NCBI GenBank assembly: GCA_050613775.1
Contig: JBODTK010000135.1
Span: 186,001 to 250,000 of the forward strand
DNA from: Neocallimastix sp. 'constans'
Taxonomy: Eukaryota
Direction of reading: 5' to 3'
Length of the DNA: 64,000 nt
Below the pieces are notes generated by a model. That model saw nothing but the letters and a program-made list of their open reading frames with translations, was not told the DNA's origin and did not search any database. The position numbers and the translations under genes were made by a program. Positions 1-64,000 of the stretch are shown piece after piece; within the stretch, counting starts at the first letter, position 1; each line of letters opens with the position of its first letter.

Positions 1-600
1 TATACCGCGAAAGAAATGTCTGGCCAAGTGCGTTTTGCTAAATATATAAGTGACCCAATTACACTTTTATATGTAGTAGGATCAAAAGGTTTATCATTAG
101 TAATATTGTTTAGTGTGCAAGGTGTGTTAGTTCTTTTGTTTTGAGTAATTTTAAAATTACTCAATAAATTTTCAATAAAATTTATTTGTAAAATTCGGTA
201 TTCAAATTTTATTTGTTCAATTGTAATACCAGGAAGATATATGATTGGTCCATAATTAGAAATTTTAAATTTTGATTTAATTTTATTGATTATATCGTTT
301 ATTTCAATAGTTGCTACCACTGATGATCATACCATCTACATATATACCAATTAAGCAAATTATTTTATTATCTTTTAGTTTTCTAAAAATGTACGGATCG
401 GATTTTAATTGATAGAAGCCTTGTTCTTTTATGAAGGTAGAAATTGTTTCAAACCATTGTCTTCCAGACTATTTTAAACCGTATAGAGCTTTATTTAGTT
501 TCCAAAATCCTTTTTGATAATTTTTATCTCCGGGAAGGATAGTGGTATATATGTCTTTATCAAGGTTAGCATTTAGGTAGGCAGCTTTTATGTCTAATTG
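1..600 (-). pseudogene. Degenerate Ty1/copia reverse transcriptase fragment
   Basis: Minus-strand translation QLDIKAAYLNANLDKDIY...FWKLNKALYGLK*SGRQW...IGIYVD matches copia RT; has an internal stop and frameshifts. Confidence 0.85.
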
Positions 601-1143
601 GGTTAGTTATTCTAATATAGTCGAAGCCATTGGTGATGTATCTGAATTATTATAATATTAATTAGATTAATTTTAATATATTTATATTAATTTTTTATTC
701 TGTAACTGTCCTAAATCCTAAATTTACTATATTATTTTTTAACTTTTGAATTAATTTTTATTCTTTAGTACATTAATTTATTCATTATTAATTAAAATTT
801 GTTTTTATTACTATTATTTTTTATTTTATTTAATCTTTAATAGACATTTTATATTTTTAACTATAAATTATAAAATTTTTTTTAAAATAAATATAATATA
901 TAAAAATATATTAATCTATTTAATAAAATACTTGAAGCGTATTCTTGTCTAAAATAAGAAAAATTTCAATCTGTAGTTTTATATTTTCATATTTTACTAT
1001 TTATTTTATTTTATTATTTTTTTAATTTAATTTCATTTTATTTTCATTTTATAAAAATAACGCCATAATGGATACATTTTAATTGAACAATATTGTAAAT
1101 AAAGAAAAAAAACTTGAATAAAAAAAAAAAAATAAAATGTTTT

Positions 1144-1180
<37 letters not shown>

Positions 1181-1447
1181 GTTTATTTTTTAGATTATAC
1201 TATCGATGTTTAAAATAAATAAATAGTGGAATACCTGATTTATTGTGGAATATATATAAATAATATAAAAATTAATGTTAATAATAAATTTAGTTAAAAA
1301 ATATTATTCTATTAAAAAAAATAGATTTAATGACTATTTTAAATAATATTAATTTTAATATCCATCAAAAATATGAAAATAATAACTCATTATTAAAATT
1401 CTGTTAGTCATTTTAATAAAGAAGTCATAAAATTTTTAAATTAATTA

Positions 1448-2200
1448 TGATACTGAGATTAGAGGAATAGGTAGTAGAAGATTAACACCTTTAATTTTAG
1501 CATTATTGGAAATCTCAATAAACAAAATTAGTGATGACACTATAGTAAACTATTTAATTGAAGAATGTGGTGCAGATATTAAAAAAAAAAAAAAAAAAAA
1601 AGATGAAAGTGGTTATTGCTTATAGTCCTCAAACCTCTACAATAAACATAAGGTACTTTATAAAAATATGCTAAAATAGTTGATTTAACAAAAAAAAATA
1701 GGTATTAATATTGATAAATTTGATAAAAAATATTAAAGTTCTTTATCACTCGCTTATGATAATGAAAGAGAAAATAATATACTGGAGGATCATGATGAGG
1801 TACCAATATTGGAAATTATTTACCTAAAAAAAAAAAGAATTTAATCCATACTGTTAGAAAGGGAGATACATTGAATGGTAAAAAATTTAATTAATAATAA
1901 TATTTTAGATATGGATGAAATTAACGATATCGGGTCATTATTCACTCTTTATAATGGCAATTAGATAATTAATCGTATAGACGTAGATAGTGAAAATGTT
2001 AAATCTATGGGAATATAATAATATAATATAAAATATTGGGAAAAAGTATATTGGTAAATTGACATCACTCTATGAAAAAAAAAATCGCCTCATATTTATA
2101 TGCTTTACGATATCTATATAGAAAATCTTTTACCATTGATTTAGTTTCAAAAGAAGAAAATTTATTGTTAAAGTTCTTAACATAATTGAAAGTTCGGAAT
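1448..2200 (+). pseudogene. Possible decayed ankyrin-repeat gene fragment
   Basis: LTPLILALLE...IVNYLIEECGADI (~1480-1580) resembles an ankyrin repeat; no long ORF. Confidence 0.3.
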
Positions 2201-2221
2201 TTGTTGGTTTTGATCTAATTA

Positions 2222-5200
2222 ATTTTATTATTTGATACTGGTGCAAATATTAATATAATTACCTTAGAAAGTTTTAATAAAACTGAATTAAATAACATAG
2301 TAAAAACTGACGAAACAATTACCATTGCTCTAGCTGATGGAACATTAATACCAACTCAATATTATACAACTATAAAATTAAAAATAAGTGAAAATTTAAC
2401 TATTAATGAAAAATTTTATATTATAGACTATACAAATAATTATTATGATTTAATTATAGGAAGAAGTATACAAAAGAAATATAGATTATTAATTGACCCA
2501 GATGATGATTTTATTTACAAGAAGACTGATAAAGGTTTAATTAAAGTTAGCGAAATTATTAATAGTAAACAGGACATACCTTTAATTAATTCAATTATTA
2601 TTTCAAACGAAGAAGAAAATGAATTTATGAATACTCTTAACGAAATAATTAACGAAGTACCAATTGAAATAAAGGAAGAATTTAAAATTTTAATATTAAA
2701 TAATCAAAAGTGTATGGCAACTTCTCTTTCTCAATTAACAACTGCAAATTTGCATCCTCATAATATAATAACAACTACCAATGTACCAATAAAATTAAAA
2801 CCGTACAAATTATCAAAGGAACATTCAAATATTCTTAAGGAGGAAATAATATCATTATTAAACAAAGGACTAATAGAACCTTCCCATTCACCATGGGCAT
2901 TCCCAGTATTACTTGTTCAAAAGAAAAATGGAAAATGGAGAATGTGTATTGATTATAGTAAACTGAATAATATTACAATAAAAGATTCTTATGCCTTGCC
3001 TCTCATTGACGAATTAGTAACATCAGTAAAGGGTGCAAAAATATTTTCCGCATTGGATTTATTTTCTGGTTACCACCAAATACCAATGAATAAGAAAGAT
3101 ATCGAGAAAACATCATTCACCACAAAATTTGGAAATTACAATTTTTTAGTAATGCCTTTTGGACTCACAAATGCGCCAGCGACATTCCAACGAGAAATGA
3201 ATCGGATATTGCTACCATTAATAGGTGAATGCTTATTTGTCTATATTGACGATATCGTGGTTTATTCTAAGAATTTAAAAGAGCACATAAATCACTTAAA
3301 ATTAGTATTCGATATATTCTCAAAATATAATTTATCAATAAATTTACTAAAAATTTTTTAAAGAAAAAGTCGAAGTTTTAGGACATGTACTAACAGCTGA
3401 TGGATTAAAAACTGCACCATCAAAAGTCCAAAGTATTGCCTTATGGGAAAACCCAAAGAATATTTCTCAATTAAGATCATTTCTTGGTTTGGTAAGTTAT
3501 TACAGAAAATTTATAAAAAACTTTTCTATTAGAGCTAGTCCACTATTCAAACTTTTAAAGAAAAATAATAATTACAATTGGAATAATGATTGTACCTTAG
3601 CATTTGAAGACTTAAGAAATTGTCTCTTGAAAGATCCAATACTTGCCTTTCCTGATTTCAATAGGCCATTCATTATTAGAACAGATGCTTCTATCAAAGG
3701 AATCCGGGGTGTACTCTTGCAACGGGAGGAAGATAAATTGGAACATCCAATTTATTGTGTTAGCAGATCCTTAAAGCCTGCAGAAGAAAATTACTCTATA
3801 ACCGATCTGGAAGGCTTAGCAGTTATTTATAGTTTAAAGAAATTCCGCGAATATATTGTAAGTAATAAACAAATAACAACAGTAATTACTGACCATAAAC
3901 CACTTTTAGGTTTTTTTGAAAATAGCATACCAACCAAAAATAGACATTTTAGATGGATAGAAGAATTTAATAAATATAAAATAAAATTAATATACGAAAA
4001 AGGAAAGTCTAATATATTCGCAGATGCTTTATCTAGATTACCATCAAAACAAAATGAAAGTGTTACAAATTGTATTAATGCTATTTTAAGTGATATCAAC
4101 CCAAGAGATTTAGACTTACCAGAAGGTATAAGAAAATATTTTAGCAAAAATTATCAAATAATAGATAACACTTTATATTATAAAAAAAACGATTTATATT
4201 TAAAAGTCATTTATAGAGATGAAGATAAGAAAGATATTATTGATAGAGCTCATAACGTCGGCCATGAAGGTGCTGAAAAGACTACTTTAAGAATTTTAGA
4301 ATCATACTACTGGCCTGGAATATGGAATGATGTTAGAATGTGGGTTCGATCATGCCACAAGTGTCAACTATTTAGACCCAAATCACTACCACAAAATACA
4401 GAAGATCATATTACACCAATTGAAAAACCTTTTACCAGAGTAGGACTAGATATTATCGGACCGTTACCAGCCACAAAACAAGGTAATAAATATATAATTA
4501 CTTTAGTTGATTACTTTACTAAATGGCCAGAAGCCAAAGCTATACCAGATATTAAATCAGAACAGGTAATTAAATTTTTAACAGAAGTAATAGCAAGACA
4601 TGGACCACCAGAAATAATCATAACAGATAATGGATCCTCATTCATTTCGGATATTACAAAAATGATGATCGATTTATATGGATCATGGGTATATTTTACT
4701 GCACCACACCATCCACAATCAAATGGAATGATAGAAAACAGAAATAGAGAGATTGGAAAAATATTACGATTATTAATAACGGAAGAACAGGAATGGGACG
4801 AATGTCTTCCATCAGTCTTATGGGCACTTAGAACAACAAAAAGTTCAAAAACTAAATTCAGCAGTTTTGAACTATTATATGGAAGAAGGGATACTTGGCC
4901 AATGGAAATCATGTTTCCGGATATTCACCAAGAAGAAGGAGAAACAGAAGACGAATTTAATTTTCGAAGATTTTTAAGACATTACAAATGGGTAAAAGAA
5001 GCAATAGGATATTCAGAATATGCTAATAAATATTGGGAACACAGAATAGGTTTCAATAAAGCCTTAAAGAAACAATACAAAATTGGAGACTATTTGATGA
5101 TAAGATTAATTAACAGGACAAAGTTAGACCCTTACTTTTACGGACCATTTAGGGTTGTAAAAGAACCAAAATTCAACACAGTAGTATTAGAAGACCCACA

Positions 5201-5324
5201 AACTGGAAAATTACTTGCAAGAAACGTACATATTAAAAATGTTTATCCATATACAATAAGAGAAGAAAATATTACAACTTCAAGAGACGAAGTTCAATCT
5301 GATGGTGGAGGAATTGATAAATAA
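2222..5324 (+). pseudogene. pol: Element A: 5'-truncated Ty3/gypsy pol (PR-RT-RNaseH-IN) with a frameshift
   Basis: LFDTGA protease motif at ~2228 in frame with ORF 2627-3361 (YIDD); frameshift ~3350; ORF 3489-5324 has TDAS, ADALSR, HHCC and D,D35E motifs. No gag or 5' LTR. Confidence 0.93.
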
Positions 5325-5989
5325 CCAAATTATAAATTAAGAAAAATCAATAAAATGGAATAATAACCCTCTTAATTAGTTATTGATAATTATAAAATAA
5401 TATTTTAATAAAAATAAATTAAAAGATTTAAAATTATTAAATAAATATTATTTTAATTTAAAGAACAATGTATTTTATATTAAATTATTCTTTTATTTTA
5501 CTTTAACGATTTTAAATTAAATCTCAGTTTAAATTGATATTAATATTAATTAAAAAGAAACTTATTAATAATAACAAAATTGTTTATTTTATCTTAAAAG
5601 TGTTTACTTAAAATAATTATATAGTTTTATTTTAAATAATTTAAACTTAAAAGAAAAATATAAAAACATGTAAATATTTCTTTAAAAATAAAAAAATCAG
5701 AATTCAAGAATTAAAAATTTAAAATTTAAGTTTTAATAAATTATTTTCTTTTATTCTCATTTATTTTAAATACTTTTTATTAAGAATATAAATATTCAAA
5801 ATAATAAAAAGTACAATTTTATATTGATAAATAAAGTTTTATTATAAAAAAAAAACAAATATTCTTTTCTTATTTTAAACTGTAGTGTTTTAATTAACAT
5901 TTTTGTGTTAATAACTACCCTTTTAATTGACAAATTATTATCACTTTTAGAAGTAAATTCTAAATTAAGATAATAATCAACATTTGTCA
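5315..5989 (+). repeat. Probable 3' LTR of element A
   Basis: Starts TGATA directly after purine tract GGTGGAGGAA; right boundary uncertain because there is no second copy. Confidence 0.55.
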
Positions 5990-7731
5990 ATGTAACAGAT
6001 ACATGGTAACCTCGAGCCTATCCAATGATAGTTCTTTGGTTATGTAACGTATCTCTAAACAGCTAGCAATTTCGGCTAATCAAATAAAATCTTTTATTAC
6101 TTTCGTACATTAAATTTTATTATTTTATAAATAATTATATAGTTAAATATTTATTTAAATATATTTTATTTAGTGATTAGTAAACTAAGTTAAATTATTT
6201 ACCAATCATAATATTATTGACATGTATAAATAATAATTGAACTTGTAACTGTAACGCACTAGCGTTACTATTAACGTAAATTGTTATTATAAATATTAAT
6301 ATTGATAAATAAAAATATAATTATTAAATAAAAATATTACTCAGTGTAAGCCCAGTAACTAATAACAAATAGAGTTATAAAGTACTGCGCTATACTCTAG
6401 TGTAAAAAGAAATAAAAATTATAGAATTAATTAATTTAGTGTTTATTATTAACAACTCGAATAGAGAGGTGTTAAGTTATCTTAGCCTTTAGATTTAATT
6501 ATTATTCGTTATTTTAGTTAATAATAAACGTACCTTTTACAAATAATAGTGATACGGTATTTACCCAAATACCTTAAATTATAATAATTTTAATATTTCT
6601 CCATATAAATATGTTTTAAATCTATTTTATTAATTAATTATTATCTTTATTAACTTTATCAATATTTCCTTTATTATTATATAAATATATATATTATTAA
6701 TTATTAATATTTTGCTATAAAATAAATATTTTATTATATTCTTATTATATTTTTATTATACATTTGATAAATTTTATTTTATATTATAAATTTTTTATTA
6801 TTTTTATTATTAATATTCATATCTAAAATTTTATTATTATTTTATTGTTACACAAAATTATTTTTAACTAATCAATGTATTACCAAAATTTATAAAATAT
6901 TTTGTAATAATATTATTTTAAATCTCTCTCTTTTCTTTTTTTTATGTAATGGAGGAATAAATAAATAAATGAACAAATAAATAAATGGATGAATAATATA
7001 TAGTTAAATAAATTTTTAAATAAATAAATTAATAAATAATCAATAAATAAATAAATAAATATTGTATAAGTTTTTCGTAATTTTTATACGTCCACTATCT
7101 ATTTACCAATATATTATTATACATCCATCAATTTCAAAAGTCCTGTACCAATAGTATCATTAGCAGTAAATATAGATTTTCCCCATATTTATTGTAATAA
7201 GTAATAATCTATAAAAATCAAAGCATGAATATTATTAAAAATGTGTCATAAACAAATACTGATATCAGTTAAATATAAAGCTGAAAATATAAAACACTAA
7301 AGTCAGCTAAATATAAAGCTGAAACTAGATACAATATACATATAAAAATATGAATAAATATGTGTTTATAAATGAAGAAATTAAAAATGTATTATTTAAA
7401 GAAACAAATAATAAAAATATTTATGAAAGAGTATTAATGAAAGTTAGGTATATAATATAAAACAATACACCAAGAAAATAAAATGGTGTATTTCAACCTG
7501 AAACATATAATAAATAATACAATAATAAAAAAGGGGATATCTATATTTACTGAATAATATAAATCATAACTTATAATCAACATTATAAAAACACCATTAA
7601 TAATTAATGATTGACTCTTACGAATAAACTGTTAAAATGGTTAGATTATAGATAAAATTTTTTGGGGATTCATCAATTTTACGAATAACCATAAAAATTT
7701 TAAAACTATAAATAATATAAAATTACTTTAC

Positions 7732-8375
7732 TGTAACGGAGGTGCTTCTATTGTAAAGGCGGGATGAGATATAGAAACACAGAAAGGAGAAAACTCAATA
7801 GGTTTACACTATCTGTATAAATAATTCGTTTTATTAGAAATATTTTTTATTAATTATAAAATTTAAAATAATTATTAATATTAATCAACAAGGTAATATT
7901 TCGAATTACTTATACGTTAATTATTATTAATAAAAGCACGAAGAAAAATATTTTCATTCGTGAAGTTCGCACTATTTATACTTTTAACGGAAAAACAGTT
8001 TTAACATGTAAAAATAATTTTAAAGAAATATTTAGAAATATGTTTGTAATAATTAATAATGTAAAGTTTCTAGAATATAGATTTTAATTGATGAAAATGA
8101 ATCTTATCAAAAAAGAATAAAATAATTTATATAATAAGAATTTCTAAATTCATTTCGGTTGAATTACGAACTGAAAGAATCTTTAACTTTCTATAATTTT
8201 ATACAGAAAGAATATTCAAGAAGATATTATTAATAATTAATAAAATAATTAATAAAATAATTATTTATGCAAAATGGGTTGAGGTGTGAGTCGAACCCAT
8301 GAAGTATTGGTCATGGTCAATGTAACTAACCATTGAACCAAAGTTCTAATTTTACTAACTGAAGATTTCGTTACA
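7732..8375 (-). mobile_element. Solo LTR, family X, carrying a tRNA-type A/B box
   Basis: TGTAAC...GTTACA termini, 5-bp TSD TTTAC on both sides; near-identical reverse-complement copy at 47568-48198. Confidence 0.95.
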
Positions 8376-8737
8376 TTTACACTAAAATAAATTTAAATTT
8401 ACATCAAAATCGAAATAAATTAAATTAAAATTAAGTTAAAATTAAAATTAAATTATAAACATTTTTTTTTTGCAACTTACTAAAACTAAATATAAAAATA
8501 ATTTAAACAACCTAAAAATAAAAAATAAATCCATGTTCAAAAATATTATTACTTAAAATTTACAATTTTTTAAAAAAAATAGGAAATTATTATATTATTA
8601 CAATTCATTAATAACAATATAGGAAAATTTATTGTTATAATTTTCAATTATCCTAATAACTATATAGGAAAATTTATTTTTATAACTTATAATTTTCAAT
8701 TTTCTCGCTATAAATAAATATTTTTTTATTCGCTCAA

Positions 8738-11700
8738 ATTGGATAATTGACTCTGGAGCCTCGATTCACATTACTTACCAAAAGGATCTCCTTAAGGACA
8801 TCAAACAACACCATGAAGAAATAACCTTTGCAAATGGAAATAAAGAATTATCAAATTACATTGGTAACATTGAAGTATATTAATAATAATAAAGTTATCT
8901 TGAAAGACGTACTTTACATTCAAAATTTCAAAAGAAACATAATTACAATTTCAAAACTCATCGAGCAAAAGTATAAATTTGTATTCAACATTAACAATGG
9001 AAAACCACAAACTTTAATTTATTCACCAAAGGGAAAAAGAATTTCCACAATATACAGTAATGAAAATAATAATACTTTTCAATTATGGTTATCCAATAAT
9101 CCAACAACAACAAAACAACAAAACCAAAAATTTATGATAAATAACATCCAACATCTTGATGAAGATATATACTTGTGGCATCGTAGATTCGGTCATTTCA
9201 ACATAGACAGAATCTTAAGTACATTACCAAAATTAAACTATTACGAAAAATGTAGAATATGTACAAAATCTAAATTAAGAAATAAACCATATTACCCCTC
9301 TACTAACAAAGCTAAAGATACCTTTGACCTCATTCATCTCGATCTCATAGGTCCAATTACAGAATCTCTATATGGAAATAAATATGTGTTAACTGTCCTG
9401 GATGATAATAGTAGATATAATTGGACATTTTTCTTAAAAAATAAATCAGACACTTTCGAATCATTCCGTTACTGGACTAAAATCATTAAAAACCAATTCA
9501 ATAAAACAATTAAAGTCATAAGATCTGACAATGGTACCGAATTTCTCTCAAACAGCTTTCAAAGTTTTTGTAAAGACAATGGAATAATTCATCAAACAAC
9601 TGTACCCTACAACCCGCAACAAAATGGTAGGGCCGAAAGACTGAATGGTGTTCTGATTAGTACCGCCACCTCACTTCTGGAAGATGCCAAACTGAGCAGA
9701 AGGTTTTGGGAAGACGCTATGTCTACTGCTACTGCTAGCTACCTTTATAACAGGATCCCTCATCAGTCAACAAATTATAAGGTCCCTTACGAAGTATTAT
9801 TCAAGACAAAGGTAAATTACAATAACATAAAAGTTTTTGGATCCAAAGTGATTTTCTTCTTACCAAAACAATTAAGACACAAATTCGACAACAAAGGATC
9901 CCCTGGCATTTTTATTGGATACTGTTTAGATCCATATTCCTACAAGATTTTTGATTTAAAAAACAACAAGGTAATTAAATGTAGAACAGTGGAATTTTTT
10001 GAAAACAGTCCAGCCAATTTCTACTTTAACAATGTTATTTCAGAAATACCAGATAGTAATACAAACTACGAAAATTACCCTACGACAATTACTTTTACTA
10101 ATGAACATAACCATACAATATCAGATCATAATAATAGTCAGCATACAAAGTATCACATACCTCCAATATTAAATAACTTAAATCCAACAACAAATAAAAC
10201 AAATATCACAAGTAACAACAAAGAAACATCAATAAATTATAGTTCAACAAAAAGACCATATAATGATTCTCCAATTCACATATATAAAAATTTTAGCAAT
10301 ACACGAGTAAAGAAAATGAAAATATCAGAAAAGAATCAAAATAATCCTTCAATAAGAGAACCAATCAACTACCAAGATATTTACAATCTATAGGATAAAG
10401 AAGAATGGTTCAAAGCAGTCAATGATGAACTCCAAAATATGGTCAAATTAAAAGTTTTTACACCAATTAAATACGTTCCTAAACATGCCAACATTATTTC
10501 ATCCAGGTGGGTTTTCAAACTTAAAAGAGATGCCGAAGGAAACATAATTATAAGAAAAGCAAGACTCGTCGCTCGAGGATTTACTCAACAAGAAGGTATT
10601 GATTACTTTGAGACATTTTCACCCACCCTTAAGCAAGATTCCTTACGTATTATCACAGCCCTTGCAACACAAAAGAATTTTAAAATCAAACAAATTGATG
10701 TTAATTCTGCATATCTAAATGCCAACTTAACAGAGGATATATATATGAAATCTCCCGAAGGTTATGAATCTAATAAAAACACTTTTTGGAAACTCAACAA
10801 GGCACTCTATGGATTAAAACAATCCTGGAAAGCGTAGAATGACCAACTTAACAATATACTATTGAAGATCAATTTTAAAAGATTGAAATGTGACCCATGT
10901 CTTTACAAGAAGGAAAATAAACACGGAAACATAACATGTATTCTTGCAGTATATGTCGATGATATACTTCTTACAGGAAATGAATCAGAAATTAACCAAA
11001 CAACATCTTTAATAAAAGAATATTTCGAGATTAAGGAATTAAGAGATGCAAAATTTATCATAGGTATCAAATTTGAAAGATATAATAACGGATATATTCT
11101 CCACCAAAAGAGGTATATAAATGATCTTCTAATAAAATTCAAAGATGAAAATATATATCCCACAAATAATATTAAACCCATTAATGATGAAAAACTAAGA
11201 AACATAAGTATAGACAAAACTAAATATAGAAGCGCTGTGGGCAACTTACTGTACTTAAGTATAAGTACAAGACCGGATATCATTTATGCCGTAAGCAAAG
11301 CAGCAAGAAAAACCAAAGATCCTAATTTAGAAGACTGGAAAAATATTTTAAAAATTATGGGCTACTTAAAATGTACAATAAACTATGGATTAAAATTTAA
11401 TTCAAACTCAAATATTAAAGCATATTCAGATGCAGACATGCCAGGGACAAAGACACTAGAAAATCTACGACTGGGTATATCATAACTATTGGTGACACTC
11501 CTATCAGTTGGTGCTCAAAGTTACAACACTGTGTCTCAACGTCTCCAGCAGAAGCAGAATATTACAGTTTGAGCGAATGCTCAAAACAATGTATATGGTA
11601 TTTAAACCATTTAAGGGAACTGAATATCAACACTAAAACGATTGAAATTAATGTAGACAATAAAGCTGCAATATTCATTGCAACAAATGAATTAACAAAC

Positions 11701-11877
11701 CAGAAAACCAAACACATCGATATTCGCTATCACTACGTAAGAGAATTAATAAAAGAAAATAAAATTAAACTGAGATATATAAATTCAAAGTTGAATATTG
11801 CTGATGGTCTTACTAAATACTTGAACAATTCATTAATGATAAAATTTAGGAATCAAATATTGTTTAAATTTAATTAA
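8738..11877 (+). pseudogene. pol: Ty1/copia pol (PR-IN-RT-RNaseH), disrupted
   Basis: WIIDSGAS (~8740), LWHRRFGH, RSDNGTEF, QQNGRAER, KARLVARG, YVDD, KHIDIRYH. Stops at 10391 and 10835; frameshifts ~8830 and ~11435; gag absent. Confidence 0.95.
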
Positions 11878-11934
11878 TAATTTAAAATATTTTAATTGTA
11901 CAAATCTACCTTCAAAGCTAGATTTGAGGGGGAG

Positions 11935-12093
11935 TGTCAAAGTGTAAGATTAAGCTTAAATTACATTGTACAATAAATAAAGTTTTATGTATTATAAATA
12001 TTATGTACTTATGTATTATAATAATAACATTACCAAAAAAAAAAAAAAAAAACTCTTTTATTTTTTAATAAAATAGTATTAAGTATTTTAACA
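11935..12093 (+). repeat. Probable 3' LTR of the copia element
   Basis: TGT start immediately after polypurine tract GAGGGGGAG; ends TTAACA. Confidence 0.6.
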
Positions 12094-12135
12094 CAGAAAA
12101 AGGATCACATAACTATGATAACCCAAGAGGATTCT

Positions 12136-12929
12136 TGTAATAATTTCATTATAATATTTATTATAACAAAATTATTAACTACAACCTGATACTAACATCA
12201 AGCTGAGAAAATAAGAAAACAATTAAAAAAAATAAAGAAATTTTAACTTATCTTGACAAAGAAGAGTTTATTATAAACAAATATAATAAACAACACAAAA
12301 TAAAAAGAACACTTATTGAAAATGTTGTAGATTTTATTTATTATTATTATATATTTATTTAATATTTGTTATAAAATAATAACTCTTGATTTCTCAAAAA
12401 TTTAGAGAAATCAATAGCTATTTATACGAAAAATTTAATAATGAAATTTTATATAAAATAATAGTTTAAAAGGTTTTCTAATCTTAACAATTATCGTATC
12501 TAGAAAAAGATTAGAAGAAAAAACTATATAAGTTCTTTAAGGAAAAACCAATTTATTATTATAATAAATTAGAAAAAACCTTAAAGTCCGATAAAATTAA
12601 TTTATATTTTAATAAGAAAATAAAAGACTTTAAAGTTCGAATAAGTTAATTCAAATTTTAATTAAAAATAATAATTAAATAATTAATTCATTACTATAGA
12701 AATTAATAAAATTTATAATTAATTAAACAAATTAAATAAAATAAATGTATATTAAATAAATTTAAAGAAAAAATTTTTTAATTAAATTAAAACTATAATT
12801 AAATGTACAAATACATATTAACTTGATAAATAATTACTAATTTAATGAATGAATGTATAAATTATATAATAGATAAATAATCAAATAAAGAAATTATAAT
12901 TATTTAACAAATAATTATAGTTTCTTACA
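12136..12929 (-). mobile_element. Solo LTR related to element B LTR
   Basis: TGTAA...TTACA, TSD ATTCT on both sides; shares ATAATAACTCTTGATTTCTCAAA and other blocks with B LTRs. Confidence 0.85.
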
Positions 12930-12934
12930 ATTCT

Positions 12935-13290
12935 GCAGCAGAGATGATCAAGAAAGTGGGACTAGAGAAGCTATTGTCGATAGGTGAAATAATTGATAAG
13001 TATTATGGAGACTTAACACAGGCTATACGATTGCAAGATAGAACTAGTGTCTGATGCACTACTTTATAAAGGAGTTATTTATCAAAAGAGTCCTAGAGAA
13101 GAAAAAGCATCAAAAATATACATAGATGAAAATATGGCTAAGGGTTCATTAGAAGATCAGAAGAAGTTAGGGGAGTTACGACTATGCATGGATTAAAGAA
13201 AACTGAACCGGTGGACGAATCAGAATGCTTCTCCTATCCCAAGAATTAGTGCAGTTTCTGAAGCAATGAAAGGAGCAGTGGTTTTCTCCA
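12935..13290 (+). pseudogene. Highly decayed gypsy RT remnant abutting the Rep fragment
   Basis: PIPRISAVSEAMKGAVVFSK (~13233-13292) resembles the P-LP-I..L..LKGA.IFSK RT motif. Confidence 0.45.
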
Positions 13291-13833
13291 AGTACGGCCT
13301 CAATTCCTATTGAATTAAAACATTGGATCGAAGATTTTGAAAAGTATATTGAAAGGAAATTAAAAGGAGAGATAATTTCTAGATTTAAAGGTATTTTAAT
13401 CATTGGAAAAACAAGATCTGGAAAAACAGCTTTGATGACTACTTTAGGAAAATTTACATATATCCCAAATGTATGGAACATGGATTGCTTCGGTAGTGAA
13501 GATTGGATAAACATTTTTGATGATAATGATATTATCATTGAAAAATTTAGTGAATTTACTTGGTATAAAGGTTGGTTTGGATCACAAGAAGTAATTGGAG
13601 TAACCGATAAATATCGCCCAAAGGAAGAATTGAACAATGATCGTCCAATATGTTGGTTAACAAATATACCTTTCGAAGAACAATTCAAAGACAAATTAAC
13701 ACAAAAATATATAAGAGAAAATGTTACCATTATTGATTTGAAAAATGAAAATTTAATTGAAAAAAAAGATACTAGAACTATTGATGGGTTTTCCGGTTGG
13801 GTTGAATATAACCCTAAAGAATCTTTTTACTAT
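13270..13833 (+). pseudogene. rep: CRESS-DNA-virus-like Rep, SF3 helicase part (5' HUH domain missing, interrupted by LTR X)
   Basis: Open frame IPIELKHW...ILIIGKTRSGKT (Walker A, 13405-13428)...IFDD (Walker B)...YKGWFGSQ...TDKYRPK...PICWLTN (motif C), typical of gemini/genomovirus-type Reps. Confidence 0.85.
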
Positions 13834-14865
13834 TGTAACGAAATCTTCTGTAATAGCTATACTAAAACTAAAATTAATTAATATAACTATTATCTACAAT
13901 TTTAATATTATTTTTACATAATATTAAAATTGAGAAAATAAAATTAAAAAAAAAATAAAAATTATACTTAATTTTACAGAGTTTATTATAAGTAAATATA
14001 ACAAACAATAACCAAGCAACGGCAGAATAGTAGTTGAAAATATTCTTTAAAAAAAAAACCTTTTATGATTAATAACAGTTTTTTTTTGATATATAAATAA
14101 AAAAAAATTTATTTTATTTGTTATTATTTATTATATTTTCTTAAAATAATAACTCTTGATTTCTCAAAGAGAATTCAAGAGTCCTATTTATATTTTTTAA
14201 AAAATTAATCGGTTAAATAAATTTGTTTTCTAATCTTAACAAAAAATCTATTTAGGAAAAGATTAGAAGAAAAACCTAAATAGTTTTTCGATCAATATTC
14301 TAATCATATTGATCATCGTATAATTAAAGAAAACCTATTTGTTAGGAAAAACATTAATTACCGATTTTCTAATTAATTATAAAATATTAAATATTGATAG
14401 GATAGGAATTAATGAAAAAAAAGATTTTTTTTTTTTTTTTTTTTTTTTTTCATTTAAAAAATAAAGATTAAATAATATGATAGATTAGATACATTTATAG
14501 TTTATAATACATTATAAAATACATAATTCATTTTAATTAAAATAACTAATATTTTTATGGTAAAATATTAAATACAAATTTACATAATTTTTTGTAAAAA
14601 TTCTATTTAAATGAATAATAATAATAAGTAAATAAATTTTATATTATTTATATAAATGTATAAATTATAATATGTAAATAAATTTAGATCAATGTATGAA
14701 AATATAACTATTAAATAAATTTATAAGTTAAAATCAATGAATATATTAATTATTATTTAAATAAATATTTTTTTAAAAATAATTATTATTTTATAAATAA
14801 TTATAAATTATTAATTATTTTTCATTAATTATAAGAAATATTAATTATTCATTATTGAATAATTA

Positions 14866-17800
14866 TTACATTGCTCTTCTTTCTTCTTCTGTTTCTAATG
14901 GTTCTGATAATTCTGGATTTCTTTTTGTATATGGCTCAAGCTGAGAGATATGAAATACCGGATGGAGATGGAGGTTTTCCGGTAACTCCAAACGGTAGTT
15001 CATTCTTTGCCCTTTCTCAATGATTTTAAATGGACCGAGATATTGAGAAGCTAATTTTTTCGCGGGTTCGTTGGTAAAGTAGTATCTTCTTAACCATACT
15101 AAGTCATTAACATTGAAATTTGGGCCTTCAGCTTTTCCAACATCCGCATATTTTTTGTAGTCTTCTTTTGCCTTTATAAGGTGTTTCTTGAGAGATTCGA
15201 AATGTGAAGACCAATCCCTAGTTAAGCATGAAGCATTATCCTTTAAAAGAATAGGAGGTGAATCTATAAAACAATTGGGATGGAAGCCGTAGTTTGCATA
15301 AAAAGGCGACATACCAATGGAACTATGTAGAGAATTATTATAAGCAAACTCACATAAAGGTAGATAATAACACCAGTCACTTTGAGCAGTAGAACAATAA
15401 CAACGAAGATATTGTTCAATAACAGCATTCGCTCGCTCTACTTGACCATTAGATTGTTGGTGGTGAGCAGTAGCTAATCTGGGCTTTATCTGAAGGGCAT
15501 AACACAAGGAGGTCCAAAATTCCGAAGAAAACTGTGAGCCATGATCCGAAATAATGGTTTTAGGAAATCCATGAAATTTGAACACATTGAGAAGAAGGAG
15601 CTTTGCAGTTTGATCAGCAGAAGGAACATCAGAGCAAGGGACTAAATGGACCATTTTAGTTAAGTGGTCCGATACTACCATGATACAAGTACAATCTCTT
15701 GAAGTAGGGAGGTAAACAATATAATCGACACCTATAACTTCCCAGGGTTTTGTAGGAATAGGGAGTGGCTGTAACTTGCCATACGGTTTATGTCTTCTTA
15801 TCTTGTTTCTTCCACATACTTCGCATGAATGAACGTAATTAATAACATCCTTTTTCATATTAGGCCACCAGTAGTACCTTCTAAGTTTTTCGAGGGTCCT
15901 ATCTACCCCCTGATGGCCACTAGTTGGAGTATCATGAAAGGATTTTAGGAGTCTAGCCTTGAGTGATGCTGGCACAATTATTCTATTTTGGAAATGTAGG
16001 ATACCTTTAATGAGGCTGAATATGGAGCTTTTAACTTTACCAGATTTTTCTTGGATCTTTCTTATCGTATCTTGACAAAATTTATCAGACAACTGGGACT
16101 CTTTTAAGCTATTGATATTTCTGTCGATTGTACAGCAGAATACATCATCATTGATGATAGATGAGCCCTCTAAGGAGTTATTCTTCTTATAGTCCGGTCT
16201 TCTTGACAAGGAATCCGGTTTACCAGAACTAACTCCCGGTCTATAAGCAATTCTAAAGTCAAATTTAGATAAGAAGAGGCTCCAACGAATTTGCCTCTGA
16301 TTAAGATGTTGAGGTTTCTTCATATAAAGTAGGTTCCTATGGTCTGTAAGAATTTGAACTGGATATTTGGCACCTTCAAGATGATGCCTCCATACGTCAA
16401 ATGCTGTAATAATGGCTAGAAGTTCTTTGTCGTAAATTGTATAATTAACTTCAGCCTTATTCATAGAGCGAGAGTAAAATGCTACAGGATGTAATAAATT
16501 ATCCTTAGGGCTAACTTGGGAAAGAATGCAGCCAACAGCAAAATCACTGGCATCTGTTTCTACTACAAATTCTTTCTCTGGATCGGGAAAGATAAGTACT
16601 TCATTGTTGAGGAAAGCATTTTTAAGTTTATTAAATGCATTATTTGCTTCCTCGTTCCATAAGTAATCAGCATTCTTTTTTAAAAGTTTCCGCAAAGGTT
16701 CAATGATTTCAGCAAAGTTTTTTATAAATTTTCTGTAGTAATTCCCTAAACCAAGAAAACTTTGGAGTTCTTTGATGTTTTTGGGTATGGGCCATTCCAA
16801 AATTGATTTTAATTTATCCTTATCCATAGTGAGTCCATGTATAGAAACCGTAAAACCTAAGAATGAAGTTTCAAATACGTGAAATTCACATTTTTCTAAT
16901 TTCACGAATAAGCCATTTTTTATTAGTAGAGTAAGAACATGACGAACATGCTTAATGTGAGTATCAAAGTCAGGAGAAAAGATAATTATATCATCCAAAT
17001 ATGCCTGAACAAAGGATCCAGTGATTTCTGACAATGTATCTTGTATGAATCTTTGAAAAACTGAAGGAGCATTACGTAAGCCGAAAGGCATTACAAGATA
17101 CTCGAAATGACCTATTGGAGTACGGAAGGCTGTAAGATACTCATGTCCTTCCTTTATTCTGACAAGATTATACGCAGACCTTAAGTCAAGTCTGGTAAAA
17201 ATCTTTGATCCTTTAAATACTTCCATTAAATCGTTAATCCTTGGCAGTGGGTAACTATTACGGATTGTAATAGCATTCAGACGGCGATAATCCACGCATA
17301 ACCTGAGAGAACCATCGTGTTTTCTAACAAACAATATTGGAGCACCAGCTGGGGATTTTGATTTTCGAATGAAGCCTTTAGCTAAATTTTCTTCGATATA
17401 TTCTTTCAAGGCTTTCATTTCTACCGTAGTTAAAGGATATATTGGTCCAAAGAATAATTGTCCTCCAGGGATCAAGTCGATTGTTATGTCATAGCTCCGG
17501 TGGGGAGGTAATTTATCAGCTTCTTCTTTTTTAAAGACTTTCACTAGATCTGAATAGTATTTTTGAATGATTTCTTTAGTACTAAGTTTCTTATTATTGA
17601 GAATTTTATCTTTATTTCTAAGTTCCATATTATTGAGAATTTTATTTTTATTTCTAAGTTTCTTATTATTGAGAATTTTATTTTTATTTCTAAGTTTCTT
17701 ATTATTGAGAATTTTATTTTTATTTCTAAGTTTCTTATTATTGAGAATTTTATTTTTATTTTTAAGTTCATTTTTGTTATTACTTTTATCAGTTTTGACT

Positions 17801-19149
17801 TGTTCTTGACTTTCAACAATTACACAACATATATCCTCATCATATAGTTCATCTTCAGAAATAAATGAAGGTATAATTGAGTCATGGCCACATTGTGAGG
17901 ATTCTTCTAGCATAGGTGCTGTTATATTATTAGAACGGAATATAAATTTATTTCCTTTACAGGAATGACAATGTTGTCCACAGTTACTTTCCAAGAAATA
18001 GATTTTATTGGATTTAAAGTTGATATAGGGATTATGAATCGAGAGCCAATCCCTTCCTAAAATACCACCTATACCTTGAAGTTGTAGATTACCAACGTAG
18101 AATTCATAGGTTTCAATATGGTCCATTATTTTCAGTTTTAAAGGCTTCGTAGATTGTTTAATTACCATACTTTTACTATTGGGCAATTGGATACTAATAG
18201 GAGAAGAAAGGCCTGAGATTGGAATTTTATTAGCTGAAATAAAGTCCTTGCAAATAAAGCTTTTGGCAGAGCCTGAATCAATTAGTAAATTAATTTTGAA
18301 AGACTTTGAGTTGGTAGATATAACAAAGGTAGTTGTCATAGAATTGGAACTATTTGGTGTATAATTAGCAGAGAGTATTTCTTTTTTGAACTTGTTCTTC
18401 CTATGATGTAAATTTCTCGACTTAGTACTGCTTTTATTGAATTCATATTTCTTTCTATTAAATGACTTTGTTTTGTGGTTTCTAAAATGACAGGAATTGC
18501 GAATTTTGGTCTCCAAGTAGCATTTTTTGTCTATGTCAATAATAACATTTGTAGCTTCAAATAGTGTTTTTGGCTTCTTTATTTTATCATATTCTTCACG
18601 TACTTCATCCAGTAGACCTTTTCCAATTATGTCGATGAAAACTTCATCTGGCCATTTAAGCCTTGCTGCTAATCTTCGGAACTCTATCGTGAATTCAGCA
18701 ACCTTTCCAAGTTGTTCTTGCTTCAAATCCCATAACTGCTTCATCAGCATGTACTTCTGCTTCTTCTCATCACCCGAGTCAAAATTCTTGAGTAGTAACT
18801 TCTTAAATTTTTGGTAGCTCAGAGTTTTCAGTGTACCATCAACTAATAGAGAGAGACCCCATCTTCTAGGTAGACCATTTAATTTATTTATTACGTATGT
18901 ATTTTTGTTTTCATCGCTTTGAAATGAATTTGGATGATCGATGAAAAAACTCTCACTTTGTATTAAAACTTCTTGAATATTCGGCTTTATATTTGTTTCT
19001 CCTTCTTTGGTAAGAACTCCATTTGGGGAGAAGAATGTAGGAATAAAATCGGTTATTGCTGATATAAATTTCGAAGCATCGATATTATTGGGATTGATTA
19101 TTGGAATTTGAAAATTATTTTTTGTACTTGTTGCTTCTTCACTTTCCAT
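14866..19149 (-). CDS. Gag-Pol polyprotein of element B (single ORF, no chromodomain)
   Basis: 1427 aa: gag, LIDSGS, YLDD, ETDAS, HHCC, DDE and GPY/F motifs. Confidence 0.95.
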   Translation of the reverse strand: MESEEATSTKNNFQIPIINPNNIDASKFISAITDFIPTFFSPNGVLTKEGETNIKPNIQEVLIQSESFFIDHPNSFQSDENKNTYVINKLNGLPRRWGLSLLVDGTLKTLSYQKFKKLLLKNFDSGDEKKQKYMLMKQLWDLKQEQLGKVAEFTIEFRRLAARLKWPDEVFIDIIGKGLLDEVREEYDKIKKPKTLFEATNVIIDIDKKCYLETKIRNSCHFRNHKTKSFNRKKYEFNKSSTKSRNLHHRKNKFKKEILSANYTPNSSNSMTTTFVISTNSKSFKINLLIDSGSAKSFICKDFISANKIPISGLSSPISIQLPNSKSMVIKQSTKPLKLKIMDHIETYEFYVGNLQLQGIGGILGRDWLSIHNPYINFKSNKIYFLESNCGQHCHSCKGNKFIFRSNNITAPMLEESSQCGHDSIIPSFISEDELYDEDICCVIVESQEQVKTDKSNNKNELKNKNKILNNKKLRNKNKILNNKKLRNKNKILNNKKLRNKNKILNNMELRNKDKILNNKKLSTKEIIQKYYSDLVKVFKKEEADKLPPHRSYDITIDLIPGGQLFFGPIYPLTTVEMKALKEYIEENLAKGFIRKSKSPAGAPILFVRKHDGSLRLCVDYRRLNAITIRNSYPLPRINDLMEVFKGSKIFTRLDLRSAYNLVRIKEGHEYLTAFRTPIGHFEYLVMPFGLRNAPSVFQRFIQDTLSEITGSFVQAYLDDIIIFSPDFDTHIKHVRHVLTLLIKNGLFVKLEKCEFHVFETSFLGFTVSIHGLTMDKDKLKSILEWPIPKNIKELQSFLGLGNYYRKFIKNFAEIIEPLRKLLKKNADYLWNEEANNAFNKLKNAFLNNEVLIFPDPEKEFVVETDASDFAVGCILSQVSPKDNLLHPVAFYSRSMNKAEVNYTIYDKELLAIITAFDVWRHHLEGAKYPVQILTDHRNLLYMKKPQHLNQRQIRWSLFLSKFDFRIAYRPGVSSGKPDSLSRRPDYKKNNSLEGSSIINDDVFCCTIDRNINSLKESQLSDKFCQDTIRKIQEKSGKVKSSIFSLIKGILHFQNRIIVPASLKARLLKSFHDTPTSGHQGVDRTLEKLRRYYWWPNMKKDVINYVHSCEVCGRNKIRRHKPYGKLQPLPIPTKPWEVIGVDYIVYLPTSRDCTCIMVVSDHLTKMVHLVPCSDVPSADQTAKLLLLNVFKFHGFPKTIISDHGSQFSSEFWTSLCYALQIKPRLATAHHQQSNGQVERANAVIEQYLRCYCSTAQSDWCYYLPLCEFAYNNSLHSSIGMSPFYANYGFHPNCFIDSPPILLKDNASCLTRDWSSHFESLKKHLIKAKEDYKKYADVGKAEGPNFNVNDLVWLRRYYFTNEPAKKLASQYLGPFKIIEKGQRMNYRLELPENLHLHPVFHISQLEPYTKRNPELSEPLETEEERRAM
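17583..17770. repeat. 36-bp coding tandem repeat, about 5 copies, in the PR-RT linker
   Basis: Unit TAAGTTTCTTATTATTGAGAATTTTATTTTTATTTC encodes RNKNKILNNKKL. Confidence 0.95.
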
Positions 19150-19249
19150 ATTTAAAATTCTAATAATATAAATAGAGTATAATAGAGTAAAATAAAAAGA
19201 AAATAAAGATAAGTGTAGTATAAAAGTATTTTATTTATTTATTTATTTA

Positions 19250-19281
<32 letters not shown>

Positions 19282-19422
19282 TTTATTTTTTAATTATTTT
19301 TTTTTTTTTTCCACTAACTAAAAATATATTTATTTATTTAATATAATTTTCTTCACTAACTAAATATATATTTATTTATTTAATATAATTTTCTTCACTA
19401 ACTAAAATTATATTTATTTAAT

Positions 19423-19484
<62 letters not shown>

Positions 19485-21895
19485 AACTAAAATTATATTT
19501 AATAAAAAAATTTTTTTTTTTTTTTCACTAGAATAAATTTATTTATTTAATATATATCCCTTCCAATAATTAATACTATAAAATTAATCAATTTATTATT
19601 ATTTCTTCCATTTACTATTATATTAGATCTTCCAATCAATTATACTGATTTTAATTAAATTTTTTTTTTTTTTTTTTTTTTGATCTTATTATAATATATT
19701 ATACTAATACTATTTAATTATTAAATTAGAAGAGTTATTATTGTAATAGCTATACTAAAACTAAAATTAATTAATATAACTATTATCTACAATTTTAATA
19801 TTATTTTTACATAATATTAAAATTGAGAAAATAAAATTAAAAAAAAAATAAAAATTATACTTAATTTTACAGAGTTTATTATAAGTAAATATAACAAACA
19901 ATAACCAAGCAACGGCAGAATAGTAGTTGAAAATATTCTTTAAAAAAAAAACCTTTTATGATTAATAACAGTTTTTTTTTGATATATAAATAAAAAAAAT
20001 TTATTTTATTTGTTATTATTTATTATATTTTCTTAAAATAATAACTCTTGATTTCTCAAAGAGAATTCAAGAGTCCTATTTATATTTTTTAAAAAATTAA
20101 TCGGTTAAATAAATTTGTTTTCTAATCTTAACAAAAAATCTATTTAGGAAAAGATTAGAAGAAAAACCTAAATAGTTTTTCGATCAATATTCTAATCATA
20201 TTGATCATCGTATAATTAAAGAAAACCTATTTGTTAGGAAAAACATTAATTACCGATTTTCTAATTAATTATAAAATATTAAATATTGATAGGATAGGAA
20301 TTAATGAAAAAAAAGATTTTTTTTTTTTTTTTTTTTTTTGCATTTAAAAAATAAAGATTAAATAATATGATAGATTAGATACATTTATAGTTTATAATAC
20401 ATTATAAAATACATAATTCATTTTAATTAAAATAAATAATATTTTTATGGTAAAATATTAAATACAAATTTACATAATTTTTTGTAAAAATTCTATTTAA
20501 ATGAATAATAATAATAAGTAAATAAATTTTATATTATTTATATAAATGTATAAATTATAATATGTAAATAAATTTAGATCAATATATGAAAATATAACTA
20601 TTAAATAAATTTATAAGTTAAAATCAATGAATATATTAATTATTATTTAAATAAATATTTTTTTAAAAATAATTATTATTTTATAAATAATTATAAATTA
20701 TTAATTATTTTTCATTAATTATAAGAAATATTAATTATTCATTATTGAATAATTATGATTTCTTACATCTTCAGTTAGTAAAATTAGAACTTTGGTTCAA
20801 TGGTTAGTTACATTGACCATGACCAATACTTCATGGGTTCGTTATGGCTCGAGGAATTCAAAAAAAAAAAAAATTATATAATATTAAAACACAAAAAAAA
20901 ATTTTATTCTTTCACAATAATTTTTATTTATTTATTATATTTTTATTTTAATTTTTATTTTATTTTTATTATTATTTTTATTTATTTATTTTATTTTTAT
21001 TTTATTTTTATTATTATTTTTATTTATTTATTTTATTTTTATTTTATTTTTATTATTATTTTTATTTATTTTTATTTATTTTTTTTTTTATTTATTTATT
21101 TTTATTATTTCTATTTTTTTTTTTCTTTTTTTTCTCTCCCCCCTAAAAAGGGGTTCCAAGGTAGTCAATTTATATCTTTTTGAAGATATAAAAGTAGCAA
21201 AGCCTCTGGAAGTAGTTGAAGAGATGGAAAAACAATAGATTTTTAAATCTTATTGATTATTTCCTTATTGTAATAAATAGAAATTTTATTATTTCCTAAT
21301 ATTCAAATTATCCAAAATAAATCTATAATATAAAAGATGCATTATAGATAAGAATTAAACAAAAAAAAAGAGAAGCAGTATTACAATAAAATTGATTACT
21401 TTAACTTAATTTTGATACTAATTTAATATGTAATCTTATATATTAATTTGAATGACATAATAGAAAATAAAATACATTTATTAATATATGAAAAATCTTT
21501 TACAATTTTAAATACAGAAAATTTTATTTTATTTATTTCTTTCATTTCAATTATTTATTAATTCGAAAGACAGAAATATTGATAAAGTTATTTAAGTTGT
21601 TTATATACAGGAATTATTCCTTATTTAGAAAAATAATACTAAAAGTAATTAGTACTATGTTATTGCTAAACTCTCATAAATTTAATTTACCTTTATAAGG
21701 AATGAACATAAATTTAAATTAAATTTTATGTATAAACTTAAATTTTCAGATCAAATAATATAGTAAAATTATTAATGTAAAGAATACATAAATTTATTAA
21801 TATTTTAAAAATCACCTTGACTATATTAAAAGGTTTTTAATAAGAATCAATTTATTACTTCATTCTTTATCACGATGCCCCCGCTAAGACTCAAG

Positions 21896-24800
21896 CTATA
21901 TTGTAGCTGAGTTATATTTTACTATATTTTTGAGGTGTACATTCCGATTTAATAATATTCCTGAATTTGGATCAGCTAACGTAACTGTATTAAACTTTTT
22001 CTTGATTACTTTTAAAGGTCCATTAAAATAAGGTTCTAGTTTAGTTCTACTAAAGTTTCTAACTAGGACTAAATCTCCCTCCTTGATTTCCTTAGCCTGA
22101 TTCATACTTTGTTTTTCTTCTCGTCTAACAGCCCAATATTTATTTGCATTTTTCACATTTTCTGATGCTTCTATGGTCCATCTATAATGAGATATAAACT
22201 TTTCCAATAGAATTTCATCAGAAGATTTATTTATACCTTTAGTCGGTCTTGCAGCTATATCAAAAGGTTGTTGGTCTTCACGACCATAAACTAATTCAAA
22301 ACTAGAATGGTTAGTAGTACTATTTTTAACAGTTCTTAAAGCCCAGAGAGCAGAGGGTAATACCTCATCCCAATCTTTATTTTTCGTCCCAAGCAATCTA
22401 AGGAGTTTACCAATTTCTTTATTACGATTTTCCGTAAGTCCATTAGATTCGGGATGATATGTTGTAACAAATTTTATATATACATCATATAGATCTAAAA
22501 ATATTTTAGTCATATCTGATGTAAATTGGGCACCATTATCGGTGGTAATTATTTGGGGAACTCCATGACGAGAAAATACGTTAATAAGGAACTTAATTAC
22601 GTCTTTAGAAGTGATATTTTCAGTCGGTTCTGCTTCTACCCACTTAGTGAAATAATCAACAGCTACTATTATATATTGATTATTACTTCTAGTTTTAACC
22701 AGTGGACCGATAATGTCCAAACCAAGATGTACAAAAGGTCCTTCCACTTTAGTAGGTAGATTTTCTGTAGGCTCTGGATAAGGTTGTGGTCGATTTAATT
22801 GACATTTTTCACACTTACTGACAACACGTTTAACATCATTCACCATGTCGTTCCAATAATAACTCTTACGTAAACGTTGATAAGTCTTATAATAACCATC
22901 GTGTCCAATATTATGAGCCTCTAATATTAATTTTATTCTTTCATTAAGATCGGTTACTAATTTTCTATAATTGTTACCATCAATAAAGTAGTCAATACCA
23001 TCAATAGTGGTGAATTTTTCATTGATAAAATCATGTATTACTTTGGATAATAAGGCTTCATTTTCATCATTCGTAATATCATGGTTAATTATTTTCGTAG
23101 CTAAAACTACATTTTCTTTATTATTTTTCATTCGGGATAGGGCATCAGCAAGCACATTCTTTTTACCGGTTTCATATCTAATGTCTACACCAAGCATACT
23201 AGCTGTCAAACACCATCTAGTTTGCCTTGCATTATGTGGTTCCTTATTTTTGAACAACCCTAGTAACGGTTTATGGTCCGTATATACAATAGTTGGTATT
23301 GGATTTCCATCTATATACGGTTTTAATTTAGTTATACAATAATATAGGGCAGCACCTTCTAGGTCCGTTATACCATAATGCTTTTCTGCTCTGGTCAAAC
23401 TTCTACTAATAAAGTGAATAGGGTGTTCTTTTCCAGTTTCATTATCTTTTTGTAATAACACACCTCCTATTCCATCATAAGAAGCATCGGTACGTATAAT
23501 AAATTCTTTATCAAACTGAGGGAAACTTAATATGGGTGCATTTATTAGTTTTTCTTTCAGTACTTCAAACGATTTTTGGTGTTCACTAGTCCAAACATAC
23601 TTCACACCTTTCCTTAATAATTTACACAAACACGCAGTAATTTGTGAATATTTATCGATGAAATTTCTATAGTATCCAACAGCTCCTAAAAATGAACGTA
23701 ATTCATGGATGTCCTGAGGGGGTTTCCAATCTCTGATAACCTCGATTTTACTATCAAGAGGTTTTAAGCCTTTAGTGGTTAATCTATGCCCCAAAACATT
23801 CACTTCTGTTTTCATGAAGTGACACTTTTCAATATTAAGTTTTAATCTATTTTCTTTGAGTATGGATAAAACTTGTTGAATATGTTGGAGGTGTTCTTCA
23901 ACTGTTTTAGAGTATATAAGTATATCATCGATAAAATTATAAACACACTTTCCTATTAAAGGAAATAGGATTCTATTCATTTCTCTTTGAAAGGTTGCAG
24001 GAGCGTTGGTTAAACCAAATGGCATAACTTTAAATTGGTAGTTACCAAACTTAGTGGTGAAAGTTGTTATACCAATACTTTCTTCCTCCATTAAAATTTG
24101 GTGATATCCAGAGTATAAGTCAATGGTAGTGAAGATAGTTGCACCATTGAGACTATCAAAAATTTCATCAATGTATGGTATAGAATAAGAATCCTTTATA
24201 GTAGAATCATTAACCTTCCTATAATCTACACACATACGCCATTTCCCATTAGGCTTTGGTACTAGAACAATAGGCGAAGACCATTCAGAATTTGAAGGCT
24301 CAATTAACTTTTTATTAATTAACTTAGTTAATTCTTCCTTTAAAATATCTGTCTTTAATTTTGTTAGCCGATAAGCTCTTTGTTTTATAGGTTTGGTACC
24401 AGCTTTTAGATTTATTTTGTGTGGTGAAAGCAATGATGGTGTTAATTCCTCAGACGACGTAGCAACAATTTCTATATTGTCCTCTAATAGGTGTATTATA
24501 TCAGTTCTATATTTTTCATTTAAAGTATTCATAAATATTGTATTATGTATACATTCCATAGGTGGTAATCCTTCTAATTTCTTTAATTCCCCACCAGCAT
24601 ATTTTTCCTTACTATTATCCTCAAGTAATTTGTTAACACTACAAATATATTTTTCGTCAATTGCAGAATTATTTATTGGTGTAATAGAACTGATAGTACC
24701 ATCCATGTTATATTTACATAAGCAATTATTTAAGGGATTAATAAATAATCTATTATCAACTATAGTTTTTAAATTAATTAGCATGTCATAAAATGGTTCC

Positions 24801-26104
24801 TCTTTTTCTACAATTCGGAAATCAATTAACAATGAAAGCTCATTAATTTTCACAGGTATCCTAACGACTATTCCTTCAGAGTATTCATCGTCTCTAGTGG
24901 CAAGCATTATTCTACCACAACTATGACCAACAACGGTATATTGGTATGGTAGAGAATTATAATATTTTTGTGACATAATATTTAAATTACTACACGTATC
25001 AATAAGTAATTTTCCAGATACACCATCAACAGAGGCATCTACCATTGCAATATCCTCTTCTGTTATTTCTGTACTTTTACTTTTATAGTTATGATCAACA
25101 TTATTAACTAATGTTGTAGTAGCAACTACATTATTAATAGCGCCAACAACATTAGTGGTTGCTTTTACTAGTTTTAAACCTTGGGAAACTTGACTTCTTA
25201 TTTTAGGCGCAGCATTCCAAAGCTGTCCAAAGGTAATATTACACTTGGTATTGCTTAAATCATCCCATACATCATATTCCTTATAATTAGAAAGCATTTT
25301 AATAATTCGATTTACCCGAGGTATTTTCATACTATTATTATTATCATTATTATTATTATTATTAATACCATCTGTATTAATTAATTTATTTAATATATTT
25401 TTATTATTCGTTACATGATTATTATCGATAATAGTTTCATTATTATTAATATTAATAGTATTATTATTATTAATATCATTTACGACTGGGGTTTTTCTAA
25501 TAGTTCCGTTGTTACTATTATTAGGATTACTAGTATTATTATTATTATTTTTGTCTTTTTTTCTTTCTCTAGTTTGGTTAATTTCCCTTGGAGCTTCTAC
25601 ATTATCAACTTTTGAAGTTATTTCCTCTTTATTAGTAATTAAGTTTACATTAGACTGACTGGATGATGCAGTTTCGAATTCTTTAGAATTAGTACTAGAT
25701 TTCAAAAATCTTTCTTTATCACGTATTGCTTTTTCAATTTTCTTTTCTTTATTGATATTTGGTTGCATAATTATTGATGTTTGCAACTGTTTCTTATGAG
25801 GTATCACCTCTTTAGTTTCCAATTCTCTTTCTTTTCTTTTTCTTAATGCAGGAGTGTTTATAGGTCGTGGATTATCACGTAGGCTTTTATGAATTTTCCT
25901 TCCTTTTCCATTATCTAACTCAACATCACTTTCATCAAGTTTTCTTTTTGCCGCACCGACAAAATATTCTCCTACCTGATCATGACTTTTGATATTATAA
26001 TCCACTCTGTAATCTTTACTTTCTGCATCAGAAGAATTGGAAGTATATTTTAATGAAGCTATTTTTTTGATGGGAGTGCTTCCTCTCCCTTCTACTGGTT
26101 TAAA
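21896..26104 (-). CDS. pol: Pol of element C (via -1 frameshift)
   Basis: LIDTCS, FIDD, TDAS, HHCC and DDE motifs. Confidence 0.93.
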   Translation of the reverse strand, partial: FKPVEGRGSTPIKKIASLKYTSNSSDAESKDYRVDYNIKSHDQVGEYFVGAAKRKLDESDVELDNGKGRKIHKSLRDNPRPINTPALRKRKERELETKEVIPHKKQLQTSIIMQPNINKEKKIEKAIRDKERFLKSSTNSKEFETASSSQSNVNLITNKEEITSKVDNVEAPREINQTRERKKDKNNNNNTSNPNNSNNGTIRKTPVVNDINNNNTININNNETIIDNNHVTNNKNILNKLINTDGINNNNNNDNNNSMKIPRVNRIIKMLSNYKEYDVWDDLSNTKCNITFGQLWNAAPKIRSQVSQGLKLVKATTNVVGAINNVVATTTLVNNVDHNYKSKSTEITEEDIAMVDASVDGVSGKLLIDTCSNLNIMSQKYYNSLPYQYTVVGHSCGRIMLATRDDEYSEGIVVRIPVKINELSLLIDFRIVEKEEPFYDMLINLKTIVDNRLFINPLNNCLCKYNMDGTISSITPINNSAIDEKYICSVNKLLEDNSKEKYAGGELKKLEGLPPMECIHNTIFMNTLNEKYRTDIIHLLEDNIEIVATSSEELTPSLLSPHKINLKAGTKPIKQRAYRLTKLKTDILKEELTKLINKKLIEPSNSEWSSPIVLVPKPNGKWRMCVDYRKVNDSTIKDSYSIPYIDEIFDSLNGATIFTTIDLYSGYHQILMEEESIGITTFTTKFGNYQFKVMPFGLTNAPATFQREMNRILFPLIGKCVYNFIDDILIYSKTVEEHLQHIQQVLSILKENRLKLNIEKCHFMKTEVNVLGHRLTTKGLKPLDSKIEVIRDWKPPQDIHELRSFLGAVGYYRNFIDKYSQITACLCKLLRKGVKYVWTSEHQKSFEVLKEKLINAPILSFPQFDKEFIIRTDASYDGIGGVLLQKDNETGKEHPIHFISRSLTRAEKHYGITDLEGAALYYCITKLKPYIDGNPIPTIVYTDHKPLLGLFKNKEPHNARQTRWCLTASMLGVDIRYETGKKNVLADALSRMKNNKENVVLATKIINHDITNDENEALLSKVIHDFINEKFTTIDGIDYFIDGNNYRKLVTDLNERIKLILEAHNIGHDGYYKTYQRLRKSYYWNDMVNDVKRVVSKCEKCQLNRPQPYPEPTENLPTKVEGPFVHLGLDIIGPLVKTRSNNQYIIVAVDYFTKWVEAEPTENITSKDVIKFLINVFSRHGVPQIITTDNGAQFTSDMTKIFLDLYDVYIKFVTTYHPESNGLTENRNKEIGKLLRLLGTKNKDWDEVLPSALWALRTVKNSTTNHSSFELVYGREDQQPFDIAARPTKGINKSSDEILLEKFISHYRWTIEASENVKNANKYWAVRREEKQSMNQAKEIKEGDLVLVRNFSRTKLEPYFNGPLKVIKKKFNTVTLADPNSGILLNRNVHLKNIVKYNSATI

Positions 26105-27049
26105 GGTCCTTTGGAAAAAATCTGTTTCTTATTTTCTTCTATAATGGCTTGTAGTTTGGGACAATGTTGTTGATAATGTCCAGGTTCCTTACAGAAGAAA
26201 CAGGTTTTGATGGTAGAGTTTCTTGGTCCACGTGTAAGGTTCTCCCTTTCACTTTCATCAGAAACTTTTCTATTGTCCCTGTTTTCATAAGTATTTCTTG
26301 GTGGTGAACTACGACTCTTATTATAATTATTATTATTATTGTTGGAAACATTTCTATTAGGACTTGGTACACGATGTAACCTCACAGCAAGTCTATCCAC
26401 TTTTTCTGCAATTTCATAAGCCTTTGAAAGTGGTATATCATCAATTAAAGTTACTCTTCCAGGCCTCAATATTATTCTCAAGTGCATCAGCATAGTCCAA
26501 GATACTGATTTGTTTTTTGTGAGTTTTATCTAATTTTAAATATAATGTCCGATATCTTTTATTAAAATCCCTTACTTTTTCATTTCTACCAATTTTAAGA
26601 GCACGCAATTCCCTTAATAAGGTATTCTGATCTTCCTTTGCCCCATAGAATACTTCAAGAGCGTTGACGATCTCGACAAAAGAAGGATAACGGTTAGTTC
26701 TAACACTATCATTACTAGAACTACTTGAACTAGTAGAGCTACTGGTGCTAGATCCTGACATCTCACCAGTATCAGTGGAACCATTCAATTCTACATCTTC
26801 TTCTGCTGTAGTAGCAGGTAGTTCTAATTCTTGGATAATTTGTCTTGGTTCACCAGTAGACGTTAATAGGCAAGCAACAAAAATAGTTTTTAGATCAGTG
26901 ATATTTTGTAATTGGATCCATAACTCAATTTCAGAAGCCCAAGATTTTATATCCAAATGGTCCTTGTTTAATTTATCAACATATTTTAGTTCCTTTTTAA
27001 GATCTTTAAATGAAGGAACATTAGTAGTATCATTAGTAACTGAAGCCAT
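26092..27049 (-). pseudogene. gag: Gag of element C, frameshifted near 26455
   Basis: Two ORFs that together align with element E gag; CCHC knuckle CFFCKEPGHYQQHC. Confidence 0.85.
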
Positions 27050-27107
27050 ATTTCTTGAGTAGAAATTATACAGTAATATAGGTAAAATATTCAAAATAAA
27101 AATAATA

Positions 27108-27146
<39 letters not shown>

Positions 27147-27275
27147 TTGTGTGTGTGAGTATGTTATAGATATATATAATATAGTATTAGAATTTATAAG
27201 TTTACAAACACTTCAGAGATTAGAAAAAAAAAAATAAGTAAGTTTACAAACACTTCAGAGATAAAAAAAAAAATA

Positions 27276-27308
<33 letters not shown>

Positions 27309-27743
27309 GTTTTGTTTTTTTTTTTGTTTTTGTTTTTGTTTTTGTTTTTGTTTTTGTTTTTGTTTTTTTGTTTTGTTTTATTTTGATATCCAAGATTAAA
27401 ATATTTTATAATTATTGTTTATTAAATTATATCTTTATAGTTATTTATATGAGGTTCGAAATACACTTCGACCACCTACAAGAAATATATTTTTAGGTTC
27501 GAATAACACTCGACCACCTAAGGAAATTTTATATTATCGGTTCGAATACCTTTCGATCACCAATAGAAGATATAATTATATTAAGGTTATAAGTTCGAAT
27601 GACACTTCGACCACTTATAATGATAATTATTTGGTTCAAGATACACCTCGACAACCAAATTAAACAGGTAGTAAAAAAAAAATATAGTAGTCTTTCTTCT
27701 TTGGCTCAATTTCACTTAACCACAGAGTAAGAACAGTAAACAA

Positions 27744-27787
<44 letters not shown>

Positions 27788-29672
27788 CAGTACACTAGAA
27801 TTTCTTATATGTAGCACGGAATAAATTAATTGCTAAATTAAAAAAAATTAATATGGAAAATTTATAAATATTTCTTATATATATATTATTAGCTTTATAT
27901 TATTTTCGGATCCGCAGATTCTTTACAGGGCCGTTCGACCTCCACTATTGAACCGTCAGAATAGTGAATATAACAGAGTAGTGTGTGCCTGTACGAACAC
28001 GGGACCTTACCACTTTTTCTATTCTGTTATCACTTGTATCACTAAACCTTATTCAATAATGCTCTACTACCTCCCTATGTGTAAAGCAATCCTTCTCCTA
28101 TTCTCTAATATAAACGTCTAATTTTTATATCTATATATATCAACAGTCTTGGTATCAATATATAGATACTATATATATGTATATATTTATAAATTTGAAT
28201 TTATAATTTCAATTATAATATAATTTAGTCGATAATATAAATACGAATTACTATATACACTTAATTGTAACAAAGCCTTAAGCTAAGGAGTTTTTCATCC
28301 AACAGCCGCCGATTACAATAAGTTATAAATTGTATAAAAGTATTCTTATATTAATGAATAAATGTATAATATAATTAAATTATTATTCTTACTAATTAGT
28401 ACTTGACAGGAATAAATATTTCAAAGTTTTATATCACACTGTTTCTCTTGCACAAACAGAAATATAACAACTTTGTTGAATGAAATTATTTATCCAACTA
28501 ATATAGTAAGGACGTAGGTGCTACTTTAAATTATTAATATTTATTTATGTATATATTATATTTCTATATTATTGTAAAAAAAAATTTTTTTTTTTTTTTT
28601 TTTTTTTTAATTAAATAAAATTATTGTGTATATTTTAATATTAGTTTTTAATTTTGAAATCCCCGATATCTCCACCAAACTTTATGTTATGGCTCGAGGA
28701 ATTCAAAAAAAAAAAAAAAAATTATATAATATTAAAACACAAAAAAAAATTTTATTCTTTCACAATAATTTTTATTTATTTATTATATTTTTATTTTAAT
28801 TTTTATTTTATTTTTATTATTATTTTTATTTATTTATTTTATTTTTATTTTATTTTTATTATTATTTTTATTTATTTATTTTATTTTTATTTTATTTTTA
28901 TTATTATTTTTATTTATTTTTATTTATTTTTTTTTTATTTATTTATTTTTATTATTTCTATTTTTTTTTTCTTTTTTTTTCTCTCCCCCCTAAAAAGGGG
29001 TTCCAAGGTAGTCAATTTATATCTTTTTGAAGATATAAAAGTAGCAAAGCCTCTGGAAGTAGTTGAAGAGATGGAAAAACAATAGATTTTTAATCTTATA
29101 GATTATTTCCTTATTGTAATAAATAGAAATTTTATTATTTCCTAATATTCAAATTATCCAAAATAAATCTATAATATAAAAGATGCATTATAGATAAGAA
29201 TTAAACAAAAAAAAAGAGAAGCAGTATTACAATAAAATTGAATACTTTAACTTAATTTTGATACTAATTTAATATGTAATCTTATATATTAATTTGAATG
29301 ACATAATAGAAAATAAAATACATTTATTAATATATGAAAAATCTTTTACAATTTTAAATACAGAAAATTTTATTTTATTTATTTCTTTCATTTCAATTAT
29401 TTATTAATTCGAAAGACAGAAATATTGATAAAGTTATTTAAGTTGTTTATATACAGGAATTATTCCTTATTTAGAAAAATAATACTAAAAGTAATTAGTA
29501 CTATGTTATTGCTAAACTCTCATAAATTTAATTTACCTTTATAAGGAATGAACATAAATTTAAATTAAATTTTATGTATAAACTTAAATTTTCAGATCAA
29601 ATAATATAGTAAAATTATTAATGTAAAGAATACATAAATTTATTAATATTTTAAAAATCACCTTGACTATAT

Positions 29673-30407
29673 TGTTAAAAAGTAAACAGGTTGAATTTAA
29701 CGAGGAATCAGGTTGATATATCTATATAATATAACTATATAGATATAAGTAAATTACTAAAATAAAAGAGTTATAAAGTTAAATTTGTTAATTTAACACT
29801 TAATTAAAACTAATAATTGGTTTGATATGATAAAAATTTTTATTTATTAATAAAAATATATAGTTATATTATAATAGGTTAACTATAACCTTACAAAGGA
29901 CAAAAAGATAAATTTGAATTTTCTTTTTATACTTTGTAGGTTTGAGAATATTGATAATAATAATATAAAGTTGATAATAATAATATTTAGTATAAGAATA
30001 TGTTTAATATAAATAAATTATATTTTTTAATCTAATATATTAGCTAATATATATAATATAATATTAAATTTAAATATTTAATATAGTAATTAATAATTAA
30101 TAATTAATTAAATCAATATAACATAAATTAATACATAAACATTAATTTATGAATCAAGGATGACATGACCAAATGATTCATGTTAATAAATATTTTATTT
30201 ATTAATAATATTTAAGTTTAATATGATATCATTAGAATCAGTAGGCCTAAGCTGGTCCTAAGATGATCAAATAACTTATAATATTATAAAATAAATAAAA
30301 TTTAAAGAATAATTAATGAATTATAAATTTTTATTAATTATTTTGTTTTTAATAATTTTAATTGAAATTAATTGAAATTGAAATTTAATTCAGTTGTAAT
30401 TTCGACA
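29673..30407. mobile_element. Solo LTR inserted in the 5' LTR of element C
   Basis: TGTT...GACA, TSD TATAT; absent from C's other LTR. Confidence 0.9.
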
Positions 30408-30462
30408 TATATTAAAAGGTTTTTAATAAGAATCAATTTATTACTTCATTCTTTATCATTCA

Positions 30463-31482
30463 TGGTAGACTCGGGGTTGACACTTAGATATTTAAAATCA
30501 AGCAGGGGGGGACGGGTATTACCCTGCTTTGATTTTAAAAAAAAAATATAAATCTTTCTTTATTAAAAATTATTTATTTTTTTTATTAATATAAAAGTTT
30601 TTTTTATTTAAAGTACACACATTTAATTTTTAAGAAATTGTTACAATATTTATATTTTTTTATAAATTTAAAGTATAATTAATTGTTTATAATTTAAGTA
30701 ATTTTAGAGAATTATTGAATTAATTTTATATCAATAATTCATTTTTGTTTTAATTTTTATAAATATAATAATATAATATTCAAATATAATTTAATTAAAA
30801 ATAATTATAAAATAAATATATAGAAAATAATTTTTACTATTTTCTTTGATATTTTTAAGTTAAATAAATTGTTTTTAAAGATTAATATAATAAATTTAAT
30901 AATCTTTAATTATTTTAAATAATACTTGTAATTATTTTCAAAATAAAATAAAATTTTTATAATATTTAATTAATAAATTTGATAATATTTAAATAATAAT
31001 TTTTATAATAAGTAAAAATTTTTAATAATAATTTTTAATAATAAATTTAATTAATAATCTTAATAATTTTATAATAATATTTAATAGTTATAATAAATAA
31101 ATTTTTATAATAATATTTAATAATTTTAATAATTTTATAATATTAATAATTTATAATAATTTTTAGAATAATATTTAATTAATAATTTTAATAATTTTAT
31201 AATAATTTTTATAATAATATTTAATTAATAGTTTTAATAATTTAGTATCTTAAAAGTATAATTTTAATATTTACAATTGTATTTTAATATATACATATAT
31301 TTAATAATATAACAATAAAGTAATTAATTAAAATTTATTTACATTATTTACAAGTGTAAATTAATTTATATCAAAATAAATTAAATTTACAATGAGGTTT
31401 AGGTTATGAAGAATATAGGAAAGTACAATTTAGTAAAGAATTATTAATAATAAAATAAAGGTTATTAATTCATTCTTTACCA
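30463..31482 (-). mobile_element. Solo LTR (stack member)
   Basis: TGGTA...TACCA, 4-bp TSD TTCA; right end CATTCTTTACCA resembles C and E LTR ends. Confidence 0.85.
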
Positions 31483-32175
31483 TTCATGGTACAGGACTTT
31501 TCATTTATTTATTTTCAATAATAATATATTCTAATTAATTCTAATTAAACTTATTTAATTATTTCCGAATATTATCTAAACTAATTAAACTCAACATTAA
31601 TATTCTAATGTTTTTAAATATTAACTAAGCTCTCTTTTATTTTATTTTAAACCCCTTAACTAACTTAATTATTATTTAAACTTAAAGCTATTATATTAAC
31701 AACACAGCTTAACACTAAATTAAAACACCCTTAATTTATTTTACCTTATTTTATTCTAAAATTTAATTTATAAAATTTTGAGAGAGAGTTTTTAATATTT
31801 TTTGATTTTACAAGTTATTTATAGAATTTAATAAAGTTTTTTAATTGGTTCAAATAAATTTTTAATTAATTAAAATAAAATAATGTATAAAAAATAATAA
31901 AATAATATATAAAAATAATAAAAATTAAAGTAAAAATAAAAGTAAAAGTAAAAATAAAAATAAAAATATAAAATAAAAATAAAATATAAGATAAAAATAA
32001 TATAATAAAAATTAAAATAAAAATAAAGTAAAAGTAAAAATACAAATAAAAATTTAAAATAAAAATAAAGATATAAAATAAAAATAATATAAAAGAAATA
32101 AAAACAAATATAAAATAATAAATTCAATAATATAAGCAATATTAGATTGTTCCGTATCAAGATGCCCCCGTTGAG

Positions 32176-35100
32176 TTAGGACTTCGTCCCTGAAGTCTCA
32201 ATTTCACATAACTTATACGGAACAATATTTTTTAAATGGACATTACGTTCTGCAATTTCATTAGTGAGCGGATCACACAAGGTAACAGTATTAAATTGTT
32301 TTTTAACTATCTTTATTGGTCCAAGGAAAAATGGGTCAAGTTTTCTTCGATTTATTAGTCGTACTAATACAAGATCCCCTGGATTGTAATCTGCCTTAAG
32401 TCTCTTCATTTGTTTTCTCCGATCTTCCCAAAGCTTATTAGCTGTTTCAATATTGTTAACAGCTTCTTTTATCCATTTATTATGTTTTGTGAATCTTCTA
32501 ATTAAATATTCTTCGTCAGACTCCCACTCCTCTTTTTTATCTAAGTTAATCATTAGCTCAAATGGCTGCAAATCCCGACGACCATATAGAAGCTCAAAAC
32601 TTGAAAATTTAGTTGTTTCATGCTTACATGTTCTAATAGCCCATAATGCACTTGGAAGGATTTCGTCCCAATTAGTAGTATTTTTATTACATAATATTCT
32701 TAAATACTTCCCAATTTCTTTATTGCGATTCTCTACCTCACCATTGGATTCCGGGTGATAAACATTAGTATAGTTTACATAGACACCATAGAGATCTAAG
32801 AAAGACTTTGTCTTATCTGATCGAAACTGCGGACCGTTGTCAGTGACAAGTATCTCTGGTGTACCGTGCCTAGAAAATACTCTTGTAAGAAAATGTATGA
32901 CATCATCAGATTCGATATTAATACTGGGTTCGGCTTCGACCCACTTGGTAAGATAATCTACTAATACAAAGATATATTGGTATCCCTTCTGTGTTTTGGG
33001 TAAAGGTCCAACAATGTATAATCCAACCTTCGTAAATGGTAAACCAGGTTTAGTAGATAAATTTTCAGTTTGATAATTTCCTGTTTGTGGACGAAAGAGT
33101 TGGCATCTTTTACATGTTCTAACTAAGTACTTAACATCCAATATCATGTTTCTCCAGTAGTAGTCGCGTTTGAGCCGATTATAAGTCTTGAATATTCCTT
33201 CATGCCCGATTCCATGGGCCTGTAAAACAAGATTTATCTTTTCTTCATTATCCTTTATAACTTTTCTTAGGGTTTTAGAATCTTTATCATCATAATATTC
33301 TACATTGTCAATTGTTACAAAGCTATTTTTAAAATTATTAACGGGGTTATTACCATCTTCCAATATTAAAGGAGCAACTATTTCGTCTTTAGATTCCATT
33401 CTGGACAGTGCATCTGCTATGACATTCTTTTTTCCGGGTTCGTATAATACTTTTATTTTAAGCATTGAAAATAATATTACCCATCTTGTCTGTCTTGCAT
33501 TATTTGTTTCTTTATTCTTAAAGAGTCCTACTAATGGTTTGTGATCCGTGTAGAGAAGAGTTTCGAATTTATTTCCAGCAAAGTATGATTTAAATTTTTT
33601 GACACAATAAGCAGCAGCAGTACCTTCAAGATCAGTAATTCCGTAGTTTTGTTCTCCTGGTTTTAAAGTTCGACTAATAAAATGTATTGGCTTTTCATTA
33701 TTTTTTTTATCTTTCTGTAATAATACACCTCCTATTCCTGAATATGATGCATCCGTACGTATAATAAATTGCTTTTCAAAATCTGGCATTGTTAGTATTG
33801 GTGCTTTCATTAATCTATCTTTCAACTTATCGAATCCTTCTTCTTGTTCTGAGTTCCAAACAAATGGGGTTTCTTTCTTTAAAAGTTTATAGAGAGGTTT
33901 AGCAATACTTGAGTAATTAGCAATAAATTTACGATAGTATCCAACTGCGCCCAAGAAGGACTGGAGTTGCTTTACTGTTGTAGGAGCAGACCAACTAGCA
34001 ATGGCGTTGACTTTAGACATTATCGGTGAAATTCCTTCAACTGAGAGTGTATGTCCCAGAAGCTCTACCTTTTTCTTAAAGAAATTGCATTTTTCTAGAT
34101 TTACTTTTAACCGATTTACGGATATAATTTCAAAAACTTTAATAATATCTTTAATATGTTCTTCTAATGAATTGGAAAAAATAACTAAGTCGTCGATGTA
34201 GATGAACATACATACTCCAATTAGTGGGAAAAAGATCCTGTTCATTTCCCTCTGGAAGGTTGTTGGTGCATTACAGAGACCGAAAGGCATGACACGAAAT
34301 TGATAGTTTCCAAAGATAGTAGTGAAACTGGTTTTAGGAATATCATTCTTTGACATTGGAATTTGATGGAATCCTGAAAACAAGTCTATGGTTGTAAAAT
34401 ATTTGACTTTCTTCCCTATGGAGAAAAGGATTTCATCTATTAAGGGTAATGAGTATGCATCTTTTATAGTTAAATCATTCAATTTTCGAAAGTCTATGCA
34501 CATTCGCCATTTATTATTTTTTTTAAGAACTAGTATTACAGGGAAAGACCATGGTGAATTGGATGGTTCTATAAGTTTATTATTAATTAACTTGGTGATT
34601 TCTTCCTTAAGTGCATCAGCTTGTACCTTTGATAAGCGATAGCATTTTTGTTTGATTGGTTTAGCACCATCTTTCAATTGAATGGTATGTGGTAATAATT
34701 TAGTTGACTGTAATTCCTCAATTTTGGTAGCTAAAATATGATAATATTTATTAAATAATTTTTTAACTTGTTTTTTATATTTCCACGGAATTTCCAATAT
34801 TAACTTATCAATTATTTCCTTTTTCTCGTCAATATCCTCTTTTTCTTTTACCTTTTTTGTAAAACAAAGTAACAACAATCTGTCTTCTTCTTCATTTGTT
34901 TGTTTGGTAGGCAATTCTTCAGTGCTTATACATTTATCCTTTTTGTGTAAAGGTATTATTCTCTCCCAAGTCTCATCTCTGTTCATTCTACAAAGGAAAT
35001 TGTCAACTGGGTTTATGAAAAGGTGATTTTCTTTAAGTGTTCTATATCCGATTAGTACGTCAAAGATATTTTTATCATGATCAATTATCCTAAAGCTATC

Positions 35101-35985
35101 TTGTATTTCTATATTTCCAAATTTTAGTCTCAAATAACAAGTTTCCATAACGATATTCTTATTGGAGAAAACTTGAATAATGTTATCATCAGTGTATCCA
35201 GATGGAGTTATATTCTTTAATTTGTTAAAGTATTTCCTTGTAATTAAGTTAATGCTAGCACAAGTATCTAGAAACGCTACTCCTGGTGTGTTTTCTACGA
35301 TACATTCTGCGGTCGCAACGTCTTCTCTGCTTAATGCGGACATCATCACCTTTTCTGGGTTTTCTTCAGTCATCTCAGGGGCTTTCAATTTTAATGTCTT
35401 AGAGAGTTCCGATCTTAGCTTAGGACTCGCATCAATCAATTGGGATATTGAGATATTTGCCATTAGCTTGTTTAGGTCGTCTGTAATGTTGTACCTTTTC
35501 CTTCCTTCCATCATAGACACATGTTTAGTATTGTTATTACCTAGTTGCTTATTCCTTTTTTCTTTTATTGTATCACTTGGTAATGTACTTTGATTCTTAT
35601 TTGGTTTATTGATATTGCTGTTATTCTTTTCTGTTTCGGTCTGTATTTCTTTAGTTCTTTCTATTTTTGACATGCTTTTCGCTTTATTTATTGATGGTTG
35701 TGCAATTATTGAAACATCTACTTCTTCAAGTTTTTCTATGTTGGAACTTTTGTTATTTTCAGTTTCCATGTTATCTTGAGCATACTGAAGGCCTTTAGGG
35801 ATTGGTATACTAACTGGGTTTTCTTTTAATGTTCTTATAGTTCTATTTTCATAAGGTTTTGAACCAGAATTATTTTTATTTCTTCTTATAACCGCAGCTA
35901 AAATTGGTTCTTTTGACTCTGTAGGGTTCTGATAGGTTGTGGTTTGATATACGGGAGTTTCCCTTCTCCCATTTATTAGTTTAAA
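32176..35985 (-). CDS. pol: Pol of element D (via -1 frameshift; first integrase catalytic Asp replaced by Tyr)
   Basis: FLDTCA, YIDD, TDAS, HHCC; GLYIVGP where relatives have GLDIIGP. Confidence 0.92.
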   Translation of the reverse strand, partial: FKLINGRRETPVYQTTTYQNPTESKEPILAAVIRRNKNNSGSKPYENRTIRTLKENPVSIPIPKGLQYAQDNMETENNKSSNIEKLEEVDVSIIAQPSINKAKSMSKIERTKEIQTETEKNNSNINKPNKNQSTLPSDTIKEKRNKQLGNNNTKHVSMMEGRKRYNITDDLNKLMANISISQLIDASPKLRSELSKTLKLKAPEMTEENPEKVMMSALSREDVATAECIVENTPGVAFLDTCASINLITRKYFNKLKNITPSGYTDDNIIQVFSNKNIVMETCYLRLKFGNIEIQDSFRIIDHDKNIFDVLIGYRTLKENHLFINPVDNFLCRMNRDETWERIIPLHKKDKCISTEELPTKQTNEEEDRLLLLCFTKKVKEKEDIDEKKEIIDKLILEIPWKYKKQVKKLFNKYYHILATKIEELQSTKLLPHTIQLKDGAKPIKQKCYRLSKVQADALKEEITKLINNKLIEPSNSPWSFPVILVLKKNNKWRMCIDFRKLNDLTIKDAYSLPLIDEILFSIGKKVKYFTTIDLFSGFHQIPMSKNDIPKTSFTTIFGNYQFRVMPFGLCNAPTTFQREMNRIFFPLIGVCMFIYIDDLVIFSNSLEEHIKDIIKVFEIISVNRLKVNLEKCNFFKKKVELLGHTLSVEGISPIMSKVNAIASWSAPTTVKQLQSFLGAVGYYRKFIANYSSIAKPLYKLLKKETPFVWNSEQEEGFDKLKDRLMKAPILTMPDFEKQFIIRTDASYSGIGGVLLQKDKKNNEKPIHFISRTLKPGEQNYGITDLEGTAAAYCVKKFKSYFAGNKFETLLYTDHKPLVGLFKNKETNNARQTRWVILFSMLKIKVLYEPGKKNVIADALSRMESKDEIVAPLILEDGNNPVNNFKNSFVTIDNVEYYDDKDSKTLRKVIKDNEEKINLVLQAHGIGHEGIFKTYNRLKRDYYWRNMILDVKYLVRTCKRCQLFRPQTGNYQTENLSTKPGLPFTKVGLYIVGPLPKTQKGYQYIFVLVDYLTKWVEAEPSINIESDDVIHFLTRVFSRHGTPEILVTDNGPQFRSDKTKSFLDLYGVYVNYTNVYHPESNGEVENRNKEIGKYLRILCNKNTTNWDEILPSALWAIRTCKHETTKFSSFELLYGRRDLQPFELMINLDKKEEWESDEEYLIRRFTKHNKWIKEAVNNIETANKLWEDRRKQMKRLKADYNPGDLVLVRLINRRKLDPFFLGPIKIVKKQFNTVTLCDPLTNEIAERNVHLKNIVPYKLCEIETSGTKS

Positions 35986-36884
35986 TGATTATTTTCTTTT
36001 TCTTTATTTTCTCTCTCTTCTATTTCAGCTAACTGCTTAAATGTATAAGGACATCTTCTAAAGATGTGACTTATTTTTCCACATCGGAAGCAAACTATAT
36101 TTTCATTGCGATTTGTTTCATTTTGAGATTTATTTTCAAATTCAGTATTATTTACATTTCTTTGGTTAAAATAATTATTATTTTGAAGTGTGCGTCTTTG
36201 ATTCTGCTTCTGATTATAATTATAGTTATTATTATAATTATTCCTTCTAGTATTAAAGTAATTATTACTCCTTCTATTATTATTGTATTCATGTTGATAT
36301 CTTTCAGATTGATTATTGGACTGGCCATGAAATAGTGTTGTCATTACCGTAACTTTATTTGACGTCTTTATTTGTTCCGCTCTCTCGGCCAATTCAGCTT
36401 CTTCAAACGCGTCTTCTAAATCTTCCGATCGTTGGGTAATTACTTGAGATCTAATGTAAGGTCTATACTTAATTGATTCAATATAATCATCTACAGTAAC
36501 AAATGTTTGGTAAAATTTTGGTAAGCTATCGTAGAGTTTCTTATATCTCCAATTGAAGTCGGCTATTGTTTCACCCCTTTGAATCTTCAATTTTTGTAGC
36601 ATTTTACATTTTTCTTGTGGTGTGATCCTAAGTGCTTCCTCCAAAGCTTCTTTTATCTCTTTTATGGATGGATAAATCTTACCATCTTCAGTTTCCTTTT
36701 CTAGTTCTTGTACTACACCTCTTAGCCTTCCATTTACACATTCTAATGCCCAAATGAATATACTCTTAGGAGATTCTATATCTGCTAGAGCCATCAACCT
36801 ATTAAATTCTTCAAACCAAGAGTCCAATTCTCCTGTTGATTCAGTTACTCTTGGTAATAATTTTTGGATTTCTAAAATCTTCAT
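35976..36884 (-). CDS. gag: Gag of element D
   Basis: 302 aa with CFRCGKISHIFRRC zinc knuckle, upstream of pol. Confidence 0.9.
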   Translation of the reverse strand: MKILEIQKLLPRVTESTGELDSWFEEFNRLMALADIESPKSIFIWALECVNGRLRGVVQELEKETEDGKIYPSIKEIKEALEEALRITPQEKCKMLQKLKIQRGETIADFNWRYKKLYDSLPKFYQTFVTVDDYIESIKYRPYIRSQVITQRSEDLEDAFEEAELAERAEQIKTSNKVTVMTTLFHGQSNNQSERYQHEYNNNRRSNNYFNTRRNNYNNNYNYNQKQNQRRTLQNNNYFNQRNVNNTEFENKSQNETNRNENIVCFRCGKISHIFRRCPYTFKQLAEIEERENKEKENNHLN

Positions 36885-37212
36885 TCTCTTACTTTCTGTT
36901 GTTAATATTTTAATATTTTATATAACTAATTAAACTGTTATTTTGTTATAAAAACCCGACCAGTAATCTTATTATTATACGCTAATTTCTGTGACGTTTC
37001 GTCCCCTGTGTTCATTCCGTCACTTCTCCTCGCACTTGCAAACGACTCGAAGATCTTTACACAGCCCTAATCCCCCACGCTGACCGAAATTAGCAGCTTG
37101 TATAATGCTGAAATTAAAATTACTGTTGTTTAAATAACAAAAGAAGGAAAACTTCTATTACCAGTTGAACAACAATAACAATATTTCAATCCAAAGGTTG
37201 ATGGATGGATCA

Positions 37213-37320
<108 letters not shown>

Positions 37321-37480
37321 TTTATAACTCACTATTACTACTATCACTATTATATATAAATATATTTATTAAAATTCTACACACTAAATTAATTATTATT
37401 CAATTATTTATTACTTTAACTATATTTTATTCTTTCAATTTATAAAATTTCTTATATTATTGTTATTATTAATTTATACT

Positions 37481-37528
<48 letters not shown>

Positions 37529-38291
37529 TTTTAAATTAGTCTATTCTAAATTATTGAATTAATTATTTTCATATTATTATTGTCTTGTCCTGCATAGCTC
37601 GCCAAAATTTTTATGGTACAGGACTTTTCATTTATTTATTTTCAATAATAATATATTCTAATTAATTCTAATTAAACTTATTTAATTATTTCCGAATATT
37701 ATCTAAACTAATTAAACTCAACATTAATATTCTAATGTTTTTAAATATTAACTAAGCTCTCTTTTATTTTATTTTAAACCCCTTAACTAACTTAATTATT
37801 ATTTAAACTTAAAGCTATTATATTAACAACACAGCTTAACACTAAATTAAAACACCCTTAATTTATTTTACCTTATTTTATTCTAAAATTTAATTTATAA
37901 AATTTTGAGAGAGAGTTTTTAATATTTTTTGATTTTACAAGTTATTTATAGAATTTAATAAAGTTTTTTAATTGGTTCAAATAAATTTTTAATTAATTAA
38001 AATAAAATAATGTATAAAAAATAATAAAATAATATATAAAAATAATAAAAATTAAAGTAAAAATAAAAGTAAAAGTAAAAATAAAAATAAAAATATAAAA
38101 TAAAAATAAAATATAAGATAAAAATAATATAATAAAAATTAAAATAAAAATAAAGTAAAAGTAAAAATACAAATAAAAATTTAAAATAAAAATAAAGATA
38201 TAAAATAAAAATAATATAAAAGAAATAAAAACAAATATAAAATAATAAATTCAATAATATAAGCAATATTAGATTGTTCCGTATCATTCAG

Positions 38292-38690
38292 TGATAACGG
38301 TATAATATATTAATTAATATTATAATGTTATACTAAAGTTGTAGTAAAATTCTAACTTTTAAGAAAGAACTATTTTACAACTTATATTAAAATTAATTAC
38401 TGCAATAAATAATTAATATAGAAAGTAAATATAAAATAAATTTTCACACAACTAATTTATCTTATATTTTTGTATTTAAACACTTTATTTATTTATAAGT
38501 TTTCATATATTAACCACTGTTAATATATGTTATTAAAAACACATTTTTATTACAATATTTTCCGTCCTTTACAAAAAAGAGACCATTTCAAATAATAAGT
38601 ATAAATGTAAAATTTATATTTTGTTTGATCACGTGTATATTCTATTAATTTTAAATTATAAAATTATTAAATTATAAAAATTCTTTATCA
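38292..38690 (-). mobile_element. Solo LTR (stack member)
   Basis: TGATAA...TTATCA; TSD TCAG is restored after removing later insertions. Confidence 0.75.
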
Positions 38691-38691
38691 T

Positions 38692-39527
38692 TGTTATGGT
38701 TCGGGTTTTATTAGAATTTTATTTAATTATTTATTTTTAATATTTTTTTCTGTCTACATTTTAATTCTTGAAAAACTTCACTTATTTATACTTTTTGAAA
38801 AAAAATAAATATGTAAAGCCTTTCTACATTTTGTTATCATATTTAAAAAAAATAATCTACTATTACTAATTACTTCAATTTTATATTAATTTAAATTAAT
38901 TAATTCATAAATATTTTTATTTTAATAAATTTTGTTTATATAATTTTATATTATTTTTCATATACTAAAACTAAATTATTTAATATATACGAAAAGAAAC
39001 AAACAAAATTTAAAAAGATTTTACAGAAAAATAAAGTTATTTTAATCAAGAATGTTAATATAATATTCTTATATTTTATATAAAATAAATTTAAAAACTA
39101 TAATATATTTAATATTTATTATTAATCAATTAAGATTTGATTTTATTTGTGGGGAATAAAAAAATATTAAATAATCAATTTAAAAATAAAATAAAATACT
39201 AAAAAGAATACAAGTTTAATATTGATACAATATAATAATAATATAATAATATATTTGAAAATAAAAATAAAATATTAATATTGATAATAAACACTTTAAT
39301 AAAATAATAAAATTTAAGGTTAAATTATAGATATTGATATTAATAATAAAAATATAGAATTATTGATAATATTTTAGAAACTTTTAATAAAAATAAAAAA
39401 AATATATTTAGAAAATATTTTAGTATAGAAAATATAGTAAAGTAATATTAAGTAAAGAATAATATACTGGATTCTAAAGTAAGTTGAAATTCTAATTAAT
39501 AATCCATTATATGTTCGTTCTTTACCA
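38692..39527 (-). mobile_element. Solo LTR (stack member)
   Basis: TGTTA...TACCA, TSD TCAT at 38688-38691 and 39528-39531. Confidence 0.85.
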
Positions 39528-39837
39528 TCATCATGTTAAGGTTTTAGAGAATTAAATAAAAATAAAGTAAGAAACACAAATTTTATTTATTTATTTATTA
39601 TTTTTATTTATAAATTTATTTGATTTTATTTGATGATATTTAAAAATTAGTAGCAAAATTTACAACTATTTATACTTTTTTTTTCAAGGCATAAAAGTTG
39701 TTCTTGCCACTAAATTACATTTTATTATTATTTTTCTTTTTATATATAAAAACTATTAAATTTAAATTGATTTTTATAATCAATTATATAAAATTTAATT
39801 ATAACAATATAAATAAAATACATTTATAATATTAATA

Positions 39838-39901
<64 letters not shown>

Positions 39902-40406
39902 CTATCTAAAATATTACTAATAAGAATTTATTTAATTGGCTAAAATTTTTATTACAATCTGTTAAAATATTCAAATAAAAATAAAAATACTATTCTAATA
40001 TAAAGGTTTTTAATAAAATAAAATATTTTTCAATATAAAATAAAACATTTCGATATAAAATTTTATAATAAAAGTTAAAATATAATATATAAATTTTTAA
40101 TTATCAATATATAAAAATATTATTAATACAAATTTTCATTATTAATATAAAAATAAAAAAATAAGATTTATTATTAATATTGTTAATATAAGTTTTAAAT
40201 ATATAAAAATATTACTATTAATATAAGATTTAATATAAAAATTATAAAGTTTAATATAATTTTTGATCTAATTTTTAATCTTTGAATTTAAAAATTTATT
40301 AAAGTACAAAAATAATAATGTACACATAATGTATTAGAAATAAATCGTAGATTTAATTAAGAATGCATTATTTAGTACATTCTTATTAAGATGCCCCGAC
40401 GAAGAC

Positions 40407-43400
40407 TCAAGCTTCTCTGTAAGCGGAGTTAAACTTTACTAAATTTTTAAAATGAACATTCCTATCGAGTTGTTTCCCAGTTTTCTGATCGATTAAGGTT
40501 GCCGTGTTGAATTGAATTTTTAAAATTTTAAATGGTCCATTGTAATATGGTTCTAGCTTAGTGCGGCTAAAGTTTCTAACAAGAACAAGATCACCAGCTT
40601 TTAATTCTTTTCCTTTTTTCATACTTATTTGTTCTTCTCGTCTTGTTGCCCAATACTTGTTAGCATTCTTCACATTTTCGCATGCTTCTCTAGTCCATTG
40701 ATAATGACGAACAAATTTTTCCATTAAAATTTCATCATACGATTTACCTGCATTTTCAATTGTTCTTATGGCTATATCATAAGGCTGTTGGTCTTCTCTT
40801 CCATATACTAATTCAAAACTAGAATGTCCGGTAGCTGTGTTTTTGGTAGTTCGAAGTGCCCATAAAGCAGAAGGTAAAACTTCATCCCAATCTTGATTTT
40901 TCCTTCCTAATAAACGAAGTAATTTTCCAATTTCTTTATTTCGGTTTTCAGTGAGACCATTGGATTCAGGGTGATAGGTAGCTATGAATTTTACATAAAC
41001 ATCATAAAGATCAAGAAAGATTTTAGTCATATCAGAAGTGAATTGGACTCCATTATCAGTAGTAATAACTTGAGGTACACCATGTCTTGCAAAAACGTTT
41101 ATTAAAAATTTAATTATATCAGAGGAAGTTATGTTTTCAGTGGGTTCGGCTTCAACCCATTTGGTAAAGTAATCAACAGTTACTATAATATATTGATTAT
41201 TATTTCTTGTTTTTGGTAACGGTCCTATAATATCTAATCCTAAATGCACAAAGGGACCCTCCACTTTAGTTGGATGGTTTTCGGTTGGTTCTGGATATGG
41301 TTGAGGACGATTTAACTGGCATTTTTCACAATTACTAACAATTCTTTTGATATCTTTAATCATATGATTCCAATAAAAGTTTTTCTTAAGTCTTTGATAT
41401 GTTTTGTAATATCCTTCGTGGCCAATATTATGAGCTTCTAAAATTAATTTAAACCTTTCATTTTCGTCCGTTATTAATTTTCTATAATTTCCATTGTCGA
41501 TAAAATAATCTTCACCATCAATAACAGTAAACTTTTCATTAATAAATTCCTTTATAACTTTAGATAATAATTCTTCATTATTTCCATTAGTAATTTTTGT
41601 TAATAATATCTTTCTCTCTTCCTTACTTTTCATTCTTAAAAGAGCATCAGCTAACACATTCTTTTTGCCTGATTCATATTTTATATTAATTCCGAGCATA
41701 CTAGCGGTTAGACACCATCTTGTTTGCCTTGCATTCAAAGGTTCTTTATTCTTAAATAAACCAACTAATGGTTTATGATCTGTGTAAATAGTTGTAGGTA
41801 ATGGATTTCCTTCAATATAAGATTTAAATTTAGTCATACAGTAAAACAAAGCGGTTCCTTCTAAATCGGTAATACCATAATTCTTTTCAGCTTTCTTTAA
41901 ACTTCTACTTATAAAGTGTATTGGATGCTCCTTACCGGTTTCTTCTTCTTTTTGTAAAAGAACTCCACCAATTCCATTATACGAAGCATCAGTTCTAATG
42001 ATAAAAGGTTTGTCAAATGACGGAAATTTTAGAATAGGTGCATTGATTAATTTTTCTTTTAGGAGTTCAAAGCTTTCTTGTTGTTCTTTATTCCATTCAT
42101 ATTTAGTATTCTTTTTCAATAATTTACATAAAGGTGAGGTAATTTGAGCATATTTAGGAATAAAGTCACGATAATATCCTATTGCTCCTAGAAATGATCT
42201 TAATTCATGAATTGATGAAGGGGCTTCCCACTTCTTAATAGCTGTTATTTTACTTTCCATGGGACTTAATCCTTTAGTAGTAAGTTTGTGACCTAATACA
42301 TCAACTTCAGTTTGAAGAAAATGGCACTTTTCAATATTAATTTTTAACTTGTTTTCTTTAAATACTTCTAATACTTGTTTAATATGAATTAAATGTTCTT
42401 CGATACTTTTTGAATAGATCAAAACATCATCAATAAATACGTAAACAAATTCACCAATAAAAGGGAATAAAATTTTATTCATTTCTCTTTGGAAGGTTGA
42501 GGGAGCTCCAGTAAGTCCAAAAGGCATAACCTTAAATTGATAATTTCCAAACTTAGTAGTGAAAGTGGTTACTTCAACGCTTTCTTCATCCATTAAGATT
42601 TGGTGAAAACCAGAAAATAAATCAAGAGTTGTAAATATTTTAGCTCCTCCGAGACTATCAAAAATTTCATCTATATATGGAACTGAATAAGAATCTTTTT
42701 CTGTCATATCATTGACTTTTCGGTAGTCAATGCACAAGCGCCACTTTCCATTGTGTTTTAGAATGAGTACTACTGGAGATGACCATTCTGAACAGGATGG
42801 TTCTATCAATCCTTTCTTAATAAGCTTTGTAAGTTCTTCTTTTAAGATATCTGATTTTAATTTAGTTAACCTATAACTTCTTAATTTTACTGGCTTTGCA
42901 TTTGCTTTCAAACGGATCTTATGTGGTGAAAGTTTAGAAGGAGTTAGTTCTTCTGTTGAAGTGGCAACTATGTCAATCATTTCTTTGAGAATTTTAATAA
43001 TTTGTTCTTTATAATCTTTATTTAAGGTACTTAAAAATTCATCACTCTCAATAAATTCCATTGGAGTTAATTCCTTTATAATTTCCTTTTCATTATTCGT
43101 TTCTTTAACTTTTCTAATAGTGCAAATTATACTTTCTTCATCATAATATTGATTATTTATTTTAGCTATTTCTTCGTATTCACTTTCTGACAAAAGTTTA
43201 CATAAACTGTTTAAGGTCGGATGAATAAATAAACAATGATCGATTTGAGTTTTAAAGTTTATTAACATATCATAAAATGAGTCTTCTTTCTCAATAATTC
43301 TAAAGTCCGCATTAAATTCATAATTATTAATTTTTACTGGTAATTGAACAATAATTCCTTCCGAGTATTCTTCATCTTGTGTTGCTAGTTGGATTCTTCC

Positions 43401-44417
43401 ACGACTTTTTCCAACTGTTTCATATTCACCAGGTAATTTATCAAAATACTGCTTAGTAACGATGCTTAGGTTACTACAAGAATCAATTAAAAGTTTTCCT
43501 AGTACTCCGTCAACACTTGCATCAACCATTGCTAAGTCTTCTTCGGCTACTTCATTACTTTTACTTATGTAGCTATGATCATAGTTATTCACTAATAAAG
43601 TTCGTGCTATTACATTGTCTACAGTTCCAATTATTTTAGATTTTTCTAACTTTAAACCTTGAGTTAATTGTGAACGAATTTTCGGACATGCATTCAAGAG
43701 TTGACCTATCGTAATACTGGATTTAAGATTATTTAAATCATCCATAATATTGTAAGGTTCTTTATTATTCATCATTTTGATATTCCTTTTTACTAACTGA
43801 GTATTTTCATTATTAGTTTCTTTAGTTTTTGTTGAAATTAATTTTTCCAAAGTATTAGTTTTATTTTGTTGATTATCTTTATTCATTTCTATATCTTCTA
43901 TTTCATTATCGATTACAAGTATATCTTCAGATTCAACTTTTTTCTTTCCTTTTGATGAATAATTGTTGTTTTCTTCTTTACTTTCTCTTACTCTTGTTAT
44001 ATTTCTTAATTCCTTTTCTTTTTGTTTTTCTTTGTTAATATTTGGTTGAGTTAAAATTGAAGGAAGTATTTGATTTTTATAAACTTTATTTGGTTTATTA
44101 TGTAGCTCATTTTCTTTCTTCTTTCTTAAAGCAGGAGTTGCGAAAGGACGTGGATTATCTTTTAAACTTTTATGTACTTTCTTGGAATTATTTTCTTCCT
44201 TTTCGCTGTTATTATCATTCATTTTTCTTTTTATAGCATTTATAATGATATTATCCTCACTTTCAGTTGTGTCACTAAAATCAGATTCTTCAGATTCTTT
44301 ATTAAAGGAATTATTATCAATTGGGGTATTCTTGGTAAAAGTATTATTTTGTAAATTATTTAATGAAGCTATTGTTTTGTCATTGGGAGTGCTTCTGCTC
44401 CCATTTAGAAGTTTAAA
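40407..44417 (-). CDS. pol: Pol of element E (via -1 frameshift)
   Basis: LIDSCS, FIDD, TDAS, HHCC, DDE; close homolog of C pol. Confidence 0.94.
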   Translation of the reverse strand, partial: FKLLNGSRSTPNDKTIASLNNLQNNTFTKNTPIDNNSFNKESEESDFSDTTESEDNIIINAIKRKMNDNNSEKEENNSKKVHKSLKDNPRPFATPALRKKKENELHNKPNKVYKNQILPSILTQPNINKEKQKEKELRNITRVRESKEENNNYSSKGKKKVESEDILVIDNEIEDIEMNKDNQQNKTNTLEKLISTKTKETNNENTQLVKRNIKMMNNKEPYNIMDDLNNLKSSITIGQLLNACPKIRSQLTQGLKLEKSKIIGTVDNVIARTLLVNNYDHSYISKSNEVAEEDLAMVDASVDGVLGKLLIDSCSNLSIVTKQYFDKLPGEYETVGKSRGRIQLATQDEEYSEGIIVQLPVKINNYEFNADFRIIEKEDSFYDMLINFKTQIDHCLFIHPTLNSLCKLLSESEYEEIAKINNQYYDEESIICTIRKVKETNNEKEIIKELTPMEFIESDEFLSTLNKDYKEQIIKILKEMIDIVATSTEELTPSKLSPHKIRLKANAKPVKLRSYRLTKLKSDILKEELTKLIKKGLIEPSCSEWSSPVVLILKHNGKWRLCIDYRKVNDMTEKDSYSVPYIDEIFDSLGGAKIFTTLDLFSGFHQILMDEESVEVTTFTTKFGNYQFKVMPFGLTGAPSTFQREMNKILFPFIGEFVYVFIDDVLIYSKSIEEHLIHIKQVLEVFKENKLKINIEKCHFLQTEVDVLGHKLTTKGLSPMESKITAIKKWEAPSSIHELRSFLGAIGYYRDFIPKYAQITSPLCKLLKKNTKYEWNKEQQESFELLKEKLINAPILKFPSFDKPFIIRTDASYNGIGGVLLQKEEETGKEHPIHFISRSLKKAEKNYGITDLEGTALFYCMTKFKSYIEGNPLPTTIYTDHKPLVGLFKNKEPLNARQTRWCLTASMLGINIKYESGKKNVLADALLRMKSKEERKILLTKITNGNNEELLSKVIKEFINEKFTVIDGEDYFIDNGNYRKLITDENERFKLILEAHNIGHEGYYKTYQRLKKNFYWNHMIKDIKRIVSNCEKCQLNRPQPYPEPTENHPTKVEGPFVHLGLDIIGPLPKTRNNNQYIIVTVDYFTKWVEAEPTENITSSDIIKFLINVFARHGVPQVITTDNGVQFTSDMTKIFLDLYDVYVKFIATYHPESNGLTENRNKEIGKLLRLLGRKNQDWDEVLPSALWALRTTKNTATGHSSFELVYGREDQQPYDIAIRTIENAGKSYDEILMEKFVRHYQWTREACENVKNANKYWATRREEQISMKKGKELKAGDLVLVRNFSRTKLEPYYNGPFKILKIQFNTATLIDQKTGKQLDRNVHFKNLVKFNSAYREA

Positions 44418-45310
44418 GACTTTTTGGAATATATTTCTTTTTTATTTTTTTCCATAATCTTATTTAATTGAGGGCAATAGTATGAGTAATGACCTTCTTC
44501 CTTACAGAAGAAGCAAGTTTTAACAGATAAATTTCTCATTTTCTGGGTTGATTCTTCTATAATATCTTGAGGTTTCAGTTTATTATTTGTTTGACTTGTT
44601 TGGAAAGTTTCGTTTCTTCTTTTAGGATAAAGTCTTGAAGTAGTACTGTTTTGATTATTTTGATTATGCTGGGAATTATTAACATTATAGGTATTAATAT
44701 TATTGTTCCTTACAGAAAGTCTATCTACTTTCTCGGCAATTTTGAAAGCTTTCTCCATACTTATATCATCTTTAAGGGATAATTTCTTCCAGGCTTCATA
44801 ATTATTTTGAATAGAGTCAATATAATCTAGTACACCAATGCGCTTTCTTCTCTTTTTATCAAGTTTAGTGTACAAAGTTCTATATCTTACATTAAAGTCT
44901 TTAATCTTTTCGTTTCTTTTAATTCGCATTGCACGAAGTTCTTTAAGAAGTAAATTTTGGTCTTCTTTAATACCGTAAAAATTTTCAAGACTTGAAATAA
45001 TTTTTTCAAGAGAAGGAAATTTATCATCATCAACATTTTCTTCTTCATCATCTTCTTCTTCATCTGATGAATCATCACTTTCATCATCACTATCTTCTCC
45101 CAAATCTTCAATAACGCGTTGTACTTCACCAGAGCTGGTAAGTAAACAAGCATTAAATATTGTTTCCGGATCTGTGATACCTTGTATCTTGATCCAAAGT
45201 TTTAATTCAGTAGCCCAGGACTTTATATCTAAATTGTCCTTGCTAAGCTTCACTATGTCTCGTAATTCTTTCTTTAATTCTTTAAAACTTAAAGTACTTT
45301 TAGTAGACAT
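44405..45310 (-). CDS. gag: Gag of element E
   Basis: 301 aa with CFFCKEEGHYSYYC knuckle. Confidence 0.92.
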   Translation of the reverse strand: MSTKSTLSFKELKKELRDIVKLSKDNLDIKSWATELKLWIKIQGITDPETIFNACLLTSSGEVQRVIEDLGEDSDDESDDSSDEEEDDEEENVDDDKFPSLEKIISSLENFYGIKEDQNLLLKELRAMRIKRNEKIKDFNVRYRTLYTKLDKKRRKRIGVLDYIDSIQNNYEAWKKLSLKDDISMEKAFKIAEKVDRLSVRNNNINTYNVNNSQHNQNNQNSTTSRLYPKRRNETFQTSQTNNKLKPQDIIEESTQKMRNLSVKTCFFCKEEGHYSYYCPQLNKIMEKNKKEIYSKKSLNF

Positions 45311-47015
45311 TTCGTTTTTAGTTAATAATTTTTTTATTGTAAATTAACGAGGTTATTAAATACGAATAAATTTGAAAGTCCAACTTTAAAAATATAATTT
45401 AACAAGTAATTTAATATCGAATCAAATTTTAAAACAATATATCTTAGTAATTTTTGAAAATAATAATTTTATTTGCTTTCTTTAGTAAGTATAAGCTCGA
45501 AATCCTTATCGACAACTTAGTAGAAATTATAAAGCACGAGGTTCTTTTCGACTACTTTTTTAAGAATAATTTTAAGTTCGAAATCTTTATCGACAACTTA
45601 ATAGAATAATTTTAAGTTCGAAATCTTTATCGACAACTTAATAGAATATTTTTCAAGCTCGAAATCTTTATCGACCACTTGAATTTTGTAATTTAGTATA
45701 TTTGTAGTAATAAATTTAGAAGCAAAGTTTTATTTATTATTTTCACCTTTCAAAAATTTTTCTTTTTAAACGATAAATATTGTATTGTTATAGCTAATAA
45801 AATTATTAATTAATTATAATTATTAAATACAAAAAAATAATCTTTATTGTCGTACAATCTGATAGTACACACTGTCTGACGTGCAGCTTACCTAATGGTG
45901 TCATGCCACGCGTGTGCCACGATTACTATATTCAATATAAAATATAGCAGTTCAGAGCCCACTAGCCCAATTACTATGTAGGATAAACTTAATCCGATAA
46001 TCTATGTACGGAATAAAAAAATTTTAAAAGTATTCAATAATATTTTTATTAACTAATAAAAATTAACTAAAAACACAATATTTTCAAAGTAAATTAAGAT
46101 TCTATTACAGGAATTATATAACAAATAAAGTACCAGTAATAAAAAAAAATAAAAAAAATTTAAATGGCGAAGTTAGCCAAAGTCTGATACTTTATATAAT
46201 AAAGTGCCTTATAACTAGCACAAAGAAAAGTAAAAAAAAATTATATAAAAAAAACAATCTTACGCCTTCGGTGACGTAAGCTCCTTATTCGCCAGTGCTT
46301 GGAAAGTACCCGCACCTTCGTGTGTTGAAACGTTGAAGGTTGAACTATTATTACCGGGTCGGTAACCAAATACCTTCGTCTACTTTCCAATTAATCTCCA
46401 AATTAACTACTATTCAATAACCTACTATGAATAGAGTTAATTTGTTGCTATCTGAGAATACACTGTGTATGAGCTCTATCCGCTCCTTGTTATAATTTTA
46501 CAAAATTTGTTTTTTTAGAATCTTAATTTTACTTATTTAAAAAAAAAAAATTTTTTTTTTTTATATATATATATCAAACAAGCGCCATAGGTTAATCAAA
46601 GGATTAACGACTTACTTGTTTATCAATATAAAATAAAAAAAAAATTAAAAAAAAAATCTATGTTATTTACTATTATTTCTATTTAATTCCCCGATATCGC
46701 CACCATATAAATGTTAAGGTTTTAGAGAATTAAATAAAAATAAAGTAAGAAACACAAATTTTATTTATTTATTTATTATTTTTATTTATAAATTTATTTG
46801 ATTTTATTTGATGATATTTAAAAATTAGTAGCAAAATTTACAACTATTTATACTTTTTTTTTCAAGGCATAAAAGTTGTTCTTGCCACTAAATTACATTT
46901 TATTATTATTTTTCTTTTTATATATAAAAACTATTAAATTTAAATTGATTTTTATAATCAATTATATAAAATTTAATTATAACAATATAAATAAAATACA
47001 TTTATAATATTAATA

Positions 47016-47079
<64 letters not shown>

Positions 47080-47582
47080 CTATCTAAAATATTACTAATA
47101 AGAATTTATTTAATTGGCTAAAATTTTTATTACAATCTGTTAAAATATTCAAATAAAAATAAAAATACTATTCTAATATAAAGGTTTTTAATAAAATAAA
47201 ATATTTTTCAATATAAAATAAAACATTTCGATATAAAATTTTATAATAAAAGTTAAAATATAATATATAAATTTTTAATTATCAATATATAAAAATATTA
47301 TTAATACAAATTTTCATTATTAATATAAAAATAAAAAAATAAGATTTATTATTAATATTGTTAATATAAGTTTTAAATATATAAAAATATTACTATTAAT
47401 ATAAGATTTAATATAAAAATTATAAAGTTTAATATAATTTTTGATCTAATTTTTAATCTTTGAATTTAAAAATTTATTAAAGTACAAAAATAATAATGTA
47501 CACATAATGTATTAGAAATAAATCGTAGATTTAATTAAGAATGCATTATTTAGTACATTCTTATTAATCAGTTAGTAAAATT

Positions 47583-47660
47583 AGAACTTTGGTTCAATGG
47601 TTAGTTACATTGACCATGACCAATACTTCATGGGTTCGACTCACACCTCAACCCATTTTG
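47583..47660 (+). promoter_or_regulatory. tRNA-type Pol III internal promoter in LTR X U3
   Basis: A box TGGTTCAATGG (47590-47600), B box GGTTCGACTC (47633-47642), 32-nt spacing, T4 downstream; copies at 8288-8340 (-) and a partial copy at 20793-20841. Confidence 0.75.
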
Positions 47661-48203
47661 CATAAATAATTATTTTATTAATTATTTTATTAATTATTAA
47701 TAATATCTTCTTGAATATTCTTTCTGTATAAAATTATAGAAAGTTAAAGATTCTTTCGGTTCGTAATTCAACCGAAATGAATTTAGAAATTCTTATTATA
47801 TAAATTATTTTATTCTTTTTTGATAAGATTCATTTTCATCAATTAAAATCTATATTCTAGAAACTTTACATTATTAATTATTACAAACATATTTCTAAAT
47901 ATTTCTTTAAAATTATTTTTACATGTTAAAACTGTTTTTCCGTTAAAAGTATAAATAGTGCGAACTTCACGAATGAAAATATTTTTCTTCGTGCTTTTAT
48001 TAATAATAATTAACGTATAAGTAATTCGAAATATTACCTTGTTGATTAATATTAATAATTATTTTAAATTTTATAATTAATAAAAAATATTTCTAATAAA
48101 ACGAATTATTTATACAGATAGTGTAAACCTATTGAGTTTTCTCCTTTCTGTGTTTCTATACCACGTCCCGCCGTTACAATAGAAGCACCTCCGTTACAAC
48201 TAT

Positions 48204-48638
48204 AAACATTTTATTGAAAATAATAACAGTGAAATTCCAACAACACCTGAAAATATTTTAATTCCTGAACCACCAAGTACTCCTAATATTAGAAAAATCC
48301 AAGAAAATATTATTGACCTTACTCAATCTGATAGTGATGATATTATTGAAGAAGAGAATGAAGAAGAAAAGGAAGAACTATTAATACGTTCCTGTTTTAG
48401 TGAAGATGAACTCGAAAGTTTATTCGAAGAATGGTATGAAAATCATAATTATGAAGATCAATATGATCCAACTATTATTGAATGGTGTGATAAATATGAT
48501 ACTTTTGCTAAATATTTAAAATCAATTTTACAAAATAGATTAAAATGTAAAAACTTAGATGCATTATTAAAAAATAGAAATAGTTTAGTAAATAAATTAT
48601 TAAAAGGAAAAGAACCTGATAATGGTTCAACTTTATAA
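48204..48638 (+). pseudogene. rep: C-terminal part of the interrupted Rep
   Basis: After removing LTR X and one TSD the frame continues KESFYY|KHFIENN... for 144 codons to TAA. Confidence 0.8.
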
Positions 48639-49070
48639 ATAAAATAAATCATGTATTAATAAGTTTTTAATCTTGTAATTATAAATAAAATAATTAATAA
48701 AGTTTTCTTATTAAAACATAAATATATATTAATTGTTTATAATTTAAGTGTTTTTCTTTTTTTTTTATTATTCAATTATCTCGCTCTAAATTTTTAATTT
48801 TGGAATTAATTAAAAACACAGAGTCTCGTCGATAATTGTTATATTAATTGTATTATGTGTAAATCAACATCGAATGAGATCCAGTAGGTCACTCTACGAT
48901 TTGACAACTCTTAAAATACTTCACTACCGCAGGCCCTTCGGGGTTGATTTTTTATACGCCGTATAATTTCATTTCTACTCTGTACTATTAATCACCCCTT
49001 TAAAGCTACCGTTACGTTCTTTTAATGATGCACTTCATACGGTTAGATTGTTTGGCCATCTAACAACTTA

Positions 49071-49600
49071 TCCAGGGGTCTTCTTTTTTAATATTTACAT
49101 ACTATTACTTCGCAATTCCACCTTTCTATTTTTCTATTTTTACCACTATTTTAACCACGTTTAAGTGATCCTAAATTGATAAACAACCTAATAAATATCC
49201 TATAAATCCATAGATATAACAACACATAACTTTTGATATAAACATCATAAATAATAATATTTACAACAACCATAATTTTTTTAAAACTTGAATTTCTCTG
49301 GCAAAACAAAACATTTTTTAAAAACAAATTACATCAATAAATTCTACTCATTTTAAGCTTTCTAACGATACCAAAATTATTACCTATTAACATAATAAAC
49401 ATACCAAAAATATTAAAATTAAAAAAATTTACTATCAAAAAGTGACCTTTTACCTATCAAAAGTGGACTTTCATCAACAAAAGTGGACTTTTAAATTTTA
49501 CAAATCTAACCTCATTTTCTAACCTACAAATCTAAATGAACACTTCATTATAATTTAAATAAATCACACCAAAATAAATGAATAACACAAATTAAATAAA
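49071..49600 (+). repeat. Left arm of ~530-bp inverted repeat flanking the capsid module
   Basis: Near-perfect reverse complement of 53459-53987. Confidence 0.95.
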
Positions 49601-49762
49601 AAACTAACTATATTATAAATTTAATATACCATTTCATACCCATAGCATAATTTATCTTTATTTATCTTTAATCATCCATCGTAATCATACATAAAATACA
49701 TCATTTAATAACAAATAAAACAAATAATAAATATAACTATAAATAAATAATGACTATCCTTC

Positions 49763-50629
49763 TTAAATATACTTATTATAACGTAAACCTCTAAAAGTGA
49801 TATCAATACTGAACTCAATATCAAAAGTAGTAGGATACAACTTATTAGTACCAATAACTTTATGTACTAATTCTCCTCTTTCATAAGTAAAGAAAGATTG
49901 TGTACTAACTGGGTTTGGTGAACGAACTGCAAGTAATAAAGTAGGTTTAAAAGCTAAAGATGGTGAACAAAGAATATTATTAGGTAAATCTTTATTTTCA
50001 ATAGCATCTCCTAAATCATAATAATATGGTTCCCTATTCAATCTTTCATATTGACCTTTTAAATCTCTTGTTGACACATATTGACTTTTTTCTTGACTTG
50101 TACTTGGATAAAGCATACGTGTAATACCTTCTGAAGATCCTGGTCCTAAATGTTTAGTAATAGCACTAGAATAATTTTCAATACTACCTGCAATAATACA
50201 ATATCTATCACCTCTCATATCCTTAATAAATTGACTTTCATCAAGTCCGGATCTATCCAATGTTGTAATAACCATTAAAGATCTTGGTAAACTATATCCT
50301 TTTTCTGGATTAGAATCTCTTGAAGTAGCCCAAACAACTGGTGTAATTTTAACTTTAATGGCATTAATTTTGAATTGATCATATATTTCAGAATAATTTT
50401 GATAATATTCAGTATTTAACAATACATCATAAATATTGACTGCTAAAGTACCACTATCAATGAATTTATTTTCATAAATTCCTTCATTATTATCTGAAAC
50501 ATCTAACGTAACTTCGTTATATGTTTGGCCACAACTAAATGATTTATTACAATTAATTATTACGTTAGTACTATCTCTTTGCTGATCAGCAAATTTACGA
50601 TTATAATATATTCTACGTCTAAATGACAT
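49763..50629 (-). CDS. cap: CRESS-virus-like capsid protein paralog 2
   Basis: Basic N-terminus MSFRRRIYYNRK; YSEIYDQFKINAIKVKITP; C-terminal DITFRGLR; colinear with 51539-52945. Confidence 0.8.
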   Translation of the reverse strand: MSFRRRIYYNRKFADQQRDSTNVIINCNKSFSCGQTYNEVTLDVSDNNEGIYENKFIDSGTLAVNIYDVLLNTEYYQNYSEIYDQFKINAIKVKITPVVWATSRDSNPEKGYSLPRSLMVITTLDRSGLDESQFIKDMRGDRYCIIAGSIENYSSAITKHLGPGSSEGITRMLYPSTSQEKSQYVSTRDLKGQYERLNREPYYYDLGDAIENKDLPNNILCSPSLAFKPTLLLAVRSPNPVSTQSFFTYERGELVHKVIGTNKLYPTTFDIEFSIDITFRGLRYNKYI

Positions 50630-50779
50630 TTTGATGATAAACGTTTATAAACACTAAAATATTGCGAATTTTTACACTTATTTATACTTTTTTTTTATTT
50701 TTAAGTTGATCTTATGATCATTTTTATTAAACTTTATTAATTTTATTTTTAATTTTAAAATTATTTATTATTTTATAAT

Positions 50780-51404
50780 TTAAGTAAGTGAACAAGCAAA
50801 TAAACTTTGATAGAGATACAAAGATGATGCATTAGCAAATGTCTGTGTATAGATATCCATTTGTAATGAAACAAATTTAGTTAATTCATTAATACCATTA
50901 CAGAAATAAAGATATTTATCATTAGAATAATCTAACGTAGTATTATAATAAATAGGAACATCCGAAACCGCATAATTTTGAGCACTAGTTGAACTATTAT
51001 ATACTGCCGTAATTTGGAAAGATTCAGTACCTCTTTTAATTAATAATAAAACTTTTCCTGCTGGAATAGATATATTTCCAGATGTAGTGAATTTAATGAA
51101 ATTAGTTGTATTAATAGCTACTTTTTTCGTTGTTCCACTTGTTTTAACAACATATGCAATACTAGGTTGTGGTATTTTTATACTTGAATAACCAATTGTA
51201 TTATTTGGGGGTGTTAAAGTCTTACCATAATCTGTTTGACTTGTGCCTGGATACATTGCCAATGTAGGATATACAGAAACACTTGCCATAGCATCATACC
51301 CCGTACTTGGATTAATAGTAGCATAACCATTATTAAGAGTCGTGATTGTAAAATCTCTTACATCTTCGATATTTAATTGCGGTCCACTAGATTCTTTATT
51401 AGAA
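50780..51404 (-). CDS. Beta-rich viral ORF; probable spliced C-terminal extension of capsid 1
   Basis: Frame is open upstream of ATG 51289 to an acceptor TTTATTATTTATAG (G at 51405); in phase with donor GTAAGT at 51542. Confidence 0.6.
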
Positions 51405-51538
51405 CTATAAATAATAAATAAATAAATATATACACATTTTAACTGTGTAAATATTAATTAATATCTTATAAGATATTAAGTAAGTTTAAGAAAAAAATTA
51501 AATTATTATAAACAAAATGACTAGTCGTGGGTATCTAC

Positions 51539-52945
51539 TTACATTACTTCGGATTTACGAAGTCCTCTAAATGTAACTCCTATATCAAATTCTAAATTAA
51601 ATTTAACTGGTTTAATACAATTATAAACATCAACTGTATTATTATTAATTGCATCAGTAATATCTTTGGATCCTAAAACACCGATTAATAAAGTTGGTTT
51701 AAATGGAATAGTTGGGTCTGAAAATACACTAGTTAAACTTGAAGCATAATCTTTATTATTAACTGGTTGTTTAAGATAATATAAGAAATTCTTATCTTTA
51801 TAACTATCCGTTAATGAACTAGTACTATAATATACTGATTTTTCTTGTTGACTACTTGGGTATAAATATCTAATACAATTAAATGTAGCTCCTGCAACTA
51901 ATTGTTTTGTTTGTGCACTAGAATATGAAGTAATTTCATCACCAATATTAACAAAATATCCTAAATCTCTATCTACTGGATCACTCATTTTAATATACTG
52001 ATTACTATCTGGATTAGGAATAAAGTATCCATTACAATTATCAATTTGTTGCGCATCTAAACCACTACGATCCCAAGCAGTTACAACTGTTAATGCTTGT
52101 GGGAATATATATCTATTTCTATATTTCTGAGTTTCTTTATACTGTCCATCATAAACTGGATCAGTGATTTCTTCATTAACTGCACCAGAACTAGTATTTA
52201 TAGTATATTTAAACATTAACTTTCCAATAGCTGTTGAACCAGTAATAGTATCAGGGTATACTCCAGATTCATCTGCTAACGATGCTTGAGTTGTCTGTGA
52301 TACACTAGTAGCAACATAATTTAATGAACCATCTTGATTAGTAGGATCTATAAATTGTCCATCAATAGTTGCTAAATATAATTGTTTATTAGCAGTAAAT
52401 GTAACTGGACTTGGTGGTTTTCTAATAAATGCTACTTGACCTAAATCATCTTGAATTTGAGTAATATATTCTGGATTATATTTATATATTATATCATTTG
52501 GTGCAGGAACGATTGTTCTAATTGATGATATTTTAGCTTCATCTGGATTATTAACAGTACTACGAGCTTGATCATAAGTTTGCCATTGTGTTGGTGTGAT
52601 CTTTACCTTAACACTAGTAACTCTAAATTGGTCATACATATTAGCATAAGATTTATAAAAACTACTACGTTTTAACATTTCATAAATATTAACTGCAGTA
52701 ACACCAAGAGGAACAAAACTAGGAGTACCATTATTATCATAATATGCTGCATCAACACCTGCATAACAACTGTGCATCAGATTAATAGTAACATTTGAAA
52801 TATCATTTTGTTGATTAGCTGCTCTTAAATTTCCTCTAGCTCTTTTAACAACAGTACCAATATTACCTCTACCTGTCCTAGATCTTTTAAATCTATAACC
52901 AGTTGAATAACTTCTTCTACCGTACGTTCTATATCTACCACTCAT
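51539..52945 (-). CDS. cap: CRESS-virus-like capsid protein paralog 1
   Basis: Arg-rich N-arm MSGRYRTYGRRSYSTGYRFKRSR; YANMYDQFRVTSVKVKITP; C-terminal GVTFRGLR. Confidence 0.85.
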   Translation of the reverse strand: MSGRYRTYGRRSYSTGYRFKRSRTGRGNIGTVVKRARGNLRAANQQNDISNVTINLMHSCYAGVDAAYYDNNGTPSFVPLGVTAVNIYEMLKRSSFYKSYANMYDQFRVTSVKVKITPTQWQTYDQARSTVNNPDEAKISSIRTIVPAPNDIIYKYNPEYITQIQDDLGQVAFIRKPPSPVTFTANKQLYLATIDGQFIDPTNQDGSLNYVATSVSQTTQASLADESGVYPDTITGSTAIGKLMFKYTINTSSGAVNEEITDPVYDGQYKETQKYRNRYIFPQALTVVTAWDRSGLDAQQIDNCNGYFIPNPDSNQYIKMSDPVDRDLGYFVNIGDEITSYSSAQTKQLVAGATFNCIRYLYPSSQQEKSVYYSTSSLTDSYKDKNFLYYLKQPVNNKDYASSLTSVFSDPTIPFKPTLLIGVLGSKDITDAINNNTVDVYNCIKPVKFNLEFDIGVTFRGLRKSEVM

Positions 52946-53052
52946 TTTTAATAATTAAACAACACTTTAATATAAAAAACACATACAATACACTCCTATT
53001 TATACTTTTTTACAAAATTAAGGTTAATCATAAGACTTTATTAATTAAAACT

Positions 53053-53406
53053 TTATTTATTGTTATATAATACATTAGGATCGTAACGTTCTTTAATAAA
53101 TTTTAAAGGTACTAGTTCCATATATTCATCAGTATAACATCTACGCTTATAATCAAGAGTATATAACTTATTATTTAATTCTTTAAGTAAGTCCAATCTT
53201 TTAGCATTACCAGCCAAATAATTTTGTATTTTATCATTAGTAACAGTTATTTCGTTAGATACTGTATTAATAAAGCTCCTAATAGATTCAGATTCCTGGT
53301 TTAAATCTCTAATACAATCTGAAAGTAATCTCAACTTTGAATACACAGAAGCTTGTTGAAAATTAGCTGTAAGTTCAATCTCACTATTATTATTATCTTT
53401 AGTCAT
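53053..53406 (-). CDS. Small hypothetical helical protein of the viral module
   Basis: 117-aa ORF inside the inverted repeats, co-oriented with the capsids, with the same upstream AAAAGTATAAA motif. Confidence 0.6.
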   Translation of the reverse strand: MTKDNNNSEIELTANFQQASVYSKLRLLSDCIRDLNQESESIRSFINTVSNEITVTNDKIQNYLAGNAKRLDLLKELNNKLYTLDYKRRCYTDEYMELVPLKFIKERYDPNVLYNNK

Positions 53407-53458
53407 TTTAATCTAAATTTTTAATTTAAGAAATTTATTGGGTTTTTATACTTTTCGA

Positions 53459-53987
53459 TTTATTTAATTTGTGTTATTCATTTATTTTGGTGTGATTTAT
53501 TTAAATTATAATGAAGTGTTCATTTAGATTTGTAGGTTAGAAAATGAGGTTAGATTTGTAAAATTTAAAAGTCCACTTTTGTTGATGAAAGTCCACTTTT
53601 GATAGGTAAAAGGTCACTTTTGATAGTAAATTTTTTTATTTTAATTATTTTTGGTATGTTTATTATGTTAATAGGTAATAATTTTGGTATCGTTAGAAAG
53701 CTTAAAATGAGTAGAATTTATTGATGTAATTTGTTTTTAAAAAATGTTTTGTTTTGCCAGAGAAATTCAAGTTTTAAAAAAATTATGGTTGTTGTAAATA
53801 TTATTATTTATGATGTTTATATCAAAAGTTATGTGTTGTTATATCTATGGATTTATAGGATATTTATTAGGTTGTTTATCAATTTAGGATCACTTAAACG
53901 TGGTTAAAATAGTGGTAAAAATAGAAAAATAGAAAGGTGGAATTGCGAAGTAATAGTATGTAAATATTAAAAAAGAACTCTCCTGGA
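53459..53987 (-). repeat. Right arm of the ~530-bp inverted repeat
   Basis: Reverse complement of 49071-49600. Confidence 0.95.
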
Positions 53988-54029
53988 GTTTTGTCATTGC
54001 TAATGTCGCAAATAATGTCAATATGTAAG

Positions 54030-54150
54030 CACTTAAACGTGGTTATATATATATATAAATTTATAATATAGTTAATTATGATCACTTAAACGTGGTTATA
54101 TATATATATAAATTTATAATATAGTTAATTATGATCACTTAAACGTGGTT
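54030..54150. repeat. 53-bp tandem repeat with CACTTAAACGTGGTTA core
   Basis: Core at 54030, 54083 and 54136; also inside the inverted repeat at 53891. Confidence 0.9.
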
Positions 54151-56222
54151 AAAAAATTTATTGAAAAAATTGAGGGAAATTTGTTGATACTTGATAACGC
54201 CACAGTAAATAGTTAATGCGCCATAATTAGTATAGTGTATAAATTAATTTCTATATTTGGTAATTGCTATATTAGGAATTTTACATTTGTGTAATATTAA
54301 TGTAGATCAGTAAATGTTGACATGGTATACATAATTTGTAGATCAGTTGTATCAATTATATTAAATTTTGTGTTAAATTAAACGTTTCATGTATAAAGCG
54401 GAGTCATAAATTAAATGTTTCATGTATGAAGTTGAGTCATATATTAGATAAATTAATTTTCGATGTTGATGAATAACCAATAGAATAATATTATAATATA
54501 CATTGTTTACATAGTAATATATAGAGCAATACATATATCAATATAAATACATTAATGTCACGTATATTATTTTTCAATCTTATAATGATTGAAAAAATAT
54601 AAATAGAACCATTTTTGTCATGGTTCTAAAGTTCCAACTTATATAACATTAACACTTTTACACTCAAGTTGGAACTTTTTTTTTAACCACAAAAAACATG
54701 TGGCTTATATCTATTCACGTGCGGTTCCGAAACGCGCTCTCCCCATATTAATTTCAATATGTTAATATTTAGTAATTAGTTGGCCTAGACTAATTCCTAA
54801 ATATTTTAATAATGTTAATTTAATAATAATTATTATATTATAATTTTTTAATATTGAAATTCAAATAACTGAATTACTGAAATTGAATTGAAATTCAGTT
54901 ATTATCTTAACAACATTGTTAAAGTTTTAAGTGATAATTTGGTCTTAACGATTAGGTCAAGATGCCAAATTATAGTAATTAATTAATAATTTAGATTTAC
55001 TCTTATTTAAAACATATTGTTATTAGTAAATTTTATAAATAAATTTTTATTTAAAATATAAATTTTTACCTTAATAATATTTTACTACATTATTATTTTA
55101 TATAATTATTACTATAATTTAAATTACAATAATCCTACAAGGGATTAATCAAAGATTTAAACATGTATTTATATAAAATAATTAATTATTAAAATATTAA
55201 TTATTAATATGAATATGTAATAGTATTAATACAAGTTTGATATTGATAATATAAAATAAGATAATAATATAAATATTTAATATAAATAAAATATAAGAAT
55301 CTAGTATAGCTAAATATTATATTTTATAATTAAAATATAATTAGTGTAACAAATCTTACTGTTACTTAAGATTGTTATAAGGTTTTTTACACAAAAGGTT
55401 CTCGACACTAAAGTAATTCAAAATATGTTTTATTAAAATAAGTTTTTTATTAGTAAAAATGTAAATTATTATTTTATTAATTAATCATTGTAATATTTTA
55501 AATTACTTTAAAATTAATTAATAAAAGCACAAGTAAAAATATTTTATTATGAAATTTTACACCTATTTATAGTTTTTCAGGAAAATTAATTATTTTAAGT
55601 TATCAGTTGTTATTAGTAATTATTAGAAATAAAAGAAAATTAAAGAAAATTAAAGAAAACAAGTTTTCTTTCTAGAAAATGAATCTTAGATAAAAAATGA
55701 TAAAAAATATTAATAAAATAGATTTTTCTAGTTTTATCGGTTCAATTGTTTAACCGATAAACACTAGTAATTTCTTTAATATTCTAGTTATAATAAATAA
55801 AAAGTTATTAAAATTTTGAAAGAGTGGGTGTCGAACCCTAAGGGTTCAGCCCGATGGTTATGGTAACTTACCATTGAACCATAGTTACTAATTTACTAGT
55901 TATGAGTTTCGTTACATGGTCCTCCTCTAGGATTCGGATACCAGACGAATCTCAAAGCTAGGCTAAACTATACTAAGAAAATTTTATTTAATTATTTTAA
56001 TATATAAATTATTTTAATAGTTATTTGGTGTAAAATTTCAATACATGATAAACATAAAAATACATTATTAATAATAAGGTTACATGAATTTAAATAATAT
56101 TTATATTAATAAGTAAAAATAATAAAGATTATTGATATTGATATTAATAGAAATAAATTTGATATTAATAAATATAAATTTTTGTATAATTAATATTATA
56201 GATTCATTATCTAAATATAAGT

Positions 56223-59123
56223 TTATTTGTTTGATTTATTAAATTTTTTGAGTATTTCTGGACAGTTGAGGTTTTCTTCCGGTTCCCAAGATGCTTCAGA
56301 TAAAGGATATCCTTTCCACTTAATAAGATATTGAATCTTTCCATAATGTTTTCTTTTATCAAGTATTTCTTCTACATCATATTCTTCTTCATCATTAACT
56401 ATAATTGGAGGTGGAGGTTCCTTTTTTCTTTTAAAATTGTCTTTGTAGTATGGCTCAAGTTCTGATACATGGATAATTGGGTGTATTCTTATATTTTTTG
56501 GAAAATCAATTTTGTATGTTACTGGAGAGACTTTTTCAATTATTTTATAAGGTCCTAGCTTTCTTGGTTTTAATTTTTTATTTTTATTTCTTAATATGAG
56601 TGAACTGTTTATCCAAACTTTGTCGTTTACTTTGAATTCAGGTGCTTTAATTCTGTGTTGGTTGGCGAATTTTTCTTGTTTATTTCTTGCTTGTTTTAAA
56701 TTTTCTTTTAATTGTTTGAAAAGTTTCGCTAAGTTTGTTGTAAATTCTTCAGCACGCGGAACATCAATAGAACTTGGCACAGCTGGTGAGAAGCGAGGGT
56801 TGTAACCATAATTTGCGTAGAAAGGTGATTTATTTAATGATTCTTGAATAGAATTGTTGTAGCAGAATTCAGCAAGGAATAGATAATTATGCCAATTTGA
56901 ACCTTTAAAATTAGAGTAACATCTGAGAAATTGTTCTACAACGGAGTTCACCCTCTCCGTTAAACCGTTAGTTTGATGGTGAAAGGGAGAAGAAAGTTTC
57001 ATTGAGATATTGAGAGTTTTGCAAATAGAAATCCAGAATTTAGAAGTGAATTGAGTACCTCTATCGGAAAGAATTTCATTTGGTAATCCATGAAGTCTGA
57101 AAATATGAGTCATGAATGCCTTAGCAGTATCTTCAGAAGAAGGAACGTTAGGAAATGGGATGAAGTGACCCATTTTTGTGAATCTATCGAGAACAACAAA
57201 AATACAAGTATATCCATTAGATGAAGGGAGATCAGTGATGAAATCCATGGAAAGCGAAGTCCAAGGTCGGTCAGGAATTTCTAGTGGGTTCAGAAATCCA
57301 TAAGGTTTGTGTCTAGAATCCTTTGAACGACAACAGATTTCACAAGATTTAATATAGTCTTTAATATCTTTTTGCATAGATGACCACCAAAAGTCACGAT
57401 TGATTAAGGAGAAAGTTTTCTTGAAACCAAAATGACCAGCAGATGGGGAGTCATGACAGATATTTAATACGGAAGAACGACAGTTAAGGGGAACATAAAT
57501 TTTTCCATCAAAGAGTAAGAAGTTGTTACTTAAAGAAAATTTATTAGATTCTGGGAAGTCTTGTTTAGAGTTGAGTTTTTTGCAGATTTCATTATAATAT
57601 TTATCATTCTTATATTCATGGAGTATTTGATCATTTAAAGAGGCAATGGAAGTGGTAGCGCAAAAATTTTCAGGTTTTAAGACGTTGAAAGGAATGTCAG
57701 AGGACAGTTCTTCTTCATTTGATGCATAATCAAGTCTTCGAGAAAGTGCATTCGCATATATTTCACTAAAAATATCCTTAAATGGAAGTAATTTCTTTGG
57801 TAATGATTTATTTACTTTATTACTTTCTTTATCTTCTTCTTTTTTATCATTCTTTTTAATAGTATTTAAAGGAACATAAGTAGTGAAGGCGCTAGGAAGT
57901 ACAAGACAATTGGAAATACAATAGTTGGATTTGAAAGAGAGTTCTTTTGAGGCAAAGTCTATAGTGGGATTATGAGTTTCTAGCCAGTCAATGCCTAAAA
58001 TAGCACAATACGAAGGAAGGTCAACAACATAGAAACTTGTTTTACATATGTGGTTTTTATATTTTAAGGATATTGGTGCAGTTTTACCTATGATTGACTG
58101 AATACCGCCGATTCCAGATACGTTAAGGAGATTACATTCACTAGAGTAAGGAATATTGTTTTCTTTTGCGAAGTATACATCCATTAAATTAAGTTGAGAG
58201 CCGCAGTCCAGAAGAATTTTAGTTTTTGTAGAGATATTGGAAACATTAAGAGAGAATTCAAAAATTGGTAGCTTTACATCGGGTTGATCAGAAATTCTTA
58301 TTCTTGGAATAGTTTTAGGTTCAAGATTAGTGATATGAGAACTGCTAGAAGAGGCTTTATTTCTGTTTACTAGTGGGCAATGGTCAAGGGAATGGTTGGC
58401 TGATCCACAATAGGCACAAAGATGTTCTTTTCTTCTTCTTTCCTTTTCTTCATTAGACAAAGGACCTCGGGTATTGAATTTGAAAGGCTTTTTCCCTTTA
58501 TTTTGTCTTCTATTATTATTGTTTCTGTTATTATTTCTGTTATCATTATTATTATTATTATTTGATCTGTTTTGTGGATTAGAAAATTGTCTATGCGCAG
58601 CAATACGACTATCTAGTCTAGAGGCAATAGTTTGTAATGCGAAAAGAGATCTTGGTCCTGGAAACATTTCATATATTTTAGTAGCAATTTGATCGTTAAG
58701 TCCATTGAGGAAAGCATCCATTTTAGCTTCTTCATTCCACGAAGATTCGTCAGAATATCTATTGAATTCGAGAATATAGTTTGTTATTTCACCGATGCGT
58801 CTTTGTTTAATTGTCTTCAATTTCTGGTTAGCAATGAAAGTCGAATCGTAGCTCCCAAAAGTAGCCTTAAATCTTGAGGTGAATTGTCGATAGTTATTTA
58901 AACATGGATCGTTATTTTCAATTAAAGTAGCAGCCCAGTTCATTGCAGAGCCGTAGAGTCTAGAAATGATATACGCAACCTTTATTGGGTCATTATTAAA
59001 TCGTTCGGGATCAAGCATGAATATTAAATTCATTTTTGCTAAAAATCCTTTAAAGTAACGACGATCTCCAGCGAATCCATCTTTATTGGTAGCACTGGCA
59101 TTTAAAAAGGTATCTTCTTCCAT
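56223..59123 (-). CDS. Gag-PR-IN-chromodomain polyprotein of element G
   Basis: [27 protein letters not shown], and chromodomain YDVEEILD...YLIKWKGY...SWEP; no YxDD. Confidence 0.92.
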
Positions 59124-59797
59124 TTTCTTGCCTTTTCAAAATAGATTTATTTGATAATTTAATTATTGAAGAACTTTTATTTAAGGTAAATACAATTTAA
59201 ATTTCGCTTTTAATGCCTTACAACTAAAAAAAAACCGGCAAAAGCTACTAACTAGAGGTATATACTAGACCTCAAAATAAAATTAAAAACTATATATTTT
59301 AATGTCGCTTTACCTTCACGACCAACCTATAGCCTTCGGTGACTATAGTTCCTTATTCGCCAGAGCTTATTCGAATAGAGCAACCACCGAACTGTTGAAG
59401 TTGGTTGGTAGGTTGTGGTTCTCTTTTAATCCACACTCTCTTTACACTCTAGGGTTTTGAAGCCCGTTTATATTCAAATAATTAACGACTATAGTTTCTA
59501 ACCTACTGAAACTAGTTAATATACGCCGAAACTCTGTTTATGAGCTCTAACCGCTCCTAGTATATTTATCGTATTACCTTAAAAATATGGACACGAAAAC
59601 TTATTAAAAATTAAAAATTCTTTTTCTTTTTTTGTGTTGCTGTTCTTTCAGTGAATTTTAACTGAAAGAGCTGAGATGTAGGGCTTACGTCTGAGCCTAC
59701 CAGCGAGGGCCAACACAAAATTAAGGAATTTAAATAAAAAGAATAAAAGAGAATAAGGATTGTCTATACAGATTCTCCTTATTAGTAAATTTTATTA

Positions 59798-59837
<40 letters not shown>

Positions 59838-59967
59838 TTATTTAGCTAATTATTAATATATGTATTTAGTTTTAAGTATTAATTTATCTAAAATATATTA
59901 TATTCTTTCACTTAGATTATAGTTAAATTTTATCTAAAATTATGTATATGTCCACTTAATTTTCTTT

Positions 59968-60190
59968 CAGAATTTATCTAATAAATAGTATATTTGTTCA
60001 ATTAGTTTTACTATAAATTTATCTAATAAATAATATATTTGTTCAATTAATTTTACTATAGAATTTATCTAATAAATAGTATATTTGTTCAATTAATTTT
60101 ACTATAGAATTTATCTAATAAATAGTATATTTGTTCAATTAATTTTACTATAAATTTATCTAATAAATAGTACATTTGTTCAATTAATTA
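59968..60190. repeat. ~46-bp tandem repeat, about 5 copies, in G leader
   Basis: Unit AATTTATCTAATAAATAGTATATTTGTTCAATTAATTTTACTATA(G/A). Confidence 0.9.
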
Positions 60191-60278
60191 TATTATAGTT
60201 TTTATCTAAGATACTATATATTCATTCACTTAAATATATTATAAAATATAGGGTTAGGGTTATATATTCATTTAATAA

Positions 60279-60323
<45 letters not shown>

Positions 60324-60612
60324 TAAAATCCAAAAGGTATAGGTAGAGTTTCAAAGAGGAATCCAAAGGTAGATAGAATTTAATTTGAAAGTATGTTTAT
60401 AATAAAGAGAAAGCGAAGAATCTAAGGAAAAATTGGGCAAGAATTTGAGTAAAGAAGGAATACAAAAGAAAGGTAGATAACCTATAAAAAGAAATAATCC
60501 AAAAGATACTAGATTCAAGAATAGAATTTTTTAAGGAAGTATTCCACAGAAAAAATATTGTTTTGGTGATAATATAATTATTAGCGGTAGCCCAAGAGTT
60601 GTTTAAAGTTTT

Positions 60613-60686
60613 AAAAGAGTAGATTCCAAAAGAGTAGATTCCAAAAAAGTAGATTCTTAAAAGAGTAGATTCCAAAAGAGTAGATT
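60613..60686. repeat. 15-bp tandem repeat, 5 copies, in G leader
   Basis: AAAAGAGTAGATTCC units. Confidence 0.9.
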
Positions 60687-61289
60687 TGTCTCGAGAAGGT
60701 TTCGTGTTTTTTGTCAAAGGGTGCTTTTATTGTAACAAATCTTACTGTTACTTAAGATTGTTATAAGGTTTTTTACACAAAAGGTTCTCGACACTAAAGT
60801 AATTCAAAATATGTTTTATTAAAATAAGTTTTTTATTAGTAAAAATGTAAATTATTATTTTATTAATTAATCATTGTAATATTTTAAATTACTTTAAAAT
60901 TAATTAATAAAAGCACAAGTAAAAATATTTTATTATGAAATTTTACACCTATTTATAGTTTTTCAGGAAAATTAATTATTTTAAGTTATCAGTTGTTATT
61001 AGTAATTATTAGAAATAAAAGAAAATTAAAGAAAATTAATGAAAACAAGTTTTCTTTCTAGAAAATGAATCTTAGATAAAAAATGATAAAAAATATTAAT
61101 AAAATAGATTTTTCTAGTTTTATCGGTTCAATTGTTTAACCGATAAACACTAGTAATTTCTTTAATATTCTAGTTATAATAAATAAAAAGTTATTAATAT
61201 TTTGAAAGAGCGGGTGTCGAACCCTAAGGGTTCAGCCCGATGGTTATGGTAACTTACCATTGAACCATAGTTACTAATTTACTAGTTAT

Positions 61290-61776
61290 TGATAAGAATG
61301 TACTAAATAATGCATTCTTAATTAAATCTACGATTTATTTCTAATACATTATGTGTACATTATTATTTTTGTACTTTAATAAATTTTTAAATTCAAAGAT
61401 TAAAAATTAGATCAAAAATTATATTAAACTTTATAATTTTTATATTAAATCTTATATTAATAGTAATATTTTTATATATTTAAAACTTATATTAACAATA
61501 TTAATAATAAATCTTATTTTTTTATTTTTATATTAATAATGAAAATTTGTATTAATAATATTTTTATATATTGATAATTAAAAATTTATATATTATATTT
61601 TAACTTTTATTATAAAATTTTATATCGAAATGTTTTATTTTATATTGAAAAATATTTTATTTTATTAAAAACCTTTATATTAGAATAGTATTTTTATTTT
61701 TATTTGAATATTTTAACAGATTGTAATAAAAATTTTAGCCAATTAAATAAATTCTTATTAGTAATATTTTAGATAG

Positions 61777-61839
<63 letters not shown>

Positions 61840-64000
61840 TATTAATATTATAAATGTATTTTATTTATATTGTTATAATTAAATTTTATATAATTGATTA
61901 TAAAAATCAATTTAAATTTAATAGTTTTTATATATAAAAAGAAAAATAATAATAAAATGTAATTTAGTGGCAAGAACAACTTTTATGCCTTGAAAAAAAA
62001 AGTATAAATAGTTGTAAATTTTGCTACTAATTTTTAAATATCATCAAATAAAATCAAATAAATTTATAAATAAAAATAATAAATAAATAAATAAAATTTG
62101 TGTTTCTTACTTTATTTTTATTTAATTCTCTAAAACCTTAACATTTATATGGTGGCGATATCGGGGAATTAAATAGAAATAATAGTAAATAACATAGATT
62201 TTTTTTTTAATTTTTTTTTTATTTTATATTGATAAACAAGTAAGTCGTTAATCCTTTGATTAACCTATGGCGCTTGTTTGATATATATATATAAAAAAAA
62301 AAAATTTTTTTTTTTTAAATAAGTAAAATTAAGATTCTAAAAAAACAAATTTTGTAAAATTATAACAAGGAGCGGATAGAGCTCATACACAGTGTATTCT
62401 CAGATAGCAACAAATTAACTCTATTCATAGTAGGTTATTGAATAGTAGTTAATTTGGAGATTAATTGGAAAGTAGACGAAGGTATTTGGTTACCGACCCG
62501 GTAATAATAGTTCAACCTTCAACGTTTCAACACACGAAGGTGCGGGTACTTTCCAAGCACTGGCGAATAAGGAGCTTACGTCACCGAAGGCGTAAGATTG
62601 TTTTTTTTATATAATTTTTTTTTACTTTTCTTTGTGCTAGTTATAAGGCACTTTATTATATAAAGTATCAGACTTTGGCTAACTTCGCCATTTAAATTTT
62701 TTTTATTTTTTTTTATTACTGGTACTTTATTTGTTATATAATTCCTGTAATAGAATCTTAATTTACTTTGAAAATATTGTGTTTTTAGTTAATTTTTATT
62801 AGTTAATAAAAATATTATTGAATACTTTTAAAATTTTTTTATTCCGTACATAGATTATCGGATTAAGTTTATCCTACATAGTAATTGGGCTAGTGGGCTC
62901 TGAACTGCTATATTTTATATTGAATATAGTAATCGTGGCACACGCGTGGCATGACACCATTAGGTAAGCTGCACGTCAGACAGTGTGTACTATCAGATTG
63001 TACGACAATAAAGATTATTTTTTTGTATTTAATAATTATAATTAATTAATAATTTTATTAGCTATAACAATACAATATTTATCGTTTAAAAAGAAAAATT
63101 TTTGAAAGGTGAAAATAATAAATAAAACTTTGCTTCTAAATTTATTACTACAAATATACTAAATTACAAAATTCAAGTGGTCGATAAAGATTTCGAGCTT
63201 GAAAAATATTCTATTAAGTTGTCGATAAAGATTTCGAACTTAAAATTATTCTATTAAGTTGTCGATAAAGATTTCGAACTTAAAATTATTCTTAAAAAAG
63301 TAGTCGAAAAGAACCTCGTGCTTTATAATTTCTACTAAGTTGTCGATAAGGATTTCGAGCTTATACTTACTAAAGAAAGCAAATAAAATTATTATTTTCA
63401 AAAATTACTAAGATATATTGTTTTAAAATTTGATTCGATATTAAATTACTTGTTAAATTATATTTTTAAAGTTGGACTTTCAAATTTATTCGTATTTAAT
63501 AACCTCGTTAATTTACAATAAAAAAATTATTAACTAAAAACGAAATGTCTACTAAAAGTACTTTAAGTTTTAAAGAATTAAAGAAAGAATTACGAGACAT
63601 AGTGAAGCTTAGCAAGGACAATTTAGATATAAAGTCCTGGGCTACTGAATTAAAACTTTGGATCAAGATACAAGGTATCACAGATCCGGAAACAATATTT
63701 AATGCTTGTTTACTTACCAGCTCTGGTGAAGTACAACGCGTTATTGAAGATTTGGGAGAAGATAGTGATGATGAAAGTGATGATTCATCAGATGAAGAAG
63801 AAGATGATGAAGAAGAAAATGTTGATGATGATAAATTTCCTTCTCTTGAAAAAATTATTTCAAGTCTTGAAAATTTTTACGGTATTAAAGAAGACCAAAA
63901 TTTACTTCTTAAAGAACTTCGTGCAATGCGAATTAAAAGAAACGAAAAGATTAAAGACTTTAATGTAAGATATAGAACTTTGTACACTAAACTTGATAAA
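61290..64000 (+). mobile_element. Element F: 5' part of a second copy of family E
   Basis: LTR 61290-62143, PBS at 62150, leader and gag apparently identical to the reverse complement of E. Confidence 0.96.
63545..64000 (+). CDS. gag: Gag of element F (truncated by window end)
   Basis: MSTKSTLSFKELKK..., same as E gag. Confidence 0.92.
   Translation, partial: MSTKSTLSFKELKKELRDIVKLSKDNLDIKSWATELKLWIKIQGITDPETIFNACLLTSSGEVQRVIEDLGEDSDDESDDSSDEEEDDEEENVDDDKFPSLEKIISSLENFYGIKEDQNLLLKELRAMRIKRNEKIKDFNVRYRTLYTKLDK

Follow-up and report, generated by a model that had tools for sequence, protein, structure and literature searches.

A Neocallimastix chromosome carries an integrated genome with Rep and capsid genes; it is a virus genome, broken yet nearly complete, into which 34 kb of stacked retrotransposons have been inserted. 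It lies in what we call the window, the whole 64,000-nt stretch of DNA that was analysed. We hold it highly probable that one defective Rep-and-capsid genome integrated here and that nested Ty3/gypsy elements later split it within Rep; its source is likely a lineage, still unclassified, of large circular ssDNA viruses with gut fungi as their likely hosts. The virus likely belongs to an as yet undescribed group that infects anaerobic gut fungi and has circular ssDNA genomes of unusually large size. An earlier note on the same DNA had proposed an endogenous CRESS-like genome, which is borne out by the junction, the Rep clade, the capsid fold and the linked relatives. The insert runs from the helicase half through the acidic tail, inverted repeat, capsid 1, spike-like exon, capsid 2, orf4 and second inverted repeat to a TATA box and hairpin (Table 1). 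In total, 7.0 kb of viral sequence is present, in agreement with the claim that the reconstructed unit exceeds 6 kb without its HUH domain. The TATA box, the hairpin, the inverted repeats and the splice site described below had escaped the earlier note.

Table 1. Features of the integrated genome and of the retrotransposon nest that splits it (window coordinates).
Feature	Position	Strand	Remarks
Decayed Ty3/gypsy RT fragment, non-viral left flank	12980..13302 (left edge approximate)	+	stop-containing translation LRLCMD*RKLN...PIPRI...GAVVFSK
Rep, SF3 helicase half	13303..13833	+	HUH half absent; Walker A GKTRSGKT, Walker B IFDD, motif C WLTN
Target-site duplication, left copy	13829..13833	.	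ACTAT
Retrotransposon nest	13834..48198	-	bounded by LTR family E
LTR family E pieces	13834-13848, about 20768-20841, 47568-48198
Gypsy A	13849-20767		TSD TCTTC
Gypsy B	20841 to about 30.5 kb
Gypsy C	31483-38286
Gypsy D	about 39533-47567
Target-site duplication, right copy	48199..48203	.	ACTAT
Rep C-terminal tail, 144 aa	48204..48638	+	acidic, Pro-rich; D+E 0.23; IIDLT motif
Inverted repeat, left arm, 520 bp	49081..49600	+
Capsid 1, 288 aa	49763..50629	-	predicted single jelly roll; sister to Piromyces sp. E2 protein
Spike-like exon, about 207 aa	50780..51404	-	predicted splice onto capsid 2
Predicted GT-AG intron, 138 nt	51405..51542	-	donor GTAAGT overlaps capsid 2 stop codon
Capsid 2, 468 aa	51539..52945	-	Arg-rich N-terminus; about 155-aa insertion; sister to L007 capsid
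orf4, 117 aa	53053..53406	-	helical, likely coiled-coil; no known family
Inverted repeat, right arm	53459..53977	-
53-bp tandem repeat	54026..54153	.	motif CACTTAAACGTGG shared with inverted repeat, plus motif also at 49606
TATA box	54598..54607	+	TATAAATAGA, of the family's Rep promoter
Origin-type hairpin, perfect 13-bp stem	54628..54678	+	loop opens with family apex TATAACATTAA; lacks relatives' TAATATTAT

The nest measures 34,365 bp, opening with TGTAACGAAATCTTC at 13834 and closing with ...CCGTTACA at 48198, and both ends match a single LTR family, one terminus each. The same family is present as a solo copy at 7732-8375, which has its own TSD (TTTAC) and is 99.2% identical to 47568-48198. 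Four Ty3/gypsy elements fill the nest, and their paired LTRs are 99.1-100% identical. The chance of a match to ACTAT at a fixed place is about 0.0025, or 0.0008 if the reading frame is counted as well; past 48204, one frame is open for 144 aa and the other two stop after 18 and 3 aa. The former adjacency of 13833 and 48204, as previously claimed, is thus upheld by ACTAT on both sides, by the termini of a single LTR family and by the continuing Rep frame. The nested elements would have entered Rep after integration. Among the loose ends listed from reads covering 47900-50700, no uninterrupted Rep allele was found. Both outer limits of the earlier note need correction. Rep homology begins near 13303 instead of 13270, where the first 11 codons of the ORF overlap a decayed fragment whose motifs we take to be those of a gypsy RT, and on the right the element continues past 54150 to about 54680.

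The rejoined frame belongs to a Rep family that counts 243 proteins at E<=0.001 (44 at <=1e-10), and its helicase half falls in a clade of 40 rows made up of large HUH-SF3 Reps (about 470-670 aa). RCR motifs I-III and the Walker motifs are kept across 32 aligned Reps, with T14, H58, H60 and Y118 conserved, and the helicase half carries the family motif TIDGF..W.EYNPKESFYY. Between RCR motifs II and III the family Reps have FD...HPNI, often with a long insertion; the stretch R-x-F-D...HPNI may correspond to a GRS motif. The family profile matches the geminivirus Rep 1l2m (E 1.7e-4), and of 28 family Reps only 2 score above the cut-off of Pfam Gemini_AL1. In the Rep tree, one clade (SH-aLRT 99) takes in 40 of the 41 family rows, including the window piece, and stands apart from 16 unnamed gemini-like Reps; this tree, like our others, is a quick search of sequences other than classified reference Reps. 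Hence, the helicase groups with HUH-SF3 Reps and not with non-viral ATPases. The description of it as a gemini/genomovirus-type SF3 helicase stands as regards SF3 and its HUH-SF3 Rep kin; in this tree gemini-like Reps are only the nearest outgroup, and the family forms a clade of its own. Nor is the acidic tail unusual, being a common trait within this Rep family. Compared with other tails it gave no significant match; the best phmmer hit, at E 0.024, was an outgroup protein. The helicase piece alone found nothing significant by sequence in Pfam or the PDB, and a word-index search for longer homologues returned 0 of 603. Across the whole window, 1266 read-through frames were scanned for a HUH endonuclease with RCR motifs I-III, and none gave a hit (top score 7.8 bits, E 0.15).

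Signals like the family's Rep promoter and origin lie at the far right of the insert. A TATA box, a hairpin and TATAACATTAATATTAT occur at all four Rep loci of relatives, and all four have the nonanucleotide TAATATTAT; the window hairpin has the 11 apex bases without the nonanucleotide. A profile built from the four relatives' origins ranks 54595-54681 top in the window (E 6e-4, 16.1 bits; next 10.9), and the 11-mer with a stem of at least 10 bp arose in 2 of 5000 shuffles. Since RNAalifold yields no consensus pairs on the four origins, this profile scores sequence only, and the stems were folded individually. At 54292, a minus-strand 12-mer resembling the origin was dropped (71 of 3000 shuffles, weak stem). 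A 17-mer origin scan of IMG/VR gave 120 loci, none with Rep or capsid. In the free virus, Rep would nick the TAATATTAT hairpin, which lies immediately 5' of the Rep gene, and drive rolling-circle replication in the nucleus.

With origin and promoter at one end and the helicase at the other, the insert looks like a genome in circular permutation, from which nothing but the HUH half is absent. The circle would have been opened between origin and helicase, and therefore a right-to-left joining piece of about 750 nt, which would encode the HUH nuclease, is missing and the copy would be incapable of autonomous replication. It is unlikely, in our estimation, that the locus is instead a composite of two or more integrations, in which a piece of Rep came together with one or two capsid genes of other family members or segments. 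The two capsids belong to different subclades, relatives carry one capsid gene per contig, and a repeat arm stands between Rep and the capsids, as a composite would allow. However, the origin and Rep promoter lie far right on the Rep strand, as one opened circle predicts, the pieces are contiguous within 430 nt, their total size fits the family, and one capsid relative in BFVD is labelled 'Capsid protein 1'.

The four-ORF capsid module described previously is confirmed as four minus-strand ORFs, two of which are capsid paralogues with 33-40% identity in aligned blocks. The predicted model of capsid 1 (pLDDT 85) has circovirus capsids as its top PDB matches, and its match to Pfam Circo_capsid (E 1.7e-6) is below the cut-off. 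Its top BFVD matches are capsids deposited as 'Cressdnaviricota sp.', the best being A0A7G8LJ22 (594 aa; E 2e-19) and A0A6M4B900 (771 aa, the 'Capsid protein 1' above; E 2e-17), at 25-26% identity; both are long, as a fused spike would give. As modelled, the capsid fold is nearer to circovirus and unclassified CRESS capsids than to those of gemini- and genomoviruses. It also differs in type from the capsids of cruciviruses, which are tombusvirus-like, and of bacilladnaviruses, which are nodavirus-like. Contigs from one RNA run cover capsid 1 at depth 5-6, where DNA carry-over is possible.

NCBI gene models of 675 aa use the same junction between capsid 2 and the spike-like exon as predicted here. 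GTAAGT on the stop codon together with an in-frame acceptor is found at 5 of 14 capsid ends, and no non-capsid ORF ends with GTAAGT on its stop (0/39 in the loci, 0/32 in the window). An unspliced capsid mRNA would give a plain jelly-roll protein, and use of the donor on the stop codon would give a capsid-spike fusion. A single-sequence fold of the spike-like exon produced no confident model (pLDDT 36). For orf4, comparison with the relatives' post-Rep coiled-coil ORF scored 10.4 bits against 10.1 for the best of 200 shuffles, and a search in Atlas gave no lead.

The capsid module is bounded by a 520-bp inverted repeat whose arms have 518 of 518 aligned positions identical, with 3 single-base gaps, and which collapse into one contig at about twice the flanking depth in all three DNA runs. 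A gap of 53 nt separates its right arm from the start of orf4, and therefore this arm likely carries the capsid-module promoter. Most likely, the repeat arose through a recent rearrangement at or near integration, in which a segment was duplicated in inverted orientation and the capsid module was perhaps flipped. We regard it as quite unlikely that the repeats are native to the virus, bounding an invertible capsid cassette with two isomers or forming an ssDNA panhandle. The identity and collapse of the arms would fit such repeats, present and missing lengths add up to about 7.75 kb, near the 7.6-kb relatives, and two linked relatives (L013 and L014, below) each have one accessory ORF opposing Rep. 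Against this, neither L013 nor L014/L023 has the 520-bp repeat, a young duplication also yields identical arms, and the adjoining 53-bp repeat is pieced together from two motifs that lie near the junctions, as from template switching.

That the module is a separate element with terminal inverted repeats, either a DNA transposon or a linear ssDNA virus segment, is very improbable. Four co-directional ORFs flanked by long inverted repeats do resemble one, and linear cressdnaviricots are described (Oomyviridae; PMC13499601). However, the outer repeat ends have no TSD (GGGTC left, CTCTC right), terminal hairpins there are not significant (z -0.45 and -1.33), no transposase domain is present and the depth pattern is that of one copy. 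Furthermore, unlike the arrangement in linear cressdnaviricots of the Oomyviridae type, the family origin and Rep lie outside the repeats and one relative is circular.

The proposal would have been refuted had Rep and capsid never been linked elsewhere; two ruminant-gut contigs join both families, namely L013 (7,620 nt) and L014/L023 (12,442 nt), which are the two contigs longer than 7 kb among the four Rep loci (capsid HMM E 1e-58 and 4e-59). L013 is circular by a 141-nt terminal direct repeat, the only one of six contigs tested. Each carries one capsid gene, and L023 has up to four spike-like exons. Because Rep and capsid are co-directional in both, the 'convergent' layout in the window may be secondary. 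They belong to another subclade, with 38-39% identity to the window in Rep and 26-27% in capsid. L013, circular and from the ruminant gut, is thus a candidate free form of the family, and no free genome of the window's own subclade was seen among the relatives found. Contigs of 7.35-7.4 kb with an identical capsid 2 were rejected as free genomes; from their coordinates they are probably the same host locus cut at flanking LTRs.

Fungal genomes with named family Reps are those of N. californiae, N. lanati (whose member is full-length, like the family's HUH-bearing Reps), Anaeromyces robustus and Piromyces finnis, and a capsid is named in Piromyces sp. E2. Three of these members occupy three different subclades. 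The tree places no fungal-genome member in the L013/L014 subclade, so its host is inferred. Other collections added little: JGI metagenome capsid loci (1.2-4.2 kb) had Rep in 0 of 10, three IMG/VR protein scans found no relative, GenBank phages gave no match, and searching GTDB with the capsid alignment yielded 0 of 33, although such contigs occur there.

Among known viruses, the Genomoviridae and Geminiviridae (Geplafuvirales) share with this family a gemini-like Rep with HUH and Walker A/B/C motifs, and genomoviruses a fungal host; the hairpin nonanucleotide TAATATTAT of SsHADV-1 (PMC5399927) recurs at the relatives' Rep loci. In contrast, the family's Reps form a separate clade, measure about 470-670 aa and carry an acidic tail as well as a conserved motif behind the helicase; its capsid fold is circovirus-like with spike-like exons, and its origin lies immediately 5' of Rep on the same strand. 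The genomovirus plan of about 2 kb with Rep and one capsid is not followed: family genomes are 7.6 to >12 kb with several ORFs, compared with the 2,166 nt given for SsHADV-1 (PMC5399927). BdDV-1, an endogenous CRESS virus of the chytrid Batrachochytrium dendrobatidis, is likewise an integrated, partly rearranged Rep and Cap in a zoosporic fungus, beside a retroelement gene; as described, it differs in its 2.2-kb unit (4.4-kb locus), single capsid and lack of a canonical stem-loop (10.1101/2023.03.16.532857). Whole CRESS genomes of the Naryaviridae, Nenyaviridae and Vilyaviridae are reported as endogenous in Entamoeba and Giardia, where Rep and Cap integrations similarly assign gut-metagenome viruses to a gut eukaryote; by their description, these viruses differ in host group and genome plan (PMC7493932). 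Large circular Rep genomes are also known from cruciviruses (2,474-7,947 nt, with predicted splicing in two capsid genes) and bacilladnaviruses (up to 6,000 nt); by the sizes given there, L013 is at the top of the range and the 12,442-nt L023 beyond it (PMC7468197).

The claim of an undescribed ssDNA lineage agrees with our literature search, which found no description of it and no paper on DNA viruses of anaerobic gut fungi; supplementary EVE tables may include such fungi, and related capsids are deposited as 'Cressdnaviricota sp.'. More tentatively, with slightly less than even confidence, we propose a family-level lineage of 7.6 to >12 kb with a jelly-roll shell and alternatively spliced capsid-spike fusions, some members having two capsid paralogues and possibly an invertible cassette. 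If true, this would exceed the cressdnavirus sizes that we found in print (PMC7468197), and a >12-kb genome would extend the reported range and pose a packaging question for a circovirus-like capsid. The locus links 7.6-kb circles and larger herbivore-gut contigs to a culturable fungal host, and therefore infection, particle size and host effect are directly testable. Anaerobic gut fungi open ruminant plant fibre and are used for biomass work. Some herbivore-gut contigs of this group are now binned in bacterial or archaeal MAGs.

The earlier note held that positions 13833 and 48204 once adjoined, with ACTAT as the target-site duplication (TSD), and this is confirmed by the LTR termini inside both ACTAT copies in the window and by the continuing reading frame. 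Directly inside each ACTAT lies a terminus of one LTR family (E, defined by a solo LTR), the two opposite termini being matched. The Rep frame left of 13833 resumes at 48204 and stays open for 144 codons, the other two frames stopping after 18 and 3. The junction between LTR and tail is bridged by a contig in all three DNA runs, one of which is possibly the window's own source. The nest interior consists of four Ty3/gypsy elements, each element's two LTRs being 99.1-100% identical, and element A sits inside the E LTR with TSD TCTTC.

Coordinates of viral and retrotransposon features in the window
Feature	Position	Strand	Remarks
Gypsy pol spread over two overlapping frames; stop-broken copia-type pol	2219-5324 and 8825-11877		left of viral element
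Solo LTR defining family E	7732-8375		own TSD TTTAC
Rep, helicase half	13303-13833	+	
ACTAT copies	13829-13833 and 48199-48203		
Probable solo LTR	29674-about 30440		TG...CA, TSD TATAT; interrupts right LTR of element B
Element D	about 39533-47567 (44855-47567 matched by second copy)		
Rep, acidic tail	48204-48638	+	
Inverted repeat, left arm	49081-49600		
Capsid 1	49763-50629	-	
Spike-like exon	50780-51404	-	
Capsid 2	51539-52945	-	
orf4	53053-53406	-	
Inverted repeat, right arm	53459-53977		
TATA box	54598		TATAAATAGA
Origin-type hairpin	54628-54678		perfect 13-bp stem
Element F	55341-61289		chromodomain gypsy; 970-aa ORF without RT or RNase H match
Element D, second copy	61289-64000		near-identical, inverted; starts inside right LTR of F

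Searched with phmmer against 1.84 billion representatives, the window Rep matches 243 proteins at E<=0.001 and 44 at <=1e-10; the top full-length matches are ~470-670 aa long, and their alignment to the window piece reaches the break point. RCR motifs I-III, the Walker A and B boxes, plus motif C, are all visible in an alignment of 32 Reps, as is a post-helicase motif, TIGGF..W..YDPK.TWYYKN; the derived profile matches geminivirus Rep 1l2m (E 1.7e-4), and the Pfam Gemini_AL1 cut-off is cleared by 2 of 28 family members. In a quick IQ-TREE helicase tree of 58 rows (2 of 60 were left out for lack of a Walker A match), one clade (SH-aLRT 99) takes 40 of the 41 family rows, apart from 16 unnamed gemini-like Reps, and the window piece is sister to three proteins (support 93), one from N. 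californiae and two unnamed. In its grouping the helicase goes with HUH-SF3 Reps rather than with cellular ATPases. Named family Reps include a full-length one of 489 aa from N. lanati and others from N. californiae, Anaeromyces robustus and Piromyces finnis. The acidic tail, previously called unusual, proves typical: 32 of the 36 family proteins in which the post-helicase motif was found are tailed (42-191 aa, median 78; median D+E 0.20), the window's tail having 144 aa and D+E 0.23. At its start, Y|KHFI agrees with the family YKNI, but no significant alignment exists between the tails. Rep homology begins near 13303, abutting a decayed RT. A conserved coiled-coil ORF overlaps the Rep end in two related metagenome loci (L013:2173-2583 and L014:10815-11135) and is joined in frame to Rep in locus L012 and proteins P0054, P0188 and P0192.

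Scanning GTDB with the Rep alignment yielded four loci from 53 candidates. They lie on AT-rich contigs of two 'Bacilli' MAGs, of which one bears the title dairy-cattle duodenum; we infer that the contigs are misbinned. Two short contigs carry Rep alone. L013 spans 7,761 nt, and its terminal repeat of 141 nt makes it a 7,620-nt circle; the 12,442-nt contig of L014 and L023 has no terminal repeat. Both hold one family Rep and one family capsid, co-directional, with one or four spike-like ORFs per contig, and the linkage of Rep to this capsid family recurs outside the window. P0190, tree sister of L013, heads a 44-member cluster, in which the longest contigs are 7.57-7.69 kb for 7 of the 15 members listed. 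Rep is absent from ten JGI-metagenome capsid loci (1.2-4.2 kb), and IMG/VR searches found no relative. In L023 (G002:C45, 4515-11023; contig unclosed), one capsid gene is followed by four spike-like ORFs sharing a VQPRLED...GYDGLGTV repeat; two begin directly after intron-like stretches ending TATAG, suggesting that these ORFs may be alternative exons. P0020 (MEE3418902.1) is filed under Methanosphaera sp. and L011-L014 under 'Bacilli' MAGs, probably as misbinned AT-rich viral contigs.

All four Rep loci have a TATA box followed 37-40 nt further by a long hairpin whose apex, TATAACATTAATATTAT, is invariant, and the Rep ATG 46-72 nt past that apex; the stems differ in sequence, with pairing kept. 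TAATATTAT is given as the SsHADV-1 nonanucleotide (PMC5399927). The loop of the window hairpin (folding z -5.0) begins with TATAACATTAA, the sole copy within 64 kb, and past it diverges from the nonanucleotide. A sequence profile from the four relatives only puts this region first (E 6e-4), and the 11-mer with a comparable stem appeared in 2 of 5000 shuffles. The window ATG, 56 nt further along, opens a 17-codon frame only. The hairpin faces right on the Rep strand and the helicase starts the insert at the left, the arrangement that a circle opened within Rep's first half would give. The viral genome is present for 7,006 nt, with the missing part estimated at 744-795 nt from six relatives.

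The two capsids are paralogues in different subclades. Proteins of Neocallimastix californiae, N. lanati and N. sp. 'constans' belong to the capsid 2 cluster; the best match of capsid 1 (55%) is a Piromyces sp. E2 protein. On these names the window is assigned to Neocallimastix, an anaerobic gut fungus. As top matches, the predicted capsid 1 model (pLDDT 85, 20-row alignment) retrieves circovirus capsids from the PDB (E 2e-6) and 'Cressdnaviricota sp.' capsids from BFVD (E 2e-19). The capsid 2 stop codon lies within GTAAGT, and a predicted 138-nt GT-AG intron would join capsid 2 in frame to the next ORF, a join also used by NCBI 675-aa gene models. A donor on the stop with an in-frame acceptor recurs in L006, L007, L013 and L014 (5 of 14 capsid ends examined in total), and, across the 39 ORFs in 14 loci and the window's 32, is limited to capsid ORFs; in L002, L003 and L022 the capsid has a long extension fused in frame. 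The downstream exon, putatively a 'spike' from its position and fusion to the capsid, has a short stretch containing GYDA in common with the ORFs downstream in 3 of 14 others (E 1e-4 to 8e-4). Capsids at L005:1427-1449, L009:3235-3359 and L010:812-936 end AAC TAG, overlapping a +1-frame downstream spike-like ORF, a possible second route to capsid-spike fusion. At L009:84-2410 a family capsid gene adjoins genes of eukaryotic appearance, one for a membrane protein whose end is SH3-like and one for a Thr-rich secreted-type protein; another insertion and a chimeric assembly are candidate readings.

The lineage works like a cressdnavirus, showing the phylum features tested; the window copy is defective, none of 1266 frames of the window holding an HUH remnant (best score 7.8 bits), and the element's genome plan is not that of a genomovirus. 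Among the large cressdnaviricots on record, cruciviruses reach up to 7,947 nt and bacilladnaviruses up to 6,000 nt (PMC7468197, 2020). An integrated CRESS-virus-like genome of a possibly undescribed lineage, as originally proposed, is supported and extended to a near-complete, defective endogenous viral element (EVE) with family Reps in gut-fungus genomes. No description of CRESS viruses of anaerobic gut fungi was found in the literature searched, and no mention of Neocallimast- was found in PMC9615429, PMC13499601 and the BdDV-1 preprint (10.1101/2023.03.16.532857). Full novelty is countered by an Anaeromyces member already labelled CRESS Rep domain protein in UniRef, by related capsids already deposited ('Cressdnaviricota sp.') and by endogenous CRESS genomes being a known kind. 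The EVE ties to anaerobic gut fungi what is likely a new group of large cressdnaviruses at family level.

The inverted-repeat arms agree at 518 of 518 aligned positions with 3 gaps, and appear as one contig at ~2x flanking depth, which is no copy number, in all three DNA runs (98 vs 52-57, 21 vs 9-11 and 10 vs 6-7). Neither a TSD nor a terminal hairpin was found at the repeat ends. The right arm runs into orf4 and likely holds its promoter. The repeat may be native, bounding an invertible capsid cassette, and short reads carry no information on module orientation; however, Rep and capsid are co-directional in the linked relatives, which have no such repeat, and next to the right arm lies a 53-bp repeat composed of two junction-near motifs. 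The favoured reading is therefore an inverted duplication of recent date, which may flank an inversion.

Among the retrotransposons, three gypsy copies (A, D and D's second copy) lie ~13-15 nt from where another element's LTR ends (E, E and F; 13848/13849, 47567/47568 and 61289), hinting at an insertion preference for LTR termini. Beyond the viral origin, starting at about 54760, there seems to be a fragment resembling the probable solo LTR in element B.

Follow-up and report, generated by a model that had tools for sequence, protein, structure and literature searches.

Cassandra-type LTR elements have captured host 5S RNA, and the RTE and MTE signals of other LTR retrotransposons are located towards the 3' end of the RNA. 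In the Ty3/gypsy group, packaging and dimerisation signals are so far poorly defined. The dimerisation and packaging signals of retroviruses are described as lying between the primer site and gag (PMC6844567), and the Gag protein of MMTV is described as binding looped purines (PMC8096270). A published set of fungal RNA motifs concerns five other fungi, and the accessible part of that report mentions no retrotransposon, LTR, HDV or IRES (Gao et al., 10.1101/2021.02.01.429235). Our literature search, which most subscription papers lay outside, found no account of the RNA described below or of structured leaders in gut-fungal retrotransposons.

We investigated a structured module of about 230 nt in the 5' leaders of LTR retrotransposons within a 64-kb window (the whole stretch of Neocallimastix DNA analysed, 64,000 nt), which has a GC content of 12-32% and is dense with nested elements. 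We conclude that the module is real: a structured RNA, apparently not described before, that is under selection in two retrotransposon lineages distant from each other. It is not in Rfam, and as a compact motif it can be cloned and its fold tested.

Module copies and their carrier elements

Three copies were identified in the window, in elements E (46259-46487, reverse strand), F (62368-62596, forward strand) and G, a chromovirus (59327-59558, reverse strand). Elements E and F belong to one family, with 2711 of 2712 aligned bases the same across the LTR, leader and gag start and 0 differences in 236 over the module, and are therefore counted once. A preliminary description of this DNA had reported four sense-strand blocks common to the E/F and G leaders; all four were found in place on the sense strand of the elements, and the sharing is thus real, but it involves two distinct sequences and not three. 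The local alignment of F with G scores 52, against a mean of 18 and a maximum of 29 in 500 dinucleotide shuffles, with similarity at shuffle level in the flanks and in the middle of the module.

We additionally identified a third distinct copy on a metagenome contig (L001), which has the core in common with E/F and G. This copy precedes a gag that shares 79% identity with that of G over 166 residues, and the contig ends before the primer site. Between G and L001, the core is kept at 65 of 73 and 37 of 40 bases and the downstream spacer at 165 of 203, and the variable domain at 53 of 101. L001 was the one true locus among four returned by the pattern scan of metagenome contigs, the other three being chance matches in bacterial coding DNA. 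A scan of prokaryote genomes gave one match, within a coding gene and without the remaining blocks, which was dropped, and scans of viral contigs found no copy. A covariance-model search of the 64-kb window found three strong matches (the next at E 0.22), and none outside retrotransposon leaders.

Element E (reverse strand) has a 5' LTR at 46712-47566 and a 3' LTR at 39534-40388, and a tRNA-type primer-binding site starting with TGG at 46689-46705, which corresponds to 62150-62166 in F and is near-identical in element C (28661-28677). Its gag (44405-45310) encodes one CCHC knuckle, and its pol (40407-44441), which overlaps gag in a different frame, encodes reverse transcriptase (RT), RNase H and an integrase without a chromodomain. 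The 5' LTR of F (61290-62143, forward strand) sits about 14 bp inside the 5' LTR of G, in opposite orientation.

Element G (reverse strand) has a 5' LTR at 60731-61289, with 3 differences in 559 from its 3' LTR (55345-55916), a TATA at 60948-60958 and a transcription start predicted near 60916. Its self-priming site of the Tf1/sushi type (60721-60731) has 11 nt complementary to the LTR at 60906-60916, and its single ORF (56223-59123; 966 aa) encodes a Gag with one CCHC knuckle, protease, integrase and chromodomain. It was assigned to the chromoviruses on Pfam matches (Chromo, E 3.6e-16; SH3_Tf2-1, E 1.4e-17) together with the self-priming site. RT and RNase H are missing in frame from this copy, yet its 966-codon ORF is open and its LTRs are near-identical. 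Relatives of the G protein that carry RT are 89% (P0001) and 82% (P0002) identical over the integrase half, and the RT-less forms P0012 and P0022 form a separate branch from G in the integrase tree; RT loss thus recurred, with RT-less forms arising more than once. A further relative, P0020, is labelled Orpsp1, which we take to mean Orpinomyces; together with the base composition of the window and the occurrence of its sequence in metatranscriptomes of animal faeces, this label points to an anaerobic gut fungus as the likely host. The idea that RT-less G borrows the reverse transcriptase of E through the shared RNA is weakened, as the closest long relatives of G carry RT.

The module lies between the primer site and the gag AUG in E, F and G, within long leaders of 1.4-1.8 kb and 220-1170 nt from the primer site. 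Its distance to the gag AUG is 948 nt in E, 202 nt in G and 437 nt in L001.

Fold, covariation and known RNA classes

A single sense-strand fold accommodates all three distinct copies, at 0.2 (F), 0.6 (G) and 4.9 (L001) kcal/mol above the unconstrained fold. In F (forward strand), it begins with hairpin H1 (62370-62384; E 46471-46485, G 59542-59556), which has an invariant 4-bp stem and a 7-nt loop and contains an invariant palindrome, GAGCUC, at 62379-62384. A 5-nt linker leads to the 6-bp long-range helix H2 (62390-62562, pairing 62390-62395 with 62557-62562), which encloses the long hairpin H3 (62411-62456), capped by an invariant 9-nt loop (62429-62437; E 46418-46426, G 59499-59507), and a variable domain (62465-62556) that is folded yet divergent among the copies, even between G and L001. 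Beyond H2 lie a purine-rich single-stranded junction of 12 nt, invariant except for its last base (62563-62574; E 46281-46292, G 59349-59360), and the 8-bp hairpin H5, with an invariant 6-nt loop and a covarying lower stem (62575-62596; E 46259-46280, G 59327-59348). The G lineage, including L001, has an extra hairpin, H6, 3' of the module (59304-59322, reverse strand).

In the three-row alignment, 97.2% of 71 cells are paired, compared with 26-44% in slid controls, and two-sided changes occur in 7 of 24 pairs (three sequences, two lineages). These pairing and two-sided-change values are reached by 2-3 of 500 shuffles, counts that are not probabilities, as the model was built from F, G and L001 themselves, the rows are related and the register of H3 varies with the alignment. 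Unpaired core columns are invariant in 37 of 41 cases, 28 of these 37 being purines, and paired columns in 31 of 48. L001 adds independent support for the shared fold, contributing another type of pair to the terminal stem, a change from U-G to C-G in the closing helix, and one mismatch. Of the stems cited in the preliminary description as compensatory, CTTAC/GTAAG versus CTATA/TATAG was recovered as the terminal hairpin stem and CAGTG/CACTG versus CAGAG/CTCTG as the long-range closing helix. The third (CTATTCA/TGAATAG versus TAGTTTC/GAAACTA, below the 9-nt loop) also exists, but its compensatory count hinges on the register chosen, the register of H3 being alignment-dependent; E/F and G resemble each other little in the sequence of the stem beneath the AGUAGGUUA loop.

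Taken alone, F folds better than its shuffles (z -4.24), and the sense fold of G alone is no better than shuffles (z about -0.6 to -0.73), weaker than the fold of its antisense strand (z -2.0). A function of the antisense strand is less likely, as two U-G pairs form on the sense strand only. Variants in the run X6 were uninformative as covariation data: in the longest variant contig 6 of 10 listed paired positions are broken, mostly by transitions, and the invariant junction is altered too, a pattern resembling a decayed copy.

We searched for matches to described RNA and insertion classes. Rfam gave 0 matches in the 64 kb at the gathering threshold and 0 in 59000-63200 at E<=10, and its three matches in L001 (E 6-8) all lie outside the module, in agreement with the preliminary description, which could not assign the module to a known family. 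A hammerhead core (CUGANGA with GAAA) was found in 0 of 6 strand-regions (F, G and L001, both strands), and an HDV descriptor (P1, P2, P3/L3, P1.1, P4 and J4/2) gave 0 matches on either strand of F; its matches in G and L001 are not common to F and consist of weak stems or AT-rich pairings. Both descriptors were written from recall, the HDV one being loose. Twister, twister-sister, pistol and hatchet gave no Rfam match at E<=10, the result that alone counts here, as a crude twister pattern matched 2 of 6 regions, F not among them. The module is also neither a SINE nor a MITE, the two insertion classes considered at the outset: all three copies lack A and B boxes and a tRNA, none of the three has terminal inverted repeats with a target duplication, and a 5-nt TTATA repeat flanks F only, with no duplications at G or L001 (0 of 2).

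Further modules stand out in the leaders of this AT-rich genome, two of them described here. In the G lineage, a second structured module, a three-way junction at 59630-59720 (reverse strand), lies upstream of the first and covaries with L001 (about 186-275), and is not in E/F. Compensatory changes occur in its closing stem and one arm, and a donor-like GUAAG is conserved in a loop. Its invariant C-rich strand recalls HDV L3, yet the HDV test failed. Contigs of X6 and X14 show this module with other flanks, indicating a module in its own right. The E/F leader contains a third island, folded and rich in GC (45840-46010, reverse strand; 62845-63015, forward strand), variants of which appear with different flanks in contigs of X7 and X11. 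Elements C (27900-28130, reverse strand) and D (36950-37180, reverse strand) have GC-rich folded leader islands of their own, unrelated to the module, and the leader of element B has 9% GC and no folded island.

Patchy distribution and probable exchange between lineages

The E and G integrases are 27% identical, and their Gags, each with one CCHC knuckle, could not be aligned (blastp, nothing at E<=10). Priming differs as well, E having a tRNA-type primer site and G priming itself, so that the carriers are distant Ty3/gypsy lineages with different proteins and priming modes, as had been proposed. The integrase tree, of 22 rows (six window elements and 16 of 63 database matches, 17 having been taken and 16 having passed a length filter), places E in a group with elements C, D and A (100/99); G falls with B and with relatives that carry RT (98/97). 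Element C, the sister of E (71% identity in Pol and 50% in Gag), lacks the module, and a covariance-model search with filters off found no remote copy in the C, D or B leaders at E<=10. Descent alone would need near-perfect retention of the module together with several losses, from which we infer lateral exchange, or double capture from one source. On these sequence comparisons, the module was likely exchanged laterally between the two lineages; the patchy distribution on the integrase tree fits the exchange suggested before. The position of F within a G LTR offers a possible route for such a transfer.

Insertions in the window cluster at the U3 end of the self-primed LTRs of chromovirus type (61289, 47567, 20756 and 20841; LTRs 55345-55916 and 7732-8375), a hot spot where B entered at nt 11-15, duplicating 5 bp, E and F entered at about nt 13-17, and C entered about 70 nt in. 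The idea that E rides on chromoviruses, targeting their LTR ends owing to the module, is weakened by the insertion of module-less B at the same spot. The 3' flanks of E (39500-39533) and D (31450-31483) are alike, both with 4-bp duplications of similar sequence, suggesting a target preference. The two flanks of E do not come from one continuous target, and E may thus be a recombinant of two insertions. A further element at 49071-53987 has terminal inverted repeats of 530 bp and, in tandem, three ORFs that resemble ssDNA virus capsids (Circo_capsid, E 2e-6, below the cut-off; atlas features, 0.91-0.94 against several clusters of ssDNA capsids). These ORFs had no match among solved structures, and no replication gene was found among the ORFs of at least 120 codons.

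Candidate functions and described counterparts

Contigs from sequencing runs cover the module in several variants. DNA carry-over in the RNA libraries is uncontrolled, and expression of the module is accordingly putative. Contigs attest to the presence of a form and not to its absence, and rare forms are dropped by assembly. A contig from X6 (RNA on record) spans 59100-59615 in one piece across the G module, an X9 RNA contig spans 62339-62589, and contigs of X4 and X14 (guessed to be RNA) reach at least 254 bases either side of the 3' core. The leader is unspliced in contigs despite donor-like GTAAG sites, which counts against an intron, spliceosomal or self-splicing: over G, no joint was found in three RNA or guessed-RNA runs, and over F one joint was found in one of four runs, within the module, with ends TC..TC and a depth of 4.4 compared with 187. 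This X9 contig lacks 62398-62553, a stretch that nearly coincides with the interior of H2. Either reverse transcriptase may have jumped over a folded domain or the DNA copy may carry a deletion; the contig supports the folded domain weakly. In X9, another variant joins the E-type 3' part at 62560 with different upstream sequence, indicating that more module subfamilies exist. Three of four runs (X7, X11 and X15) have no contig upstream of about 62560-62570. We rejected this gap as a sign of cleavage, as it coincides with the X9 assembly branch and holes in contigs prove nothing. A DNA contig of run X1 that omits 59288-59523 and 59584-59760, most of the module and of the upstream module, is a deleted minority copy (depth about 8 among thousands).

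The different priming modes of E and G exclude a role in priming, and the position of the module, its exposed purines, the single CCHC knuckles and the switchable palindrome leave packaging or dimerisation as a reading. We tentatively place this reading first, at less than even confidence: the module may be a genome-selection (packaging/dimerisation, psi-like) signal, likely acquired by one lineage from the other. On molecules in translation, scanning 40S subunits would pass through the module and melt its fold, hence the lack of an internal AUG; in untranslated molecules the module would refold and expose its unpaired loops, rich in purines, to the one CCHC zinc knuckle that Gag carries. Two genomes would pair through the GAGCUC palindrome as it leaves the H1 hairpin and forms a duplex between molecules, and transfer would have occurred by recombination between nested or co-packaged RNAs. 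Co-folding of the 5' hairpin as a dimer gives -13.6 to -18.5 kcal/mol, compared with 2 x -5.6 for a pair of monomers, but among about 68 invariant bases a 6-nt palindrome is no rare chance occurrence, and this one is partly in a stem, not a loop. Against packaging, a signal read by two unrelated Gags would be expected to drift; the near-invariance of the module is easier to reconcile with a shared partner from the host, or with a self-contained fold, than with reading by Gag. The absence of the module from C, the sister of E, and from element B is a further counter-point.

A host partner that would explain the invariance across unrelated Gags is provided by a translation-initiation element, either an IRES-like pad on which ribosomes land and scan, or an enhancer binding ribosomes or initiation factors for these long leaders, which we consider unlikely but a serious candidate. 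The size and multi-junction architecture of the module are IRES-like, and the spacer from module to gag is nearly free of AUG in all three copies (1 in 948 nt in E, with 11.4 expected; 0 in 202 nt in G; 0 in 437 nt in L001, with 2.8 expected). AUG usage is the one signal identified here that discriminates among the functional readings. Upstream of the module, E has two short uORFs and is not depleted of AUG (2 in 223 nt, 2.7 expected), which suits a possible internal entry. However, the upstream stretch is depleted too in the G lineage (3 against 10.8 expected in G; 0 against 3.9 in L001, which has no AUG in 1035 nt), as are the module-less leaders of C (1 against 24), D (3 against 11.5) and B (1 against 4.2). 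AUG is likewise absent inside the module in all three copies (1.7-1.8 expected in each, single copies not being significant, P 0.11-0.13), and depletion is much weaker in the LTRs and on the antisense strand than in leaders. Depletion upstream in the G lineage, within and downstream of the module and in leaders without it suggests that ribosomes scan from the cap through the leader, module included, and removes the need for an IRES, and the AUG pattern argues against the module as a ribosome entry site; avoidance of nonsense-mediated decay can also cause AUG loss. The range of distances to the AUG (202-948 nt), the other structured island between module and gag in E and the lack of a match to any Rfam IRES model also count against a translation element.

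A host factor is also central to the rather improbable reading of the module as an element for nuclear export or RNA stability, which would bring that factor to full-length, unspliced RNA as the RTE of IAP or the MTE of MusD does. These are described as complex LTR-retrotransposon RNA folds acting via host factors (PMC12786077), and so would be independent of lineage, and here the leader is kept unspliced though GTAAG sites are present, but there is no sequence or Rfam match, the known cases are mammalian, and the module is missing from the related elements C, D and B. The many unpaired bases that are invariant across the junction and distal loops, a possible 3-bp loop-loop pairing of two invariant loops and a junction strand reminiscent of HDV J4/2, located behind a helix like P4, would suit a catalytic RNA of a new class, such as a slow self-cleaving ribozyme yielding a translated sub-genomic RNA. 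Ribozymes are described as common in retrotransposons, but the cases covered in the accessible part of that review are non-LTR elements, Penelope elements and retrozymes (PMC6765202). The missing contigs upstream of about 62560 in three of four runs would agree with cleavage, but this contig start coincides with the X9 graph branch to another module variant, and contigs of X6, X4 and X14 cross the module intact. A cut between the primer site and gag would part R and the primer site from the rest of the genome, an argument against a ribozyme that cleaves itself efficiently. As the HDV descriptor gave no match in F and none common to all copies, and neither a hammerhead core nor an Rfam ribozyme was found, we regard this reading as distinctly improbable. 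Passive carriage of an insertion without present function (a SINE, a MITE or a captured host RNA) would agree with the sharp boundaries, the patchy distribution, the TTATA repeat at F and the decayed copy with pair-breaking transitions in X6. It is largely refuted, and in our estimate very improbable, by the lack of terminal inverted repeats, A/B boxes, tRNA and duplications in G and L001, by the confinement of all window copies to retrotransposon leaders, by a core that is kept between G and L001 while the middle has diverged, and by compensatory changes in both lineages. We give little weight to a more speculative proposal, in which a self-contained RNA machine of a new class (a ribozyme or a ribosome-recruiting fold) unrelated to any known family moves as a cassette from one LTR-retrotransposon lineage to another and switches genomic RNA between packaged and translated states; the leaders of these fungal elements would then be mosaics of several such modules.

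Among the ribozyme, IRES and packaging functions named in the preliminary description, the first and the classical form of the second are thus weakened, by intact contigs, failed descriptors and AUG depletion, and packaging is the putative front-runner. If the packaging reading is true, cis-acting signals can pass sideways between retroelement lineages with unalignable Gags; if the module is catalytic or IRES-like, it represents a new RNA class.

Compared with described systems, the module is like the captured RNA of Cassandra-type elements in being a structured RNA cassette borne by retrotransposons, but it matches no 5S RNA, tRNA or Rfam host RNA and is in the leader, not the LTR. Like the HDV-like ribozymes of R2, L1Tc and RTE elements, it is a structured RNA in a retrotransposon 5' UTR, with a helix followed by a strand presumably like J4/2. 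In contrast, it lacks P1, P2, P3/L3 and P1.1 in the required order, its RNA is intact in contigs, and its hosts are LTR elements, which have their own promoter. With IRESs (HCV-like, dicistrovirus IGR and gypsy) it has in common a length of about 230 nt, a multi-junction form, invariant apical loops and an AUG-poor downstream spacer, but it has no Rfam match and no start-codon pseudoknot, lies 202-948 nt from the AUG, and is preceded in the G lineage by AUG-depleted sequence. The RTE and MTE are likewise complex folds on full-length LTR-retrotransposon RNA, for which a host factor is possible (PMC12786077), but they are mammalian, with no similarity detected, and the module is in the 5' leader. 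Finally, the module differs from the packaging regions of retroviruses and Ty1 (the MMTV purine loop and DIS; Ty1 PAL1/PAL2) in having no sequence or Rfam similarity to them, in lying 220-1170 nt from the primer site, in being nearly invariant in lineages with unalignable Gags, and in that its function here is putative. It resembles these regions, as they are described, in its leader position, in a junction with unpaired purines, and in a hairpin palindrome that may switch to an intermolecular duplex (PMC6844567; PMC8096270).
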